A stretch of 64,000 nt of DNA from an uncultured Chloroflexia bacterium (GCA_963833705.1 CAWHYQ010000001.1:249525-313524); one strand, 5' to 3'. Positions 1-64,000 are shown, counted from the stretch's first letter. The notes: a model not told the origin generated them from the sequence alone. A program made the numbers and translations.

Positions 1-223
1 CACGCAGGTGCCCGACATCGGTGATGTTCTTGACGTGGAAGACGTCGATGCCGTGGTAGAGCAGCGTGCGTCGGATGAGGTCGGCGAGGAGATTGCTGCG
101 CAGATTGCCGACGTGCGCGTAGCGGTAGACGGTCGGGCCGCAGGTGTACATCCGGACCCGGCCGGGCTCGAGGACGTCCACGGGATCGACCCGGCGGGTG
201 AGGGTATTGCGCAGGCTGAGCAT
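1..223 (-). CDS. cysS: Class I aminoacyl-tRNA synthetase N-terminus (cysteinyl-tRNA synthetase / MshC-like), partial; continues beyond window start
   Basis: Minus-strand translation from ATG (223..221) reads [73 protein letters not shown]. It carries the CysRS-type 'CGPTVY..H.GN' HIGH region and KNITD motif, with a GGAG ~9 nt upstream. Not in the ORF track because it has no stop inside the window. Confidence 0.55.
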
Positions 224-487
224 GGTTCGGTCACTCCCCGATGGCGCTTCATGCTACCCGCGGGTGGCCGGCACCGCCGACGTGGGCTTCCCGGCGGACC
301 GCCCCTAACGTTCCCGATGTGACCTCGTTATCCCAGCAGAGGCCTTGCGGTCCTGTCCATCGTTCCCCCGGCGGTGTGGATTCGCAAGGCCTCATGCCAT
401 GCCCCCCGGCCACCTCCGACCGCGCGGGCAGGGCGGCCCGGACACCCCCGCAGGGCCGTTCGGCCGGTCGCCCGTATACTCCGCGCG

Positions 488-2047
488 ATGCGTCGCCCGA
501 TCCTGCTCCTCGTCGTGTTCGCGACGCTGCTCGCCTCGTGCGGCGGGTCGTCGGCCGCGTCGGGAGACCGTCCGGTCCTGATCCTGGCCGGCGAGCCCAC
601 GACGCTCGACCCGGCGGCGCAGGGGGATGCCAGCAGTGCCGCGATCACCGCGCAGCTGTTCGAGTCGCTGACGACCTTCGACGCGGATCTCCAGCTTCGC
701 CCGGCCCTCGCCGAGTCGTGGACCTTCGCGGACGGCGGTCGGCAGGTCACGTTCCATCTGCGGCCGAACCTCGCCTTCTCCGACGGTTCCCCGCTGCGGC
801 CGTCCGACGTCGTTCGGAGCTGGCTGCGGCTGATCGACCCGGCCCATCCGTCGCCGCTGTCGTCCCTCGTGCTCGACGTGACCGGCGCTGCCGCGTATCT
901 CCATGGCGATTCATCGGATCCGGCGTCGGTCGGGATGCACGCGAACGACGCCGCGAACGATCTCGTCGTGGACCTCGTCCGACCGGCCACGGACTTCGTC
1001 AACATCGTGGCCGGTCCGTCGTTCGGGATCGTCCCGCCCGGGGTGACCGCGGGGACCACGCCAGCGGCCGGCCCGGGGTTCGTCGCGAGCGGCGGCTACA
1101 CCCTGTCCGGATCGTCCGCGACCGGGATGACCCTGAAGGCAAACCCGCATTACTGGGCCGGGACGCCCGCGGTCGGCACGATCCAGCTCGTCAGTGACCT
1201 GAATGGCGGCAGCCCGGTGGAAGCGTTCGAGGCCGGCAGTCTGGACTACACCGGGGTGAGCAGCATCGATGCGTCGTGGATCGCATACGACGCCGCGCTT
1301 GGTCCGCAGCTCCTGCAGGTCGGCTCGTTGTCGACGCAGTACTACGGGTTCGATACGACCCGGGCGCCGTTCGACGACGCCCGGGTGCGCAAGGCGTTCG
1401 GCGAGGCAGTCGACTGGCGACGCATCGCCGAATTGGCGGGCTCCGACGGTTCCGAGCAGGTCGCGACGTCGATGGTCCCGCCCGGCATCCCCGGCAGGAG
1501 CGAGACCGACTTCCTGCCGAAGCATGACCCCGCGGATGCCCGGGCGCTCCTCGCCGCGTCCGGGTTCGCCGACGGCAAGGGCTTCCCGACGACCGTGATG
1601 CTGACCTTCGGCGGCGGGTTCGATGAGGCCATCGTCGATGAGCTCAAGCGTGAATTGAACGTCACGATCCAGTCAGAGACGATGGGTGACGGGTACTTCG
1701 CGCGGCTGTCCGCGGAACCGCCCCAGATGTGGTCACTCGGCTGGGTGGCCGACTACCCGGGGCGTAACGACTTCCTGGGCGTGCTGTTGAGCACGGGCGC
1801 ATCCAACAACTACGGCCACTGGAGTTCACCGGCCTTCGACAAGGCGATCGCGGATGCTGTCGGGGCCTCCGACCCCGCGGTCGCGGCGGCCGCCTTCGAC
1901 CGGGCTGAGGCGGTCGTCCGCGACGAGGTCCCGGTCGTGCCCCTCGCCTACGGTCCAGGGTGGGCGTTGTCGCGCAAGGGGTTGCTCGGGGCGGGGCAGA
2001 GCGGGCTCGGCATCCTGCGCATGGCGGGGCTGTCATGGGCCGGTTGA
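488..2047 (+). CDS. ABC transporter substrate-binding protein, family 5 (peptide/nickel type), lipoprotein
   Basis: MRRPILLLVVFATLLASCGG signal peptide with lipobox. SBP_bac_5-like body (LILAGEPTTLDPAAQGD..., YTLSG..LKANPHYW). Start chosen at the internal ATG 488 of the 557-aa ORF. Confidence 0.8.
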   Translation: MRRPILLLVVFATLLASCGGSSAASGDRPVLILAGEPTTLDPAAQGDASSAAITAQLFESLTTFDADLQLRPALAESWTFADGGRQVTFHLRPNLAFSDGSPLRPSDVVRSWLRLIDPAHPSPLSSLVLDVTGAAAYLHGDSSDPASVGMHANDAANDLVVDLVRPATDFVNIVAGPSFGIVPPGVTAGTTPAAGPGFVASGGYTLSGSSATGMTLKANPHYWAGTPAVGTIQLVSDLNGGSPVEAFEAGSLDYTGVSSIDASWIAYDAALGPQLLQVGSLSTQYYGFDTTRAPFDDARVRKAFGEAVDWRRIAELAGSDGSEQVATSMVPPGIPGRSETDFLPKHDPADARALLAASGFADGKGFPTTVMLTFGGGFDEAIVDELKRELNVTIQSETMGDGYFARLSAEPPQMWSLGWVADYPGRNDFLGVLLSTGASNNYGHWSSPAFDKAIADAVGASDPAVAAAAFDRAEAVVRDEVPVVPLAYGPGWALSRKGLLGAGQSGLGILRMAGLSWAG

Positions 2048-3420
2048 GCCGTCGCCTCTTGTCGGTCGTGGCGGTCGCCGGGTTGCTGGCGAGCCTGGCG
2101 CCAGCCGTGTCGGCCGCGAGCTGGGCCGACTTCGGGACGCCGACGGCGCAGACCTCGTTCAAGACAGGCGTGCTGTTCAGCCAGCCGGTCACGACCTCCA
2201 AGGCCCTGGCTCGCGTGGAACTCCTGCTCACGTTCGCCGACGCGCTCGGCCCGACGGTCATCACGCTCCCGGCCCCAGGCTCGTCTGGCGCCACGACCCT
2301 GACCCACCAGCTCGATCCGGTGAAGGACGGCCATCTCCTGCCGAACACGCCGATCGTCGCCCGCTGGCGGCTCGTCGCCGCCGACGATCACGCCGATGTC
2401 GAGGTCGGACCGGAGCTGCGCGTGGTGTATGCGGATGAACGGTTCGACTGGAAGACCGAATTGGGAGACATCGTCCGCGTCCACTGGTATGACGGTTCCG
2501 ACGCCTTCGGAAAGCGCGCCCTCAGGATCGGCGAGGACGGCATCGCCGAGGCCTCCAAGCTCCTTGGCGTCACCGAGACGAAGCCCGTGGACTTCTACAT
2601 CTATGCCGACCAGAGCGCCTTCTACGACGCGCTCGGACCGGGGACCCGTGAGAACGTCGGTGGCCAGGCGAACGCCGGGATCCGGACGCTGTTCGCGCTC
2701 ATCCCGCCGGACCAGATCGACGACCCGTGGGTGGGCATCGTCATCCCGCACGAACTGACACACCTCGTGTTCAACACGGCCGCCGCGAACCCGTACCACT
2801 TCCCGCCACGCTGGCTGAACGAGGGCCTCGCGGTCTACTTGAGCCAGGGCTATGACAGCGGCGATCGAGGCCAGGTGGCGGACGGTGCGAAGAACGGGAC
2901 GCTGATCCCGCTCGATGGCCTGACAGGGCAGTTCCCGACCACCGGGGACCGGTTCTCGCTAGCGTACGCCGAGAGCGTGTCCGCGGTGGACTACCTCATC
3001 CGGACGTATAGCACCGACGCCCTCGTCAAGATGATCCGGTCATATGCGGACGGGCGGACCGACGACGAGGCCTTCACTGCTGCGCTTGGCCAGGACATGA
3101 CCGCGTTCGGGGCCGCCTGGTTGGCCGATGTGCACGCCAGGGCGCCGACCAAGTTCGGACCGCAGCCGGCCGTCCCGGGTCCGGTGCCTGCGGCCTGGGC
3201 GGGGAGCGGCGCACCCGCCACGGCGGCCCCGGCAGCTCCGACCGGCCACCCGGGATCCACCGCCCCGGTCGTGGCGACGCCGACCGCGCCCGCACCGACG
3301 GCGTCGAGCGACGACGCCGTCGGTTGGCTCGCCCCGTTGCTGGTGCTGGCGGCCGTCACCCTCGTGATCGGCCTCATCGTTGCGCGCTCGCGGAGCCGGG
3401 CCTCCGCGAAGCCGGAATGA
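2035..3420 (+). CDS. Secreted/membrane-anchored zinc metallopeptidase, Peptidase_MA_2-like (HExxH...E)
   Basis: Signal peptide MGRLSRRLLSVVAVAGLLASLAPAVSA. HELTHLVFN...WLNEGLAVYLSQG gluzincin motif. A Pro/Ala-rich linker and a C-terminal TM helix (LLVLAAVTLVIGLIV). 13-nt overlap with the upstream gene. Confidence 0.6.
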   Translation: MGRLSRRLLSVVAVAGLLASLAPAVSAASWADFGTPTAQTSFKTGVLFSQPVTTSKALARVELLLTFADALGPTVITLPAPGSSGATTLTHQLDPVKDGHLLPNTPIVARWRLVAADDHADVEVGPELRVVYADERFDWKTELGDIVRVHWYDGSDAFGKRALRIGEDGIAEASKLLGVTETKPVDFYIYADQSAFYDALGPGTRENVGGQANAGIRTLFALIPPDQIDDPWVGIVIPHELTHLVFNTAAANPYHFPPRWLNEGLAVYLSQGYDSGDRGQVADGAKNGTLIPLDGLTGQFPTTGDRFSLAYAESVSAVDYLIRTYSTDALVKMIRSYADGRTDDEAFTAALGQDMTAFGAAWLADVHARAPTKFGPQPAVPGPVPAAWAGSGAPATAAPAAPTGHPGSTAPVVATPTAPAPTASSDDAVGWLAPLLVLAAVTLVIGLIVARSRSRASAKPE

Positions 3421-4221
3421 CCGCCGTCGGGCGGCTGCGTGCCATCCCGAGCTGGCAGATCACGCTGGGTGCAGCGCTGCTCGCGCTGGGCTTCCTCATC
3501 GCGGCGCAGGCCGCCTCGGAACACCCGCGCGTTCGTTACACGACCCAGGAGCGGACGCCGCTGCTCGAGACGACCGGCGAGTTGCAGACGCAGCAGGATG
3601 CGCTCAAGGCCCGCATCCTCGGCTACCGGGACCAGATCCAGGAGATCGAGGGTCAGGGTGCGGGATCGGCGGACCTCGTCAGGCAGCTCAACGCCGATCT
3701 CGAGAAGGCCAGGATCGCGGCCGGTCTGATCCCGCTCACCGGGACGGGCATCGTCCTGCAGCTCGAGGATTCGCAGGAACCCGTCCCGCCCGACGGCAGC
3801 GCGTCGGACTATCTCGTCGGCTCGCGCGACATCCGAGCGGTCGTCGAGCAGCTCTGGTCGGTCGGGGCGGAGGCGATCGCCGTCAACGGTGAACGCATCA
3901 CGACCACGACCGCGATCATCGACGTCGGCCCGTCCGTCCTGGTCAACTCGTCGTACCAGGCGCCGCCGTACCAGGTCACCGCGCTCGGACCGCCGGAGCT
4001 GTACCAGCGGCTCAGCGCCGCCCCAGGATTTCGTGGATTTCCTGCGGGCTCGTGCCGAAGCCTACGGGATACGGGTGTCGTTCGCCGAGCCCGCATCGGT
4101 CGACATGCCCGCGTTCATCGGCACGGTGACGCTGCGCTACTCGCGACCCGTGTCGTCTGCCGCGCCGTCGCCCGGCGAGACCGGCGCCCCCTCGGCGCCC
4201 CCCGTCAGTCCGGGGAGATGA
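3417..4221 (+). CDS. DUF881 family protein (YlxW/YlxX-like, cell-division associated) with an apparent +1 frameshift near 4020-4030
   Basis: N-terminal TM helix then DUF881-like body (LQLEDS..DYLVGSRDIRAVVEQLWSVGAEAIAVNGERI...YQVTALGPPELYQRLSAAPG) in frame 0. A conserved-looking C-terminus (QDFVDFLRARAEAYGIRVSFAEPASVDMPAFIGTVTLRYS) continues in frame +1 and ends at TGA 4219-4221, overlapping the next ATG (ATGA coupling). Frame 0 itself has no stop until 4898. Confidence 0.5.
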
Positions 4222-4898
4222 CGATGCACCGGTTGCGCAGCCAGGTCACGATCGCCGCCGTCGCGTTCGTCCTCGGGTTGCTGGTCGTCGTGCAGGCCCG
4301 CTCCCAGGCGGGCGACACGGGTCTCGCCCAGCTGTCGGCACAGGACCTGACCGTGCTGGTCGCCAACCTCAACGCGCGCAACGATCAACTGAGGACAGAC
4401 GCGTCATCCCTGGAAAGCGAACTGGCGACACTGACCCAGAACCGGGCGCGCGGCGACGCCTCCGTCGACGAGATCACGGCGGACCTGCGACGTGTCCGCG
4501 CGTACGCCGGGCTCGACCCCGTCGGCGGTCCGGGTGTGGCCATCTCGGTCAGCGGCCCGATCGACGGCCCCGGCGTTGGAGAACTCATCAATGAGCTGCG
4601 CAACGCCGGCGCCGAGGCGATCGCGGTCGATGGCGCCCGCGTCGTGACGGGCGTCGTGGTGTCCGGCGGCGCGGGGGAGGCGGGGGTCGATGGGTCGAGA
4701 CTGCCGGACGTCTTCGAGTTGGCGGCCATCGGCGCGCCCGACAAGCTGACCGGCTCGTTGACCCGATCCGGTGGGGTCATCGCCCAGCTGGCGGCCACCC
4801 AACCGAAGGTCACGGTCACGGTGACCCCGGTGGACCGGTTGCAGTTGGCCGCGACGACGAGGGTCCTCGTGCCCGCCCACGGTCACCCGCGCCTTTGA
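4218..4898 (+). CDS. DUF881 family protein (second paralog)
   Basis: MTMHRLRSQVTIAAVAFVLGLLVVVQA TM helix. Coiled-coil segment and DUF881-like C-terminal domain (GPGVAISVSGP...AGAEAIAVDGARVV). ATGA overlap with the upstream gene. Confidence 0.7.
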   Translation: MTMHRLRSQVTIAAVAFVLGLLVVVQARSQAGDTGLAQLSAQDLTVLVANLNARNDQLRTDASSLESELATLTQNRARGDASVDEITADLRRVRAYAGLDPVGGPGVAISVSGPIDGPGVGELINELRNAGAEAIAVDGARVVTGVVVSGGAGEAGVDGSRLPDVFELAAIGAPDKLTGSLTRSGGVIAQLAATQPKVTVTVTPVDRLQLAATTRVLVPAHGHPRL

Positions 4899-4913
4899 TA
4901 CCCTGACGCGCCG

Positions 4914-5165
4914 ATGCCTTCCCAGCCTGTCCTCTCGTTGTTCCTGGGCGATGTCGTTCGCCTTCGGCGATCGCACCCCTGCGGCGGTGATACCTGGCTG
5001 GTGGACCGTCTCGGCGCCGACATCGGGTTGCGCTGCCGCACGTGCGGACGCCATGTCCTGCTCGATCGGCCCGTCCTCGAGCGCCGTCTGGTCGGGTTCG
5101 TCGAGCGGGGGGATCCGACGGTCACCGCGGCGCTCGCGCCCGTCGCGGACGGTCCGACGGCGTGA
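4914..5165 (+). CDS. DUF951 family small protein (CxxC-containing)
   Basis: LGDVVRLRRSHPCGGDTWLVDRLGADIGLRCRTCGRHVLLDR matches the DUF951 pattern (GD.V..K..HPCG..W.V.R.GADI...C..CGH). Confidence 0.6.
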   Translation: MPSQPVLSLFLGDVVRLRRSHPCGGDTWLVDRLGADIGLRCRTCGRHVLLDRPVLERRLVGFVERGDPTVTAALAPVADGPTA

Positions 5166-6739
5166 CGCAGGAGTACGCGAACCCCGAACCGGCGATCCTC
5201 GAGTCCTCGACCCCGGAACCTCCGGAACCGGCGGACGTGCCGGACGCGCCCGAGGCGCCCGAGGCGACGGGGTCCGGCGCGCTCGCGGTCTTCCGCAACG
5301 GCGGCTTCCTCCGTCTCTGGCTGTCGCAGGCATCGACCCAGATCGGCGGGAACATGGTCCTCTTCGGGCTGACCGTCATCGTCAGCACGACCAGCTCGCG
5401 GACCGCCGTCAGCCTGCTCATCCTGAGTTTCCTCGTGCCGGCCGTGCTGTTCTCCGCGGTGGCCGGCGTCTACGTCGATCGGATCGACCGCCGGATCATC
5501 CTCATCCTCACGAACATCCTGCGCGGGGCCGCCTTCGTCGCCCTGTATCTCGTCGGGACGAACCTCGGGCTGATCCTCTTGCTCAACGTGTCGATCTCGA
5601 CGATCACCGTCTTCTTCGCGCCGGCGGAGTTGGCGATGATCCCGGTCCTGGTCCCACGAAGACAGTTGCTGGCCGCGAACGGCATCTTCACGCTGACGCT
5701 GAACGCGGCGTTCGCGCTCGGGTTCGCCCTGCTCGGGCCGCTGGTGGTCAAGGTCGCCGGCGCGGAGGCGGTCATCGTCGTCGTGGCGGGCCTCTATTTT
5801 CTCGCGGCGATCTTCTGCGTGACGCTGCCGGCATCGCCGCCGCCGCCCTCGACCGAGGAGGATCCACATTCGGGTCTCGGGGTGGGGGACGCGGAGCGGG
5901 CCGTCGGTTCGACCCTGGGTCAGCTGCGCGAAGGGTTCGCGTTCATCCGCGGCCATCGCTCCATCACCTGGTCGCTGATCTACCTCGCCATCACCGCGTC
6001 GCTCGTCGGCGTCCTGGGCGTCCTCGGGCCGAGCTTCGCGCAGGAGACCCTCGGCCTGAAGGCGGAGGACTTCGCCGTCGTGGTCCTGCCCCTCGGCTTC
6101 GGCATCGTGACCGGGATCCTGCTGCTCAACTCGTACGGCCGGTACTTCCCACGTCGACGCGTGATGGAGGGGGCCATGATCGCCCTCGGGATCATGCTCG
6201 CCCTGCTGTCGGCGGCGGGACCCATCAGCCGCCTGCTCCAGCGCGCGGACGCCCCGGGCGGGCTCGACCTGTCGGGCGTCACGTCGTTGCTGGCGGTGGT
6301 CGTGGTGATCGCCTTCTTCGCCGGGATCGCGTACGGGCTGGTGGCCATCCCGGCGCAGACCCAGCTCATGGAGGACCTCCCCGAGGAGACCCGCGGCCGC
6401 GTGTTCGGCGTCCTTGGGATGCTCGTGTCGGTCGCGAGCTTCCTGCCGATCATCATCGTCGGCCCGATCTCGGACTGGATCGGAACGACGGCCGTCATCT
6501 TCGTGATGGCCATCGGCGTGCTCGTGGTAGGGGTCATCTCGGTCCTGACGCGTGGACCGTTGGGCGCCGACGCGCGGCCGGCGGCCGACCCGAACGCCGT
6601 GGACCCGATCGCGTCGGCCCTCGGCGCGGACCGACCGACCTGGAGCGAGCCCGAGACGCCGGCGAAGGCCGCACCCGTCGAGGCGCCGCCAGTGGCCGTC
6701 GCCCACGCCGGGCCGTCCGACCCGACCGACCGCGACTGA
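5162..6739 (+). CDS. MFS transporter
   Basis: About 12 predicted TM helices with an MFS-like layout (FLRLWLSQASTQIGGNM..., DRIDRRIIL). GTG 5162 start overlaps the DUF951 stop (GTGA). The N-terminal acidic/Pro tail makes the start uncertain. Confidence 0.7.
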   Translation: MTQEYANPEPAILESSTPEPPEPADVPDAPEAPEATGSGALAVFRNGGFLRLWLSQASTQIGGNMVLFGLTVIVSTTSSRTAVSLLILSFLVPAVLFSAVAGVYVDRIDRRIILILTNILRGAAFVALYLVGTNLGLILLLNVSISTITVFFAPAELAMIPVLVPRRQLLAANGIFTLTLNAAFALGFALLGPLVVKVAGAEAVIVVVAGLYFLAAIFCVTLPASPPPPSTEEDPHSGLGVGDAERAVGSTLGQLREGFAFIRGHRSITWSLIYLAITASLVGVLGVLGPSFAQETLGLKAEDFAVVVLPLGFGIVTGILLLNSYGRYFPRRRVMEGAMIALGIMLALLSAAGPISRLLQRADAPGGLDLSGVTSLLAVVVVIAFFAGIAYGLVAIPAQTQLMEDLPEETRGRVFGVLGMLVSVASFLPIIIVGPISDWIGTTAVIFVMAIGVLVVGVISVLTRGPLGADARPAADPNAVDPIASALGADRPTWSEPETPAKAAPVEAPPVAVAHAGPSDPTDRD

Positions 6740-6747
6740 CCGGCCAT

Positions 6748-7731
6748 ATGGCGCGCGTCGCCGTCGTGTTCACCGGCGGCACCATCAGCACCGCCTATGA
6801 CCCGGCCGCGGGTGGTCACGTCCCGACTCTCGATGGGGCCGCGATCCTGGCCCGGACCCCGGGGTTGGAGTCGATCGCCGACGTCGTCACCATCGACCGG
6901 GGGCGCACGCCCGCCAGCCATTTCACGTTCCCGCACCTGCTCGAGCTCGCGGCCGTCCTGCGCGAGGCACTGGCCGACCCCACCGTCGATGGCGCCGTCG
7001 TCGTCCAGGGCACCGACACGATCGAGGAGACGAGCTTCTGCTGGGACCTGGTCCTGGACGGCCCGAAACCCGTCGTCGTCACGGGGGCGATGCGCGCGTC
7101 GGACGCCCCGGGATTCGACGGGCCGGCGAACCTGCGCGATGCCGTCCGCGTCGCGGCGTCGTCCTCGATGCGCGACAGTGGCGTGACCGTCTGCCTGGCC
7201 GGCAGCATCGAACCCGCGGACGACGTCCTCAAGACCCATGCGTCGGCGCTCGACACCTTCCGCAGCCCGAACGGCGGATCGCTCGGGCGGGTCGACGCCG
7301 AGGGCGTGACCGTGTTCCGGTTCCGCGCGGCTCGACGCCACGTCGTCGCGAGCCGGGCGGCCGAGCGGGTCCACCTCATCACCGCGACCGTGGCGATGGA
7401 CGGTGCCCTGCTGGATGCGGCCATCGGTGTCGGCGCCGATGGGATCGTGGTCGCCGCAACCGGCGCCGGCAACACGGACGCGAGGTTGCTCGCCGCCGCG
7501 GAACGAGCGATGGCGGCCGGCATCCCGGTCGCGTTGGCCTCCCGCTGCCCGGCCGGCCGGGCCACGGCCGGGTACGCGTTCCCCGGCGGTGGCGCCACCT
7601 GGGTCCGCGCAGGAGCGCTTCCGGTCGGTCATCTCTGCGCGCCCAAGGCCCGGGTGGCACTGGCCCTCGGCCTGGGTGCCGGCCTCGACCGCGACGGCCT
7701 GATCGGACTGTTGGCCGACCCGCTACCCTGA
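6748..7731 (+). CDS. ansA: L-asparaginase (type I/II family)
   Basis: VAVVFTGGTIS..., VVVQGTDTIEETSF and VVVTGAMRASD motifs typical of the asparaginase/glutaminase family. This is the in-frame C-terminal part of a long spurious ORF. Confidence 0.85.
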   Translation: MARVAVVFTGGTISTAYDPAAGGHVPTLDGAAILARTPGLESIADVVTIDRGRTPASHFTFPHLLELAAVLREALADPTVDGAVVVQGTDTIEETSFCWDLVLDGPKPVVVTGAMRASDAPGFDGPANLRDAVRVAASSSMRDSGVTVCLAGSIEPADDVLKTHASALDTFRSPNGGSLGRVDAEGVTVFRFRAARRHVVASRAAERVHLITATVAMDGALLDAAIGVGADGIVVAATGAGNTDARLLAAAERAMAAGIPVALASRCPAGRATAGYAFPGGGATWVRAGALPVGHLCAPKARVALALGLGAGLDRDGLIGLLADPLP

Positions 7732-7735
7732 CCCG

Positions 7736-9384
7736 ATGCCGCTCGACACCCTCATCACGGGCCGCATCGCCACGCTGGCCGGGGACGCCGGCTTCGGCTG
7801 GGTGGAGGCGATCGGGATCCGCGACGGCCGGGTGGCGTTTGCCGGATCAGAGGTGTTCCTGGAGACCCGGGCCGACCCCTTCACGGAGCGGATCACCCTC
7901 GAGCCGGATGAGGTCGCCGTCCCCGGATTGACCGATTCGCACCTGCATCTCGCGGGTGCGGCCCTGGCGGCGCACATGGTGGACCTGTCCGATGCGCCGA
8001 CCCTCGAAGAGGGACTGGGCCGGATCGGCCGCGCCCATGGGTCATTGACCGACGGCGACACATGGCTGGTCGGCCATGGCTGGGATTCCGATCGCTGGGG
8101 CCGGTGGCCGACCGCCGCGGACCTCGAGACCGCCGCGCCGGGTCGCCGCAGCGCGATGTGGGCGCACGATCATCACGCCCTCTGGGCAAGCCTGTCGGCG
8201 CTCAGGACCGCCGGGATCGATCGGCAGACCCCGATCCGCCCGGTGGCGTCATCCGGCGCGACGCCGACGATGAGCCGGACGGCGTCCTGTACGAGGCCGC
8301 CGCGGGGCTCGTCACGGACCGGCTCCCGACACCGACTGTCGCCGAGCTCGAGGCAGCGCTGATCGCGACGGCGAATGACGTCCTCGCCCTCGGGGTGGTC
8401 GCCGTCCACGATCCCGGCGGGCTGGTCCGGGACCCCGATCTCGCCTGGTCGTATCCGGCGTATGCCCACCTGTCCGAGACGGGACGGCTGCCGCTACGCG
8501 TTTGGGCCTCATTGCGCGAAGAGGCGCTCGACACCGCATTGGCCGGCGGGCTGCGCAGCGGCGCCGTGCTCGGCGCGAATCCCGATGGTCGCGCGCGCGT
8601 CGGGTGGCAGAAACTGTTCGCGGACGGATCGCTGGGTTCGCGGACCGCCGCGCTGCTCGAAGACATCGACCCGGAGGTGGACCGCCCGCTTCCGCCCGAC
8701 CGACGTCGTGGGGTCTGGGTCACCGAACCCGAGCGACTGTCGGAACTCGCCGAACGCGCGGCCACCGGTGGCATCTCGACGCAGATCCATGCCATCGGCG
8801 ACGCGGCGGTGCGCGCGGCGCTCGATGTGCTGTCCCCGACCGCCGCGCGAGTCCCGTTCATGCCCCGCCTGGAGCACGTCCAGCTGCTCGATCCGGCCGA
8901 CCGGGGGACCTTCGCGGCGGCGGGGGTCGCGGCGAGCGTCCAGCCCGTGCATCTCGGTTCGGACGCCGCAACGGCGCGTCGGACGTGGGGGGCCCGAGCC
9001 GAAGGCCATGGGTATACGTGGGCGTCCATCGCGGCGACGGGTGCGGTCATCGCGTTCGGCACCGATGCGCCCGTCGAGTCCTTCGACCCGTGGCCAGGGA
9101 TCGCGTTGGCCGTCTGTCGCCGGGATGCGCGCTGGCCCGCCGGGACGCCCCCGTACGGACCGCACGAAGCGCTCCGGCTGGACCGCGCGCTGCGTGCGGC
9201 CTGCGTGGACCCCGCGCTGTCGGCCCGCGAGACCGATCGCGGCCGCCTCACGGTCGGTCAACGGGCGGATATCGCGGTCATCCCGGCCGCCGCTCTCCGC
9301 GAACCGGTCGAACCGGGCGGCGCACTCGCCACGTGTCGCCCGACCCTCGTACTGCTCGACGGGCGGGTCGTCTTCGAGGCCTGA
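7736..9384 (+). CDS. Amidohydrolase family 3 (YtcJ-like metal-dependent hydrolase) with an apparent frameshift near 8225-8235
   Basis: N-terminus (ITGRIATL..GIRDGRVAFAG, TDSHLHL) lies in one frame up to ...LRTAGIDRQTP. The continuation (DPPGGVIRRDADDEPDGVLYEAA...HAIGDAAV...FGTDAPV...) lies in the adjacent frame. The junction is in a CCCC homopolymer. Confidence 0.65.
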
Positions 9385-9399
9385 GGCCCGGCCTACGGC

Positions 9400-10789
9400 C
9401 TACGGCGCCTGCCGGTCCAACTCGCGGCGTGCGTCGGCGAACAGGCCGTTGAAGATGCGTGACGTCGACGGGAAGGCATGGATGGTCTCGGCCAGGACGT
9501 CGATCGGGACGTGTGCCTTGATGGCCAGCACGCATTCGTGGATGGCCGCCGACGCGTCCGGGCAGGCCATCGCGGCCCCGACCAGCTCGCGCGGTCGCCC
9601 GATCCACCACGATCGTGACGTGGCCGGACTTCGCCTGGACGGCGTAGCCCTTGCTGCTCGTCGCGAAGTCGGCGACCAGCTCGAAGGCGTCGAGGCCGGC
9701 CTCGCGCGCACCATCCAGGGTGAGCCCGACCGACGACGCCTCGGGATCCGTGTAGGTCGCGCGTGGCAGCGCCCGATAGTCGGGCGCGACCGCCTCGCCG
9801 AGCGCCATCCGCACCGCGAGCTCGCCCTGGTAGTGGGCCTGGTGCGTGTGGAGTTCGGGCCCCGCCGGGTCGCCGATGACCCACAGGCCATCGGCGATGT
9901 GGAGGCGGCCGTCGCGCGGGAACGGGGTCCGCCCGCTCGTGTCGATGCCGTAGTGCTCGAGCCCCAGGTCATCGAGCGGGAACTCGCGCCCGACCGCGAG
10001 GAGGACCGCGTGCCCCTGCGCGGTCGAACCGTCGTCGAGATCGATCAGGTGGGCGCCGTCCGTCCCGGCACCGGCACGTGCTCGCAGCGCTCGGACGCCG
10101 GTCCGGACGACGACCCCGTCGCGTTCGAGGGCCCCCCGGATCACCTCCGAGTTGCGGGGGTGATCGGTCGGGGCGAGTCGCGGGCCGGACTGGACGATCG
10201 TGGTCGGGACGCCGAACCGAACGTAGACCTGGGCCAGCTCGCAGCCGGTCGGCCCGCCACCCAGCACCAGCAGGCTCTTCGGCAGCTCGCGGGCGAGGGT
10301 CGCGTCGCGATTGGTCCAGGTCGGGACGTCGGCGATGCCCTCGATCGGCGGCTTCTTCGAGCCCGATCCGACGGCGACGACGACGTTCGTGGCGTCGAGG
10401 TCGTGCACGACGTCCTCGTGACGGACCGAGACACGACCGACGTCGACGATGGTTGCGTTCCCCCGGTAGACCACGGCGCCCGCATCGGTCAGGCCGCGGA
10501 CGTGGGTGGTGTCGTCCGGTTCGGCCGCTCCAGCCGGACGATTGATCATGAAATCGCGCTGGGCGGACGCGTCGGCCCACGAATAGGTCGCCGGGTTCGC
10601 GGCGTGTCGCGCCGCGCCGTCGAGCAGCGACTTCGAGGGCAGGCAACCGATATGCGGGCAGCTCCCGCCGAACCACCGTCGATCGACGACGGCCACCGTG
10701 GCACCCAGTTCGCGCGCCTTGTAGCTCGCCGCCTCGCCGGCCGGCCCCGCGCCGATGACGAGGAAGTCGTAGCGCTCCATGGTGGTCAC
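9400..10789 (-). CDS. FAD-dependent pyridine nucleotide-disulfide oxidoreductase (dihydrolipoyl dehydrogenase / MerA-like class I) with an apparent frameshift near 9600
   Basis: MERYDFLVIGAGPAGEAA...GGSCPHIGCLPSK redox-active CxxxxC and NAD-binding GGGPTG. The conserved dimerisation-domain C-terminus (RELVGAAMACPDASAAIHECVLAIKAHVPIDVLAETIHAFPSTSRIFNGLF) is in a different frame (ORF 9400..9972). Confidence 0.65.
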
Positions 10790-11647
10790 CTCGTCGGCGC
10801 GACCGGTGCGGCCGGCGTCGACGTCGACGGGCCGCGCTGTCGCCGGGCTTCGTACAGGAGGATCGCGGCGCTGACGGACACGTTGAGGCTGTCCGCCACG
10901 CCGAGCATGGGCAGCCGGACGGAGTCGATGTCGTCAGCCCTCCAGGCATCCGTCAGGCCGTCGGCCTCGGCACCCAGCACGAGCGCGAGTGGTCCCTTCA
11001 GGTCGACTTCCGTGTAGAGGCGGTCTGCGTCGACTCGCGCGGCCACGATCCGCAGGCCCCGCTCGGCGAAGCCAGTCGAGGACGTCGGACGACGCCGGCG
11101 GTGCCGAGGGGCACGGTGAAGACCGTCCCGGCACTGGCGCCGGATGGCATTGGGATTGAAGGGGTCGGTGCGCGGTGACGGCGACGACGACGGCGTCGGC
11201 CCCGGCGCCATCGGCGGATCGCATGACCGCTCCGACGTTACCCGGTTTCTCGAGTGCCTCGATGACCGCGACGAGCGGGTCGGGCGGCAGATGCGAGGTC
11301 GGCCGAGGTCGGTCGATGGGATGCGGGCCACGGCGACCAGCCCCTCGGCCCGCTCGCCGAAGGCGAGCCTCGGCGAAGATGGCCTCGTTCGTGCGGTGGA
11401 CGAGACGTCGCCGGCGCCGCAGCCGGTCGAGCGCGGCCGCGGGCGTCGGCGCCGGCGAGCCGTGGCTCGCACACGAACGCCTCCATCACCTCCACCCCCG
11501 CGTCGAGCGCTCGCGCGAAGCTCGCGCGCGCCGTCGATGAGCGTCAGCCCCGTCCGGTCGCGTTCGCGTCGGTCGCGCAGGCGCGACCGCGGCCTTGATC
11601 CGTGGATTGCCGAAGCTCGTGAGCACGGTCGGGGTGGGGGAGGGCAT
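10786..11647 (-). CDS. TrmH/SpoU-family RNA 2'-O-methyltransferase (RlmB-like) disrupted by several apparent frameshifts
   Basis: Fragments of one roughly 287-aa gene spread over three frames. N-terminal LTSFGNPRIKAAVA (start ATG 11647), then ...RERDRTGLTLIDGARELRAS, then IRSADGAGADAVVVAV, then the C-terminal RIVAARVDADRLYTEVDLKGPLALVLGAEADGLTDAWRADDIDSVRLPMLGVADSLNVSVSAAILLYEARRQR (SPOUT knot region). Confidence 0.5.
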
Positions 11648-11718
11648 CGGCCTGTCATCATGCCCCGCCGGCGGTTCGCGCGAAGGCCCCGAGCTCGAGC
11701 CGCCGCCGTCGACGGTCG

Positions 11719-12495
11719 TCAACGCCAGCTCGCCGGCCTCGAGCGTCCCGGGACGCCGGCCCACCGCAGACCCGAGCGATCGCCGCCAGCGACCGAGTCG
11801 TCGAACCCGAGCGAGTGCGCGGTCAGCAACATGAACCCATCCTCCCCGAGGATCCGGGCGCACGCGGCAAGGAGCCTGGGCAGGTCATCCTCGAGCCGCC
11901 ACGGGCGCGTGCCCGGTCCGTGGCCATAACTCGGTGGGTCGAGCACGATCCCCGCATACCGGTGGCCACGACGCACCTCCCGCTCCGTGAATGCCAGCGC
12001 GTCATCGACGATCCAGCGGACCGGCCGGGCCGCGAGACCCGCCAACTCGGCGTTGCGTCGTGCCCAGGCGACCGTCGGCCGTGACGCGTCGACATGGACG
12101 ACCGCGGCGCCGGCGGCCGCCATCGCGAGCGTGCCGAGACCGGTGTAGGCGAAGAGGTGCAGCACGGCCGGCGCCTCGCCCGGGCTTCGAGCCGCGACCC
12201 GGCCCCGGAGCCATGGGAGCATCGCCTGGTGTTCGGGAAAGAGTCCCACCTGCCCGGCGTCCGTCGGGCGGAGTTCGAGGGTGATCCCGTCCAGGTCGAC
12301 GGTCCACGGCGTCATCGAACCCGGGTCGCCGCTCCAGCCGCGGTCGCGGTCGTAGCGAAGGTGTGCCGTCCGCCAGGGCGCCGGGTCGGTCCGCTCCCCG
12401 TTCGCGGTCGGCGCCGGTCGGTCCGTCACCCGGTCGCCGAACCGCTCGAGCCTCGCGCCACCCCCGATGTCGAGCAGGGCGTAGCCTCCGTCCAT
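11719..12495 (-). CDS. Class I SAM-dependent (rRNA) methyltransferase, RlmI/YccW C-terminal-type
   Basis: LFAYTGLGTLAMAAAGAAVVHVDAS...WARRNAELAGL...RWIVDDALAFTE...YAGIVLDPPSYG Rossmann MTase motifs. Start at internal ATG 12495 (MDGGYALLDIGGG). The C-terminal ~25 aa overlap the TrmH start and may also be frame-corrupted. Confidence 0.55.
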   Translation of the reverse strand: MDGGYALLDIGGGARLERFGDRVTDRPAPTANGERTDPAPWRTAHLRYDRDRGWSGDPGSMTPWTVDLDGITLELRPTDAGQVGLFPEHQAMLPWLRGRVAARSPGEAPAVLHLFAYTGLGTLAMAAAGAAVVHVDASRPTVAWARRNAELAGLAARPVRWIVDDALAFTEREVRRGHRYAGIVLDPPSYGHGPGTRPWRLEDDLPRLLAACARILGEDGFMLLTAHSLGFDDSVAGGDRSGLRWAGVPGRSRPASWR

Positions 12496-12672
12496 CGCCA
12501 CCCGACGATGATGACGCGGTGAGGGTCGGACCGTTGTCCACGAGAGGTGCCTTCGGCTATGATGCCAATCGCCGCTGGCTCCTCGTCGCCGCGGTCCTGG
12601 CATCCGTCGCGGACGTGGAACACCCGCGAGCCAACGGACCCAGGACCTCGTCGAGGGGGAACCGGCGACGTC

Positions 12673-12746
12673 GGGCGGCTAGCTCAGCTGGTTAGAGCAC
12701 TTGCTTGACATGCAAGAGGTCACTGGTTCGAGTCCAGTGTCGCCCA
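12673..12746 (+). tRNA. tRNA-Val (anticodon GAC)
   Basis: GGGCGGCTAGCTCAGCTGGTTAGAGCACTTGCTTGACATGCAAGAGGTCACTGGTTCGAGTCCAGTGTCGCCCA. Cloverleaf with 7-bp acceptor stem, anticodon stem CTTGC/GCAAG, anticodon loop TTGACAT, T-loop TTCGAGT, and an encoded CCA after A73. Confidence 0.85.
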
Positions 12747-12759
12747 CCATCAGATCGAG

Positions 12760-12999
12760 ACCGAAGAGAGCGTCGAGCGGGACGCGCCGCGTGGAGCGAA
12801 CCCTTCCAGAGAGCCGGGTCCAGGCTGGAAGCCCGGCGGGTCACCACCACTCGGTACCACCCGTGAGCGGCCGGCGAACCGGCCCGGGCGTCGCCCGTTA
12901 GCGCGACCATGAGTGCGCCACCAACACGGTGGCGAAGGCGGGTGGGACCGCGGGAGATGACCTCTCGTCCTGTCGATGGACGAGAGGCGTTTTGATTCT
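12760..12999 (+). promoter_or_regulatory. T-box riboswitch leader of thrS (Thr-specific, ACC specifier candidate) with intrinsic terminator
   Basis: T-box core GGGTGGGACCGCGG at 12940-12953 (consensus GGGUGGNACCGCGG). Directly followed by a 10-bp perfect hairpin CCTCTCGTCC-tgtcgat-GGACGAGAGG (12961-12987) and cgTTTTgaTTcT. Then SD GGGAGAGG (13001-08) and ATG 13015. Upstream leader contains AGAGAG elements and ACCACCAC (ACC codon + A). Confidence 0.55.
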
Positions 13000-13014
13000 C
13001 GGGAGAGGCGCACC

Positions 13015-14850
13015 ATGACGGACGAACGGATCGACGAGGCGGAGGTCGGGCTCGAGGCTCCGGCGCGCGGGTCGGCGGACGAGTTGCTCGACGCCGGGGC
13101 CCACAGCGAGCTCGACGCCATGCGCCATTCGACGGCGCACGTCATGGCCGAGGCCGTGCTGGACCTGTTCCCGGGGACCAGGCTCGGCATCGGGCCGGCC
13201 ATCGACGACGGGTTCTACTACGACTTCGAGCTGCCCCGCCCGCTGACCCCGGACGACCTCGCCGCGATCGAGGCGCGGATGGCCGCAGAGCATCGCCGCC
13301 GACCACCCGTTCGTGCGCCGCGAGCTGCCGCCGGAAGAGGGTCGTGCCTTCTTCGCCGAGCGCGAGCAGCCGTTCAAGGTGGAGATCCTCGACGACCTCG
13401 CGTGCCGGTCGAAGCGCGACGGGACACCGATGCCGCCGACCTCGGTCTACGAACACGGGCCCTTCGTCGACCTGTGCAAGGGGCCGCACGTCGCCTCGCA
13501 CCGGGGAGATCGGGCCGTTCAAGCTGCTCGCCGTCGCGGGCGCCTACTGGCGAGGCGACGAGAAGCGCCCGATGCTCCAGCGCGTCTACGGCACGGTCTG
13601 GGCGAACCAGGAGGACCTCGATCGCTACCTGTGGCGACGCGAGGAGGCGAAGAAGCGCGACCATCGCCGCCTCGGCGTCCAGCTCGATCTGTTCAGCTTC
13701 CACGACATCAGCCCGGGCTCGGCCTTCTGGCACCCTAAGGGCTGGACGCTGTACCGGACGCTCGAGGGCGCCATGCGCGAGCTGCAGGACCGCCGCGGCT
13801 ACCAGGAGATCTACACGCCGCCGCTCGTCCATCAGCGCCTCTGGGAACAGTCGGGTCACTGGGACCTCTACCGCGAGCACATGTTCCTGCTCGAGTCCGA
13901 AGGGCAGACCTACAGCCTCAAGCCGATGAACTGCCCGGAGTCCACGTACATCTACAAGAGCAAGATCCGCTCGTATCGCGACCTGCCGCTGCGCCTGTCC
14001 GAGTACGGCAAGCTCCACCGGAACGAGCTGTCCGGCACGCTCTCCGGTCTGACCCGGGTCCGCCATTTCGTCACCGACGACGCCCACGTCTATGTCCGCC
14101 CCGACCAGATCGGGTCGGAGATCGAGGCGATGCTCGGTGAGATCCGCGAGTCGTACTGGGTGGGTCGGTCTCACCCCGCGGCTGACGTTCGGGACGCGAC
14201 CCGACAAGGCGCTCGGCGACCCCGCCATGTGGGACCGGGCCGAGGCGCTCATCAAGGACGCGCTCGAGCGCTCCGGGGCCGACTACCGGATCAAGGAGAA
14301 GGACGGAGCGTTCTACGCACCGAAGATCGACATCCAGGTCGAGGACGCCCTCGGGCGCGAGTGGCAGACGGCGACCATCCAGGTCGACCTCGTGATGCTG
14401 CCCGAGCGGTTCGACCTGCACTACATCGACGAGGAGGGCAAGCAGCAGCGGCCGGTCGCCATCCATCGCGCGATCTACGGCTCGCTGGAGCGGTTCATCG
14501 GCGTCATCACCGAGCATTTCGCCGGCGCGTTCCCGCTCTGGCTGGCGCCCGGTCCAGGCCGTGGTCATCCCGATCGCCGATCGCCACGTCGAGGCAGCCG
14601 AGGAACTGGCCGGCGTGCTGCGCGCGCGCGGCCTGCGCGTCGAGGTCGACGGACTCGGACAACCGGATGCAGAACAAGATCCGCCTGGCCCAGGAGCAGA
14701 AGGTGCCGTACATGGTCGTCCTCGGCGACCGCGAGATCGAGGCCCGGACCGCCTCTCCGCGGACGCGTGCCGGCGAGCAGCAACCGCCCGAACCATGGGA
14801 CGCGCTTCGCCGACCGATTGGCCGCCGAGAGCCGCGATCGGACCGTGTGA
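13015..14850 (+). CDS. thrS: Threonyl-tRNA synthetase, reading frame broken at about 6 positions
   Basis: Conserved ThrRS blocks are recognisable in order but alternate between frames. [17 protein letters not shown] | [36 protein letters not shown]...GPHVAS | [31 protein letters not shown]...KPMNCPEST...HRNELSG...TDDAHVY | [23 protein letters not shown]...[16 protein letters not shown]...[14 protein letters not shown] | [20 protein letters not shown] | [28 protein letters not shown]... Approximate junctions at 13290, 13505, 14160, 14550, 14650, 14790. No TGS domain. Confidence 0.7.
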
Positions 14851-14947
14851 AAGGCGTATCGTGACGCCGACCGCAGCCTCGGCGGTAGTGGACCTGACTC
14901 CCGCGCCCGCCGGGCTGGCGGACGGGCACGACGGCCGGGAGGATCCG

Positions 14948-15589
14948 ATGTTCGAGGCGATCGGCGGGCGGGTCAGCCGCGTTTCTCGACGCGCCGTCCT
15001 TGGCCTTGTCGTGCTGTCGCTGGCGGGTTGCAGCGGGACGCCGTCAGGGGCGCGGGTCGACGCCGGTGGCGCGTCGGCGAGCACCGCGATCGCGGCGCCG
15101 AAGCCCGGCGGGGGCGGTGGTGCGCTCGGCGTCCCGGTCACGGCGGGCGGCGACCTGTGCAAGCTCCTTGGCCCCGGCGACTTCGCAGCGGCCGGCGTGC
15201 CCGACGCGAGCGGCCCGACCGAGAACCCGAGCGACCCACTCGACAACTTCTGCGTCTACCGCGGCCAGTCCAGCGCGACCGGTGGGATCGAGATGGACGT
15301 CAGCGTGTCCGACACCGCCGCGGACGCGCATGGTGTGTTCCCCGAGATGTTCGGCGAATACCCGGCGGCCAATGTCAAGTCGGTGACGGTCGCCGGCGCG
15401 GACGAGGCCCTGCTGAACCTGCCGACCTTCGAGGGCAGCACCGACCCCGCCCTGATCGGCGTCCGGAAAGGCAAGCTGACGATCGGCATCGGCTTTGGCA
15501 CCACCTACGCGAATGCCCAACAGGCCGCACAGCAGCTCCAGGCACTGGCGGCCCTGGCGCTCCAGCGTGGGGCGGCCCTCGGTGGCTGA
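14948..15589 (+). CDS. Lipoprotein, DUF3558-like, unknown function
   Basis: Signal peptide with lipobox (VLGLVVLSLAGCSG). Gly/Ala-rich linker and two conserved-looking Cys (DLCKLL, DNFCVY). Confidence 0.5.
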   Translation: MFEAIGGRVSRVSRRAVLGLVVLSLAGCSGTPSGARVDAGGASASTAIAAPKPGGGGGALGVPVTAGGDLCKLLGPGDFAAAGVPDASGPTENPSDPLDNFCVYRGQSSATGGIEMDVSVSDTAADAHGVFPEMFGEYPAANVKSVTVAGADEALLNLPTFEGSTDPALIGVRKGKLTIGIGFGTTYANAQQAAQQLQALAALALQRGAALGG

Positions 15590-16478
15590 CGGCGTCGCCA
15601 TCGGTTCGAAGGAGGTCCGACTCGCCGACGGGCGCCTGCTCGAAGTCACGGACGTCGGCGCGGGCGACGTCGCCCTGCTTCACATCGAGGGAACGCCGTC
15701 GGGCGCGACGGTCTACGCATCGGATGTCGAGGCCGCCCGCGCCCGTGGCCTGCGCTACATCCTCTACGCCCGGCCCGGCTACGCCGGATCGACGCGTCGA
15801 CCGGGGCGGTCCGTGGCCGACTTCGTCGCGGACGCTCGGGAGCTCCTGGATCGCCTTGGCGTGACCCGCGCGGTCGTCGTGGGTCACTCCGGTGGCGGTC
15901 CGCACGCCCTGGCGATGGCCGCGTCGGCACCGGATCTGGTCGCATCAGCGGCCGTCATCGCCGGCGTGGCGCCGATCGACGCCGCGGGGCTCGACTGGCT
16001 CGATGGCATGGCCGCCGAGAACCTCGACGAGTTCGCCGCGACCCGTGCCGGAGCCGGACCACTCGAGGCGTTCCTTGGGGGCTTCGCCGCGGAGATGGCC
16101 GTCGTGACGGGGCCGGATGTCGCCGCGTCGCTCGGTGGCCTCGTCCCGGAGGTCGACAAGGCGGTCCTGACCGGCGACTTCGCCGATGCGGTCGCGGCCT
16201 CCATCCGCGACTCGGTCCGGAACGGGATCTGGGGCTGGTTCGACGACGACCTCGCGTTCGATCGGGCGTGGGGCTTCGACCTGGCCACGATCCGCGTGCC
16301 GGTCACGATCTGGCAGGGGACCGAGGACAAGATGGTGCCGTTCGCGCATGGCCGCTGGCTGGCGGCGAACGTGCCGGGCGCACGGGCCATGCTGCTCGAT
16401 GGCGAGGGCCATCTGTCGATCGCCGCCGCTGGATTTGGTCGCATCCTCGACGACGTCATGGCGGCGGTGCGCGACTAG
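15582..16478 (+). CDS. Alpha/beta hydrolase fold protein
   Basis: LLHIEGTPSG, nucleophile elbow GHSGGG, C-terminal His region. GTG 15582 start overlaps the upstream stop; start uncertain. Confidence 0.7.
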   Translation: MADGVAIGSKEVRLADGRLLEVTDVGAGDVALLHIEGTPSGATVYASDVEAARARGLRYILYARPGYAGSTRRPGRSVADFVADARELLDRLGVTRAVVVGHSGGGPHALAMAASAPDLVASAAVIAGVAPIDAAGLDWLDGMAAENLDEFAATRAGAGPLEAFLGGFAAEMAVVTGPDVAASLGGLVPEVDKAVLTGDFADAVAASIRDSVRNGIWGWFDDDLAFDRAWGFDLATIRVPVTIWQGTEDKMVPFAHGRWLAANVPGARAMLLDGEGHLSIAAAGFGRILDDVMAAVRD

Positions 16479-16595
16479 CCCTCGTCATTGTCGGCTTCAG
16501 AACCTGTGTGCTATCCTCCGCCTTCGGCCGGAACCGGGTCGTCGTGTACCCGCGCCGGTCGTGATCGAATCTCGTCATCACGAAGGGGACAGACC

Positions 16596-17410
16596 ATCAG
16601 TCGAGACCTGCGCGTCAATCAGATGATCCGGATCCCGCAGGTTCGGGTCGTTGATGAAGAAGGTGCCCAGCTTGGGGTCATGCCCACGCCCCGGGCGCTC
16701 GAAATGGCGCAGGAACGAGGCCTGGACCTCGTCGAGGTCGCCCCGATGGCTTCGCCACCGGTCGTCAAGTTCCTTGACTTCGGTCAATACAAGTACGACC
16801 TGACGAAGCGGGAGAAGGAAGCCAAGCGCAAGCAGCGTTCGGTGACCTTCAAGGAAGTCCGCCTCTCGCCGAAGATCGGCAGCGGCGACTTCGATACCAA
16901 GGTCCATCGGGCGATCGAGTTCCTCGAGGATGGCGATCGGATCAAGGTGACCGTCCGGTTCCGCGGACGCGAACTGACCCATCCGGAGCTCGGACGCAAC
17001 CTCATCGCGAGGTTCGTGGAGCGCGTCAAGGACCACGGTGTCGCGGAGCGGACGCCGCTCCTCGAAGGCAAGTCGATGCACATCACGATGGCATCGCTGC
17101 ACAAGCCGAAGGCCACGACGCGCCGCACCCGAGGACCACCGACGGTGGGGACGGTACGCACGAGAGCATCGAGCCGGCGGAGACGCCGGTCGCGAAGCCG
17201 GCGGAAACGCCGGTCGTTCCAGAACCTGCGGTCGCCGCGGAGGCGGTGCCCGTCGCGGTCGCCGCACCGAAGGCGACCAGCGCGCCGGTCGCGGAACCGG
17301 CGCCAGTGGCGCCGGCTGCGGCCCCGGTCGCTGCGGCGACCACGGCAACGAGAACGAAGACGACGAGTGACAGCAAGCCGGCCCCGGAGCCAGTGCCGAC
17401 AGGAGAGTGA
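16596..17410 (+). CDS. infC: Translation initiation factor IF-3 with non-ATG (ATC) start and an Ala/Pro/Glu-rich C-terminal extension; frame lost near 17090-17150
   Basis: ISRDLRVNQMIRIPQVRVVDEEGAQLGVMPTPRALEMAQERGLDLVEVAPMASPPVVKFLDFGQYKYD...KEVRLSPKIGSGDFDTKVHRAIEFLEDGDRIKVTVRFRGRELTHPELGRNLIARFVERVKDHGVAERTPLLEGKSMHITMA is canonical IF3. SD GAAGGGGA lies 6 nt before ATC 16596. As sequenced the frame runs without a stop into rpmI. The +2 frame instead gives an APE-rich tail (PAETPVAKPAETPVVPEPAVAAEAVPV...KPAPEPVPTGE) ending at TGA 17408-10, just before the rpmI SD/start. Confidence 0.65.
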
Positions 17411-17417
17411 GGCCAGA

Positions 17418-17615
17418 GTGCCGAAGATGAAGAGCCACAAGGCGGCCCAGAAGCGCATCGGCGTGACCGGGAGCGGCAAGATCAAGCGCGTCAACGCCTG
17501 GCGTGGCCACCACCTCGAGATCAAGTCGTCCCGACGCACGCGGCGCTACGCCGGCGTGTCGATCATCGGGACCGAGCATGCCAAGCAGGTCCGCCGCCTG
17601 CTGCCGTACCTCTAG
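17418..17615 (+). CDS. rpmI: 50S ribosomal protein L35
   Basis: (M)[73 protein letters not shown] lies 10 nt upstream of GTG 17418. Confidence 0.85.
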
Positions 17616-17629
17616 GAGCACGTTCTTCC

Positions 17630-17980
17630 ATGGCACGAGTCAAGCGGGGCGTCACGTCCCACAGGCGCCACAAGCGCCTCATGCAGGACGCCGAGGGCCG
17701 CAAGGGCACGAAGTCGCGCCTGGTCAAGCCCGCCCGCGAGGCACTGCTCCACGCGCTCGCGTATGCGACCCGCGACCGCAAGCAGCGAAAGCGCCAGATG
17801 CGCCAGCTGTGGATCGTCCGGATCAACGCGGCGGCTCGCCAGAACGGCCTCACCTACGGGCAGTTCATCAACGGCCTGAAGAAGGCAGAAGTCGAGATCG
17901 ACCGCAAGATCCTGGCCGATCTGGCCGTGCGGGACGCGGCGACCTTCGGTCGGATCGCCGAGCTCGCCAAGGGGGCGTGA
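17630..17980 (+). CDS. rplT: 50S ribosomal protein L20
   Basis: [73 protein letters not shown]... canonical L20. Confidence 0.9.
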
Positions 17981-18089
17981 CACCGCCCGGACGCCGACGA
18001 CACCCGGAACCCGAGCCCCGGCGTGCCCTCGACCGTCCCTGACGGCGAGGGCTCGTGATTCCCGGTAGCGCACCGCACGAAGGGATCCC

Positions 18090-19130
18090 GTGGACCTGTC
18101 GGAACTGACCCGCGAACTCGAGGCGCTGCGCGATGAGACGCTGACCGCGGTGGCGGCCTGTGACGACGTGGCCGCCCTCGAGGCGATCGACCTCGATGTC
18201 CTGGGCAAGAAGGGCCGGTTGACCGGCGTGCTGCGCGGGATCGGCGCCCTGCCGGCCGAGGATCGCCCGCGGGTCGGTGCGATCGCCAATGTCGTCCGGG
18301 AAGCCATCGAAGCCGCGCTCACCGAGCGTGGTCGCCTGCTGCGCGGTTCCGCGCTGACCGCGCGCCTCGCGGCCGAGGCGGTGGATGTCACCACACCGGG
18401 CCGGCCGATCCGACGGGGCACGCTCCACCCGAGCATCCAGGCGATGCGTGAGATCGGCGAGATCTTCGGTCAGTTCGGGTTCGTCTCCTACGAGAGCCCG
18501 GAGATCGAGGACGACCTGACCAACTTCCAGATGCTCAACATCCCGCCGGATCACCCCGCCCGCGACCTGTGGGACACGCTCTACGTGGATGTCGAAGGCC
18601 ACCTCCTGCGGACCCATACCTCGCCCGGCCAGATCCACGTGATGCGATCGACGCCGCCGCCGATCCGTGCCCTCCTGCCCGGACGCTGCTTCCGCTACGA
18701 GTCGATCGATGCGTCGCATGGCTCGGAGTTCTTCCAGGTCGAGGGCCTGATGATCGACGAAGGCACGACCATGGGCGACCTCAAGGGCCTCCTGGTCGAG
18801 TTCGCCAAGGCCAACTACGGGGCCGACAAGCGCACCCGCTTCCGCCCGGGCTACTACCCGTTCACCGAGCCATCGGTCGCCTTCGACGTGGAGTGTCTCG
18901 TGTGTGGTGGGCCGGGTTGTCCGGCCTGTGGACGCACCGGCTGGATGACCGTCCTTGGCGCCGGCATGGTCCATCCCGTCGTGCTCCAGTACGGCGGCCT
19001 CGACCCGGAGCGGTACCAGGGCTTCGCGTTCGGGATGGGCCCCGAGCGGATCAAGATGCTCAAGCACGGCATCAGCGACCTGCGGCTGTTCCTGGAGAAC
19101 GACGTCCGCTTCCTGGAGCAGTTCCGATGA
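18090..19130 (+). CDS. pheS: Phenylalanyl-tRNA synthetase alpha subunit
   Basis: Class II motifs (FRPGYYPFTEPS, GAGMVHP), GTG start, intact. Confidence 0.9.
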   Translation: MDLSELTRELEALRDETLTAVAACDDVAALEAIDLDVLGKKGRLTGVLRGIGALPAEDRPRVGAIANVVREAIEAALTERGRLLRGSALTARLAAEAVDVTTPGRPIRRGTLHPSIQAMREIGEIFGQFGFVSYESPEIEDDLTNFQMLNIPPDHPARDLWDTLYVDVEGHLLRTHTSPGQIHVMRSTPPPIRALLPGRCFRYESIDASHGSEFFQVEGLMIDEGTTMGDLKGLLVEFAKANYGADKRTRFRPGYYPFTEPSVAFDVECLVCGGPGCPACGRTGWMTVLGAGMVHPVVLQYGGLDPERYQGFAFGMGPERIKMLKHGISDLRLFLENDVRFLEQFR

Positions 19131-21613
19131 GGGTGCCCCTCGCGTGGCTGCGCGAGTTCGTCGACTTCGACCTCGAACCGAAGGTGCTGGCCGACCGCCT
19201 GACGATGCTCGGCATGGAGGTCAAAGGCATCGAGACGTGGGGTGGTGACTGGCGGAACGTCGTGGTCGGCGAGCTGCTGGCCGTCGAGCGACACCCGCGC
19301 GCAGACCGACTGTCGCTCACACGGGTCTACGTCGGGTCCGGCGAGCCGCTGGAGATCGTCTGTGGGGCCACCAACATCGCGGCCGGCCAGCGCGTCCCGG
19401 TCGCCCTGCCCGGAGCGGTGCTGCCCGGTGACCGACGCATCGAGCGGACCGAGAAGATGGGCGTCGTCAGCAACGGCATGCTGTGCTCGGGCGATGAGCT
19501 CGGGCTGACCGCCGATGCCGACGGGATCCTGATCCTGCCTCCCGAGACCCCGATCGGCCGTCCGCTGACCGAGTTGTACGGCGACATCGTCTTCGACGTC
19601 GACGTCAAGCCCAACCGCGGCGATGCGTTGAGCATGGTCGGGTTGGCGCGGGAGGTGGCTGCGCTGACCGGTGGACCGCTGCGGCCACCGTCGAGCGAGG
19701 TCGTCGAGTCCGGTCAAGCCACCGCGGAACGCCTCAGCGTCGAGGTCCTCGACCCGGTGCTCTGTCCGCGCTTCGTCGGTCGGTGGGTCAGTGGCGTTCG
19801 CGTCGGTCCCTCGCCGGACTGGGTCCAGATGCGCCTCCTGGCGGCCGGCCAGCGACCGATCAGCAACGTCGTGGACGCGTCCAACTACGTGATGGTCGAA
19901 CTGGGCAAGCCCATCCACACGTTCGACGCCGCGGCCGTCCATGGCGGGCGGATCATCGTCCGGCGGGCGGCCCAGGGCGAGCGCTTCGAGACGCTCGACC
20001 ACGTCGAACGGACGCTCGATCCGGAGACCCTGCTCATCGCCGACCCGGATGGCCCGATCGGCATGGCCGGGGTCATGGGCGGGGCGGCCTCCGAGATCGG
20101 CGAGGGCACGACGGAGGTCGTCGTCGAGTCGGCCATCTTCGACCCCGTCAACATCCGCCGAACGGCCTTCCGGTATGCGCTGCGGTCCGACGCCAGCCTG
20201 CGCTTCGAGAAGGGCCAGGAGTTCCGGCTGGCGAGGGTCGGGGCGGACCGGACCGCGCGTCTCGTCGCGGATTGGTCGGGTGGGATCGTGGCACCCGGTG
20301 TGGTCGACTCGAACCCGGTCGAACCGCCGCCCACCCGGGTCGCCTTCCGTCCCGAACGGGTCAACCGCCTCATCGGGGTCACGCTGCGCCCCGACGAGCA
20401 GGGCGACCTGCTGGCACGCGTCGGGATCGTCGCCGAACGTGCCCCGGATGGGACCGCGGTGACGGTCGCGGCCGGCTCCAAGCCGCTCATCGTCGACAGC
20501 GGCTCGACCGAGACGTGGCTGGCCCAGGTGCCGACCTGGCGGCGCGACCTCGCGGTCGAGACGGACGTGGCCGAGGAGATCATCCGGGTCCGTGGCTACG
20601 ACACGGTCCCGGCGATCCTGCCCCACACGCCGATGCCGGCCTATCGGCATGACCCGCTCGAGGTTCGCGACGCGATCCGCGAGGCCCTGGTCGGCGCGGG
20701 GATCACCGAGGCAGTCACCTTCGCGCTCGTCTCGCCACGGATGGTCGAGCAGTTCCCGTCGGTCGATGACGAGGCGCCGGTCGGCGAGCCGGAGCAACGC
20801 GTCGCGGGGCGCCCGATCGTCGTCACGAACCCGCTGTCCAGCCAGCATTCGGTCCTCCGCCAGAGCCTGCTCGGCAGCCTGCTCGAGGCGGTCTCCACGA
20901 ACCTCCGGTACGGCCGGGGCGACGTCGCGTTGTTCGAGGTCGGCAAGGGGTACGGGGCCACGGGCGAGACGACCCATGAATGGTGGCGGCTCGGGCTGGC
21001 GCTGACCGGCGCCGCGGAGCGTCAGGCCTGGAATCGACCCACCCGTCCGTACGACCTCGACGAGGGCAAGGGGATCATCGAGCTGCTCTGCCGCCGACTC
21101 GGCCTGCCCGACCCGACGTACACCGTGCTGGCCGACGACCCCCGCCTCCACCCCGGACGGGCCGCGCGCGTCGACGCCGGCGGTCGGGTCGTCGGGCGGA
21201 TCGGCGAGGTCCACGCAGGGCTCATCGAGGCGCTCGACCTGCGTGCCGACCGGGTCGTGGTGGCGGAACTCGCGGTTGCCGGGCTCGCCGCGGGCCGTCT
21301 CACGGTCGCGCGTGGGGCCACGCCGTCACGCTTCCCGTCGGTCGCTCGCGACCTCGCCGCCGTCGTCGCGGAGGACCGGCCCGCCGCGGACGTGGTCGCG
21401 TCCATCCGGCGCCATGGTGGTCCGCTCCTTCGATCGGTCGAACTGTTCGATGTCTACCGCGGTCGACCGCTGGCCGAGACCGAGAAGAGTCTCGCCTGGC
21501 GGCTCGAGTTCGCGACCGACGAGCGGACGCTGACCGAGTCCGAAGTGGACGCGGCGATGACGGCCATCGCGGCCGGGCTGGCGACCGACGTCGGTGGGCG
21601 CCTGCGCGCGTGA
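19127..21613 (+). CDS. pheT: Phenylalanyl-tRNA synthetase beta subunit
   Basis: MRVPLAWLREFVDFDLEPKVLADRLTMLGMEVKG... tRNA-binding, B3/B4, B5 and FDX-ACB domains. ATGA overlap with pheS. Intact over 2.5 kb. Confidence 0.9.
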   Translation: MRVPLAWLREFVDFDLEPKVLADRLTMLGMEVKGIETWGGDWRNVVVGELLAVERHPRADRLSLTRVYVGSGEPLEIVCGATNIAAGQRVPVALPGAVLPGDRRIERTEKMGVVSNGMLCSGDELGLTADADGILILPPETPIGRPLTELYGDIVFDVDVKPNRGDALSMVGLAREVAALTGGPLRPPSSEVVESGQATAERLSVEVLDPVLCPRFVGRWVSGVRVGPSPDWVQMRLLAAGQRPISNVVDASNYVMVELGKPIHTFDAAAVHGGRIIVRRAAQGERFETLDHVERTLDPETLLIADPDGPIGMAGVMGGAASEIGEGTTEVVVESAIFDPVNIRRTAFRYALRSDASLRFEKGQEFRLARVGADRTARLVADWSGGIVAPGVVDSNPVEPPPTRVAFRPERVNRLIGVTLRPDEQGDLLARVGIVAERAPDGTAVTVAAGSKPLIVDSGSTETWLAQVPTWRRDLAVETDVAEEIIRVRGYDTVPAILPHTPMPAYRHDPLEVRDAIREALVGAGITEAVTFALVSPRMVEQFPSVDDEAPVGEPEQRVAGRPIVVTNPLSSQHSVLRQSLLGSLLEAVSTNLRYGRGDVALFEVGKGYGATGETTHEWWRLGLALTGAAERQAWNRPTRPYDLDEGKGIIELLCRRLGLPDPTYTVLADDPRLHPGRAARVDAGGRVVGRIGEVHAGLIEALDLRADRVVVAELAVAGLAAGRLTVARGATPSRFPSVARDLAAVVAEDRPAADVVASIRRHGGPLLRSVELFDVYRGRPLAETEKSLAWRLEFATDERTLTESEVDAAMTAIAAGLATDVGGRLRA

Positions 21614-21778
21614 TCCGGGGGCTTGACCGCCCCGCGACCCCACCACGATAGACCGCACCGGACCCTACCCGACACCCCGGGACCGTGCTTCTCCCGCTCT
21701 TGCGGCGGCCGTTTGGCCACGCTACCCTTGCGCGGCTCCGGCCCGGGACCGTGAGCGCTGACCCGGAGGCGAATACGC

Positions 21779-22354
21779 GTGGACTTCGGCGGGATCGGGA
21801 CGGTCGACATTGTGCTCGTCCTGTACTTCATGGGTTTCTTCGTGCTCGGTTTCGCCCAGGGCACGATCCGACGCCTGCTCGGCATCGGCTCCATCCTGTT
21901 CTCGTTCCTGCTCGCTGCGAACATCGCGTCGCCGTTGGGCGACTTCCTGGGCGCCAACTGGACGCAGTTCCCCAAGGAATACGCCTACATGGTCGGGTTC
22001 GGGACGATCTTCGTCGCCTCGAGCGTCGCGTTCGCGCTAGTCATCCAGGGCTTCTACAAGCCGCAGCCGCTGTTCCAGAAGGCGCGCTTCGCTGACGAGA
22101 TCATCGGCGGCCTCCTCGGCCTGGTCCAGGCGGCGCTGATCCTCGGGTGCTTGATCGTCATCCTCGACTCCTACTTCCGGATCCCGGGCATGACGCCGGA
22201 CCCACAGGAGCTGCCGTTCCTGCGCGACATCTGGACCGCCCTCGACGCCACCAGGACGGTCGAGCTCTTCCGGGACACGATCATCCCCGGGTTCTTCCTG
22301 TTCACCGGGTTCCTGGTCCCGGACAACATCGAAGCCGCCTACCCACGCGGCTGA
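21779..22354 (+). CDS. cvpA: CvpA family membrane protein
   Basis: 4 TM helices, IVLVLYFMGFFVLGFAQGTIRRLLGIGS..., typical CvpA/YshB. Confidence 0.7.
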   Translation: MDFGGIGTVDIVLVLYFMGFFVLGFAQGTIRRLLGIGSILFSFLLAANIASPLGDFLGANWTQFPKEYAYMVGFGTIFVASSVAFALVIQGFYKPQPLFQKARFADEIIGGLLGLVQAALILGCLIVILDSYFRIPGMTPDPQELPFLRDIWTALDATRTVELFRDTIIPGFFLFTGFLVPDNIEAAYPRG

Positions 22355-23031
22355 CGATCCTCGATCGCGCGGTCCTCGCCGCGCCGACGCTCCGGGCGGC
22401 GAGCTCCCTCATCGGGGCGCGCCTGGTCCGCGACGATGCGACGGGTCGTCGCGTCGGCCGGATCGTGGAAGTCGAGGCCTACATCGGCCGCGACGACCGT
22501 GCCTCCCACGCCCGCTTCGGCGAGACGGCACGCAACCGGGTCATGTTCGGACCGCCGGGCCACGCCTACGTGTACCTTGTCTACGGGATGTACGACTGTC
22601 TCAACGTGGTGACCGAACCGGACGGCACACCGGCCGCCGTGCTGATCCGCGCCGTCGAACCGCTCGAGGGGATCGAGGCCATGCGGGTCGATCGCATCGT
22701 CCGCGCGACCGGCCGGCGCCGGAGCCTGGGGCCCGAGCGGGCCGAAGCGGAGGCCGAACGGATCGCCGGGTTGCCGGCCCATCGCCTGGCGAGCGGCCCC
22801 GGCCTCGTGGCGGCCGCCTTCGGTCTGGGGACCGATCGGACCGGGACGGACCTGTGCGACCCGCATTCATCGCTGCGGCTGGAGGCCGCCGCGCGGGACG
22901 AGGTCGCACCCGAGGTCGCGACGACCGTCCGCATCGGGATCGACTACGCGGGCGAACCGTGGACGACCCGGCCGTGGCGGTTCATCGAGCGCGGCAACCC
23001 GTCGGTATCCGGACCCGCGTCGGCCCGCTGA
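22351..23031 (+). CDS. mpg: DNA-3-methyladenine glycosylase (Mpg/AAG family); start codon unresolved
   Basis: LIGARLVRDDATGRRVGRIVEVEAYIG.DDRASHA..GETARNRVMFGPPGHAYVYLVYGMYDCLNVV. No ATG/GTG/TTG upstream of the conserved N-terminus in frame. CTG 22351 or ATC 22357 overlap the cvpA stop. N-terminal indel possible. Confidence 0.6.
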   Translation: MTILDRAVLAAPTLRAASSLIGARLVRDDATGRRVGRIVEVEAYIGRDDRASHARFGETARNRVMFGPPGHAYVYLVYGMYDCLNVVTEPDGTPAAVLIRAVEPLEGIEAMRVDRIVRATGRRRSLGPERAEAEAERIAGLPAHRLASGPGLVAAAFGLGTDRTGTDLCDPHSSLRLEAAARDEVAPEVATTVRIGIDYAGEPWTTRPWRFIERGNPSVSGPASAR

Positions 23032-23045
23032 GCGGCCCGACGGCG

Positions 23046-25406
23046 ATGGACCAGCGCTCAAGCGACCTGCTCGAGTTCCCGGCCATCCGAGCGCGTCTCG
23101 CGGCGGTCACGTCGTTCCCGCCGTCTCGGCGGATGGCCGAGGCCCTGGAACCGTCGAGCGACCCGGTGGTCGTGGCGCGCGCGCTCGACGAGACCGACCA
23201 GGCCCGCGGGTTGCTCGAGGAGCGGCCGGGTGTCGGCATCGGCGCGGCGCACGATATCGGGCCGGCGATCGAGCGAGCGGCCAGGGCCGGTCGCCTTGAG
23301 CCTGCCCAGTTCATCGAGATCGCCGGGACGCTCGACGCCACCGCCCGTCTCGCGACGATGCTGGCCGACGAGCGCCGACCGCTGCTGCGCGAGCTGGGGC
23401 ACGAGCTGCACGCGTTGCCGGCCCTGCGCTCCACGCTCGCCCGCAGCTTCGACCCGACCGGCGAGTTGCTCGACACCGCCTCACCGCGTCTGGGTAGCCT
23501 GCGCAAAGCGGTCCGGATCGCCTATGACCGGCTGCGGCGCCGCCTGGATTCGCTCGTCGGTGCGGAGCTCGGCAACGCGCTCCAGGAGCCGATCGTCACC
23601 CTACGCAACGGCCGCTATGTGGTGCCGGTCAAGGCAGAGGCTCGGGCTCGGGTCAAGGGCATCGTCCACGACGCCTCGGGCAGCGGGCAGACCCTGTTCA
23701 TCGAGCCGCTCGTGGCGGTGGAGCTCGGGAACGCCTGGCGAGAGGCGCAGGTCGCCGAGGCCGAGGAGATCGCGCGCATCCTCGATGAGCTGTCGGCATT
23801 CGTCGCCTCGAACGCGCCCGCCTTGCGCGAGACGCTCGACGCCCTGGCCCGGTTCGACCTGTGGGCCGCCAAGGCGTCGCTCGCGGCGGAGATGCGGGCC
23901 GGCAGGGTCGAGACCACGGAGCGACCGGAAGTGATCCTGCTGTCGGCCCGCCACCCCGGTCTCGCCGGTCGCGTCGTGCCGATCGACATCCGGCTCGGCG
24001 ACGGCTATACGGCCCTCGTGGTGACCGGCCCCAACACCGGCGGCAAGACCGTCACGCTGCGGACCCTCGGCCTGCTCAGCCTGATGCACCAGGCCGGTCT
24101 GCACATCCCGGCCGAACCCGGCAGCCGCCTTCCGATCTGGCGTGACATCTATGCCGACATCGGTGACGAGCAGTCCATCGCGCAGTCGCTCTCGACCTTC
24201 TCTGGCCACCTGCGCTCGATCATCCGGATCGTGGACGCGGCCGGACCCGGCACCCTGGTGCTGCTCGACGAACTCGGTGCCGGGACCGACCCGACCGAGG
24301 GCTCGGCGCTGGCCCAGGCGCTCCTCGACCACTTCATCCGCGCGGGCGCGCTCGTCGCGGCCACGACCCACTACGCAGAGCTGAAGGCCTACGCGCATAC
24401 GACACCGGGCGCCCGGAACGCCGCCGTCGAATTCGACCTCGAGACGCTGTCGCCGACCTATCGCCTGACGATCGGCCTGCCCGGTGGCAGCCAGGCCTTC
24501 GCCATCGCCGAGCGGCTCGGGCTGCCCGCACCGATCGTCAGCGACGCGAGGTCACGGCTGTCGGAGGCGCAGCGATCATTCGAGGCGACCCTCGCCTCGA
24601 TCCGCGCGACGGAGGGCGCCACGAGCGAGGCGCTCGACCGCGCCCGCGACGCCGAGTTGCGGGCCACCGAGGCGCTCCGTGCCGCCGAGGAGGAGCGCCG
24701 GCGGGCGCGACACGAGCGGGACGAGGCGGTCGGGGCGGCCCGAGCGGAGGCCGAACGCCTCGTGGACGACCTGCGCGCCGAGGTCAGCGCCACCCGAGAC
24801 GCGCTCGAACGCGAGACGGTCACCGCGCCGGCGCTCGATGCCGCGGTCGCCCGTGCGGAGACCGGTCTCGATCGCCTGCCCGCGAACGACGAGGCGCCGC
24901 CGGCGCCCGCGCCCGTCATCGCACGGTCGTGGCAGCTGGGCGAGCGGGCGCGCAGCCTGTCCGGCGGGTGGGAGGGCCGGATCGCCGCCATCGAGCGCGG
25001 TGGCAAGCGGGCGACCCTCGAGGCCGGCGGGATGCGGGTGACCGTCGACACGGACGACCTCGTGCCGCCATCGTCCGAGGACGGGGCCGGACGCCGAACG
25101 GGGGCCGATGCCACGTCGCCCGCCGATACGAACGCGACCGCGCTGCGACTCGACCGGGCGAATTCGGTGGCGTCCTCGCTCGACCTGCGCGGCGCCCGGG
25201 TGGACGAGGCGCTCGATGCCCTGAACCGCTATCTCGACGACGCGGGCCTGGCCGGGCTCGACAAGGCGCTGATCATCCACGGGATGGGGACCGGGGCGCT
25301 GCGCGACGCCGTTCGGGCGGCGGCCTCGGCCCATCCGCTCGTCCGCTCGATGCGGCCGGGCCAGCGCGGCGAGGGCGGCGACGGCGCCACGATCGTCGAG
25401 TTCTGA
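23046..25406 (+). CDS. mutS2: Endonuclease MutS2 (MutS domain + C-terminal Smr)
   Basis: Walker A GPNTGGKTVTLRT, LLDELGAGTDP, C-terminal Smr (LDLRGARVDEALDALNRYLDDAGLAGLDKALIIHGMGTGALRDAV). Intact. Confidence 0.85.
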   Translation: MDQRSSDLLEFPAIRARLAAVTSFPPSRRMAEALEPSSDPVVVARALDETDQARGLLEERPGVGIGAAHDIGPAIERAARAGRLEPAQFIEIAGTLDATARLATMLADERRPLLRELGHELHALPALRSTLARSFDPTGELLDTASPRLGSLRKAVRIAYDRLRRRLDSLVGAELGNALQEPIVTLRNGRYVVPVKAEARARVKGIVHDASGSGQTLFIEPLVAVELGNAWREAQVAEAEEIARILDELSAFVASNAPALRETLDALARFDLWAAKASLAAEMRAGRVETTERPEVILLSARHPGLAGRVVPIDIRLGDGYTALVVTGPNTGGKTVTLRTLGLLSLMHQAGLHIPAEPGSRLPIWRDIYADIGDEQSIAQSLSTFSGHLRSIIRIVDAAGPGTLVLLDELGAGTDPTEGSALAQALLDHFIRAGALVAATTHYAELKAYAHTTPGARNAAVEFDLETLSPTYRLTIGLPGGSQAFAIAERLGLPAPIVSDARSRLSEAQRSFEATLASIRATEGATSEALDRARDAELRATEALRAAEEERRRARHERDEAVGAARAEAERLVDDLRAEVSATRDALERETVTAPALDAAVARAETGLDRLPANDEAPPAPAPVIARSWQLGERARSLSGGWEGRIAAIERGGKRATLEAGGMRVTVDTDDLVPPSSEDGAGRRTGADATSPADTNATALRLDRANSVASSLDLRGARVDEALDALNRYLDDAGLAGLDKALIIHGMGTGALRDAVRAAASAHPLVRSMRPGQRGEGGDGATIVEF

Positions 25407-25432
25407 ACGCCCGGCCCGGGCCCGGCGACCGT

Positions 25433-28132
25433 CTAGGGTTTCGGCGTCTCGAACGGCACGCCGCCACCGCCGTCGGGTGGGGGAGGCGTACAGGTCGGGG
25501 TCGGGAGGCCCGGGTCCGCCGAGGGCGGGACGACGGGTGTGCAGACGTCCGGCGGCGGTCCGATCGGGCAGTCCTTCGTCGGTGCGAACGGCGCGCCCCA
25601 CGTTCGCCCGAACGGCGCGAACGCGCCGTTGTAGAAGTAGGCCGTCCGCGTTCCCTTGGGTCCTCGGACACCCGAGCCCCTGGCCGCGCGGGCGCCCCAC
25701 GCCGCATCGGCGCGCTGCCAGACCGGGAAGTTCGCATCCACGTCGGAGAAGTTGAAGAAGCCCCGCGTGACCTTCGGCCCGACGCAGCCATCGCGCCAGA
25801 GCAGCCCTGACGCCGCATCGATGGTTCGCGCCACACGGATCGTCTCGCGATCGGTCGGCACGGTCCCCGGCAGGAACAACTCCGTGACCTTCTTCGTGGT
25901 GAACGGACCCGGCTTGAGCCCGGTGAACGCGTCGACGGATGCGGTCTTGAGGGTGCTCGGCGCCTTGAACTGGGCGATCGGCAGGCCGCGGCTGATCTCG
26001 GTCAGGATCGCCGACCACAGCGGCGCCGAGGTGTCGAGCGAGAGCTTGCCGTCGTTCGGGCTGTTGTCGCTGTTGCCCATCCAGATCCCGACGGCCAGCG
26101 CCGGGGCCTTCTTGTCGGCCGGCGGGGCAAGCCAGCCGTAGGCGGCCACGTCGCGGTTGTCGCTCGTCGTGCCGGTCTTGTAGGCCGCCGGCCGACGGAT
26201 CCCCTTATCGTAGATGGCCCATTTGCCCCAGAACGGATTCACTTTCTTGTCGGTGTTGCCGGCGAGGATGTCGGTGATGATGTAGGCGGCACCAGCGCTG
26301 AGGACCCGCGTCCCGGCCGCGGTGTCGGTGGTCAACGGGTAGATCTGCCGGCCGCTCGGATCGACGATCTTGGCGATGAACTGTCGCGGCATGTGGACGC
26401 CGGCATCGGCGATCGTGCCGTACGCGCCAAGCAGGTCCATCGGGTGCACCTCGAGCGTCCCGATGCCCATCGACAGGACCGGCACCGCGGTCTTCGGATA
26501 CGTCAGCCCGAAGTCCTTGGTCCGATCGAACACGTGGTCGAGGCCGCTCATGATCGTGGCCTTGATGGCCGGGATGTTGAGCGAGAACTGGAGCGCCGAG
26601 CGGAGTCGGACGGGGCCGCGTTCGAGCTTGTCGGCCTGGGTCGGGGTGAAGCCGCCACCGAAGTTGGTCGTGACGTCCATCAGCATCGTCGACGCCGTCA
26701 GCGTCTTGTCGTCGATGCCGATGGAGTAGTCGACCGGTTTGATGGCCGAACCCGGCTGGCGCCAGCCGTCGGCCAGGACGTCGAACTGCGGCTGGAACTT
26801 CTTGTTGCCCTTCGACGTGTAGCTCGCGGACCCTACGTAGGCGAGCACGTCGCCGGTCCGGTAGTCGATGACGGCCGCCGCCGCATTGTTGATGTTGTGC
26901 CCGCGCAGGCCGAGGATCCACGAGCGGGCCGACGCGGGGATCTTGCGCGCGGACAGGAGCGTGGATGGCTTGCTGGAATTGGGCGCCCGTGCCGCAGCGT
27001 AGACCCACTTCTCGGCGACCCGTTGCATCTTCAAGTCGAGCGTTGTCGTCACGCGATAGCCGCCGGTGTCGACGACCTTGCAATCGTCGGGCGTGTCGGG
27101 GCACAGGATCGAGCCGAGCTCGCGACGGACCTGCCAGACGAAATGGGGCGCCTTCCAGTCGGCCGAGAACTGCGGCCGGAGTTCGACCGGCTCGATCTTG
27201 GCGGCCTCGTATTCCGCCATGGTGTGCTTCGTGCCGGTGATCGTGCTGCGCGTTTCCATGAGTTCCAGGACCTTGTTACGACGCTGCACGATCTCCGAAT
27301 CCTGGGGCACGACCAGCTTGAAGTTCGTGCATTCCTCGCCCTCGGCCACCTTGTCGAGACAGATCTCGTCGGCGTTCCGGACGAGGTCGAACTTGGTCGG
27401 TGACTGTGGGATCGCGGCGATGATCGCGTCCTGGGCCAGGGTCAGGTCCTTGAGCGCCTTGCCGAAGTAGCTCTTGGCCGCCGCGGCCACGCCATAACTC
27501 TGGTTGCCGTAGAAGTTCTGGTTGAGATAGGCGGTGATGATCTGCTGCTTGCCCGCCTCGCCGGGGAACGCCTGGGTCAGCCGGACGGACTGGATGATCT
27601 CCCGCGCCTTGCGCTCATAGGTCGTGCCCTCGAACGCCTCGGCGGGCAGCAGCCTGGCGCGCACGAGCTGCTGAGTGATGGTCGAGGCGCCGCGGGGATT
27701 GCCCGAGAGGGTGTCGAGCCCGGCCGACACGATGCCGACCGGGTCGAAGCCCGGGTTGCTCCAGAAGTCCTTGTCCTCGATGGCCGTCGTGGCGTCGATG
27801 ATCTCGCCCGGCAGCTGGTCGAAGGTCACGACTTCGCGCTTGAGTTCGCCGAGACGCGCCAACTCGATGCCCGTCCGGTCGGTGATGACGGTCTGCTGCT
27901 CGAACTCGATGTTCGTGAGGGCGGTCGCAGGATCGGGCAGACCCTCCGCATAGTGGTTGTAGGCGCCCACGGCGAAGACGGCGCCGGTCCCTGCGAGCAG
28001 GACCGTGCTGAGGAGCATGACGACAAGGACGGCGACGGCGATCCGACCGATGGTCGATCCAGCGCTGCCCCCACGCGGGCGACGCTGGAGCGCACGTCGA
28101 TGGCGCTGGCGCCGCGCGAGGCTGGTTTGCAT
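25433..28132 (-). CDS. ponA: Class A penicillin-binding protein (PBP1A; transglycosylase + transpeptidase) with Pro/Cys-rich C-terminal extension
   Basis: N-terminal TM helix. GT51 motifs (EDKDFWSNPGFD, RGASTITQQLV). TPase SxxK (GSAIKP), SxN and KTG(T) motifs. About 150-aa C-terminal tail ending CPIGPPPDVCTPVVPPSADPGLPTPTCTPPPP. Confidence 0.85.
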   Translation of the reverse strand: MQTSLARRQRHRRALQRRPRGGSAGSTIGRIAVAVLVVMLLSTVLLAGTGAVFAVGAYNHYAEGLPDPATALTNIEFEQQTVITDRTGIELARLGELKREVVTFDQLPGEIIDATTAIEDKDFWSNPGFDPVGIVSAGLDTLSGNPRGASTITQQLVRARLLPAEAFEGTTYERKAREIIQSVRLTQAFPGEAGKQQIITAYLNQNFYGNQSYGVAAAAKSYFGKALKDLTLAQDAIIAAIPQSPTKFDLVRNADEICLDKVAEGEECTNFKLVVPQDSEIVQRRNKVLELMETRSTITGTKHTMAEYEAAKIEPVELRPQFSADWKAPHFVWQVRRELGSILCPDTPDDCKVVDTGGYRVTTTLDLKMQRVAEKWVYAAARAPNSSKPSTLLSARKIPASARSWILGLRGHNINNAAAAVIDYRTGDVLAYVGSASYTSKGNKKFQPQFDVLADGWRQPGSAIKPVDYSIGIDDKTLTASTMLMDVTTNFGGGFTPTQADKLERGPVRLRSALQFSLNIPAIKATIMSGLDHVFDRTKDFGLTYPKTAVPVLSMGIGTLEVHPMDLLGAYGTIADAGVHMPRQFIAKIVDPSGRQIYPLTTDTAAGTRVLSAGAAYIITDILAGNTDKKVNPFWGKWAIYDKGIRRPAAYKTGTTSDNRDVAAYGWLAPPADKKAPALAVGIWMGNSDNSPNDGKLSLDTSAPLWSAILTEISRGLPIAQFKAPSTLKTASVDAFTGLKPGPFTTKKVTELFLPGTVPTDRETIRVARTIDAASGLLWRDGCVGPKVTRGFFNFSDVDANFPVWQRADAAWGARAARGSGVRGPKGTRTAYFYNGAFAPFGRTWGAPFAPTKDCPIGPPPDVCTPVVPPSADPGLPTPTCTPPPPDGGGGVPFETPKP

Positions 28133-28167
28133 CTCTGGCCGCACGATAGCATAGGGGGCGTGCACGA

Positions 28168-29523
<1,356 letters not shown>

Positions 29524-29541
29524 CGGTCGCGCGCCGGGCGG

Positions 29542-30216
29542 TCAGCGGCTGTGACGAGCCTGGAGCGCCTCGACGACCGCTGACGGTGGCAGGTCGCGCT
29601 CGGCGAGCAGCACGAGGGCGTGGTACAGGAGGTCGGCGGTCTCGCCGGCCAGGGCCGCACGCGTCACGGTCCGGTCGCCTCCGGTCACCTCGGCCGTGGC
29701 GTCGTCCTTGGCCGCCATGAGCGTCTCGGTCGCCTCTTCGGTGACCTTGCGCCCGACCGCGTCCACGCCGCCGTCGAGCAGTCGCGACGTGTAGGAACCG
29801 GCCGGGCGTGTGGCGACGCGATCCCCGATGGTCGCCCACAGCGTCTCGAGCCACGCGAAGCCCTGGGTCGTCCGTTCGGCGGGTGCACCGTCCGGGTCGA
29901 AGCAGCTGCGCGCGCCGCGGTGGCAGGTCGGGCCGGCCGGGTCGACCGTGACAAGCAGCGCGTCACCATCGCAGTCGGGGGCGAGGCCGACGAGATGCAG
30001 GACGTTGCCACTCGTCTCGCCCTTGCGCCACAGCCGGTCACGGGAACGGGAGTGGAAGTGGACGTCGCCGGTCGCGATCGTCGCGGCGAGCGCATCGGCG
30101 TCCATGTAGGCGACCATCAGGACCCGGCCGTCGGTCGCGTCCTGGACGACCGCGGGGAGAAGCCCGTCGGCGCCGAACGTCACGGCAGGAGCGGCCGCAC
30201 GGGTCGGATCCGTCAC
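29542..30216 (-). CDS. hisI: Bifunctional phosphoribosyl-AMP cyclohydrolase / phosphoribosyl-ATP pyrophosphatase (HisIE fusion)
   Basis: [25 protein letters not shown]...CDGDALL (HisI) followed by the HisE region ([10 protein letters not shown]...KVTEEATE). GTG 30216 start overlaps the hisF stop (GTGA). Confidence 0.8.
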
Positions 30217-30989
30217 GCGACAGCCTCCTGGACGAGGCGCACCGGCAGCCCGGCCGCGGCCATCGCCGCCTTGACGTTCGCGATCGCATGGATGCGCCGA
30301 TGGAAGATCGACGCCGCGAGTACGGCATCCGCGCCGCCGTCGCGGATCGCGGTCACGAAATCCTCCGGGCCGGCCGCGCCGCCCGACGCGATCACCGGCA
30401 CCGACACGCTCGAGGTGATCGCCCGGAGCAGCGCCGTGTCGAAGCCGGACCCGGTCCCGTCCCGGTCGATCGAGGTGACGAGCAACTCGCCGGCGCCGAG
30501 GTCGACCGCGCGCAACGCCCAGGCGACCGCGTCGATCCCGGTCGGTTCGCGGCCACCGCGGACGACGACTTCCCACGCGTCGGGCGTCGTCGCGCGCGCG
30601 TCGATGGCGACCACGACCGCCTGGCGCCCGAACCGCCCGGCACAGCGGCTGATGAGCGTGGGCTCGGCGACGGCCGCGGTGTTGAGCGAGACCTTGTCGG
30701 CCCCCGCCCGGAGGACGTCGCGCATCTCGATGACTGTCCGGACACCGCCCCCGACGGTCAACGGGATGAACGCCCGGCGCGCGGTCCGTTCCACGATGTC
30801 CAGGAGCGTCGAGCGGCGCTCGGGGGCGGCCGTGATATCGAGGAACACGAGCTCGTCCGCGCCCTCGTTGGCGTAGCGCTCGGCGAGTTCTGGGGGATCG
30901 CCCGCGTCGACGAGATCGACGAACCGGGTGCCCTTGACCACGCGTCCGTCAGCGACGTCGAGGCACGGGATCACGCGGCGGCGGAGCAT
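30213..30989 (-). CDS. hisF: Imidazole glycerol phosphate synthase cyclase subunit
   Basis: [23 protein letters not shown]...canonical HisF. Confidence 0.9.
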
Positions 30990-31615
30990 CAGGCGGCCCG
31001 GACCAGGTCGACGAAGTTCGCCAGCAGATGGAGGCCGTCGGGTCCGCTCCGCTCGGGATGGAACTGGACGCCGAGCATCGATCCGCGCGCGACGGCCGAG
31101 ACGAACGGTCGGCCGTGTTCGGTCGTGGCCAGGACGGCCTCCGGGACCCCATCGGGGACGCCGACATACGAGTGGACGAAGTAGAAGTCGGTCCCGTTCG
31201 CGATCCCGTCGAACAACGGGTGGTCGCGGGTCGGTTCGACCTGGTTCCAGCCGATGTGCGGGAGGGTCGGGGCGTCCTCCAGCCGGACGGTCCGTCCCGG
31301 GAGCACCCCGAGCGTGGTCGCACCGTCCTCGTCGCTGCCGTCGAAGAGGAGCTGGAGTCCGAGACAGATACCGAAGAACGGCCGATCGGCACGGATCCAG
31401 TCACGGATCGGGCCGCTGAGGCCATGGCGGTCGAGCCTCGCCATCGCGGGCTCGGCCGCACCCACCCCGGGCACGATGAGCGCATCGGCGCCTCGTATCG
31501 CCTCGGCGTCGCGAACGAGGGCGACGTCGGCGCCGACCGTGGTCAGCGCCTGGTCGATGCTGACGAGGTTGCCCGCGCCGTAATCGACCACGGCGATGCG
31601 CGGGCGCGCCGTCAT
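30989..31615 (-). CDS. hisH: Imidazole glycerol phosphate synthase glutamine amidotransferase subunit
   Basis: [22 protein letters not shown] and HPE triad residues. 1-nt overlap with hisF. Confidence 0.9.
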
Positions 31616-32238
31616 CCGAGCGCCCCCTTGGTGGAGGCGATCCCCTCACGACGCGGATCTGGCTCACAGGCGTCGCGAAGGGCGCGCCCGAGCGCCTTGA
31701 ACGACGCTTCGGCCAGGTGGTGGTCATTGCGGCCGGAACCGGTCAGGTGGAGGGTGGCGCCCGCCGTCCGGGCGAACGCCTCGAGGGCATGTTCGACCAG
31801 TTGCAGCGGCAGACCGCCGGCGCGCTCGCCGCGGAACGGCAGGTCGATCACCGCGTACGGTCGGCCGCCGACGTCGACGGCGGCGGTCGCGAGCGACTCG
31901 TCCATCGGGACCGTGCTCTGGCCGAACCGCGCGATGCCGGCCCGGTCGGCCAGCGCCTCGGCGAAGGCCGCGCCGAGGACCAGGGCGACGTCCTCGACCG
32001 TGTGGTGCTCGTCGATCTGGAGATCGCCGTCGGCATGGATGGCGAGGTCGAACAGGCCGTGGTGCGCCATCGAGCCGAGCAGGTGGTCGTAGAACCCGAT
32101 ACCCGTATCGATCCCGGTGTGGCCAGTCCCGTCGAGGGCGAGCGTGATCGTGACGTCGGTCTCGTTGGTGGTACGGGCGATCGTCACGCGCCGGCCCTCG
32201 CGGGGCCCGATCTCGATGGCACCGAGCGGGGTCGTCAT
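31612..32238 (-). CDS. hisB: Imidazoleglycerol-phosphate dehydratase
   Basis: RTTNETDVTITLALDGTG...IDEHHTVEDVALVLG...C-terminal part of a long spurious ORF. ATG at 32238. Confidence 0.9.
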   Translation of the reverse strand: MTTPLGAIEIGPREGRRVTIARTTNETDVTITLALDGTGHTGIDTGIGFYDHLLGSMAHHGLFDLAIHADGDLQIDEHHTVEDVALVLGAAFAEALADRAGIARFGQSTVPMDESLATAAVDVGGRPYAVIDLPFRGERAGGLPLQLVEHALEAFARTAGATLHLTGSGRNDHHLAEASFKALGRALRDACEPDPRREGIASTKGALG

Positions 32239-33380
32239 GGGGGCGTCTCCTTGGCGAGGTCGGTCGCCGCTTCGATGAGCCGGTCGTTCTCGCCGGGATC
32301 GCGGACGGTCAGGCGCAGGTGGTCGGCGAGCGGGTGCGCCGCACCGAACGTTCGCGGCACGAGGCCACGGCGGAGCAGTCCCTCCGCGACCCTCGCCGCG
32401 CGATCGGTCGACCCGAAGTCGACCAGCACGAAGTTGGTCACGGACGGACCGACGGACCAGCCGGCGGTTCGGAGGGCGCCGGTCAGCCGCGCCCGTTCGG
32501 TCGCGACACGCTCGAGGTTGGCGTCGAGGATGGCCGGGTCCCGGAGCGCTTCGGTGACCAGCGTGACCGACACGGTCGAGATCGAGCCCGGCGGACGGAA
32601 CGGGTTCATCCGCGCGATCAGCTCTGGACGGGCCACCGCGAACCCGACGCGGAGGCCGGCCAACGCGTACGCCTTGCTGGCGGTCCGGACCACGATGAGG
32701 TTGGGATAGGCATCGCGCAGGCCGATCAGCGATGTCCCGACGAACTCGGCATAGGCCTCGTCGAGGACAACGATGGGTGCCGCGCGCTTGGCCGCGGCCG
32801 CCTCCTTCGTCAGGCCGGCCAGGAGCGCCGCGATCGTCCCGTCCGGCTCTGCCAGGGCCGTCGGGTTGTTCGGGCTGCACAGCCACACGACAGCCGCATC
32901 GCCCGCGGCGGCAAGGGTCGCCCCGAGGTCGAGAGCGAAGCCGGCGGCGGCAGGCAGCCGGGGGACGGCCACGACGGACGCCGCTCGTTGCTCCGTGAGG
33001 ACGCGATACATCGCGTACGTCGGCGTGGGGACCACGGCGCGGCCGCCCGCCGGGATGAAGACCTTGCCCACGATGTCGAGGATCTCGTCGGCGCCCGCGC
33101 CCACGAGGATCTCCGCCGGCGTGACGCCATAGCGGGCCGCTGCCGCGTCGACCAGGCGTCGATAGTCGGTCGGTGGATACTCGGACAGGGGGGCCTCGAA
33201 CCGCCCCGCGGCGAGCAGCCCGGCCATCAGCGCGGGCGGTGCCGGCGACGTGTTGAGGTCGAATTGGACGATGGTCGCGGGGTCCAGCCCGTAGCGGGCG
33301 GCGACCTCCTCGTCGGTCGCCTCCCAACTGTAGGAGGACGGCGCCGTCGGTGGATCGAACGTGACCGGCGTCGGGCTCAC
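32235..33380 (-). CDS. hisC: Histidinol-phosphate aminotransferase
   Basis: Class II aminotransferase, PLP lysine context VVRTASKAYALAGLRVG. Confidence 0.85.
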   Translation of the reverse strand: MSPTPVTFDPPTAPSSYSWEATDEEVAARYGLDPATIVQFDLNTSPAPPALMAGLLAAGRFEAPLSEYPPTDYRRLVDAAAARYGVTPAEILVGAGADEILDIVGKVFIPAGGRAVVPTPTYAMYRVLTEQRAASVVAVPRLPAAAGFALDLGATLAAAGDAAVVWLCSPNNPTALAEPDGTIAALLAGLTKEAAAAKRAAPIVVLDEAYAEFVGTSLIGLRDAYPNLIVVRTASKAYALAGLRVGFAVARPELIARMNPFRPPGSISTVSVTLVTEALRDPAILDANLERVATERARLTGALRTAGWSVGPSVTNFVLVDFGSTDRAARVAEGLLRRGLVPRTFGAAHPLADHLRLTVRDPGENDRLIEAATDLAKETPP

Positions 33381-34735
33381 CGGGTCGGATCCTCGAACCT
33401 GATCTCGACGGCGTCACGGTGGGCGAGCAGGCCCTCGGTCTCGGCCAGGGTCGCCACGGTATCTCGGATCGAGGCGAGTCCGGCACGGTCGACGCGCTGG
33501 ACCTGGACGAACTTGCCGTACGTCTCGACGGCGAGACCGCCTGACCCACGCGCGAGCCCACCGGTCGGCAGGACGTGGTTGGCGCCGGTGGCGTAGTCGC
33601 CCGCGGATTCGGGCGCCCATGGACCCACGAACAGCGAGCCGGCGTTCCGAAGGCGGGCGACCGTTGGTTCGAGCGGCTCGACGTCGACCGAGAGATGCTC
33701 GGGCGCGTACTCGTTGATGAAGTCGATGGCGGCTCCGAGCGTTGGCGCGAGCACGATGCGGCCATGGTCGCGCAGAGCGGCGGCGAGGATGGCTCGACGG
33801 GCCGCAGTCCCGAGCAGGCGGTTGACGGCGACCTCGACGGCGTCGGCAAAGGCCTCGTCCATGGTGACCAGGATCGCGGGCGAATCCGGTCCGTGCTCGG
33901 CCTGGGTGATCAGATCGGCCGCGACGCGTCGTGGGTCGGCGGGCGGGGCGGCAAGAACCATCCCCTCCGAGGGCCCGGCCGGGAGGTCGATCGCGACTTC
34001 GCCGCAGACCTCGATCTTCGCGGCCGTGACCCAGGCGTTGCCGGGCCCGACGATCCGGTCGACCGGCTCCAGGCCCGCCTCGGGTAGCCCGTACGCGAGC
34101 GCCCCGATGGCCTGCGCGCCGCCGGCGACGACGAAGGCATCGACCTCGAGCAGGCCCGCGGTCCCGAGGAGCACCGGATCCGTGCGCCCGGACCGGTCTG
34201 CCGGTGAGGCGACGACGACTGCGCCGACCCCAGCGACGCGAGCCGGGACGACGGTCATGACCAGGGACGACGGGTACGGCGCGGATCCGCCGGGCACGTA
34301 GGCGCCGACACGGGCCAATGGCGTCCACCGACGCTCGATCTCGATCCCGGAGGCGACCGTCGTCCGCGTCGAAGTCGGTCGCTGGGTCTCGGCGAACCGC
34401 CGGACGTGGTCGATGGCCTGGTCGAGCGCCCGGCGCGTGCGCGCGTCGAGGCCGTCGCGGGCACCACGCAGGTCGGCGAGGTCGAGCAGCAGGCGTCCAT
34501 CGGACCGGCCGCCGCCGACGGCTTCGTTGGCATCGCGAACCGCGGCGTCGCCCCTTGCGCGGACGGCCGTGAGGGTCGCCCGGGCGGCGTCGCGGACCGC
34601 GGGATCCGGGACGGCACCGCGATGGACGAGCGCCGCTCGGTCGAAACCTGCATCCGGGTCGCCGGCCGCTGCCGCCCCGAGGTCCAGTCGCCGCAGTCGG
34701 AGCGCCGGCGTCGCCTGGTCGGTGGTCGCGGTCAC
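33377..34735 (-). CDS. hisD: Histidinol dehydrogenase
   Basis: AGPSEGMVLA, ITQAEHGPDSP, GPW motifs. GTG 34735 start overlaps the hisG stop. Confidence 0.85.
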   Translation of the reverse strand: MTATTDQATPALRLRRLDLGAAAAGDPDAGFDRAALVHRGAVPDPAVRDAARATLTAVRARGDAAVRDANEAVGGGRSDGRLLLDLADLRGARDGLDARTRRALDQAIDHVRRFAETQRPTSTRTTVASGIEIERRWTPLARVGAYVPGGSAPYPSSLVMTVVPARVAGVGAVVVASPADRSGRTDPVLLGTAGLLEVDAFVVAGGAQAIGALAYGLPEAGLEPVDRIVGPGNAWVTAAKIEVCGEVAIDLPAGPSEGMVLAAPPADPRRVAADLITQAEHGPDSPAILVTMDEAFADAVEVAVNRLLGTAARRAILAAALRDHGRIVLAPTLGAAIDFINEYAPEHLSVDVEPLEPTVARLRNAGSLFVGPWAPESAGDYATGANHVLPTGGLARGSGGLAVETYGKFVQVQRVDRAGLASIRDTVATLAETEGLLAHRDAVEIRFEDPTR

Positions 34736-35592
34736 GGGACGATCTTCTCGATGGGGAGGACGAGGATGCCCGACGCACCGGCCGCCTTGAGTCGCGGTAG
34801 CAGGCCCCACACGTCGTCCGCCCCGACGACCGAGTGGATCGCGATCATCCCGGCGTGGGCGAGCGGGATCACGGTCGGGGATTCGAGGGCCGGCAGCAGT
34901 CGTTCCAGCTCGGCGAGTCTGGGAGCCGGCGCGTTCATCATCAGGTACTTGCGCCCACGGGCGGCGATCACAGCGCTGAGCATCGTGTCGATGGCGGCGA
35001 GATCGGCCTTCCGTTCCCGATCGGCATCGGGATTGGCGATGAGGATAGCCTCGGATTCGAGGACATCGCCGACCTGGCGCAGGCCGTTCATGACGAGGGT
35101 CGAGCCGGTCGAGACCAGATCGACGATGCCCTCGGCAAGTCCGAGACGCGGCGCGACCTCGACCGCACCGGAGATCGGGATGATCTCGACGGCGATGCCC
35201 CGCTCCTCGAAGAACCGGCGGGCGGTGTTCGGGTGAGCCGTCGCGACACGCAGGCCGGCGAGATCCTCCACGGTCCGGTACGGCGCGTCGTTCGGGACGG
35301 CGGCGGCCAGCCGACACCGGCCGTAGCCGAGCGAGCGGATGCGTGGGAGCTCGGCGCCCGTTTCGCTCAGGAGGTCGATACCGGTGATCCCGAGATCGGC
35401 GACGCCATCGCCCACGAACTCGATGACGTCGTTGGTGCGGACGAACAGGATGTCGAGTTGGTAGTTCTGGACGATCGAGACCAGGCTCCGGTCGTGCTCC
35501 TCGAACATGAGGCCGGCGTCGTGGAGGAGCCGGAGGGTAGGCTCCACCATCCGTCCCTTGTTGGGGATCGCCAGGCGCAGACGGGTCCTCAC
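34732..35592 (-). CDS. hisG: ATP phosphoribosyltransferase (long form with C-terminal regulatory domain)
   Basis: LRLAIPNKGRMVEPTLRLL..., C-terminal HisG_C. GTG 35592 start overlaps the upstream yerC-like stop. Confidence 0.85.
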   Translation of the reverse strand: MRTRLRLAIPNKGRMVEPTLRLLHDAGLMFEEHDRSLVSIVQNYQLDILFVRTNDVIEFVGDGVADLGITGIDLLSETGAELPRIRSLGYGRCRLAAAVPNDAPYRTVEDLAGLRVATAHPNTARRFFEERGIAVEIIPISGAVEVAPRLGLAEGIVDLVSTGSTLVMNGLRQVGDVLESEAILIANPDADRERKADLAAIDTMLSAVIAARGRKYLMMNAPAPRLAELERLLPALESPTVIPLAHAGMIAIHSVVGADDVWGLLPRLKAAGASGILVLPIEKIVP

Positions 35593-35933
35593 CGTTCGCT
35601 CCCGGTCGGGTAGGGGACGGTGCGCCCGCGTGACGACGCGTCGAGCCTGTCCAGCATCGCGCGGTAGCCACCTTCGCCGTGGTTCAGCCACGACGCGATG
35701 CGGGTGATGGTGGCCGTGCTCGCCCCGGTCGTGCGCGAGATCTCCGCGTAGTGCAGGCCCCCGTCCAGCATCCGCACGACGGCCCATCGTTGTGCCATGT
35801 CGCGCAGCTCATTCAAGGTGCACAGGTCGCGAAAGAAGCGCTCGGCCTCGTCGGTCGTCTCGAGTCGGAGCACGGCGTTGAACAGTGCCTCGACGTCATC
35901 GGTCTTCCAGTCGTCGGCCATGGTCGCCGTCAT
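35589..35933 (-). CDS. YerC/YecD-family TrpR-like DNA-binding protein, first gene of the his operon
   Basis: AVLRLETTDEAERFFRDLCTLNELRDMAQRWAVVRMLDGGLHYAEISRTTGASTATITRIASWLNHGEGGY matches the YerC/YecD (Trp repressor fold) family. Translationally coupled to hisG. Confidence 0.7.
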   Translation of the reverse strand: MTATMADDWKTDDVEALFNAVLRLETTDEAERFFRDLCTLNELRDMAQRWAVVRMLDGGLHYAEISRTTGASTATITRIASWLNHGEGGYRAMLDRLDASSRGRTVPYPTGSER

Positions 35934-35940
35934 CCCTCCG

Positions 35941-35988
35941 CTCGCGTCACGCGAGCATCGTAGTAGCGTATTAGCGTGCTACTACGTT
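35941..35988. promoter_or_regulatory. Divergent yerC-his / hisA control region with two perfect inverted repeats (candidate operators)
   Basis: IR1 GCTCGCGT-c-ACGCGAGC (35941-35957). IR2 CGTAGTAGC-gtattagcgt-GCTACTACG (35960-35988), an AT-richer island in a ~70% GC genome, lying between the yerC-like ATG (35933, minus) and the hisA ATG (36000, plus). Confidence 0.5.
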
Positions 35989-35999
35989 ATCATCCAGTC

Positions 36000-36749
36000 A
36001 TGGCCGATGCAAGACGCTTCGACGTCATGCCCGCGATCGACCTTCTGGACGGACGCGTCGTGCGGCTGGAGGCTGGTGACTTCGATCGCGAGACGACCTT
36101 CTCGAACGACCCGGCGGCGGTCGCGGACGGGTTCGTAGGGCAGGGGGCCCGTTGGCTGCATGTCGTCGATCTGGACGCCGCGAAATCCGGGTCGGTCACA
36201 AACGGGTCGGCGCTCGGGTCGATCGTCGATGTCGTCGGCGATCGCGCCCTCGTCGAGGTCGCCGGGGGCTTGCGGACCGAATACGTCGTGGACGCCGCCT
36301 TCGAGCGGGGAGCGCAGCGTGCGGTGATCGGGACCGCGGCGCTCCGGGATCCGGCCTTCGTCGGTCGCCTCCTCGATAGGCACGGCGCCGCTCGGATCGC
36401 GGTCGCGATCGACGTTCGTGACGGCCGCGCGGTCGGCCACGGTTGGACGAACGATGCTGATGCGGTCGATGTGGCCGACGCGGTCGAGCGCCTGGCGGGC
36501 GTCGGCGTCGAGACCTTCGAGGTGACCGCGATCGAGCGCGACGGGCTGCTGGAGGGACCGGACCTCGCGCTCTGCGAACGGCTCGTCGGTCTTGGTCAGG
36601 GCTCGATCATCGCATCGGGCGGGATCGCCACGATGGACCATCTCGCAGCCGTCCGCGCCATCGGCTGTTCGGGCGCGATCATCGGGCGAGCGCTCTACGA
36701 GGGTCGCCTCGACGTGCGCGGCGCCATCGCCAGGTTCGACCGACCGTGA
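36000..36749 (+). CDS. hisA: HisA/PriA-type (βα)8 isomerase (ProFAR isomerase)
   Basis: MPAIDLLDGRVVRL...VVDLDAA...SGGIATMDHL. Transcribed divergently from the rest of the his operon. Confidence 0.8.
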   Translation: MADARRFDVMPAIDLLDGRVVRLEAGDFDRETTFSNDPAAVADGFVGQGARWLHVVDLDAAKSGSVTNGSALGSIVDVVGDRALVEVAGGLRTEYVVDAAFERGAQRAVIGTAALRDPAFVGRLLDRHGAARIAVAIDVRDGRAVGHGWTNDADAVDVADAVERLAGVGVETFEVTAIERDGLLEGPDLALCERLVGLGQGSIIASGGIATMDHLAAVRAIGCSGAIIGRALYEGRLDVRGAIARFDRP

Positions 36750-36866
36750 CTGCCGGACACCATCGACATATGGCGATGCCCTGGATGGGCGAACGTCCAT
36801 CGTCTGCATCGCGGGCACGGCCGAGGATGTCCCACTCAGGCTGACCTCGGCCGACTGTCCACAGCC

Positions 36867-37394
36867 ATGCACAGGGAGAAGCTCGTGCGCCCACTCGCTC
36901 GGATCGGCGGATTCGCCCCGATCGACCCGGTCCTTTCGACCAGCCCGACCGTTGTCTCGGCACCCCCCATCACGATGCGATCGCCGGGTGTCGTGGCCAT
37001 CGGGCTTGGCCTCGTCCTGTTCAACATCGCTGCCGCGATGCTGGCGATCCAGGAGCGATGGCCGGCTGCCTTCGGTATGACCCCGGATCCCGACCATGTC
37101 GCCCGGGACGCCGTGATCGTCGGGACCGCGATCTCGGCGCCGGTCGCGCCGCTCGTGGCGCTGATCGCGTTCATCCTCCTCGCACAGGCACGGGCTCGGT
37201 CGGCGCGGATCGTCGGCTACCTCGGCACGATCGTCGTCGCGCTGCTCTTCGTGGTCGGCACGGTCGGTGAACCGACGCTCGTGCATCCTGAGTCGGCCCT
37301 CGAGGAGGCGATCCATCTGCTCGGGCTGGCGCTTGCGACGGTGCTCCTCGTGGTCGGCGTTCGGGGCCTCGCGGGCCTCCGATCTCGTCGGTGA
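36867..37394 (+). CDS. Hypothetical small integral membrane protein (4 predicted TM helices)
   Basis: ORF with hydrophobic helices (VVAIGLGLVLFNIAAAMLAI; VAPLVALIAFILLA; IVVALLFVVGTV; LLGLALATVLLVVGV). No homology recognised. Confidence 0.4.
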   Translation: MHREKLVRPLARIGGFAPIDPVLSTSPTVVSAPPITMRSPGVVAIGLGLVLFNIAAAMLAIQERWPAAFGMTPDPDHVARDAVIVGTAISAPVAPLVALIAFILLAQARARSARIVGYLGTIVVALLFVVGTVGEPTLVHPESALEEAIHLLGLALATVLLVVGVRGLAGLRSRR

Positions 37395-37410
37395 CTCGCG
37401 TGGTCCTCGG

Positions 37411-39495
37411 TCAGTGGCCGCCGCTGGCCGCCAGCTCCTTCTGGTGCGCCTCGATGACCTTCTCGGCGATGTGCCCGGGGACATCGTCGTAATGGTCGAG
37501 CGTCATCGTGAATGACCCGCGGCCCTGGGCGAGGGAACGCAGTTCCGTGGCGTAATTGGCCATCTCGGCGAGCGGCACGTGCGCGCTGATGATCTGGATG
37601 TCGCCATCTGAATCCATCCCGAGGACCCGGCCCCGCCGGCCGTTGAGATCGCGGTTGACCTCGCCCATGTACGCATCGGGGACACGGATGTCGACCGCCA
37701 TGATCGGCTCCAGCAACGCCGGCTTGGCGTGGTGGACGCCGTCCTTGAGTGCCATCGACGCGGCGATCTTGAACGCCATCTCGTTCGAATCGACCGGATG
37801 GAACGAGCCGTCGTAGAGGGTGGCCTTGAAGTCGGACAGCGGGTAGCCCGCGAGCACCCCACCTTCGGCCGCCTCGCGGATCCCCTTCTCGACGCCGGCG
37901 AAGAAGCCCTTCGGAACCGCCCCGCCGACGACGCGCTCCGCGAACTCGACACCACCGTCGGGGTTCGGCTCCAGCTCGAGCCACACATCGCCGAACATCC
38001 CGTGACCGCCGGTCTGCTTCTTGTAGCGACCGTGGACCTGGGTCTTGCCGCGGATCGTCTCCTTGTAGGGCACGCGCGGCACATGGGTGACGATGGCCGC
38101 CCCGAACTTGCGCTTGAGCCGCTCGATGATGACCGCGGTGTGGGCCTCGCCCATCGTGCGCAGCACCTGCTCGCCGGTCGTGCTGCGTTCGAGGCGAACG
38201 GTCGGCTCCTCTTCCAGCATCCTGGCCAGCGCCGGCCCCATCTTGTCGAGGTCGCCCTTGGTCTGCGGCTCGATCGCGAGCGTCAGCGACGGCGCCGGGA
38301 ACTCGAGCGGGGACAGCACCAGCGGCTTCTCCCGGCCCCCGAGCGTGTCGCCGGTCTCCGTGACGGTCAATTTGGCGACCGCACCGATCTCGCCTGCCTT
38401 GAGCTCGCCGATCGGTTCCTGTTCCTTGCCGTGCAGCAGCAGCAGCTGGCCGATCCGCTCGTCCTCGTTCCGGGTCGAGTTCCAGACATGGGCCTGCGAG
38501 TGGAGCGTCCCCGAAAGGATCCGCAGGTAGGTCAGCCGGCCGACGAACGGGTCGGCGGTCGTCTTGAACACCCGCGCCAGGAGAGGCCCGGACTCGTCGG
38601 CGGGCACCTCGACGGTCGCGCCCGCCTTATCGGCCGTCTTGACCGCTGCTTCGTCGGCCGGGGACGGCAGGTACCGGACGATCGCGTCGAGCAACCCACG
38701 CAGACCGATGCCCTTGGTCGCGCTCCCGACCAGCACCGGCGCGAGGACCGAATCCTTGACACCCTTGCGCAGGCAGGCCTCGAGCTCCGGGTCCGAGATC
38801 TCCTCGCCTTCGAGGTACTTGGTCAGGACGTCGTCGTCAGCCTCGGCCGCCGCCTCCAGCAACTGGTCCCGCCGTCGCGCGACCTCGGCGGCCAACTCGT
38901 CCGGGATCGGGATCTCGACTTCCTTGCCACCCTCGAGCCGCCAGGCCTTGCGATGCACGAGGTCGACATAGCCCTCGAACGACTCGGCCGCTCCGATCGC
39001 GATCTGCAGCGGCGCGATCTTGTCGCCGAAGCTCGCGCGGAGGGCATCGAGCGCGGCCGTCGGGTCGGCGTTCTCGCGGTCGCTCTTGTTGATAAAGAAA
39101 CACGCCGCGGAGCCGGTCGAACGTCCCAGCGCCACGGCGTGCTCGAGGCCGGCCTCGACGCCGCCCGAGGCATCCATCACGAACAGCGCCCCGTCGGTTG
39201 CGGCGAACCCTTCGATGACGTCGGCGATGAAGTCCGGATAGCCGGGCGTGTCCACCAGCGAGATCCGCGTCCCGTCCGATTCGAACGTCCCGACCGCCAG
39301 GCTCAGCGACTCCTTGCGCTTCTGTTCCTCGGGCTCGAAGTCGAGATGCGCCGTCCCGTCGTCGACTCGTCCCAGTCGAGGGATGGCCCCCGCCCTGAAG
39401 AGCAACTGCTCGGCCAGCGTCGTCTTGCCGGACCCTGCGTGGCCCGCCAGGACGACGCTGCGAAGGTGTGGGAGGTCGACACTCTTCATGGTCAT
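37411..39495 (-). CDS. Elongation factor G paralog (EF-G2-like translational GTPase)
   Basis: G1 AGHAGSGKTTL, G3 DTPGYPDF, NKSD, and EF-G domains II-V. Intact. Confidence 0.85.
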   Translation of the reverse strand: MTMKSVDLPHLRSVVLAGHAGSGKTTLAEQLLFRAGAIPRLGRVDDGTAHLDFEPEEQKRKESLSLAVGTFESDGTRISLVDTPGYPDFIADVIEGFAATDGALFVMDASGGVEAGLEHAVALGRSTGSAACFFINKSDRENADPTAALDALRASFGDKIAPLQIAIGAAESFEGYVDLVHRKAWRLEGGKEVEIPIPDELAAEVARRRDQLLEAAAEADDDVLTKYLEGEEISDPELEACLRKGVKDSVLAPVLVGSATKGIGLRGLLDAIVRYLPSPADEAAVKTADKAGATVEVPADESGPLLARVFKTTADPFVGRLTYLRILSGTLHSQAHVWNSTRNEDERIGQLLLLHGKEQEPIGELKAGEIGAVAKLTVTETGDTLGGREKPLVLSPLEFPAPSLTLAIEPQTKGDLDKMGPALARMLEEEPTVRLERSTTGEQVLRTMGEAHTAVIIERLKRKFGAAIVTHVPRVPYKETIRGKTQVHGRYKKQTGGHGMFGDVWLELEPNPDGGVEFAERVVGGAVPKGFFAGVEKGIREAAEGGVLAGYPLSDFKATLYDGSFHPVDSNEMAFKIAASMALKDGVHHAKPALLEPIMAVDIRVPDAYMGEVNRDLNGRRGRVLGMDSDGDIQIISAHVPLAEMANYATELRSLAQGRGSFTMTLDHYDDVPGHIAEKVIEAHQKELAASGGH

Positions 39496-39588
39496 CGGCT
39501 TCGTCGGTCCTTCCTGCTGGTGGGGGACACGGAACGTCCGGGGGAGCGCGGGGTGGGGCCATGATAGTCCGCTATACTGCGGCCCGCG

Positions 39589-40341
39589 ATGTCAGGTCAT
39601 TCCAAGTGGTCCACGATCAAGCGCCAGAAAGGCGTCACCGACGCCAAGCGCGGTGCCCTGTTCACGAAGGTCGCACGCGAGATCAGCGTCGCCGCGCGAC
39701 AGGGTGGTGGTGACCCGGACGCCAACTACCGACTCCGTCTCGCGATCGAGAAGGCGCGTTCGGTCAACATGCCAGCCGACAACATCAAGCGGACGATCGA
39801 CAAGGCGACCGGTGGCGGCGAGGCCGAACAGTACGAGGAGATCGTCTACGAGGGCTACGGCCCAGGTGGCGTGGCGGTCCTCGTCGAAGCCCAGACCGAC
39901 AACCGCAACCGGACCGCCGCCGAGGTCCGCTCGATGTTCACGAAGTCGGGCGGCCAATTGGCTGGCGCGGGTGCCGTGGCCTGGCAGTTCGAGCCGCGCG
40001 GGCTGATCGAGGTCGTACGGGCGGGCGTCGACGCGGACGAGGTGACGCTGGCGGCCATCGATGCCGGGGCCGAGGACGTCGATGCCGACGGCGACGAGAC
40101 GATCGAGATCTACACCGCGCCGAGTGAGCTCGAGCCGGTACGCAAGGCGCTCGAGGCCGCCGGGGTCCCGGTCGACTCGGCCGAGTCCACGATGATCGCC
40201 AAGCAGACCGTCGAGCTCGACTCCTCCAAGGCGCGCCAGGCGCTCCGCCTGGTCGAGCTGCTCGAGGACCTCGACGATGTCCAGCGGGTGACCGCGAACT
40301 TCGACATCCCCGAAGACGTCTACGCCGAGGTCGCCGGGTGA
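39589..40341 (+). CDS. yebC: YebC/PmpR family DNA-binding transcriptional regulator
   Basis: MSGHSKWSTIKRQKGVTDAKRG...canonical YebC. Confidence 0.85.
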   Translation: MSGHSKWSTIKRQKGVTDAKRGALFTKVAREISVAARQGGGDPDANYRLRLAIEKARSVNMPADNIKRTIDKATGGGEAEQYEEIVYEGYGPGGVAVLVEAQTDNRNRTAAEVRSMFTKSGGQLAGAGAVAWQFEPRGLIEVVRAGVDADEVTLAAIDAGAEDVDADGDETIEIYTAPSELEPVRKALEAAGVPVDSAESTMIAKQTVELDSSKARQALRLVELLEDLDDVQRVTANFDIPEDVYAEVAG

Positions 40342-40949
40342 AGGTCCTCGGGATCGACCCGGGGACGGCCGCTCTTGGCTACGGGATCGTCGACCGCAAC
40401 GGCGGGCGCCTGCGGGAGGTCGACCACGGTTGCCTCACGACCAGCCCGGACCTGTCGATGCCGGAGCGGCTGCTCCAGATCCACGCCCTGGTCGACGAAC
40501 TCATCGCCCTCCACCAGCCCGACCTGATGGGCGTCGAGCGCCTGTTCTTCTCGCGCAACGTCCAGACGGCACTCGGCGTCGGCCAGGCGCGCGGCGTCGT
40601 GCTGCTCGCGGCCGCGCAGCACGGCACGCCCGTTCGCGAGGCGACCCCGAACGAGGTCAAGAGCGCGATCACCGGCTACGGCGCGGCGGACAAGGAGCAG
40701 GTGGGGCGGATGGTCCAGCTGGTGCTTGGCATGAGCGAACGGCCTCGCCCGGACGATGCGGCCGACGCACTGGCCATCGCGACCTGGGTCGCCAACACCG
40801 ATCGCGGCGGGGTCCTCGCAACGGCGTCGGTGCTCGACCGGGCCGCGGTCGCCCCGATCACCCGCGGTGAGACCGGCTACGAGCGGGCGGTTCGCGAGGC
40901 CCTGGCCGACGAGCGGCCGCACCCCGCATCCAAGCGCACGGCCTCGTAG
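40338..40949 (+). CDS. ruvC: Crossover junction endodeoxyribonuclease RuvC
   Basis: MKVLGIDPGTAALGYGIV...catalytic D/E residues. GTG overlaps the yebC stop. Confidence 0.85.
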   Translation: MKVLGIDPGTAALGYGIVDRNGGRLREVDHGCLTTSPDLSMPERLLQIHALVDELIALHQPDLMGVERLFFSRNVQTALGVGQARGVVLLAAAQHGTPVREATPNEVKSAITGYGAADKEQVGRMVQLVLGMSERPRPDDAADALAIATWVANTDRGGVLATASVLDRAAVAPITRGETGYERAVREALADERPHPASKRTAS

Positions 40950-40963
40950 GACCGCCCGCCACC

Positions 40964-41560
40964 GTGCTCGCCTCGGTCGAGGGGATGGTCGGTGCCGTTG
41001 CGGCCGACTCGCTGGTCATCGAGGTCGGCGGCCTCGGCTACCGGGTGTTCGCAGCCCCGGCGGTGCTTGCCTCGGCGCAACCGGGTGGGCGGCTCAAGTT
41101 GCACACCTACCACCTGGTCCGCGAGGATCAGCAGGCGCTGTACGGCTTTCGCTCGGTCGAGGAGCTCGGCTTCTTCACGCTCCTGCTGACCGTCAACGGC
41201 GTCGGTCCCAAGGTCGCCCTCGCGATCGTCGGGTCGCGCCCGACGCCCGACCTCCAGCTCGCGATCATGGCCCAGGACCAGGCCGTCCTGGTGTCGATCC
41301 CGGGGATCGGCAAGAAGCTCGCCGAGCGGATCATCTTCGAGCTGAAGGAGAAGGTCGCGGCGGCCGGTGTCTCCGTCTCGGGGACCAGTGCGCTCGGCGC
41401 CGCCGCCGGCGAGGGCGAGATCGTGGCCGCACTCCAGGCGCTCGGGTACTCCCTGGCCGAAGCTCGGGAGGCGTCGCGGGCGGCGCTGGCGGAAGTCGGC
41501 GTCGGCAGCACGCTGGAGGACCGCGTCAAGGCGGCCCTCCGAAGCCTCTTGCGCGACTAG
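40964..41560 (+). CDS. ruvA: Holliday junction branch migration protein RuvA
   Basis: GLGYRVF..., HhH motifs (VNGVGPKVALAI, IPGIGKKLAERI), C-terminal domain III. Confidence 0.85.
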   Translation: MLASVEGMVGAVAADSLVIEVGGLGYRVFAAPAVLASAQPGGRLKLHTYHLVREDQQALYGFRSVEELGFFTLLLTVNGVGPKVALAIVGSRPTPDLQLAIMAQDQAVLVSIPGIGKKLAERIIFELKEKVAAAGVSVSGTSALGAAAGEGEIVAALQALGYSLAEAREASRAALAEVGVGSTLEDRVKAALRSLLRD

Positions 41561-41599
41561 GTATCGTTGCGCGACCGTCCGGGGTCCCGAGGGTCTGCC

Positions 41600-42235
41600 A
41601 TGAGCCGAATGCATCGATCCATCGCCGGCCTCTTCATCGTTTCGCTCGTTGCCGGCTGCTCGGGGAGTGGCGGCGGTCCGGGCGCTTCGGGCGCTTCGGG
41701 CGCTGCCGTCGCCTCAGCATCGGGCGCGAACGCGGTGCCGTCGGTGGGCGTTGCTGCGACGCCATCACCCGCGCCCACGGCGTCGCACGCGCCGACGGCG
41801 CCGGCGTCGCCGTCCGCCAAACCGGCTGCGACGCCCAAGGCATCGGGCGTCCTGTACGACCCCGATGCCGATGCACGAGCCGAGATCGTCGCGGCACTCG
41901 CAGCGGCCAAGGCCGACGGCAAGCGCGTCCTGCTGGACTTCGGGGCCGATTGGTGTCCCGACTGCCACGTGCTGGCGGCGTATCTCGACGGCCCGGCCGG
42001 CCGGAAGCTCGTCGACACGTCGTTCCACGTGGTGTCCATCGATGTCGGCTACTGGGACCATAACCTCGATGTCTCCGCGGCCGCCGGCGATCCGATCACG
42101 AAGGGGATCCCGGCCGTGGTCGTCGTCGAGGCCGACGGGACGATCGTCGGATCGACGGCCGATGGCTCGCTCGCGAACGCCCGGACGATGACCGAGAAGG
42201 ACGTGCTCGCGAAGCTGGCGGCCTGGGCGCCGTGA
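41600..42235 (+). CDS. Thioredoxin-like lipoprotein (CxxC = CPDC)
   Basis: Signal peptide with lipobox (FIVSLVAGCSG). Ala/Pro-rich linker. Thioredoxin-fold motif LLDFGADWCPDCH. Confidence 0.7.
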   Translation: MSRMHRSIAGLFIVSLVAGCSGSGGGPGASGASGAAVASASGANAVPSVGVAATPSPAPTASHAPTAPASPSAKPAATPKASGVLYDPDADARAEIVAALAAAKADGKRVLLDFGADWCPDCHVLAAYLDGPAGRKLVDTSFHVVSIDVGYWDHNLDVSAAAGDPITKGIPAVVVVEADGTIVGSTADGSLANARTMTEKDVLAKLAAWAP

Positions 42236-42813
42236 TGGTCGGGGGTCGTCGGAGCGGTCGCGGGTCGGCGCGGTGGGCGGTCGGGACGGCTCGGTCCGTC
42301 CGGGGCGCCTGGATCGCGGCGGGTCTTGCGGTGGCGCTCGGATGCCTGTCGCTGGCTGGTTGCGGGGGGCCGGCCGCCAGGGCCATCAGGTTCGATGACG
42401 CTCGGGTCGAAGTGCATGCGGCCGTCGAGCCCCTGCTCGATGGTCAGATGGTCGTCGTGGCGCAGTTCCGACCGACCGAGTCGAACGTCCATCTCTATGG
42501 CCAGGAACTGCCCGACGGCGGCATCGACGGCGCCGGGCGGCCGACGCGTCTCGTCGTCGACGACCCGGCGTGGCGAACCGTCGGTGCGACCACGTCATCC
42601 GTGGCGAGCCGGCCCGTCAGCCTGGCCGGCTTCGACACGCCGTTCGCGACCTACCCCGACGGCCCGGTCACGCTCCGCCAGGTGATCGAGCCGACCGGGG
42701 TCCCCGCCACCGACGGCACGGTCCAGGTGAAGGTCACGTTCATGGCGTGCTCGTCCGCCGGGCTCTGCTACAAACCGGTCGAGGGCGAGGTCGTCGATCT
42801 GCCGCTCGAATAG
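42232..42813 (+). CDS. DsbD N-terminal (DsbDα / PF11412 'DsbC'-like) domain lipoprotein
   Basis: Signal peptide with lipobox (LSLAGCGG). C-terminal VKVTFMACSSAGLCYKPVEGEV resembles the Cys pair of the DsbDα immunoglobulin-like domain. Coupled (GTGATG) to the upstream thioredoxin-like gene. Confidence 0.5.
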   Translation: MMVGGRRSGRGSARWAVGTARSVRGAWIAAGLAVALGCLSLAGCGGPAARAIRFDDARVEVHAAVEPLLDGQMVVVAQFRPTESNVHLYGQELPDGGIDGAGRPTRLVVDDPAWRTVGATTSSVASRPVSLAGFDTPFATYPDGPVTLRQVIEPTGVPATDGTVQVKVTFMACSSAGLCYKPVEGEVVDLPLE

Positions 42814-43113
42814 CAGCAGTCGGGGCCTGGGCGTGGGCGCCGCCCGCGCCGCCCCTGGGGCCCGTGTCCACGTCCGCTATGCCTGGTGGTCATACACGCA
42901 GCGCAACGAGGCCGATAAAACCCGATTCGGGTGCACCGGTACCGTCGATTTACGCTCGTTCGAGGTGAGCGCCGCTTGGAAACGACGCTTATGGCCAGGA
43001 AACAGCCGGATGGTATGCGTGGCGGTCATATCGGGCGCCTCAAGCGGCACGCGTGGTCGTCGGGCCACGCAGGCGCTATGGCCGGGCCAGAACCGCGCAG
43101 GGCCGCGCCGCCG

Positions 43114-46100
43114 CTAGTCCGCCAGCCCGACGACCCCAACGTCGAGCCCGAGCCGGACCGCGATGGCCGCGGCCTCGGTCCGTGATTCCACGCCGAGCTT
43201 GCCCAGGATGTGGGAGACGTGGACCCCGGCCGTGCTCTCGCTGATGTAGAGGGTCTCCGCGATCCGCCGGTTCGTGTAGCCCTCGGCAACGAGCGCGAGC
43301 ACCTCTCGCTCGCGGACGGTCAGCCCGAACGGGTCCGCCGGCGCGACCGGCGCCGCCTCGACTTCTTCGGCCGCCCCACCCCCATCCCCGAACGCGAGAT
43401 CGATCCGGAGACGCCGGCCGAGGCCCCCGATGACCGACGCCAGCGGTGAGGCGCCGATCGTCACCGCGATCCGATTGGCCTCGCGAAGCGGTTCGGCCGC
43501 AGCCGTCGCATCGCTGCGTTCGGCCCAGGCCTCGGCGGCCCGCCACAGCACATACGACTCCAGGAACGGGGCCGGCCGTGCGGCGAGGGCCGGACGGATC
43601 GCCTCCCAGTGCGCGGGGTCGTCGTCGCCGGCGGCTCGCGCGAGTTCCGCGGTGCAAAGCGCCATCCGCCAGCCGATCTCGTGGGTCGCGAGCGCATCCA
43701 TCTCGGTGAGACGTGCCGTCGACGCTCGGTAGTGGTCGATCACGTCGCGGGCGGCGGCCACCGCGGCCTCCACGCCCGCAGCATCCCGCGAGGCGCGTGC
43801 CTTGGCGGCGATATCCGCGGCCGCGTGCACCGCAGGCAGGACGAGCTGACCCAGGATGATCGCGTCGTCCCGCTCCTTGAGGCGGTCGAGCCCCCCGCGC
43901 GCGACGGTCAGTGCGGCCTCGGGCCGACCGTCCCACAGCGCGATCTCCGTGCCGAACGAGTGCAGGTCGATCACGAACTGGGCGTCGTCGAGATCGCCGG
44001 CCTCGGATGCGGCCGTCTCGAGATGCCGGCGGGCGCCGACCAGGTCACCGGTCCGGACAGCCAGGTGGGCGAGCGTGGCATGCAGATGGATCGTGCTGAT
44101 CCCCGGCCGACCTCGGGCGACATTCCGTTCCAGGAGTTCGGCGGCCTCCGGGTATCGCCCGAGCTCGAGCAGCATCGCCGCGGCGTTGACCTCGAGGAAG
44201 GTCTGGAAACTGAGTTCGCTGCCGTACCGCCGCGCGCTGTCCGCGCCGGCCCGCGACACTTCGAGCGCCTCCTCGACGAAGCCGCCCATCTCGAGGACGC
44301 TTCCGAGGTTCGCGTAGGCGCGCGGGATCGCGGTCGGGTCGTCGGCCGGACTGGTGAGCTCGAGCGATCGTCGCAGCAGATCGATCCCGCCGGCGATGTT
44401 GCCGAGCGTCGCGAGGTCGACGCCAAGGATGTTCATGGCGTGCGATTCGATGGCCTGGTCGCCGATCGTGCGGGCGCTCGCGATGGCCCCTTCCGCGAAC
44501 TTGACCGACTCGCCGGAGCGACCGGCCAGCATCAGGTTCTGGGCAAGACCCTCGAGCACCCGGGCCTGTTCCCTCGACGGCGGAGACTCGGAAAACAGTC
44601 CGACCGCCTCCTCGAGAAGGCGGATCGATGTCGCCGTATCGCCGGCCAGCCAGGCCGCGAAGCCCAGTCGTTGGCGCGCCCTGGCCCGACGCTCCCTGTC
44701 GCCATCGGGCCCGACCGCGAGGTCGACGAGCTCCACCGATCGGCGCGCCAGGGCCACCGCTCGTGCGGCGTCGCCGACGAGCGTCGCAGCCGCGCTGGCG
44801 TCGTCGTACAGGTCGCCAAGGTCGCGGTCGGTCGGGCGGTCGTCGGCGGAGACATCGTCCCAGAGCTCGATCGCGCGTTCGTATTGGCGGGCCGCCTCGG
44901 CATAGGCGTAAACGGAGCGAGACGCGTCGCCTGCCTCGATCGAGGCGCGGAACGCGCGAGCGGGCTCATGCGCGGCCATCCAGTGATGGGCGAGCTCCAC
45001 GAGGCGGCCGGCCGTGGCGATGCCGCCGCCAGCGGGTCGGGCGTCGATGGCACGCGCATACGCGGCGTGCAGCCGGCGGCGCTCCGACGGAAGCAGGTCG
45101 TCGTACGCGGCCTCCTGCATCAGCGCGTGCCGGAACTGGTAGCGCTCGACCTGACCATCGAGATCCACCACCAGCAGCTGGGCGGCGACCGCCTCCCGCA
45201 GTGCCGAACCCAGGTCGGCCTCGGACAGCCCGCACACCTCGGCCAGGACGTCGTGGTCGACCTGTCGGCCGGCAACGGCGGCGATCTCGACGAGCCGTGC
45301 CGAGGCCTCGGACGCGGTCGACAGCCGGACGAGCAGCACGCCGCGAAGCGTCTCGGGCATCCGTTCTCGCGATCGTCCACCCGCGTCGACGGCCGCGACC
45401 AACTCCTCCGCGAAGAATGCGTTCCCGTCAGAGCGGCGGGCGATCGAGTCGACCATGTCAGGGGACGGCGGCGCATCGGCGATGGCGGTCAGCAACTCGA
45501 CCAGCTCGGCACGCTCGAACCGTTCGAGGTCCATCCGCTCGACGCGTGGCTGCCGCTCGACCTCGGCCAGCCAGGTCGTGAGCGGGTGACGACGGTTCAG
45601 CTCGTCCTTCCTGAACGTGGCGACCATCAGCAATCGCTCATCACGAACGTTCCGAGCCAGGAACGCGAGCAGATCGCGGGTGGAGCGGTCGGCCCAGTGC
45701 AGGTCCTCGATGACGAGCAGGACCGGCGTCGCCTCGCCCAGTCGGCCGAGGATACGGAGCAGGCCCTCGAAGATCCGGACCTGGAGCCATCCGGGCTGTG
45801 CTGCGGGCAGGGCCGCGTCGCCCGGCATCTCGACCAGCTCAGGCACGAGGCGGGCGAGTTCGGGCAGGCCGGACCCGGCGGCTGCGGCGATCCGGGAGGC
45901 GTCGACCTGGTGGGTCAGCGCCCGGAGCGCCTCCACGATCGGGCCGAAGGGCAGGCCGTCGTCGCCGAGCGCGACCGAGCCACCTTCCAGCACGAGCCAG
46001 CCGTCGGTTCGCAATCGCGTCGCCGCCTCGGCGACGAGACGGCTTTTGCCCACGCCGGCTTCGCCTCCGACCAGCGCGAGCGTTGCGCGCCCAGACGCGA

Positions 46101-46179
46101 CGAGATCGGCCGTCGAGACGAGCGCACGAAGCTCATGGTCCCGGCCGATGAACACGGGGCTGGAGACGCGTCGCGCCAT
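43114..46179 (-). CDS. Large ATP-binding LuxR-family regulator (LAL type: AAA/NTPase + TPR-like repeats + C-terminal LuxR HTH)
   Basis: Walker A GGEAGVGKSRL, Walker B LLVIEDLHWAD, long helical repeat region, C-terminal LTVREREVLALVAEGYTNRRIAETLYISESTAGVHVSHILGKLGV. Intact 3.07 kb. Confidence 0.8.
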   Translation of the reverse strand: MARRVSSPVFIGRDHELRALVSTADLVASGRATLALVGGEAGVGKSRLVAEAATRLRTDGWLVLEGGSVALGDDGLPFGPIVEALRALTHQVDASRIAAAAGSGLPELARLVPELVEMPGDAALPAAQPGWLQVRIFEGLLRILGRLGEATPVLLVIEDLHWADRSTRDLLAFLARNVRDERLLMVATFRKDELNRRHPLTTWLAEVERQPRVERMDLERFERAELVELLTAIADAPPSPDMVDSIARRSDGNAFFAEELVAAVDAGGRSRERMPETLRGVLLVRLSTASEASARLVEIAAVAGRQVDHDVLAEVCGLSEADLGSALREAVAAQLLVVDLDGQVERYQFRHALMQEAAYDDLLPSERRRLHAAYARAIDARPAGGGIATAGRLVELAHHWMAAHEPARAFRASIEAGDASRSVYAYAEAARQYERAIELWDDVSADDRPTDRDLGDLYDDASAAATLVGDAARAVALARRSVELVDLAVGPDGDRERRARARQRLGFAAWLAGDTATSIRLLEEAVGLFSESPPSREQARVLEGLAQNLMLAGRSGESVKFAEGAIASARTIGDQAIESHAMNILGVDLATLGNIAGGIDLLRRSLELTSPADDPTAIPRAYANLGSVLEMGGFVEEALEVSRAGADSARRYGSELSFQTFLEVNAAAMLLELGRYPEAAELLERNVARGRPGISTIHLHATLAHLAVRTGDLVGARRHLETAASEAGDLDDAQFVIDLHSFGTEIALWDGRPEAALTVARGGLDRLKERDDAIILGQLVLPAVHAAADIAAKARASRDAAGVEAAVAAARDVIDHYRASTARLTEMDALATHEIGWRMALCTAELARAAGDDDPAHWEAIRPALAARPAPFLESYVLWRAAEAWAERSDATAAAEPLREANRIAVTIGASPLASVIGGLGRRLRIDLAFGDGGGAAEEVEAAPVAPADPFGLTVREREVLALVAEGYTNRRIAETLYISESTAGVHVSHILGKLGVESRTEAAAIAVRLGLDVGVVGLAD

Positions 46180-46244
46180 GCCCCGGATGATAGGCCCTGG
46201 TCGCCGCCCGTCCGCGATCGAATCCGGGCGGCGACCGATGGTGA

Positions 46245-46484
46245 TCACGCGCCCTGTGAGCCCGTCGTGCGGGCGGCGGGGCTCGAGCCACCGACGTGGA
46301 AGTGGACGACGGCAGAGCCGGCGCCGCGCAGGATCTTGGCGAAGTTGCTGATGCCGCCCCGCGCGAGACCAGGCCGCTGCTCACCACCGGAGCGGGCGGC
46401 CCGCTCGAGGGCGCGTTGCGCCATGGCTCGTTCGCGATCCTGCTCCCACATCGCGAGATACGTTTCCGGATGCTGGTACAACAT
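46245..46484 (-). CDS. Hypothetical small protein (79 aa) between rrf2 and the LAL regulator
   Basis: MLYQHPETYLAMWEQDRERAMAQRALERAARSGGEQRPG...non-repetitive helical sequence, GGAG upstream. Confidence 0.3.
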   Translation of the reverse strand: MLYQHPETYLAMWEQDRERAMAQRALERAARSGGEQRPGLARGGISNFAKILRGAGSAVVHFHVGGSSPAARTTGSQGA

Positions 46485-46648
46485 GGCGGGTCTCCGTTCG
46501 CTGCGACCCCGGGGGTGAGGTCGATGTCGACACGCTACGGGCGGACCGGCCCTCCGGACATCGAGCGCTCTCCCCATAGGAGGGGGCATCGACCCTTCAT
46601 TTCGGGCGCTCGTTCGCGAAACGGGCCCTTTACTGGGGCCACGGACCT

Positions 46649-47125
46649 TTACGGTCGGCGGCCCGCGAGGGCATCGGCATGGCGGCCGCGTGGGTCGATC
46701 GAGGCTCGTCCCGGACGCGCGGCGAGTTCCGCGAGGCTCTGGTTGTCCAGGATCTCGAGCATCGCATCGCGCACGTCGATCATCGTGTCCCGCAGCGAGC
46801 AGGTCGCCTCATCCGGACAGGAGCAAGGCTCGTAGTAGCGCAGGGAGACGCACCCGAGCGGAGCCAACGCACCGTCGAGCAGGCGAATGACCCGCCCGAC
46901 CGTCACGGTCGATGGGTCCGCCGCGATCGCGTACCCGCCGTGCGCCCCGAGGGTCGTGCGGACGATCCCGGCGTGCTTGAGCGTGGCCATGATCTGCTCC
47001 AGGAACTTGACCGGCAGCCGATTGCGTTCGGCCAGGCTGGCCAGGGGGACCGGTGGATCGCCGTCGTGACGGACCAGGTCGACGATCGCGCGCAGGCCGT
47101 ATTCGGAGCGGCGGGACAGACGCAT
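46649..47125 (-). CDS. Rrf2-family transcriptional regulator (IscR/NsrR-like, Cys ligands present)
   Basis: [17 protein letters not shown]..wHTH. Cys cluster [22 protein letters not shown] (C-x8-C-x-C-x5-C). Confidence 0.8.
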
Positions 47126-47194
47126 CGCGTCATCCTAGCGACGAATCCCTACTCGAGTAGTGGGAGTTCGGACGTATCAGAACATCCGTGCGAT

Positions 47195-48322
47195 ATGGCC
47201 CGACGCATGCTAGACTCGCGCCCGATGGCCGACGACCTTTCGCGCATCCTCTCGGCGGACCTCGAGGACGAAGGCGACCTCGTCGTCGAAGGCACCCTTC
47301 GACCGAGGACGCTCGACGAATACATCGGCCAGCGCGAGGTCAAGGCCAACCTGTCGGTGCTGCTGACCGCCGCGCGCGGGAGGGGAGAGGCCTCGGATCA
47401 CGTCCTCCTGTACGGACCGCCCGGTCTCGGCAAGACGACGCTGGCGACGATCATCGCCCGCGAACTCGGGGTCAACGTCAAGTACGCCTCCGGCCCGGCC
47501 ATCGAGCGCGCCGGGGACCTGGCCGCGATCCTGACCTCGCTCGAGGAGCGGGACGTCCTGTTCATCGACGAGATCCATCGCCTCAACCGGGCGGTCGAGG
47601 AGATCCTGTACCCCGCCATGGAGGATTACGCCCTCGACGTCATGATCGGCAAGGGCCCGTCGGCGCGCTCGCTCCGACTCAGCCTCAAGCCGTTCACGGT
47701 CGTCGGGGCCACGACGCGCGCCGGCCGGATCAGCAGCCCGTTGCGCGACCGGTTCGGAGCGACCTACCGGCTCGACTTCTACACGGACGACGATCTCGCG
47801 GCCATCGTCGAGCGCTCGGCGACGATCCTCGCGGTCACCATCGAGCCCGCCGCCATCCGTGCGATCGCCCGACGCGGACGTGGCACGCCGCGCATCGTCA
47901 ACCGCCTGCTCAAGCGCGTCCGCGACCACGCCCAGGTCCACGGTGACGGACACGTCGACGAGGCGACCGCGACGGCCGCCATGCGGGCCATGGAGATCGA
48001 CGACGAAGGGCTCGACTCGACCGACCGCAAGCTCCTCGCCGCGATCGTCCAGAAGTTCGCGTCCGGTCCGGTCGGCGTCGCGGCACTCGCCGCGGTCCTG
48101 TCCGAGGAGATCGAGACGATCGAGGACGTGTACGAACCGTTCCTGCTGCGGCTCGGGTTCATCGATCGGACGCCGCAGGGTCGGATCGCGACCGACCTCG
48201 CTCGCGCGCACCTGTCGGCCCTCGGCTACGAGATCCCGCCGCCGCGCCGGACCGAACCCGGGATGCCCGGATTGTGGGACCTTCCCGCGGTCGCGGATCC
48301 GCCCGAGGCACCCGACGCGTGA
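47195..48322 (+). CDS. ruvB: Holliday junction DNA helicase RuvB
   Basis: [29 protein letters not shown], sensor/arginine finger. Alternative start ATG 47225. Confidence 0.85.
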
Positions 48323-49491
48323 CGCCTCCACATACCGGCGCGGCGGGCTTCGAGGTCGAGGTCCAGCCGCCGACCGATGGCACGACGCGGGCACGTGCCG
48401 GGCGACTGACCCTCACCCATGGCGTCGTGGAGACGCCGCAGTTCATGCCGGTCGGCACCAACGCGACGGTCAAGGCCATGTCGCCCGACGACATCCGCGA
48501 CACCGGCGCCTCGATCATCCTGGCCAACACCTACCACCTGTACCTCCGCCCGGGTCACGAGCGGATCGCCCGCCTTGGCGGCCTCCACCGGTTCATGGAC
48601 TGGGACGGCCCGATCCTGACCGATTTGGGTGGCTTCCAGGTCGTGTCGCTGGGCGACCTGCGCGTCGTCGACGAGGACGGCGTGTCGTTCCGCAGCCACC
48701 TCGATGGGTCGCTGCATCGCTTCACGCCGGAGCTCGCGGTCGGTGTCCAGGAGGCCCTCGGCTCGGACATCGCGGTCGCCCTCGATCAACCCGTGTACCC
48801 GTCATCGCCGCGGACCGTCGTGGCCGAGGCCACCGAGCGCACGCACCGCTGGGCGGAGCGGTCGCTGGCCGCGCACCAGCGGGCCGACCAGGCGATCTTC
48901 GGCATCGTCCAGGGGGGCCTGGAGCCCGACCTGCGTGCCGCCTCGACCCGGTTCATCGCGGGGCTGCCGTTCGATGGCATCTGCATCGGCGGGCTGGCCG
49001 GCGACGAGACGCCCGAGCAGCGCGACGCGGCCCTGGACGTGGTGGTCCCGCTCCTGGCCGACGACCCGCGCCCGCGTTATCTCATGGGCCTCGGGTCGCC
49101 GGCGGACCTGCTCGAGGCCGTCCATCGCGGCGTCGACCTGTTCGATTCGGTGCTGCCCGCGCGGGTCGCCCGGAACGGGCAACTGTGGATCCCCGGGGGC
49201 CACCTCAACATCCGGAATCAGCGCTATCTCGACGATCCGGAGCCGATCCAGGATGACTGTCCGTGCCTCGCCTGCCGGCGCTTCTCGCGGGCGTATCTCG
49301 CCCACTTGTTCCGTGCCCGGGAGCTGCTCGCGTACCGGCTCGCGACTTGTCACAACCTGACCTTCACCCTAGACTTCATGGCGAGGATCCGTGCTGCGAT
49401 CCGGACCGGGACCTTCCCCGCCTCGATGACCGACCTGCGCCTTCGCGCGGGCCGGGTGAGCGGCAGTGAAGTGGCCGAGAAGTCGGCGTGA
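48319..49491 (+). CDS. tgt: Queuine tRNA-ribosyltransferase
   Basis: [20 protein letters not shown], zinc site CPCLAC...H. GTGA overlap with ruvB. Confidence 0.85.
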
Positions 49492-49533
49492 AGGATCGAT
49501 CGGTAGTCTGCAAGACGACGCGGAGGCGAAGCG

Positions 49534-49698
49534 ATGGGCTCGCGAGATCGACCCGGCAAAGAGGCCAAGAAGAAGCCGAAGGCCAAGAGCGCCCAACCCA
49601 GCCTGTCACCGCTTTCGGAGCCCCCGCAGAACGTCGAGGTGATCCGGAAGCCGCGCAAGGAACGGCACGTCGTCGAGGACGACGGGGAGGAAGGCTGA
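49534..49698 (+). CDS. Hypothetical small Lys-rich protein (54 aa) immediately upstream of recA
   Basis: [61 protein letters not shown] 6-8 nt upstream of the ATG. Below the length cutoff of the ORF track. Confidence 0.45.
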
Positions 49699-49771
49699 TC
49701 GACCGGCGGGTGCCATCGTGGTCCGCTCCGGCGAGTGGTCCCAGGGATCGGATGAGGAGCGTGACGGACAG

Positions 49772-50825
<1,054 letters not shown>

Positions 50826-51449
50826 TTGAGCGGCGAGAACGCCGGCTCCGGCCGGCGGCCCTCATTCGCCGAGCGAAAGGAACGCCGAGGCCAGATCGAC
50901 GATCCGGCGGTGGTGCTGGAGGCCGCGGCGCGGTTCCTCGAACCACGTGCCCGGTCCGTCGCGGAAGTGCGGCGGCGCCTGACCGGCGCCGGGTACCAGC
51001 CCGAACTCGTCGAAGGTGCCATCGCGCGCCTGCTGGATCTCGGGATGCTCGACGACGATGCATTCGCGCGATGGTGGGTCGAGTCGAGGGACAGGGCCCG
51101 GCCGCGTGGTGAACGCGCGATCCGGTCCGAGCTCGCCCTCAAGGGCGTCGACCGGTCGACGATCGACCTCGTGCTGAGCGACCGTCGCGACGCGGTCGTA
51201 GGCGTGCCCGGCGATGACGGCGTCACCCCTTCTGCGGACCGGGCCGCGGCGGAGCGACTACTCGCGCGCAACACCCGGAGCCTGGCCCGCATCGCTGACC
51301 CCCGTCAGCGTCGACAACGGGCGTACGCGTTGCTCGCTCGGCACGGTTTCGATCCCGAGATCTGCCGAACGATGGCCGCGACGGTCGGCGGCGATTCGCG
51401 CGACGTGGCCGACCACTCCGTGGACGGGCAGGGCGACGCCCGCGACTGA
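50826..51449 (+). CDS. recX: Recombination regulator RecX
   Basis: Three-repeat helical RecX pattern (...AIARLLDLGMLDDDAFARWWVESR...RSELALKGVDRSTIDLVL...). TTG start directly after the recA stop. Confidence 0.7.
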   Translation: MSGENAGSGRRPSFAERKERRGQIDDPAVVLEAAARFLEPRARSVAEVRRRLTGAGYQPELVEGAIARLLDLGMLDDDAFARWWVESRDRARPRGERAIRSELALKGVDRSTIDLVLSDRRDAVVGVPGDDGVTPSADRAAAERLLARNTRSLARIADPRQRRQRAYALLARHGFDPEICRTMAATVGGDSRDVADHSVDGQGDARD

Positions 51450-51897
51450 CCGTCCGTCGATTCTCCGCCAGATGCACCTCATACGAGCGTTCGTCACGAC
51501 GTTCCTGACAAACCACTTGGATTGACGGCATCTGTCACAGAAGCCCCGAAGACGACCCAAGACCCGCGCTCAACGTCGGGAGAGACCACGAGGAGGACGC
51601 GATCACGGCTGGTGAACGCTCGCCTGAGGGGCAACTGTCAGGAACGGCCCCCGCTGACCGCCGCACCACGAAGGTTGCGCCCGGGTGACGACCCGGTTGA
51701 CCCTCCGGGACGCGCGGCCGTAGGCTACGCACCAGACGAACCACGTGCCGTCCCGGCGGCGCGCATCACAGCAGCGGCCCGATCGGGGCCCAGCGAGCGG
51801 CCTCTCGCCCGCGGCGACCGGCCCCCGCAACGCGATCGGGTCAACCACGGCAGCACGATCCTCCGGCCCACCCTCGGCCGGATGGGAGGAACACTCG

Positions 51898-53427
51898 ATG
51901 GACACACCGCTCGTCGTGGCGGTGGCTCTCGTAGCCGCCGTCTGCGGAGCCATAGTCGGCGTTCTCCTGCGCGGCCTATGGGCCTCCCAGACCATGAAGG
52001 CCGCGACCGCCGAGGCGCGCCGCATCGAGGCCGACGCTCGCGCCCGCCAGAAGGAGCTCATCCTCGAGGCCAAGGACGAGAAGCTGCGGATGCAGCGCGA
52101 GGCCGAGGAGGAAGCACGGGCCAGGCGGAACGAGCTGTCCGGTCTCGAGAGCCGCCTGTTGCAGCGCGACGAGCAGCTCGACCAGCGAACGGACCTGCTC
52201 GAGCAGCGCGACCGCAAGCTGCTGGAGCGCGAGCGCGAGCTCGACAAGACCCGCGAGGAACTCGCCCGGGCACACGGCGAGCAGGTCGCCGCGCTCGAGC
52301 GCGTGTCCGGGATGTCGGCCGACGACGCCAAGGGGATCCTCATCGAGGCCGTCCGCGAAGAAGCCGAGCACGACGCGGTCAAGATCGCGCGCGCCATCGA
52401 GCGCAGCGCTCGTGAGGAGGCCCAGGACAAGGCGCGCGACATCGTCATCACGGCCATGCAGCGGGTCGCCGCCGACCACACCGCGGAACACACGGTCTCG
52501 GTCGTCCACCTGCCGTCCGACGAGATGAAGGGTCGGATCATCGGCCGCGAGGGTCGCAACATCCGGGCCCTCGAACAGGCCACCGGCATCGACCTGATCA
52601 TCGACGACACCCCCGAGACCGTGATCCTGTCTGGCTTCGACCCGGTCCGCCGAGAGATCGCCCGGCTGGCGATCACCAAGCTCATCGCCGACGGACGCAT
52701 CCATCCCGGCCGCATCGAGGAGGTCGTCGCCAAGGCCCGGGCCGAGGTCGACACCGTGATGCGACAGGCCGGCGAGCAGGCCGCATACGAGGCGGGCGTG
52801 CCGGGACTGCCGGCTGACATCATCAAGACGCTCGGTCGTCTGAAGTTCCGTACGAGCTACGGCCAGAACGTGTTGAACCACGTCGTCGAGACCAGCCACC
52901 TGGCGGCGGTCATCGCCGCCGAGATCGGCGCGGACGTGCAGGTCGCCAAGATGGGCGGCCTGCTGCACGACATCGGCAAGGCCGTCGACCACGAGGTGGA
53001 GGGCCCGCACGCGGCCATCGGCGCATCCATCGCCCAGCGTCACAACCTGTCGCCGCGGGTCATCAACGCGATCGCCGCCCACCACCAGGAAGTGGAGTAC
53101 ACCTGCCTCGAGGCGCCGATCGTCCAGATCGCGGACGCCATCAGCGCATCTCGACCGGGTGCACGCGGTGAGTCGATGGACACGTATGTCAAGCGCCTGG
53201 AGGACCTTCAGGCCATTGCCGAAAGCTTCAACGGCGTCGAGCGTTCGTTTGCGGTCCAGGCGGGCCGCGAGGTGCGGATCCTCGTGCGGCCCGAGGAGAT
53301 CGACGACCTGACCGCATCACGTCTGGCCCGCGACATCGTCAAGAAGATCGAGGACCAGCTGACCTATCCGGGTCAGATCAAGGTGACGGTCATCCGCGAA
53401 ACGCGGGCCGTGGAGTACGCGAAGTAG
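51898..53427 (+). CDS. rny: Ribonuclease Y
   Basis: N-terminal TM helix, coiled coil, KH domain ([23 protein letters not shown]), HD domain ([12 protein letters not shown]). SD GGGAGGA lies 7 nt upstream. Intact. Confidence 0.85.
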
Positions 53428-53467
53428 GGTCGCCCTCGAGGCCCATCGAGTGCGGAGGTCCTCACAG

Positions 53468-54127
53468 ATGATCGACACTGCATCGCACGGGCGCCGGCGA
53501 CTCGTCGTCGGCCTGCTCGGCCTGATGTTGGCAGCCTGCTCGCCGAGCACCGTCGCGAGCACGAGCCCAGCTCCATCGGTCGCCGCGGTCGCGACCGCCA
53601 CCGCTGAGCCCACGCCCAGCCCGACGGCGTCACCCACCGCGAGCCCCACGCCTTCGCCGTCCCCGAGTCCGACCCCGGCTCCGACTGCGACGCCGACGGC
53701 ACCACCCGACGCGGCTGCGGGGCTCGCCATCGGCAAGCCGTACTCGCTGGCGCCCCTCGACCCGATCCTGGAAGCCTCCATGCGCCAGCAGATCGTCGGA
53801 TCGGCCGGGCCCGTGGCAGCCTTGATGGGCTTCGGGGGCCGCGACGTCAGCAAGAACGGCGCCCTGGCCGGCTATGTGTTCGTCATCGACTTCCCGGCCG
53901 GCATCCTCAATGACACGTCGTATCAGTCGTTGATCGCCGGCGTGGAGGCGAATTCGTCGACCAAGCTCAAGACCGTGACGATCTCAGGTGTCACGGTCTC
54001 GACCGGGGCCGTCGCGAACGGGTTCCTTGGCCTGTACCGGAAGGGCGACCGCGTCGTCATGGTCATCACCCCGACCGCCGTGGAACTCACCGCGATCACG
54101 AAGGCCTTGATCGCCGCCAACAAGTGA
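53468..54127 (+). CDS. Lipoprotein with Pro/Thr/Ser-rich linker, unknown function
   Basis: Lipobox LMLAACSP. Low-complexity PSPTASPTPSPSPSPTPAPT linker then a globular domain. Confidence 0.5.
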   Translation: MIDTASHGRRRLVVGLLGLMLAACSPSTVASTSPAPSVAAVATATAEPTPSPTASPTASPTPSPSPSPTPAPTATPTAPPDAAAGLAIGKPYSLAPLDPILEASMRQQIVGSAGPVAALMGFGGRDVSKNGALAGYVFVIDFPAGILNDTSYQSLIAGVEANSSTKLKTVTISGVTVSTGAVANGFLGLYRKGDRVVMVITPTAVELTAITKALIAANK

Positions 54128-54301
54128 TCCCGGACGCGACGAGTGGCCCGCTGATGCGCGAGCCATCCGGCGTCTGACCGCGAACCGCGCCTGTAACGTT
54201 TGTCGATCGTCCGCGTTGTCACGCGCAGATGGGCGGTGACGCCCTTCCGATCCGATCGAGCGTGCGACCACGCCAGCGTCGATGCAGAGAGAGGCCGAAC
54301 C

Positions 54302-55147
54302 GTGAACGAGGGCCCACTCGATCCCGAGCCTGGATCCGCTCCGTCAGAACCGGCACCCGAATCCTCTTGGCCAGAACCTGAGCCTGGAACCCCGACGCTC
54401 GCCGGCGAGGCCGCGCTCCCGCCCAGCCCGGCGGCACGCCCCCGAAGGCAATTCCTGGCCGTTGCGGGTGGCCTCGTGGTCGTTGTCGGCTACCTCGGCG
54501 TCAAGTTCCTTCTCGGGTTCGTCGTCGCGGGCGCGGCGGCCGGTGCCATCGGCGCGGTCTTTGGCGGACCCTGGGACCACCTCCCGTCCGATACCCGGGA
54601 CCGGGACGTTGCGCGCATCGAAGCCGCTGTCGGCCCCAGCTTCAAGGGACTCTCCGATGCCGATCAGGCGAAGCGACTGGCCGACCTTCAGGCTGGCGGC
54701 CTGCCGCGCCTCGATGATGCGACGCTGATCGACCGCGTCGGGATCTTCGCCGCCGCGCTCAACGCGACAGACGAGCACACATGCGCCACGGTCATGCGGG
54801 TCTCGTTCGGCGACCCGTTCGACAAGGAAAGTGCGAAGAAGCTCATCGGTTCGCTGGACTCCACGGCGTTCAGTCGATGGGTGGAGATCGCCGTCGAGGC
54901 CATCGAGGCCGAGTCCAAGGCGGCCCCGCCGGCGCGCAAACCCTCGGACGCCGAGGCCAACGCGATGTTCGACGCGGTATTCGCACGCATTTCGCCCACT
55001 GACCAGGCGACGATCGCCTCCGTCCAGAGTGGGACCGCCGTGTCGGACGGGGTGGTGTGCGCCGCTGGACGAGCGATCTATGGCGTCGGTCTTGGGCTCG
55101 AGCCGGCGCAGCGCGCGACCTTCGCCCTCACCGACGTCCAGTCCTGA
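54302..55147 (+). CDS. Hypothetical single-pass membrane protein
   Basis: Acidic/Pro N-terminus, one TM helix (FLAVAGGLVVVVGYLGVKFLLGFVVAGAAAGAIG), and a C-terminal soluble domain with 2 Cys. Confidence 0.45.
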   Translation: MNEGPLDPEPGSAPSEPAPESSWPEPEPGTPTLAGEAALPPSPAARPRRQFLAVAGGLVVVVGYLGVKFLLGFVVAGAAAGAIGAVFGGPWDHLPSDTRDRDVARIEAAVGPSFKGLSDADQAKRLADLQAGGLPRLDDATLIDRVGIFAAALNATDEHTCATVMRVSFGDPFDKESAKKLIGSLDSTAFSRWVEIAVEAIEAESKAAPPARKPSDAEANAMFDAVFARISPTDQATIASVQSGTAVSDGVVCAAGRAIYGVGLGLEPAQRATFALTDVQS

Positions 55148-55192
55148 GCGACGCCCAACGGATCGAGGGCTCTGCCTCCCGAGGGTGGAGAC

Positions 55193-55495
55193 TCACTCCT
55201 GCGGGCCGGCGCCCCCTGCATGTGTCCCGGTCAGCCCGCCGTGGACGACCTGGTTCGGCGATGCCTTCGGCGTCGTGGTGACACCTCTGGCGGCCCTGGA
55301 GCCGGCGGCGGCCGGGTCGCGCGTGCCCGCCTGGTAGGGGTCGCCCTCGAGACGTTGCGCGGCCGGTCCGCTCGGATCGAGCGCCGTGGGACCGGGGAGT
55401 GCCGAGCCTGTCGAGCAGGCCGCGGCACCGGCCGCGATGCATGCGGCCAGGACGAGGCGGGCGACCCCGCGGCCGCCCGTGATGGATCCAGACAT
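55193..55495 (-). CDS. Possible small lipoprotein (100 aa), low complexity
   Basis: Signal peptide VARLVLAACIAAGAAACSTG. The remainder is Gly/Pro/Ala-rich. Could be spurious. Confidence 0.25.
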   Translation of the reverse strand: MSGSITGGRGVARLVLAACIAAGAAACSTGSALPGPTALDPSGPAAQRLEGDPYQAGTRDPAAAGSRAARGVTTTPKASPNQVVHGGLTGTHAGGAGPQE

Positions 55496-55710
55496 CGATC
55501 AACCTCCGCGTGTCAATGAACCGACCTCGGGCCGAGGTCGGTTCCGCCACGCTATGGGTCGGCCCGCTCGCGCACATCCGGTGGTCGCCCCATGCCGGCC
55601 ATCACCGCACCTTCATTTTCCGGGCGGTCGGACCATGGTCCGGCGGCTCCCGCCTTTAGCCGACGCCCGGCCGCATCGGCCGTCGGCGCGCGGCGGCTAG
55701 ACTTCCGCAC

Positions 55711-56604
55711 GTGCACGACCGCCCCCAGAGCCCGAACGACGCGCCCACGCCGATGGGGCGCACGCGTCTCGGCAACCCGCCCAACGGCAACGCCGCCCGG
55801 CCATCCGGTGCCTGCCGCGTCCTGATGATCGGCGACCTCATCGGCAAGCCGGGACGCATCGCTGTGGAGGGGATCCTGCCGGCGCTGCGCGAGGAGCGAG
55901 GCATCGACTTCGTCACCGCCAACGGCGAGAATGTCGCGGGCGGGATGGGCCTCACGCCTTCGACCGCGGACGCGATCCTGGCTTCCGGCGTGGACGTCAT
56001 CACGTCCGGCAACCACATCTGGGACAAGCGCGAGATCTACCCGTACCTGGAGGCCAACGACCGCGTCCTTCGCCCCCTCAACTACGGCACGCACGAGGTC
56101 CCCGGACGTGGTTGGGGGACCTACCAGGCGCTCGATGGCACCGACATCGCGGTCGTCAACCTCCAGGGCCGGACGTATATGCAACAGATCGAGAACCCAT
56201 TCACCGACGCCGATCGGCTTCTCGAGGAGTCGTCCGAGCCGCTCCCGCCGGTCCGCCTGGTCGACTTCCATTGCGAGTTGACGTCCGAGAAGAACGCGCT
56301 GGGCCTCTACCTCGACGGGCGGGTCAGCGTCGTCGTCGGGACGCATACGCACGTCGTCACGGGCGACGAGCGGATCCTCCCGAACGGCACCGCCTATCAG
56401 ACCGATCTCGGCATGACGGGGCCCGTCTGGAGCGTCATCGGGTTCGAACCCCGGACGGTGATCCCGCGGTTCATCAACGCCTTGCCGACGCGGTTCGAGG
56501 TGGGCGAGGGGACCGTCGTGTTCAACGCCGCCCAGATCGACATCGACCCGGCCACCGGCCGGGCCCTCGCCATCGAGCGCATCCAGCGCCTCATCGAGGC
56601 CTGA
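55711..56604 (+). CDS. ymdB: TIGR00282-family metallophosphoesterase (YmdB-like 2',3'-cNMP phosphodiesterase)
   Basis: VLMIGDLIGKPGR, GNHIWDKRE, GTHTHV motifs. True start uncertain (55753 or 55825 are alternatives). Confidence 0.7.
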   Translation: MHDRPQSPNDAPTPMGRTRLGNPPNGNAARPSGACRVLMIGDLIGKPGRIAVEGILPALREERGIDFVTANGENVAGGMGLTPSTADAILASGVDVITSGNHIWDKREIYPYLEANDRVLRPLNYGTHEVPGRGWGTYQALDGTDIAVVNLQGRTYMQQIENPFTDADRLLEESSEPLPPVRLVDFHCELTSEKNALGLYLDGRVSVVVGTHTHVVTGDERILPNGTAYQTDLGMTGPVWSVIGFEPRTVIPRFINALPTRFEVGEGTVVFNAAQIDIDPATGRALAIERIQRLIEA

Positions 56605-56629
56605 GGTCGATGGCCATCCCGGGCGTGCG

Positions 56630-57586
56630 GTGACGGTCGCGTTCCGTCGTCGTCGACACGACCCGCTGCCGGCCGAGGGCTCCGGTCGGGTCCACCCACC
56701 CGGCCCGTCGACGATCGACCTCCACACGCACACCACCCGCTCCGACGGCGTCATGGGCCCCGCGTCGCTCGTTCGAGCGGCGGCCGATGCCGGCGTCCGT
56801 CTCCTTGCCCTGACCGACCACGACACCCTCGCCGGCTACCGCGACGTCGTCGCGGCGGATGCCGTGCCATCCGGCGTGACCCTCATCCCGGGCGTCGAGA
56901 TCAACGCGATCGTCACGCGAGATCTTGGTCCATGGGAGGGGGAACTCCACATCCTGGGCTTCGGCATGGACCCGGCCGACGAGGCGTTCGAGGCGACGCT
57001 CGCCGCCCAACGGAGCCACCGTCGCGAGCGGTTCGAGCGGACCGTCGCGCGTCTGCGTGAGCTCGACCTGTCGATCGACGACCAGCTGCTCGACCTGCCG
57101 GGTTCCGATGACGACGCGCTCGGCCGTCCGACCATCGCGAGAGCGCTCATCGGCGCCGGCCACGCCGCGACCGTGGACGACGCGTTCGGGCGGCTGCTCG
57201 GTTGGGGGAAGCCAGGCTACATCCCGCGCAGCGGGCTCGGACCGATCGAAGCGATCGCGGCAATCCGCGACGCCGGCGGATTGCCCGCGTTGGCGCACTT
57301 CAGCGAGGCGCCGTCTCGGGTCGAGGTCGTGCGCGAGTTGGCCGATGCCGGTCTGGGTGGGCTGGAGGTCTACTACCGAACATTCGACGCGGCCACGGTC
57401 TTCGCGGTCGGTGAGGTCGCCTCCGCGCTCGCCCTGGTCGCGACCGGTGGCACTGACTATCACGGCGATACCGGCACCTACGCCGAGGCGCACGCCGGGT
57501 TGTGGGTCCCACCTGAGGTCGCCGCGGGTCTGCGTGCCGCTGGCGTCGCGGACGCCGTCGTCGTAGGCTCGCCGGCACAGCCATGA
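56630..57586 (+). CDS. PHP-domain phosphoesterase
   Basis: IDLHTHTTRSDG, LALTDHDT, metal-binding His/Asp pattern of the PHP family. Confidence 0.75.
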   Translation: MTVAFRRRRHDPLPAEGSGRVHPPGPSTIDLHTHTTRSDGVMGPASLVRAAADAGVRLLALTDHDTLAGYRDVVAADAVPSGVTLIPGVEINAIVTRDLGPWEGELHILGFGMDPADEAFEATLAAQRSHRRERFERTVARLRELDLSIDDQLLDLPGSDDDALGRPTIARALIGAGHAATVDDAFGRLLGWGKPGYIPRSGLGPIEAIAAIRDAGGLPALAHFSEAPSRVEVVRELADAGLGGLEVYYRTFDAATVFAVGEVASALALVATGGTDYHGDTGTYAEAHAGLWVPPEVAAGLRAAGVADAVVVGSPAQP

Positions 57587-59203
57587 CCGACCATCCCATC
57601 CCGACCCGCACGCTGCCGATGCTCGAGTTCGTCGCCCCGCCGGCGCCGAGCGCCCCGCGCCGACCCGCCACACCCGGCGACGCGCGCCTGGCCGAATACG
57701 TCCCCGAGACGCGGATCCTGCCGCGGTTCCACCTCTGGACGCTGGGCTGCCAGATGAACCGGAGCGATTCGGAGGAGATGGCCGGGCGACTGTTGACCGC
57801 CGGCTGCGAGGAGGCGCCCACGCTCGAGAGCGCCGACCTCGTCGTCATCAACACTTGCGCGATCCGCGAGGGCGCCGAGCAGAAGGTCATCGGTCGGATG
57901 GGCCAACTCGCGCGACTCAAGGCCGCGAAACCGGGCATGCGGGTCGTGCTGACCGGCTGCTCGGTCCGCGAACCGGACCGGGCCGGGCTGGCTCGTCGAT
58001 ACCCCGCCGTCGACCTGTTCCTGCGACCCGACGAGGAGCCTGAGCTCGTCGATCGTCTGGGGCTCGCGTCGGCCCAGGCACCGATCGGCGCGATCGGCGC
58101 GACGACGAGCGTCGGTCGAACGGTCGTCGGCGTCGCGGACCATCTCGCCGGCACGCGAGCGCGGGCGGTGGGGGAGGGGACCGTGGCGCGGGGCTCGACC
58201 ATCGCCGCGTGGCTGCCGATCATCTACGGCTGCGACAAGACGTGCACGTACTGCATCGTGCCGTTCAGCCGCGGTCCGGAGCGCAGCCGGCCGTTCGACG
58301 ACATCGTGGACGAAGCACGGACCCTGGCCGCCGCCGGCTACCGCGAGGTCACCCTCCTCGGCCAGAACGTCAACTCCTACGGGCACGACCTGCCGTCCGA
58401 CCCGCGGTTCGGTCACGTCGAATTCCGCGCGCTGGGCGGGTCATCGCCTGGACCTTGCCGGTCGCCCCGACCTGGCCGAACTGATCCGCGCCATCGACGC
58501 CCTTCGCACCGCCGACGGCCGGCCCGCCATCGAACGGCTGCGCTTCGTCACGTCGCACCCGTGGGACCTGTCGGACCGGCTCATCGCGGCCCTGGCCGAC
58601 TGCGAGTCGGTCTGCGAGCACCTCCACCTGCCGGTCCAGTCGGGCTCCGACGCCGTGCTGCGCCGGATGGGCCGCCAGTACACGATCGAGCACTACGGGG
58701 AGCGTCTTGCGCGGATCCGCGACGCCGTGCCCGGGATCACCGTCTCGACCGACGTCATCGTCGGGTTCTGCGGCGAGACCGAGCCGCAGTTCGAGGAGAC
58801 CCTGGCGCTGCTCGAGGCGGTCCGCTACGACCAGGTCTTCGCGGCGGCCTACTCGCCGCGACCCGGCACGCCCGCGATCCGCCTCGACGACGACGTCCCG
58901 GCCGATGACAAGCGGCGTCGACTCAACACGCTGCTCGCGGTCCAGGAGCGGATCGGGCTCGAGCGCAACGAGGCCTGGCTGGGTCGCGAGGTCGACGTCC
59001 TCGTCGATTCGATCAACCCGGCCCGCGGCCACGACCACGCTGACGCAGAGCCGATCGGAGACGGCAGTCGGCTGTCCGGGCGGACCCGAGGCAACAAGCT
59101 CGTGCACCTGTCGGGCGACGAGGCGCTGGTCGGTCGGACGGTCCTCGTCAGGGTCGACCACGCCGGGCCGTATGCGCTCCGGGGCGCGCTCGTCGGCGCG
59201 TGA
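57583..59203 (+). CDS. miaB: tRNA-2-methylthio-N6-dimethylallyladenosine synthase MiaB with an apparent frameshift near 58438
   Basis: N-terminal MTTase cluster (LGCQMN, NTCAIRE, LTGC). Radical-SAM CDKTCTYC. After ...NVNSYGHDL...RALGG the conserved continuation (DLAGRPDLAELIRAIDAL...RLRFVTSHP...HLPVQSGSD...TRAM domain) is in the next frame. ATGA overlap with the PHP gene. Confidence 0.8.
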
Positions 59204-60133
59204 CCGCCGGTCCGCCTCTGGTCGTCCTCGCCGGGGCCACGGCGACGGGCAAGACTGAACTGGCCATCCGACTGGCCGAGTCGATCGTTGCCGGCGGCCG
59301 CCCCGCGGTCGTCATCTCGGCCGACTCGCGCCAGGTGTTCCGTGGTCTCGACATCGGCACGGCGAAGGCCTCGGCGGCGGACCAGGCTCGGGTCCCGCAC
59401 CGCGGGCTCGACCTCGCCGACCCGGACCAGCCGTTCAGCGTGGCCGATTTCGCCGCCCATGCCCGCGAGGCGCTTCGGGAGATCGGCGCCCGGAATGGCG
59501 TCGGGATCCTTGCCGGTGGGACGGGCCTCTATCTCCGGGCCGTCGGGCGTGGCCTCGCCACGGACGCGTTGCCGAGCGACCCCGAGATCAGGGCCAGGCT
59601 GGAGGGAGCATTGATCGAGAGCGGGCTCGAGCCCCTGGTGGCTCGATTGCGGACCGTGGCGCCAGAGACGGCCGCACGGATCGACACGCGCAATCCGCGA
59701 CGCGTCGTGCGGGCATTGGAGATCGTCGAGATCACCGGCGACGTACCGCCGCCCGGTCTCCGCGGGTACCCGGGCCCGATCGCGTGGCTCGGCCTGAGCG
59801 TGGAACCTTCCGGACACGCCGAACGTATCGCGACGCGGGCGCGCGCCCAGTTCGAGGCCGGCCTGGTCGACGAGGCTCGGGCGCTGCGAGAACGTTTCGA
59901 CCCCGCCCTACCGGCGTTCTCCGCGATCGGCTATCGGGAATCGTGGGGCGTCCTCGACGGCTCGTTGACGCTCGCGGAAGCCATCGACCTGGACGTGGCG
60001 CGCAATCTGGCCTTCGCCAAGCGTCAGCGGACGCTGGTTCCGTGCGGAACCCGACATCGTCTGGCTGGACGCGACCGATGCGCTCCCGGAGGGCGCGGCC
60101 CGCGAGGCGACCCGGCGGTTGACCGACGCCTGA
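59200..60133 (+). CDS. miaA: tRNA dimethylallyltransferase MiaA with an apparent frameshift near 60040
   Basis: P-loop GATATGKT, ...AFAKRQRT then the conserved C-terminus WFRAEPDIVWLDATDALPEGAAREATRRLTDA* in the adjacent frame (stop TGA 60131-33). GTGA overlap with miaB. Confidence 0.8.
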
Positions 60134-60137
60134 CGCA

Positions 60138-60171
60138 CGAAGACCGGCCCGGGGCACCGGACCGGTCTTCG
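60138..60171. terminator. GC-rich hairpin between convergent miaA and the downstream minus-strand gene (candidate bidirectional terminator)
   Basis: CGAAGACCGG-cccggggcaccgga-CCGGTCTTCG. Perfect 10-bp stem, no U-tract. Confidence 0.35.
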
Positions 60172-60215
60172 GTCGGTTCGGTCGATGCTCCGCGACGACC
60201 GCGGAGCGCTGACGG

Positions 60216-60755
60216 CTAGCTGGTCGGGGCAGCCGGGGGGGCCGGCGGGGTCGGGGCGGCCGGAGGGGCCGGTGGAGGCGGCGTCCGCATGGCGGCAGCC
60301 GCTGCCGCGTTGGCGGCCTGCGCCTGGGCCAGCGCCGCCCGCTGCTCGGGCGTCATCAGGCTCATCTCCTTGTCGATGAAGTGCTTCTGCACGCCCGGGT
60401 AGTTGAGGTAGAAGAAGATGAGCATCGCGATGAAGATCGGCGCCGCCTCCTCCTCGAGGGTCGACGATCCGAGGACCGCGAAGAAGCCGAAGATCAGCGT
60501 GAACATGCTGATGAAGAGCCCGAACGACCACGCGTAGGCGCGGACGTTCCAGAACCCCTCGGCGACCCAGAACCAGATCGCGGCAAGGATGATCGCGAAG
60601 AACGCCTGGCCCCACTGGGGTTCGTTGAAGGAGACCGGCTTGCCGACGAACGTGAAGTCGACGATGCCGAGGAAGACCAGGGTCCGCCAGATCTCGAAGA
60701 GTCCCGCCAGCCCGGCACCGACTGCCAGGAGCGTGACGCCGATCGGTCAATTCAT
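60216..60755 (-). CDS. Hypothetical 4-TM membrane protein with Ala/Pro-rich C-terminal tail; N-terminus disrupted (ATG-AAT-TGA)
   Basis: The frame continues upstream of the track's 96-aa ORF: PIGVTLLAVGAGLAGLFEIWRTLVFLGIV...AFFAIILAAIWFWVAEGFW...AWSFGLFISMFTLIFGFFAVLG...PIFIAMLIFFYLNYPGV...MTPEQRAALAQAQAANAAAAAAMRTPPPPAPPAAPTPPAPPAAPTS. The only upstream ATG (60755) is followed by AAT TGA in frame. Confidence 0.4.
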
Positions 60756-60888
60756 CTGTGTGTGCACCCTCCATCTGCCGAGCCTCGACGACAGCGAGAC
60801 TTCGGCGAATCCCAAGCATAGCGGCTGGAACAAGGGGAATCAGCGCTGACCGGTGCGCGCGGCGGGATCGGGGCTATCCTTCTGGGGC

Positions 60889-62214
60889 ATGCCCAACGAC
60901 CTCATCGATCTGGCCGTCCCGGTCGAACGCGCCTTCCTCGTCGCGGTCGACACCGGCAGCGATGACGGGTGGACTGCCGAAGATTCGCTGACCGAACTCG
61001 CGAACCTGGCCACGACGGCCGGAGCCGACGTGGTCGGGGCCGAGTGGCAGAACCGTCGCCACGTCGACCCGAACTGGTATGTCGGCAAGGGCAAGGCCGA
61101 GGACCTGGTCGCGGCCAAGCGCGAGACCGGCTTCGACCTGCTCGTGGCCGACGACGAACTGTCGCCGGCACAGCAGCGCGCGCTCGAGGAGCTGCTCAAG
61201 GTCAAGGTCATCGATCGGAGCCGGTTGATCCTCGACATCTTCGCGCTCCATGCCCAGACCCACGAGGGCCGGCTCCAGGTCGAGCTCGCCCAGCTCGAAT
61301 ACCAGCTGCCGCGCCTGACCCGCCTCTGGACGCACCTGAGTCGGACCGGCGGCGGGATCGGGACGCGTGGACCGGGCGAGTCACAGCTCGAGACCGACCG
61401 TCGGATCATCCGGACTCGGATCTCGAAGATGAAGGAACGCGTCGACCAGGTCCGCCAGCAGCGCGAGACGGCCGCGCGCGGGCGCGATCGCCGGCTCTGG
61501 CCGACCGTCGGCATCGTCGGGTACACGAACGCGGGCAAGTCGACGCTGCTCAACGCACTCGTCGGCTCCGAGGTCGTGAAGGCCGAGGACAAGCTCTTCG
61601 CGACGCTCGATCCGACGAGTCGGCAGGTCAAGCTCGGCGACGGCCAGACCGCGATCGTCACCGACACCGTCGGGTTCATCCATAAGCTGCCGCACCAACT
61701 CGTGGAGGCGTTCCGCGCGACGCTGGAGGAGGTCAACCGGGCCGACGTCCTGGTCGAGCTCGTGGACGGGTCCGACGACCATTTCGCCGAGCATCGGGCC
61801 ACCGTCCAGACCGTCCTCGATGAGCTCGGCGCCGGCGACAAGCCTCGGCTCGTGGCGTTCAACAAGGCGGACCTGCTCGACCCCGCAGCACGCGACGGAG
61901 CGATCCCGGCACCGGCGATCGCCGGTGCAGTGTTCGTGTCGGCCCTGACCGGCTACGGGATGGAGACACTCCGGGCCGAGATCGCGGCGCTGCTGGCGTC
62001 GTTGTGGGTCGATGTCGACGTGTCGCTGCCGTACGCAGCGGGTGAACTCCTGGCGCGCGTCCGGGAGCGAGGGACGATCGACCTCGAGTATCGCGAGCGC
62101 GATGTGCGGGTCCGAGGTCGGGTGGCGCCATCCTTGGCCGGTGAGCTCGACTCGGCGGCGGCCCGGTGGGCCGCAGTGACCGCCGAGGACGCATCGACCG
62201 CCGCCGCGGGATGA
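60889..62214 (+). CDS. hflX: GTPase HflX
   Basis: HflX N-terminal domain (AFLVAVDTGS...GKGKAEDL), G domain GYTNAGKSTLLNAL, DTVGF, NKAD. Intact. Confidence 0.85.
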   Translation: MPNDLIDLAVPVERAFLVAVDTGSDDGWTAEDSLTELANLATTAGADVVGAEWQNRRHVDPNWYVGKGKAEDLVAAKRETGFDLLVADDELSPAQQRALEELLKVKVIDRSRLILDIFALHAQTHEGRLQVELAQLEYQLPRLTRLWTHLSRTGGGIGTRGPGESQLETDRRIIRTRISKMKERVDQVRQQRETAARGRDRRLWPTVGIVGYTNAGKSTLLNALVGSEVVKAEDKLFATLDPTSRQVKLGDGQTAIVTDTVGFIHKLPHQLVEAFRATLEEVNRADVLVELVDGSDDHFAEHRATVQTVLDELGAGDKPRLVAFNKADLLDPAARDGAIPAPAIAGAVFVSALTGYGMETLRAEIAALLASLWVDVDVSLPYAAGELLARVRERGTIDLEYRERDVRVRGRVAPSLAGELDSAAARWAAVTAEDASTAAAG

Positions 62215-62783
62215 CATCGGTGCTTCGTCGGGCTGGTCGAGGCCGCCTCGCTGACGGATCGCTCCTGGTCTGGTCGCTCGCCGAGGGTGGGCGCGGACGA
62301 CGCTGGCGCGCGATGACCACCCAGGCGGGGACGATCACGCACGCGCTGCTGCTCGAGGTGGACCTGGTTGGTCGCCCCGCGCGCCTGGAGCTGACGACCC
62401 GGACTGGCCTCCTCACGCTGCATCCGGATCGCCCCGGCCGCACGTTGCACGGCAACGTCGTCACGGCCGATGGCGTCCGCCACATCTCGTTCGGCTGGGG
62501 GCCCGAGCACGAACTCGCCGTCGACGGTCGCCCGATCGCGAGCGCCGTGAGCGCCCATCGCCTGGCAAGCACCACCGACGTGGGGGAGTGGACCGACGTC
62601 CCGGTCGTGGCCATCGCCGTCGACCTCACGATCCGGGAGGAGACGCGCCGGTTCACGAGGCTGAGCGCGACCGAGTGGCGCATCGACGGCGGCCCCGCAC
62701 CGGCGACGCTGGACATCGACGACCGAGGCGTCCCGATCGGGCTCGCTGAAGCCGCCGAGTGGCCGCTGGAGGTCGACGACTGA
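62211..62783 (+). CDS. Hypothetical protein translationally coupled to hflX
   Basis: ATGA overlap with the hflX stop. No recognised domain (…HISFGWGPEHELAVDGRP…). Confidence 0.45.
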   Translation: MTSVLRRAGRGRLADGSLLVWSLAEGGRGRRWRAMTTQAGTITHALLLEVDLVGRPARLELTTRTGLLTLHPDRPGRTLHGNVVTADGVRHISFGWGPEHELAVDGRPIASAVSAHRLASTTDVGEWTDVPVVAIAVDLTIREETRRFTRLSATEWRIDGGPAPATLDIDDRGVPIGLAEAAEWPLEVDD

Positions 62784-62940
62784 AGCCCCCTGGGCTGCGC
62801 GGCGGGTATCGTGGACAGGCTGTGGACAAGCGCTCGTAGAAGCGCGAACTGGGGGCGAAAGTCGTGGATAAGTCGCTGGCCCCGGCCGAGGTCCGTCGGG
62901 TATCGTAGGTCTTGCCTGAAGGGGCCCCAGATCGGAAGCG

Positions 62941-64000
62941 ATGTCGCGGATGCAAGTCAGCGGCGTTGACTACGGACCGGTGGTTCCTTCGGGCGTTTTC
63001 GTGCGCTCGACCGCCGGCCATGGCATCATCCCCGGCGTGATCGCTCCCCTCGAACGACGCGTCTCGCTCGTCGTCATCCTCGGGGGGATCGTCGCCTGGA
63101 CTGCGCTCCTCCTCTGGATGCCGGCGCGCTTCCCGGGGTTCGACGAGGCGAAATACCTCGGCATCGGGCTCAACATGCTCGACGGCCAGGGCCCGATCAC
63201 CGTCTTCGGCCAGTTCTTCGAGCCGCATTCGCCGCTGTGGGCGATGCTGATGGCGTTCCCGCAGGCCTGGTTCGGGCTCGATGCCTATGGCTGGGCCCAC
63301 CTCCTGGTGATCGCCTCGTCGTCGCTCGTCCTCGGGCTCGGGGCCGTCTTCGGTTGGCGCGTTCGCCCTGCCGTCGGGGCGCTGACCGTCGCCGCCATCC
63401 TGGCGTTCCCGTACGTCTTCGAACTGTCGCGTCACCTCGGCCTGGACATGTCGGTCGCCGCCCTGACGCTCGCGTATCTGCTCATCGGCGGCATCGCCGT
63501 CGGGCGTGGCTCGGTCCGCTGGGGCATAGCGACCGGGCTCACCTTCGGGTTCGCGTTCCTGGTCAAGGAGTCGATCCTGCCGGTGGCTCCGGTGCCGTTC
63601 CTGGCGGCCATCGCGGCGGGCCGTCCGGGCGCCGGCACGGCGCGGATCGCGGCCTGGACGCTGCTCACCACGGCCGTCTTGACCTCGTGGTGGTGGTGGA
63701 TGTACGCCGCGGAGACGGGTCGCGCGTATCGCTTCAACACGCCCGCCTGGACCCTCGTCCCGTTGCTCGTTGCGGTCCTCGTGGCGGCCGCGATCGGCCT
63801 GGCCTGGCCCCGCGCGATGCGGACGGTCGGGCGCCTCCCGGGGGCTGGCTGGCGATCGCGTGCGATGGCCACCATGGGGGCACCACGCCTTGGTTGGGGT
63901 CTCGCGCTCATCTGGACCGTCGTCCTCGGCGCGTTCCTGAGCCGGACCTCGGAGTTGCGCGGCTACGGTCTGGTCGATCCGGGGCAGATCGCCTTCTATG
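62941..64000 (+). CDS. GT-C fold glycosyltransferase (ArnT/PMT-like, family 39/83-type), partial, continues beyond the window
   Basis: Not in the ORF track. Translation from ATG 62941 gives 9 or more TM helices and a first-loop ARFPGFDEAKYL motif (the DE motif of PMT/ArnT-type GT-C enzymes). No stop before the window end. Confidence 0.55.
   Translation, partial: MSRMQVSGVDYGPVVPSGVFVRSTAGHGIIPGVIAPLERRVSLVVILGGIVAWTALLLWMPARFPGFDEAKYLGIGLNMLDGQGPITVFGQFFEPHSPLWAMLMAFPQAWFGLDAYGWAHLLVIASSSLVLGLGAVFGWRVRPAVGALTVAAILAFPYVFELSRHLGLDMSVAALTLAYLLIGGIAVGRGSVRWGIATGLTFGFAFLVKESILPVAPVPFLAAIAAGRPGAGTARIAAWTLLTTAVLTSWWWWMYAAETGRAYRFNTPAWTLVPLLVAVLVAAAIGLAWPRAMRTVGRLPGAGWRSRAMATMGAPRLGWGLALIWTVVLGAFLSRTSELRGYGLVDPGQIAFY

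Follow-up and report, generated by a model that had tools for sequence, protein, structure and literature searches.

The broken reading frames in 11 genes of the analysed DNA very probably represent a sequencing or consensus artefact rather than pseudogenes and, judged from the sequence, these genes can be read as intact. The window, i.e., the whole stretch of 64,000 nucleotides that was analysed, is from a high-GC (70%) genome of the soil Chloroflexota lineage ‘Candidatus Limnocylindria’. An earlier note on this DNA had named indel sequencing or assembly error as the simplest explanation of its frameshifts. This view held, as relatives assembled from short reads lacked the lesions, relatives assembled from long reads carried lesions of the same type, and removal of the lesions restored full-length, stop-free proteins with normal conservation.

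Inventory of lesions

Relatives were compared with the window using blastn and a custom protein-to-DNA aligner that permits frameshifts. When the window was aligned, with frameshifts allowed, to intact orthologs taken from short-read assemblies, 10 genes showed approximately 26 frame breaks. One base was surplus at 21 of them (+1) and two bases at two, and at three one base was missing (−1). Together with a single nonsense substitution, this gives 27 lesions in 11 genes. Insertions of one or two bases accounted for 23 of the 26 indels, and larger indels were absent. Six breaks were located in thrS, about 11 in a TrmH-family gene and two in a SAM-methyltransferase gene, while the genes for a DUF881 protein, an amidohydrolase and a FAD-oxidoreductase as well as infC, recA, miaB, and miaA had one break each.

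The at least 13 apparent frameshifts counted in the earlier note were thus real, but the number was too low, and the ortholog alignments found every gene it named disrupted at or near the coordinates it gave. The same alignments showed no breaks in the long neighbours that it had described as intact (pheT, mutS2, the PBP1A gene ponA, the LAL regulator, and the his genes); pheS, rplT, rpmI, tyrS, rny, and others were intact as well. Its placing of junctions in short homopolymers was right for the deletions and wrong for most insertions, which are flanked by differing bases. On the same ground, homopolymer slippage was rejected as an explanation covering every junction.

Some further candidate events were also dismissed. 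Near 35.6 kb, where the frame plot hinted at a split hisD, the DNA holds yerC-like and hisG as distinct genes, both intact. Events upstream of rny (51.79–51.90 kb) arose from the alignment of untranslated or low-complexity sequence contained in stop-to-stop reference frames, and the same artefact explained events at the C-terminus of the MFS protein (6705/6760) and near the N-termini of several references.

A dense stretch of lesions around thrS

The lesions were unevenly distributed, with 19 of the 27 found within 3.75 kb (11056–14808), corresponding to ~5 per kb. On an earlier list of 24 lesions, not the final 27, the density was 4.4 per kb in 11.0–14.85 kb versus 0.12 per kb elsewhere (17 of 24 lesions; binomial P = 4e-16), which bears out the uneven clustering described before. 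GC content was rejected as the cause of the cluster, since the region at 24–26 kb has similar GC and zero lesions. The dense stretch stops just before a 1.7-kb insertion (14850–16580) that is specific to the window and missing from relatives.

In this part of the window, thrS (13015–14850, + strand) encodes a ThrRS of 609–611 aa that has no TGS domain. It carried surplus bases at 13288, 13499, ~14157, ~14548, ~14651, and ~14805, so that the reading frame passes through f0, f1, f2, f0, f1, f2, and f0. Five references agreed on these sites and on exactly one surplus nucleotide at each, in line with the roughly six junctions previously estimated. The repaired ThrRS shared 81–90% identity over 100% of its length with more than 120 intact orthologs of 610–616 aa. 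No short-read ThrRS of the same species was found, the best match being 90% identical at the protein level, and searches for exact matches to L20, L35, and PheS, aimed at the source genome or a contig of the same species, gave no hit.

The gene for a SpoU/TrmH-family RNA methyltransferase (10816–11661, − strand) was even more affected. Ten single surplus bases were located at ~11578, 11511, 11435, 11368, 11298, 11291, 11176, 11136, 11102, and 11065, and an eleventh break with a net effect of +2 (or −1) at ~11645. The earlier reading of three or more junctions in this gene therefore pointed in the right direction but was low. Two breaks, a net +2 at ~11777 and a −1 at ~11703, were located in the C-terminal part of the gene for a SAM-dependent methyltransferase (Methyltrans_SAM, PF10672; 11661–12603, − strand), a broken gene that had not been listed before. 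The tRNA-Val(GAC) gene (12673–12749, + strand), also within the dense stretch, was intact; it aligned without gaps to the relatives and was identical to that of L003.

Isolated lesions

The remaining eight lesions were scattered over the window. Copy 1 of the DUF881 gene (3417–4221, + strand) had a surplus T at 4030 (4030–4032) in GGA[T]TTC, which moves the frame from f2 to f0; the true stop is at 4219–4221 and the original sequence was probably GATTC, a GANTC motif. In the gene for a YtcJ-like amidohydrolase (Amidohydro_3; 7736–9384, + strand), one base was missing from a C-run at 8229–8232 (~8229–8233), where ACC CCC GAT appears as ACCCCGAT. With one base added, the protein has 549 aa, as have more than 100 orthologs. 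As these orthologs are continuous and the site is a C-run, a real frameshift shared by the window and L003 was rejected. The gene for a FAD/pyridine-nucleotide disulfide oxidoreductase (9400–10789, − strand) had a surplus base at ~9589–9590, ACC[G]CGCGAG on the coding strand. An apparent −1 at 10664 in the same gene was discarded, since the error sits in the reference L003 and the window is correct.

infC (16623–17410, + strand) encodes an IF3 with an Ala/Pro/Thr-rich C-terminal tail, and one G was missing at ~17111–17113, where AAG GGC is read as AAGGC. The −1 at ~17112 takes out the true stop at 17408–17410, so the open reading frame 16488–17615 continues in frame into rpmI (17418–17615). 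This accounts for the stopless run from infC into rpmI that the earlier note had reported.

In recA (49718–50825, + strand), a surplus T at 50006 interrupts the Walker A motif (GPE|SSGKT). Alignment to six references gave CCG GAA [T]TCG, confirming the earlier observation of an extra T that creates GAATTC, here probably from an original GAATC. miaB (57583–59203, + strand) contained the same kind of lesion, a surplus T at 58423 in GTC GAA [T]TCC, with GAATTC again likely derived from GAATC, and miaA (59200–60140, + strand) had a surplus base at ~60028, CGT CAG [C]GGA CGC. The last lesion was in the gene for a small conserved membrane protein (60216–60756, − strand), in which codon 3 (60748–60750) is an in-frame TGA. 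The beginning of this gene, ATG-AAT-TGA (60748–60756, minus strand), had been taken for a frameshift. The gene is indeed disrupted, but its frame is kept: codon 3 is Arg in orthologs (M-x-R-PIGVTLL; MNRPIGVTLL...), and the change is a CGA>TGA nonsense substitution, i.e., G>A at 60750 on the + strand, inside a presumed GATTC.

Relatives assembled from short and long reads

All genes broken in the window were intact in five syntenic relatives assembled from short reads (L001, L002, L004, L161, and L163), and L081–L086 were likewise intact at the lesion sites. When the short-read relatives were compared mutually, no genuine mid-gene frameshift was found over ~17–25 kb. The number of frame events was zero in L001, L002, L004, and L161, and L162 had only two, of which one coincided with an N-gap and the other with the point where a partial alignment ends. 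Relative to L163, the broken genes were no more diverged (ThrRS 84%, FAD-oxidoreductase 85%) than the intact ones (MFS 78%, L35 83%).

Long-read relatives of the same clade demonstrated the same kind of damage in different genes and, three sites apart, at other positions, mostly as one surplus base and at 0.8–2 per kb. There were nine events in 11.6 kb of L003 (eight of them +1), 16 in 8.2 kb of L019, and 17 in 11 kb of L165, a Flye-style contig with 11 events in the FAD-oxidoreductase gene alone. L003 and L019 are Nanopore-only R10.4.1 MAGs assembled with Flye and one round of Medaka (PMC12313526), and the authors of that catalogue flag Nanopore-associated errors in lower-coverage MAGs (PMC12313526). 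Three sites recurred at identical positions: the amidohydrolase C-run (window and L003), TAC[T] in thrS (window and L019), and residue 397 of the FAD-oxidoreductase (window and L165). Recurrence at homologous positions was confined to long-read assemblies and never seen in short-read ones. The dominant lesion, an insertion outside homopolymers, is not the textbook Nanopore error, and its precedent is an empirical one, provided by L003, L019, and L165.

Motif association and proposed origin of the errors

Of the eight isolated lesions, four (three insertions of T and the G>A change) were in GA[AT]TC motifs, and two more were homopolymer under-calls. Three isolated lesions out of eight fell in strings derived from GA[AT]TC, which constitute 0.45% of the window (P = 5e-6); with the nonsense substitution at 60750, there is a fourth case beside the three counted in this P value. 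None of the 19 clustered lesions fell in such strings. Two of the six GAATTC sites in the window were lesion junctions, and 43 of the 47 GA[AT]TC sites were unaffected, meaning that ~9% of the copies were hit. Modification-linked error-prone sites have been documented in R10.4.1-only assemblies (PMC11610603; PMC11610573). Both the recurrence of sites and the link to GA[AT]TC suggest a partly systematic error.

The window was most likely assembled from long reads only, probably Nanopore reads processed in a Flye/Medaka-type pipeline, and the frame breaks are very probably errors of the consensus sequence, not present in the DNA of the organism. Three error regimes can be told apart. At 11.06–14.81 kb, with ~5 single-base insertions per kb and an adjoining strain-variable insertion, the consensus may have been built from very few or conflicting reads. 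For the isolated GA[AT]TC lesions, base modification at a GANTC-type motif may have disturbed base calling. The remaining regime is homopolymer under-calling, with C5 read as C4 in the amidohydrolase gene and G3 as G2 in infC.

Alternative explanations

Genuine gene decay would place the frameshifts in the DNA itself, with, e.g., the thrS–TrmH segment as a decaying copy and functional paralogs elsewhere. The concentration of lesions in a few genes with untouched neighbours is what such a process could produce, but we consider it very unlikely. The locus TrmH–methyltransferase–tRNA-Val–thrS–infC–rpmI–rplT–pheST is conserved and syntenic in all relatives, and the genes struck include essential single-copy ones (thrS, infC, and recA in its Walker A motif). 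Bacterial pseudogenes demonstrate a deletion bias and mixed indel sizes, whereas 23 of the 26 indels here are insertions of one or two bases, none larger. Secondary decay of the pseudogene type was not seen in the restored frames, which had no stops, no deletion bias and identities at least equal to those of intact neighbours, with the restored ThrRS up to 90% identical to intact orthologs. The same syndrome was moreover found in other long-read assemblies and in no short-read assembly. Programmed recoding, in which ribosomal +1/−1 frameshifting or transcriptional slippage bypasses the breaks and these are conserved features with a function, is known from the +1 programmed frameshift of prfB and from the slippage that rescues poly(A) frameshifts in endosymbionts. 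Three breaks have a counterpart at the homologous site of a second assembly, which could be taken to favour it. These recurrences are limited to long-read assemblies, however, and short-read orthologs are unshifted at the positions concerned; the contexts are heterogeneous, a shared slippery motif or long homopolymer is absent, and up to 11 shifts would be required in one 0.85-kb gene. The probability of this explanation is accordingly close to nil.

A different question is how the dense stretch arose if it is an artefact. Instead of low read depth, the reads of several co-existing strains may have been collapsed into one consensus, chimeric or poorly polished at a strain-variable locus, an explanation that we regard as possible although not the probable one. 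The stretch ends beside the 1.7-kb insertion absent from relatives, the intergenic content of thrS–infC and methyltransferase–thrS varies among relatives, and L165 offers a parallel in which lesions crowd one gene and spare those next to it. From a mixture of strains, however, one would expect extra substitutions and mixed indels, not almost only insertions, and the sequence alone cannot separate strain collapse from low depth. It is also conceivable, but extremely unlikely, that all lesions, or those of the 3.75-kb block alone (TrmH, methyltransferase, and thrS), are real and record a very recent localised burst of single-base insertions, e.g., from error-prone repair synthesis over one tract, in a Limnocylindria line surviving via paralogs or population-level complementation. 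A milder reading, more likely than such a burst, would take the four errors at GA[AT]TC as a sign of active GANTC-type adenine methylation in this uncultured lineage.

Consequences for annotation

If the lesions are artefacts as proposed, 11 genes in the window are prone to mis-annotation as pseudogenes, fragments, or fusions, among them the essential thrS and infC and the near-essential recA, and an artificial IF3–L35 fusion would be created. It would then be wrong to infer from this locus that genes were lost or recoded or that its biology is unusual. As the same syndrome occurs in the public long-read MAGs L003, L019, and L165, protein databases would be contaminated by their fragments. Since the error appears partly systematic, it could be corrected or used to infer a methylation motif.

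Comparison with known systems

The lesions resemble the residual indels of Nanopore-only MAGs in the Microflora Danica catalogue (PMC12313526), in that single-base indels split conserved genes and a surplus base predominates; the under-calls C5 to C4 and G3 to G2 also match the classical picture. That paper blames low coding density mainly on long homopolymers in low-GC, low-coverage MAGs (PMC12313526), whereas the window, presumably of the same platform, has 70% GC and insertions that are mostly outside homopolymers and packed in one 3.75-kb stretch. Modification-linked Nanopore errors (PMC11610603; PMC11610573) are similar in that four of the eight isolated lesions belong to one short palindromic class, GA[AT]TC, a subset of GANTC, and in that these include a G>A substitution, which is the type stressed in the literature. 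Substitutions dominate among the published errors, but three of the four in the window are T insertions, only ~9% of the motif copies are affected, and GANTC methylation is putative here.

With the +1 frameshift of prfB and the slippage in endosymbionts, the window shares the resumption of reading in an adjacent frame with conserved protein on both sides. It differs in having many sites per gene with no conserved slippery site or long homopolymer, and orthologs in accurate assemblies do not share its breaks. Genuine bacterial pseudogenes of reductive evolution are similar to the window in that conserved genes are cut by frameshifts, here together with one stop. In the window, however, there is neither secondary decay nor deletion bias, and the lesions fall in essential, syntenic single-copy genes and follow sequencing technology rather than phylogeny.

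Frame breaks in conserved genes

ORF lists are uninformative at the 70% G+C of the window, and disrupted genes were therefore sought with a GC3 frame plot and a frameshift-tolerant protein-to-DNA aligner, which was written for this analysis and queried with proteins from syntenic relatives. Events close to the ends of stop-to-stop reference frames were dropped as artefacts, and short-read loci aligned against one another as a false-positive control gave zero genuine mid-gene events. The nearest relatives of the window are Chloroflexota 'Candidatus Limnocylindria' MAGs and soil/sediment metagenome contigs, not actinobacteria. They share with it an extensive gene order (peptidase-MA, two DUF881 genes, DUF951, MFS, asparaginase, amidohydrolase, FAD-oxidoreductase, TrmH, SAM-methyltransferase, tRNA-Val, thrS, infC, rpmI, rplT, pheST, then mutS2) and a second block (recA, rny, then miaB, miaA, hflX). 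Three segments are absent from the closest syntenic relatives: 14850-16580 (1.7 kb, between thrS and infC), encoding a lipoprotein and an alpha/beta hydrolase; 41560-46650, encoding a thioredoxin-like gene and a 1044-aa LAL (AAA_16-TPR-LuxR) regulator; and 53430-55700, with two ORFs without family match.

An earlier note had reported broken frames in conserved genes, which our census confirmed and extended to 21 one-base and two two-base insertions, three one-base deletions and one nonsense change. In thrS, the roughly six junctions proposed were found as six (13288, 13499, ~14157, ~14548, ~14651 and ~14805), each adding exactly one nucleotide without the loss of a residue, and they were the same against five references (L001, L002, L004 and L163 from short-read assemblies, L165 from a long-read one). 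The TrmH-family gene, credited with three or more breaks, has ~11 in 0.85 kb, ten of them one-base insertions; two breaks in the adjacent SAM-methyltransferase had been overlooked. One surplus base each was located in the FAD-oxidoreductase (9589), the first DUF881 gene (4030, context GA[T]TTC) and miaA (~60028). The extra T described for recA lies at 50006, within the Walker A motif, in the context GAA[T]TC, identical to that of a surplus T in miaB (58423). The amidohydrolase lacks one base in a C-run (8229-8232), and infC lacks one G at ~17112, so that the stop at 17408-17410 is bypassed and the ORF joins rpmI in frame, as the run-on had appeared. The small membrane protein gene (60216-60756, minus strand), which opens ATG-AAT-TGA, is indeed disrupted, but not by a frameshift: since ortholog N-termini read M-x-R-PIGVTLL, the TGA is a CGA>TGA substitution (60750) that leaves the frame unchanged.

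The neighbours named as unbroken (pheT, mutS2, PBP1A, the LAL-type regulator, the EF-G-like gene and hisG/D/C/B/H/F/IE) were intact by alignment, as were peptidase-MA, the second DUF881 gene, DUF951, MFS, asparaginase, rpmI, rplT, pheS, tgt, rny, hflX, tyrS, an SBP and tRNA-Val.

ThrRS of this clade (~611 aa; window 13015-14850, L163:17602-19437) has tRNA_SAD, tRNA-synt_2b and HGTP_anticodon domains without an N-terminal TGS domain. IF3 carries a low-complexity, Ala/Pro/Thr-rich C-terminal extension of ~95 residues (17113-17410) ending in PAPEPVPTGE, also found in relatives L001 and L163. The membrane protein (~178 aa, without Pfam domain) is strongly conserved in Limnocylindria-like metagenome contigs (730 matches at E<=1e-10), with the N-terminus M-x-RPIGVTLLA.GAG.AG..E.WR.LVF.G.

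Origin of the lesions

The uneven clustering noted earlier is pronounced, with 19 lesions within 11,056-14,808. Density was 4.4 per kb in 11.0-14.85 kb versus 0.12 per kb elsewhere (17 of the 24 lesions listed before the final census, P = 4e-16). This dense stretch stops directly ahead of the 1.7-kb insertion (14,850-16,580), and tRNA-Val is unaffected although it lies within it. Low depth and strain collapse are candidate causes.

It is very improbable that the lesions are genuine in the organism's DNA. Their removal restored proteins without stops, including a 609-aa ThrRS with 81-90% full-length identity to >120 orthologs (610-616 aa) and a 549-aa amidohydrolase of the same length as in >100 orthologs, and the broken genes had diverged no further from the short-read reference than had the intact genes. 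Nearly all indels are one-base insertions and none exceeds two bases; bacterial pseudogene decay has the opposite spectrum. Lesion presence follows sequencing technology: there were none in the short-read loci (L001, L002, L004, L161, L163, L081-L086), and the long-read loci L003 and L019 had 0.8 and ~2 per kb, predominantly one-base insertions. Both are Nanopore-only (R10.4.1) MAGs from the Microflora Danica catalogue, for which Flye was used with a single Medaka round (PMC12313526). L165, a Flye-style contig, has an intact thrS (ThrRS 89% identical to the window's), but its FAD-oxidoreductase is broken at 11 points, which repeats the clustered syndrome in a different gene. Repaired ORFs, indel spectrum and technology together support the indel sequencing or assembly error proposed earlier, and argue that the frame breaks are a consensus-sequence artefact, not biology.

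Many core genes are frameshifted in the public long-read assemblies of the clade, L003 (MFD05442.bin.2.330), L165 (ERZ25039554 contig_69293) and L019 (MFD09848.bin.2.59; thrS, rpmI, pheS, pheT and mutS2), and their predicted proteomes will include fragments.

Recurrent sites and sequence context

For three lesions of the window, another long-read assembly has the same lesion at the homologous position: the amidohydrolase C-run (8229-8233, L003:4760-4775), TAC[T] in thrS (14157, L019:~10654) and residue 397 of the FAD-oxidoreductase (9589, L165). These long-read assemblies are independent and show only 75-87% DNA identity, and short-read orthologs are normal at the three sites; the recurrence indicates reproducible, context-dependent consensus errors.

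The two isolated deletions (amidohydrolase, infC) are homopolymer under-calls. In the inferred sequence, GA[AT]TC holds four of the eight lesions outside the dense stretch (4030, 50006, 58423 and 60750; for three of eight, binomial P = 5e-6). The window has just six GAATTC sites, two of which are the recA and miaB lesions, and the membrane-protein nonsense change is a G>A within an inferred GATTC. From this context we infer that GANTC is methylated in the window's organism. The GANTC-type lesions may be the trace, via base-calling errors, of a putative GANTC adenine-methylation system in an uncultured lineage; error-prone sites linked to base modification are described for R10.4.1-only assemblies (PMC11610603; PMC11610573).
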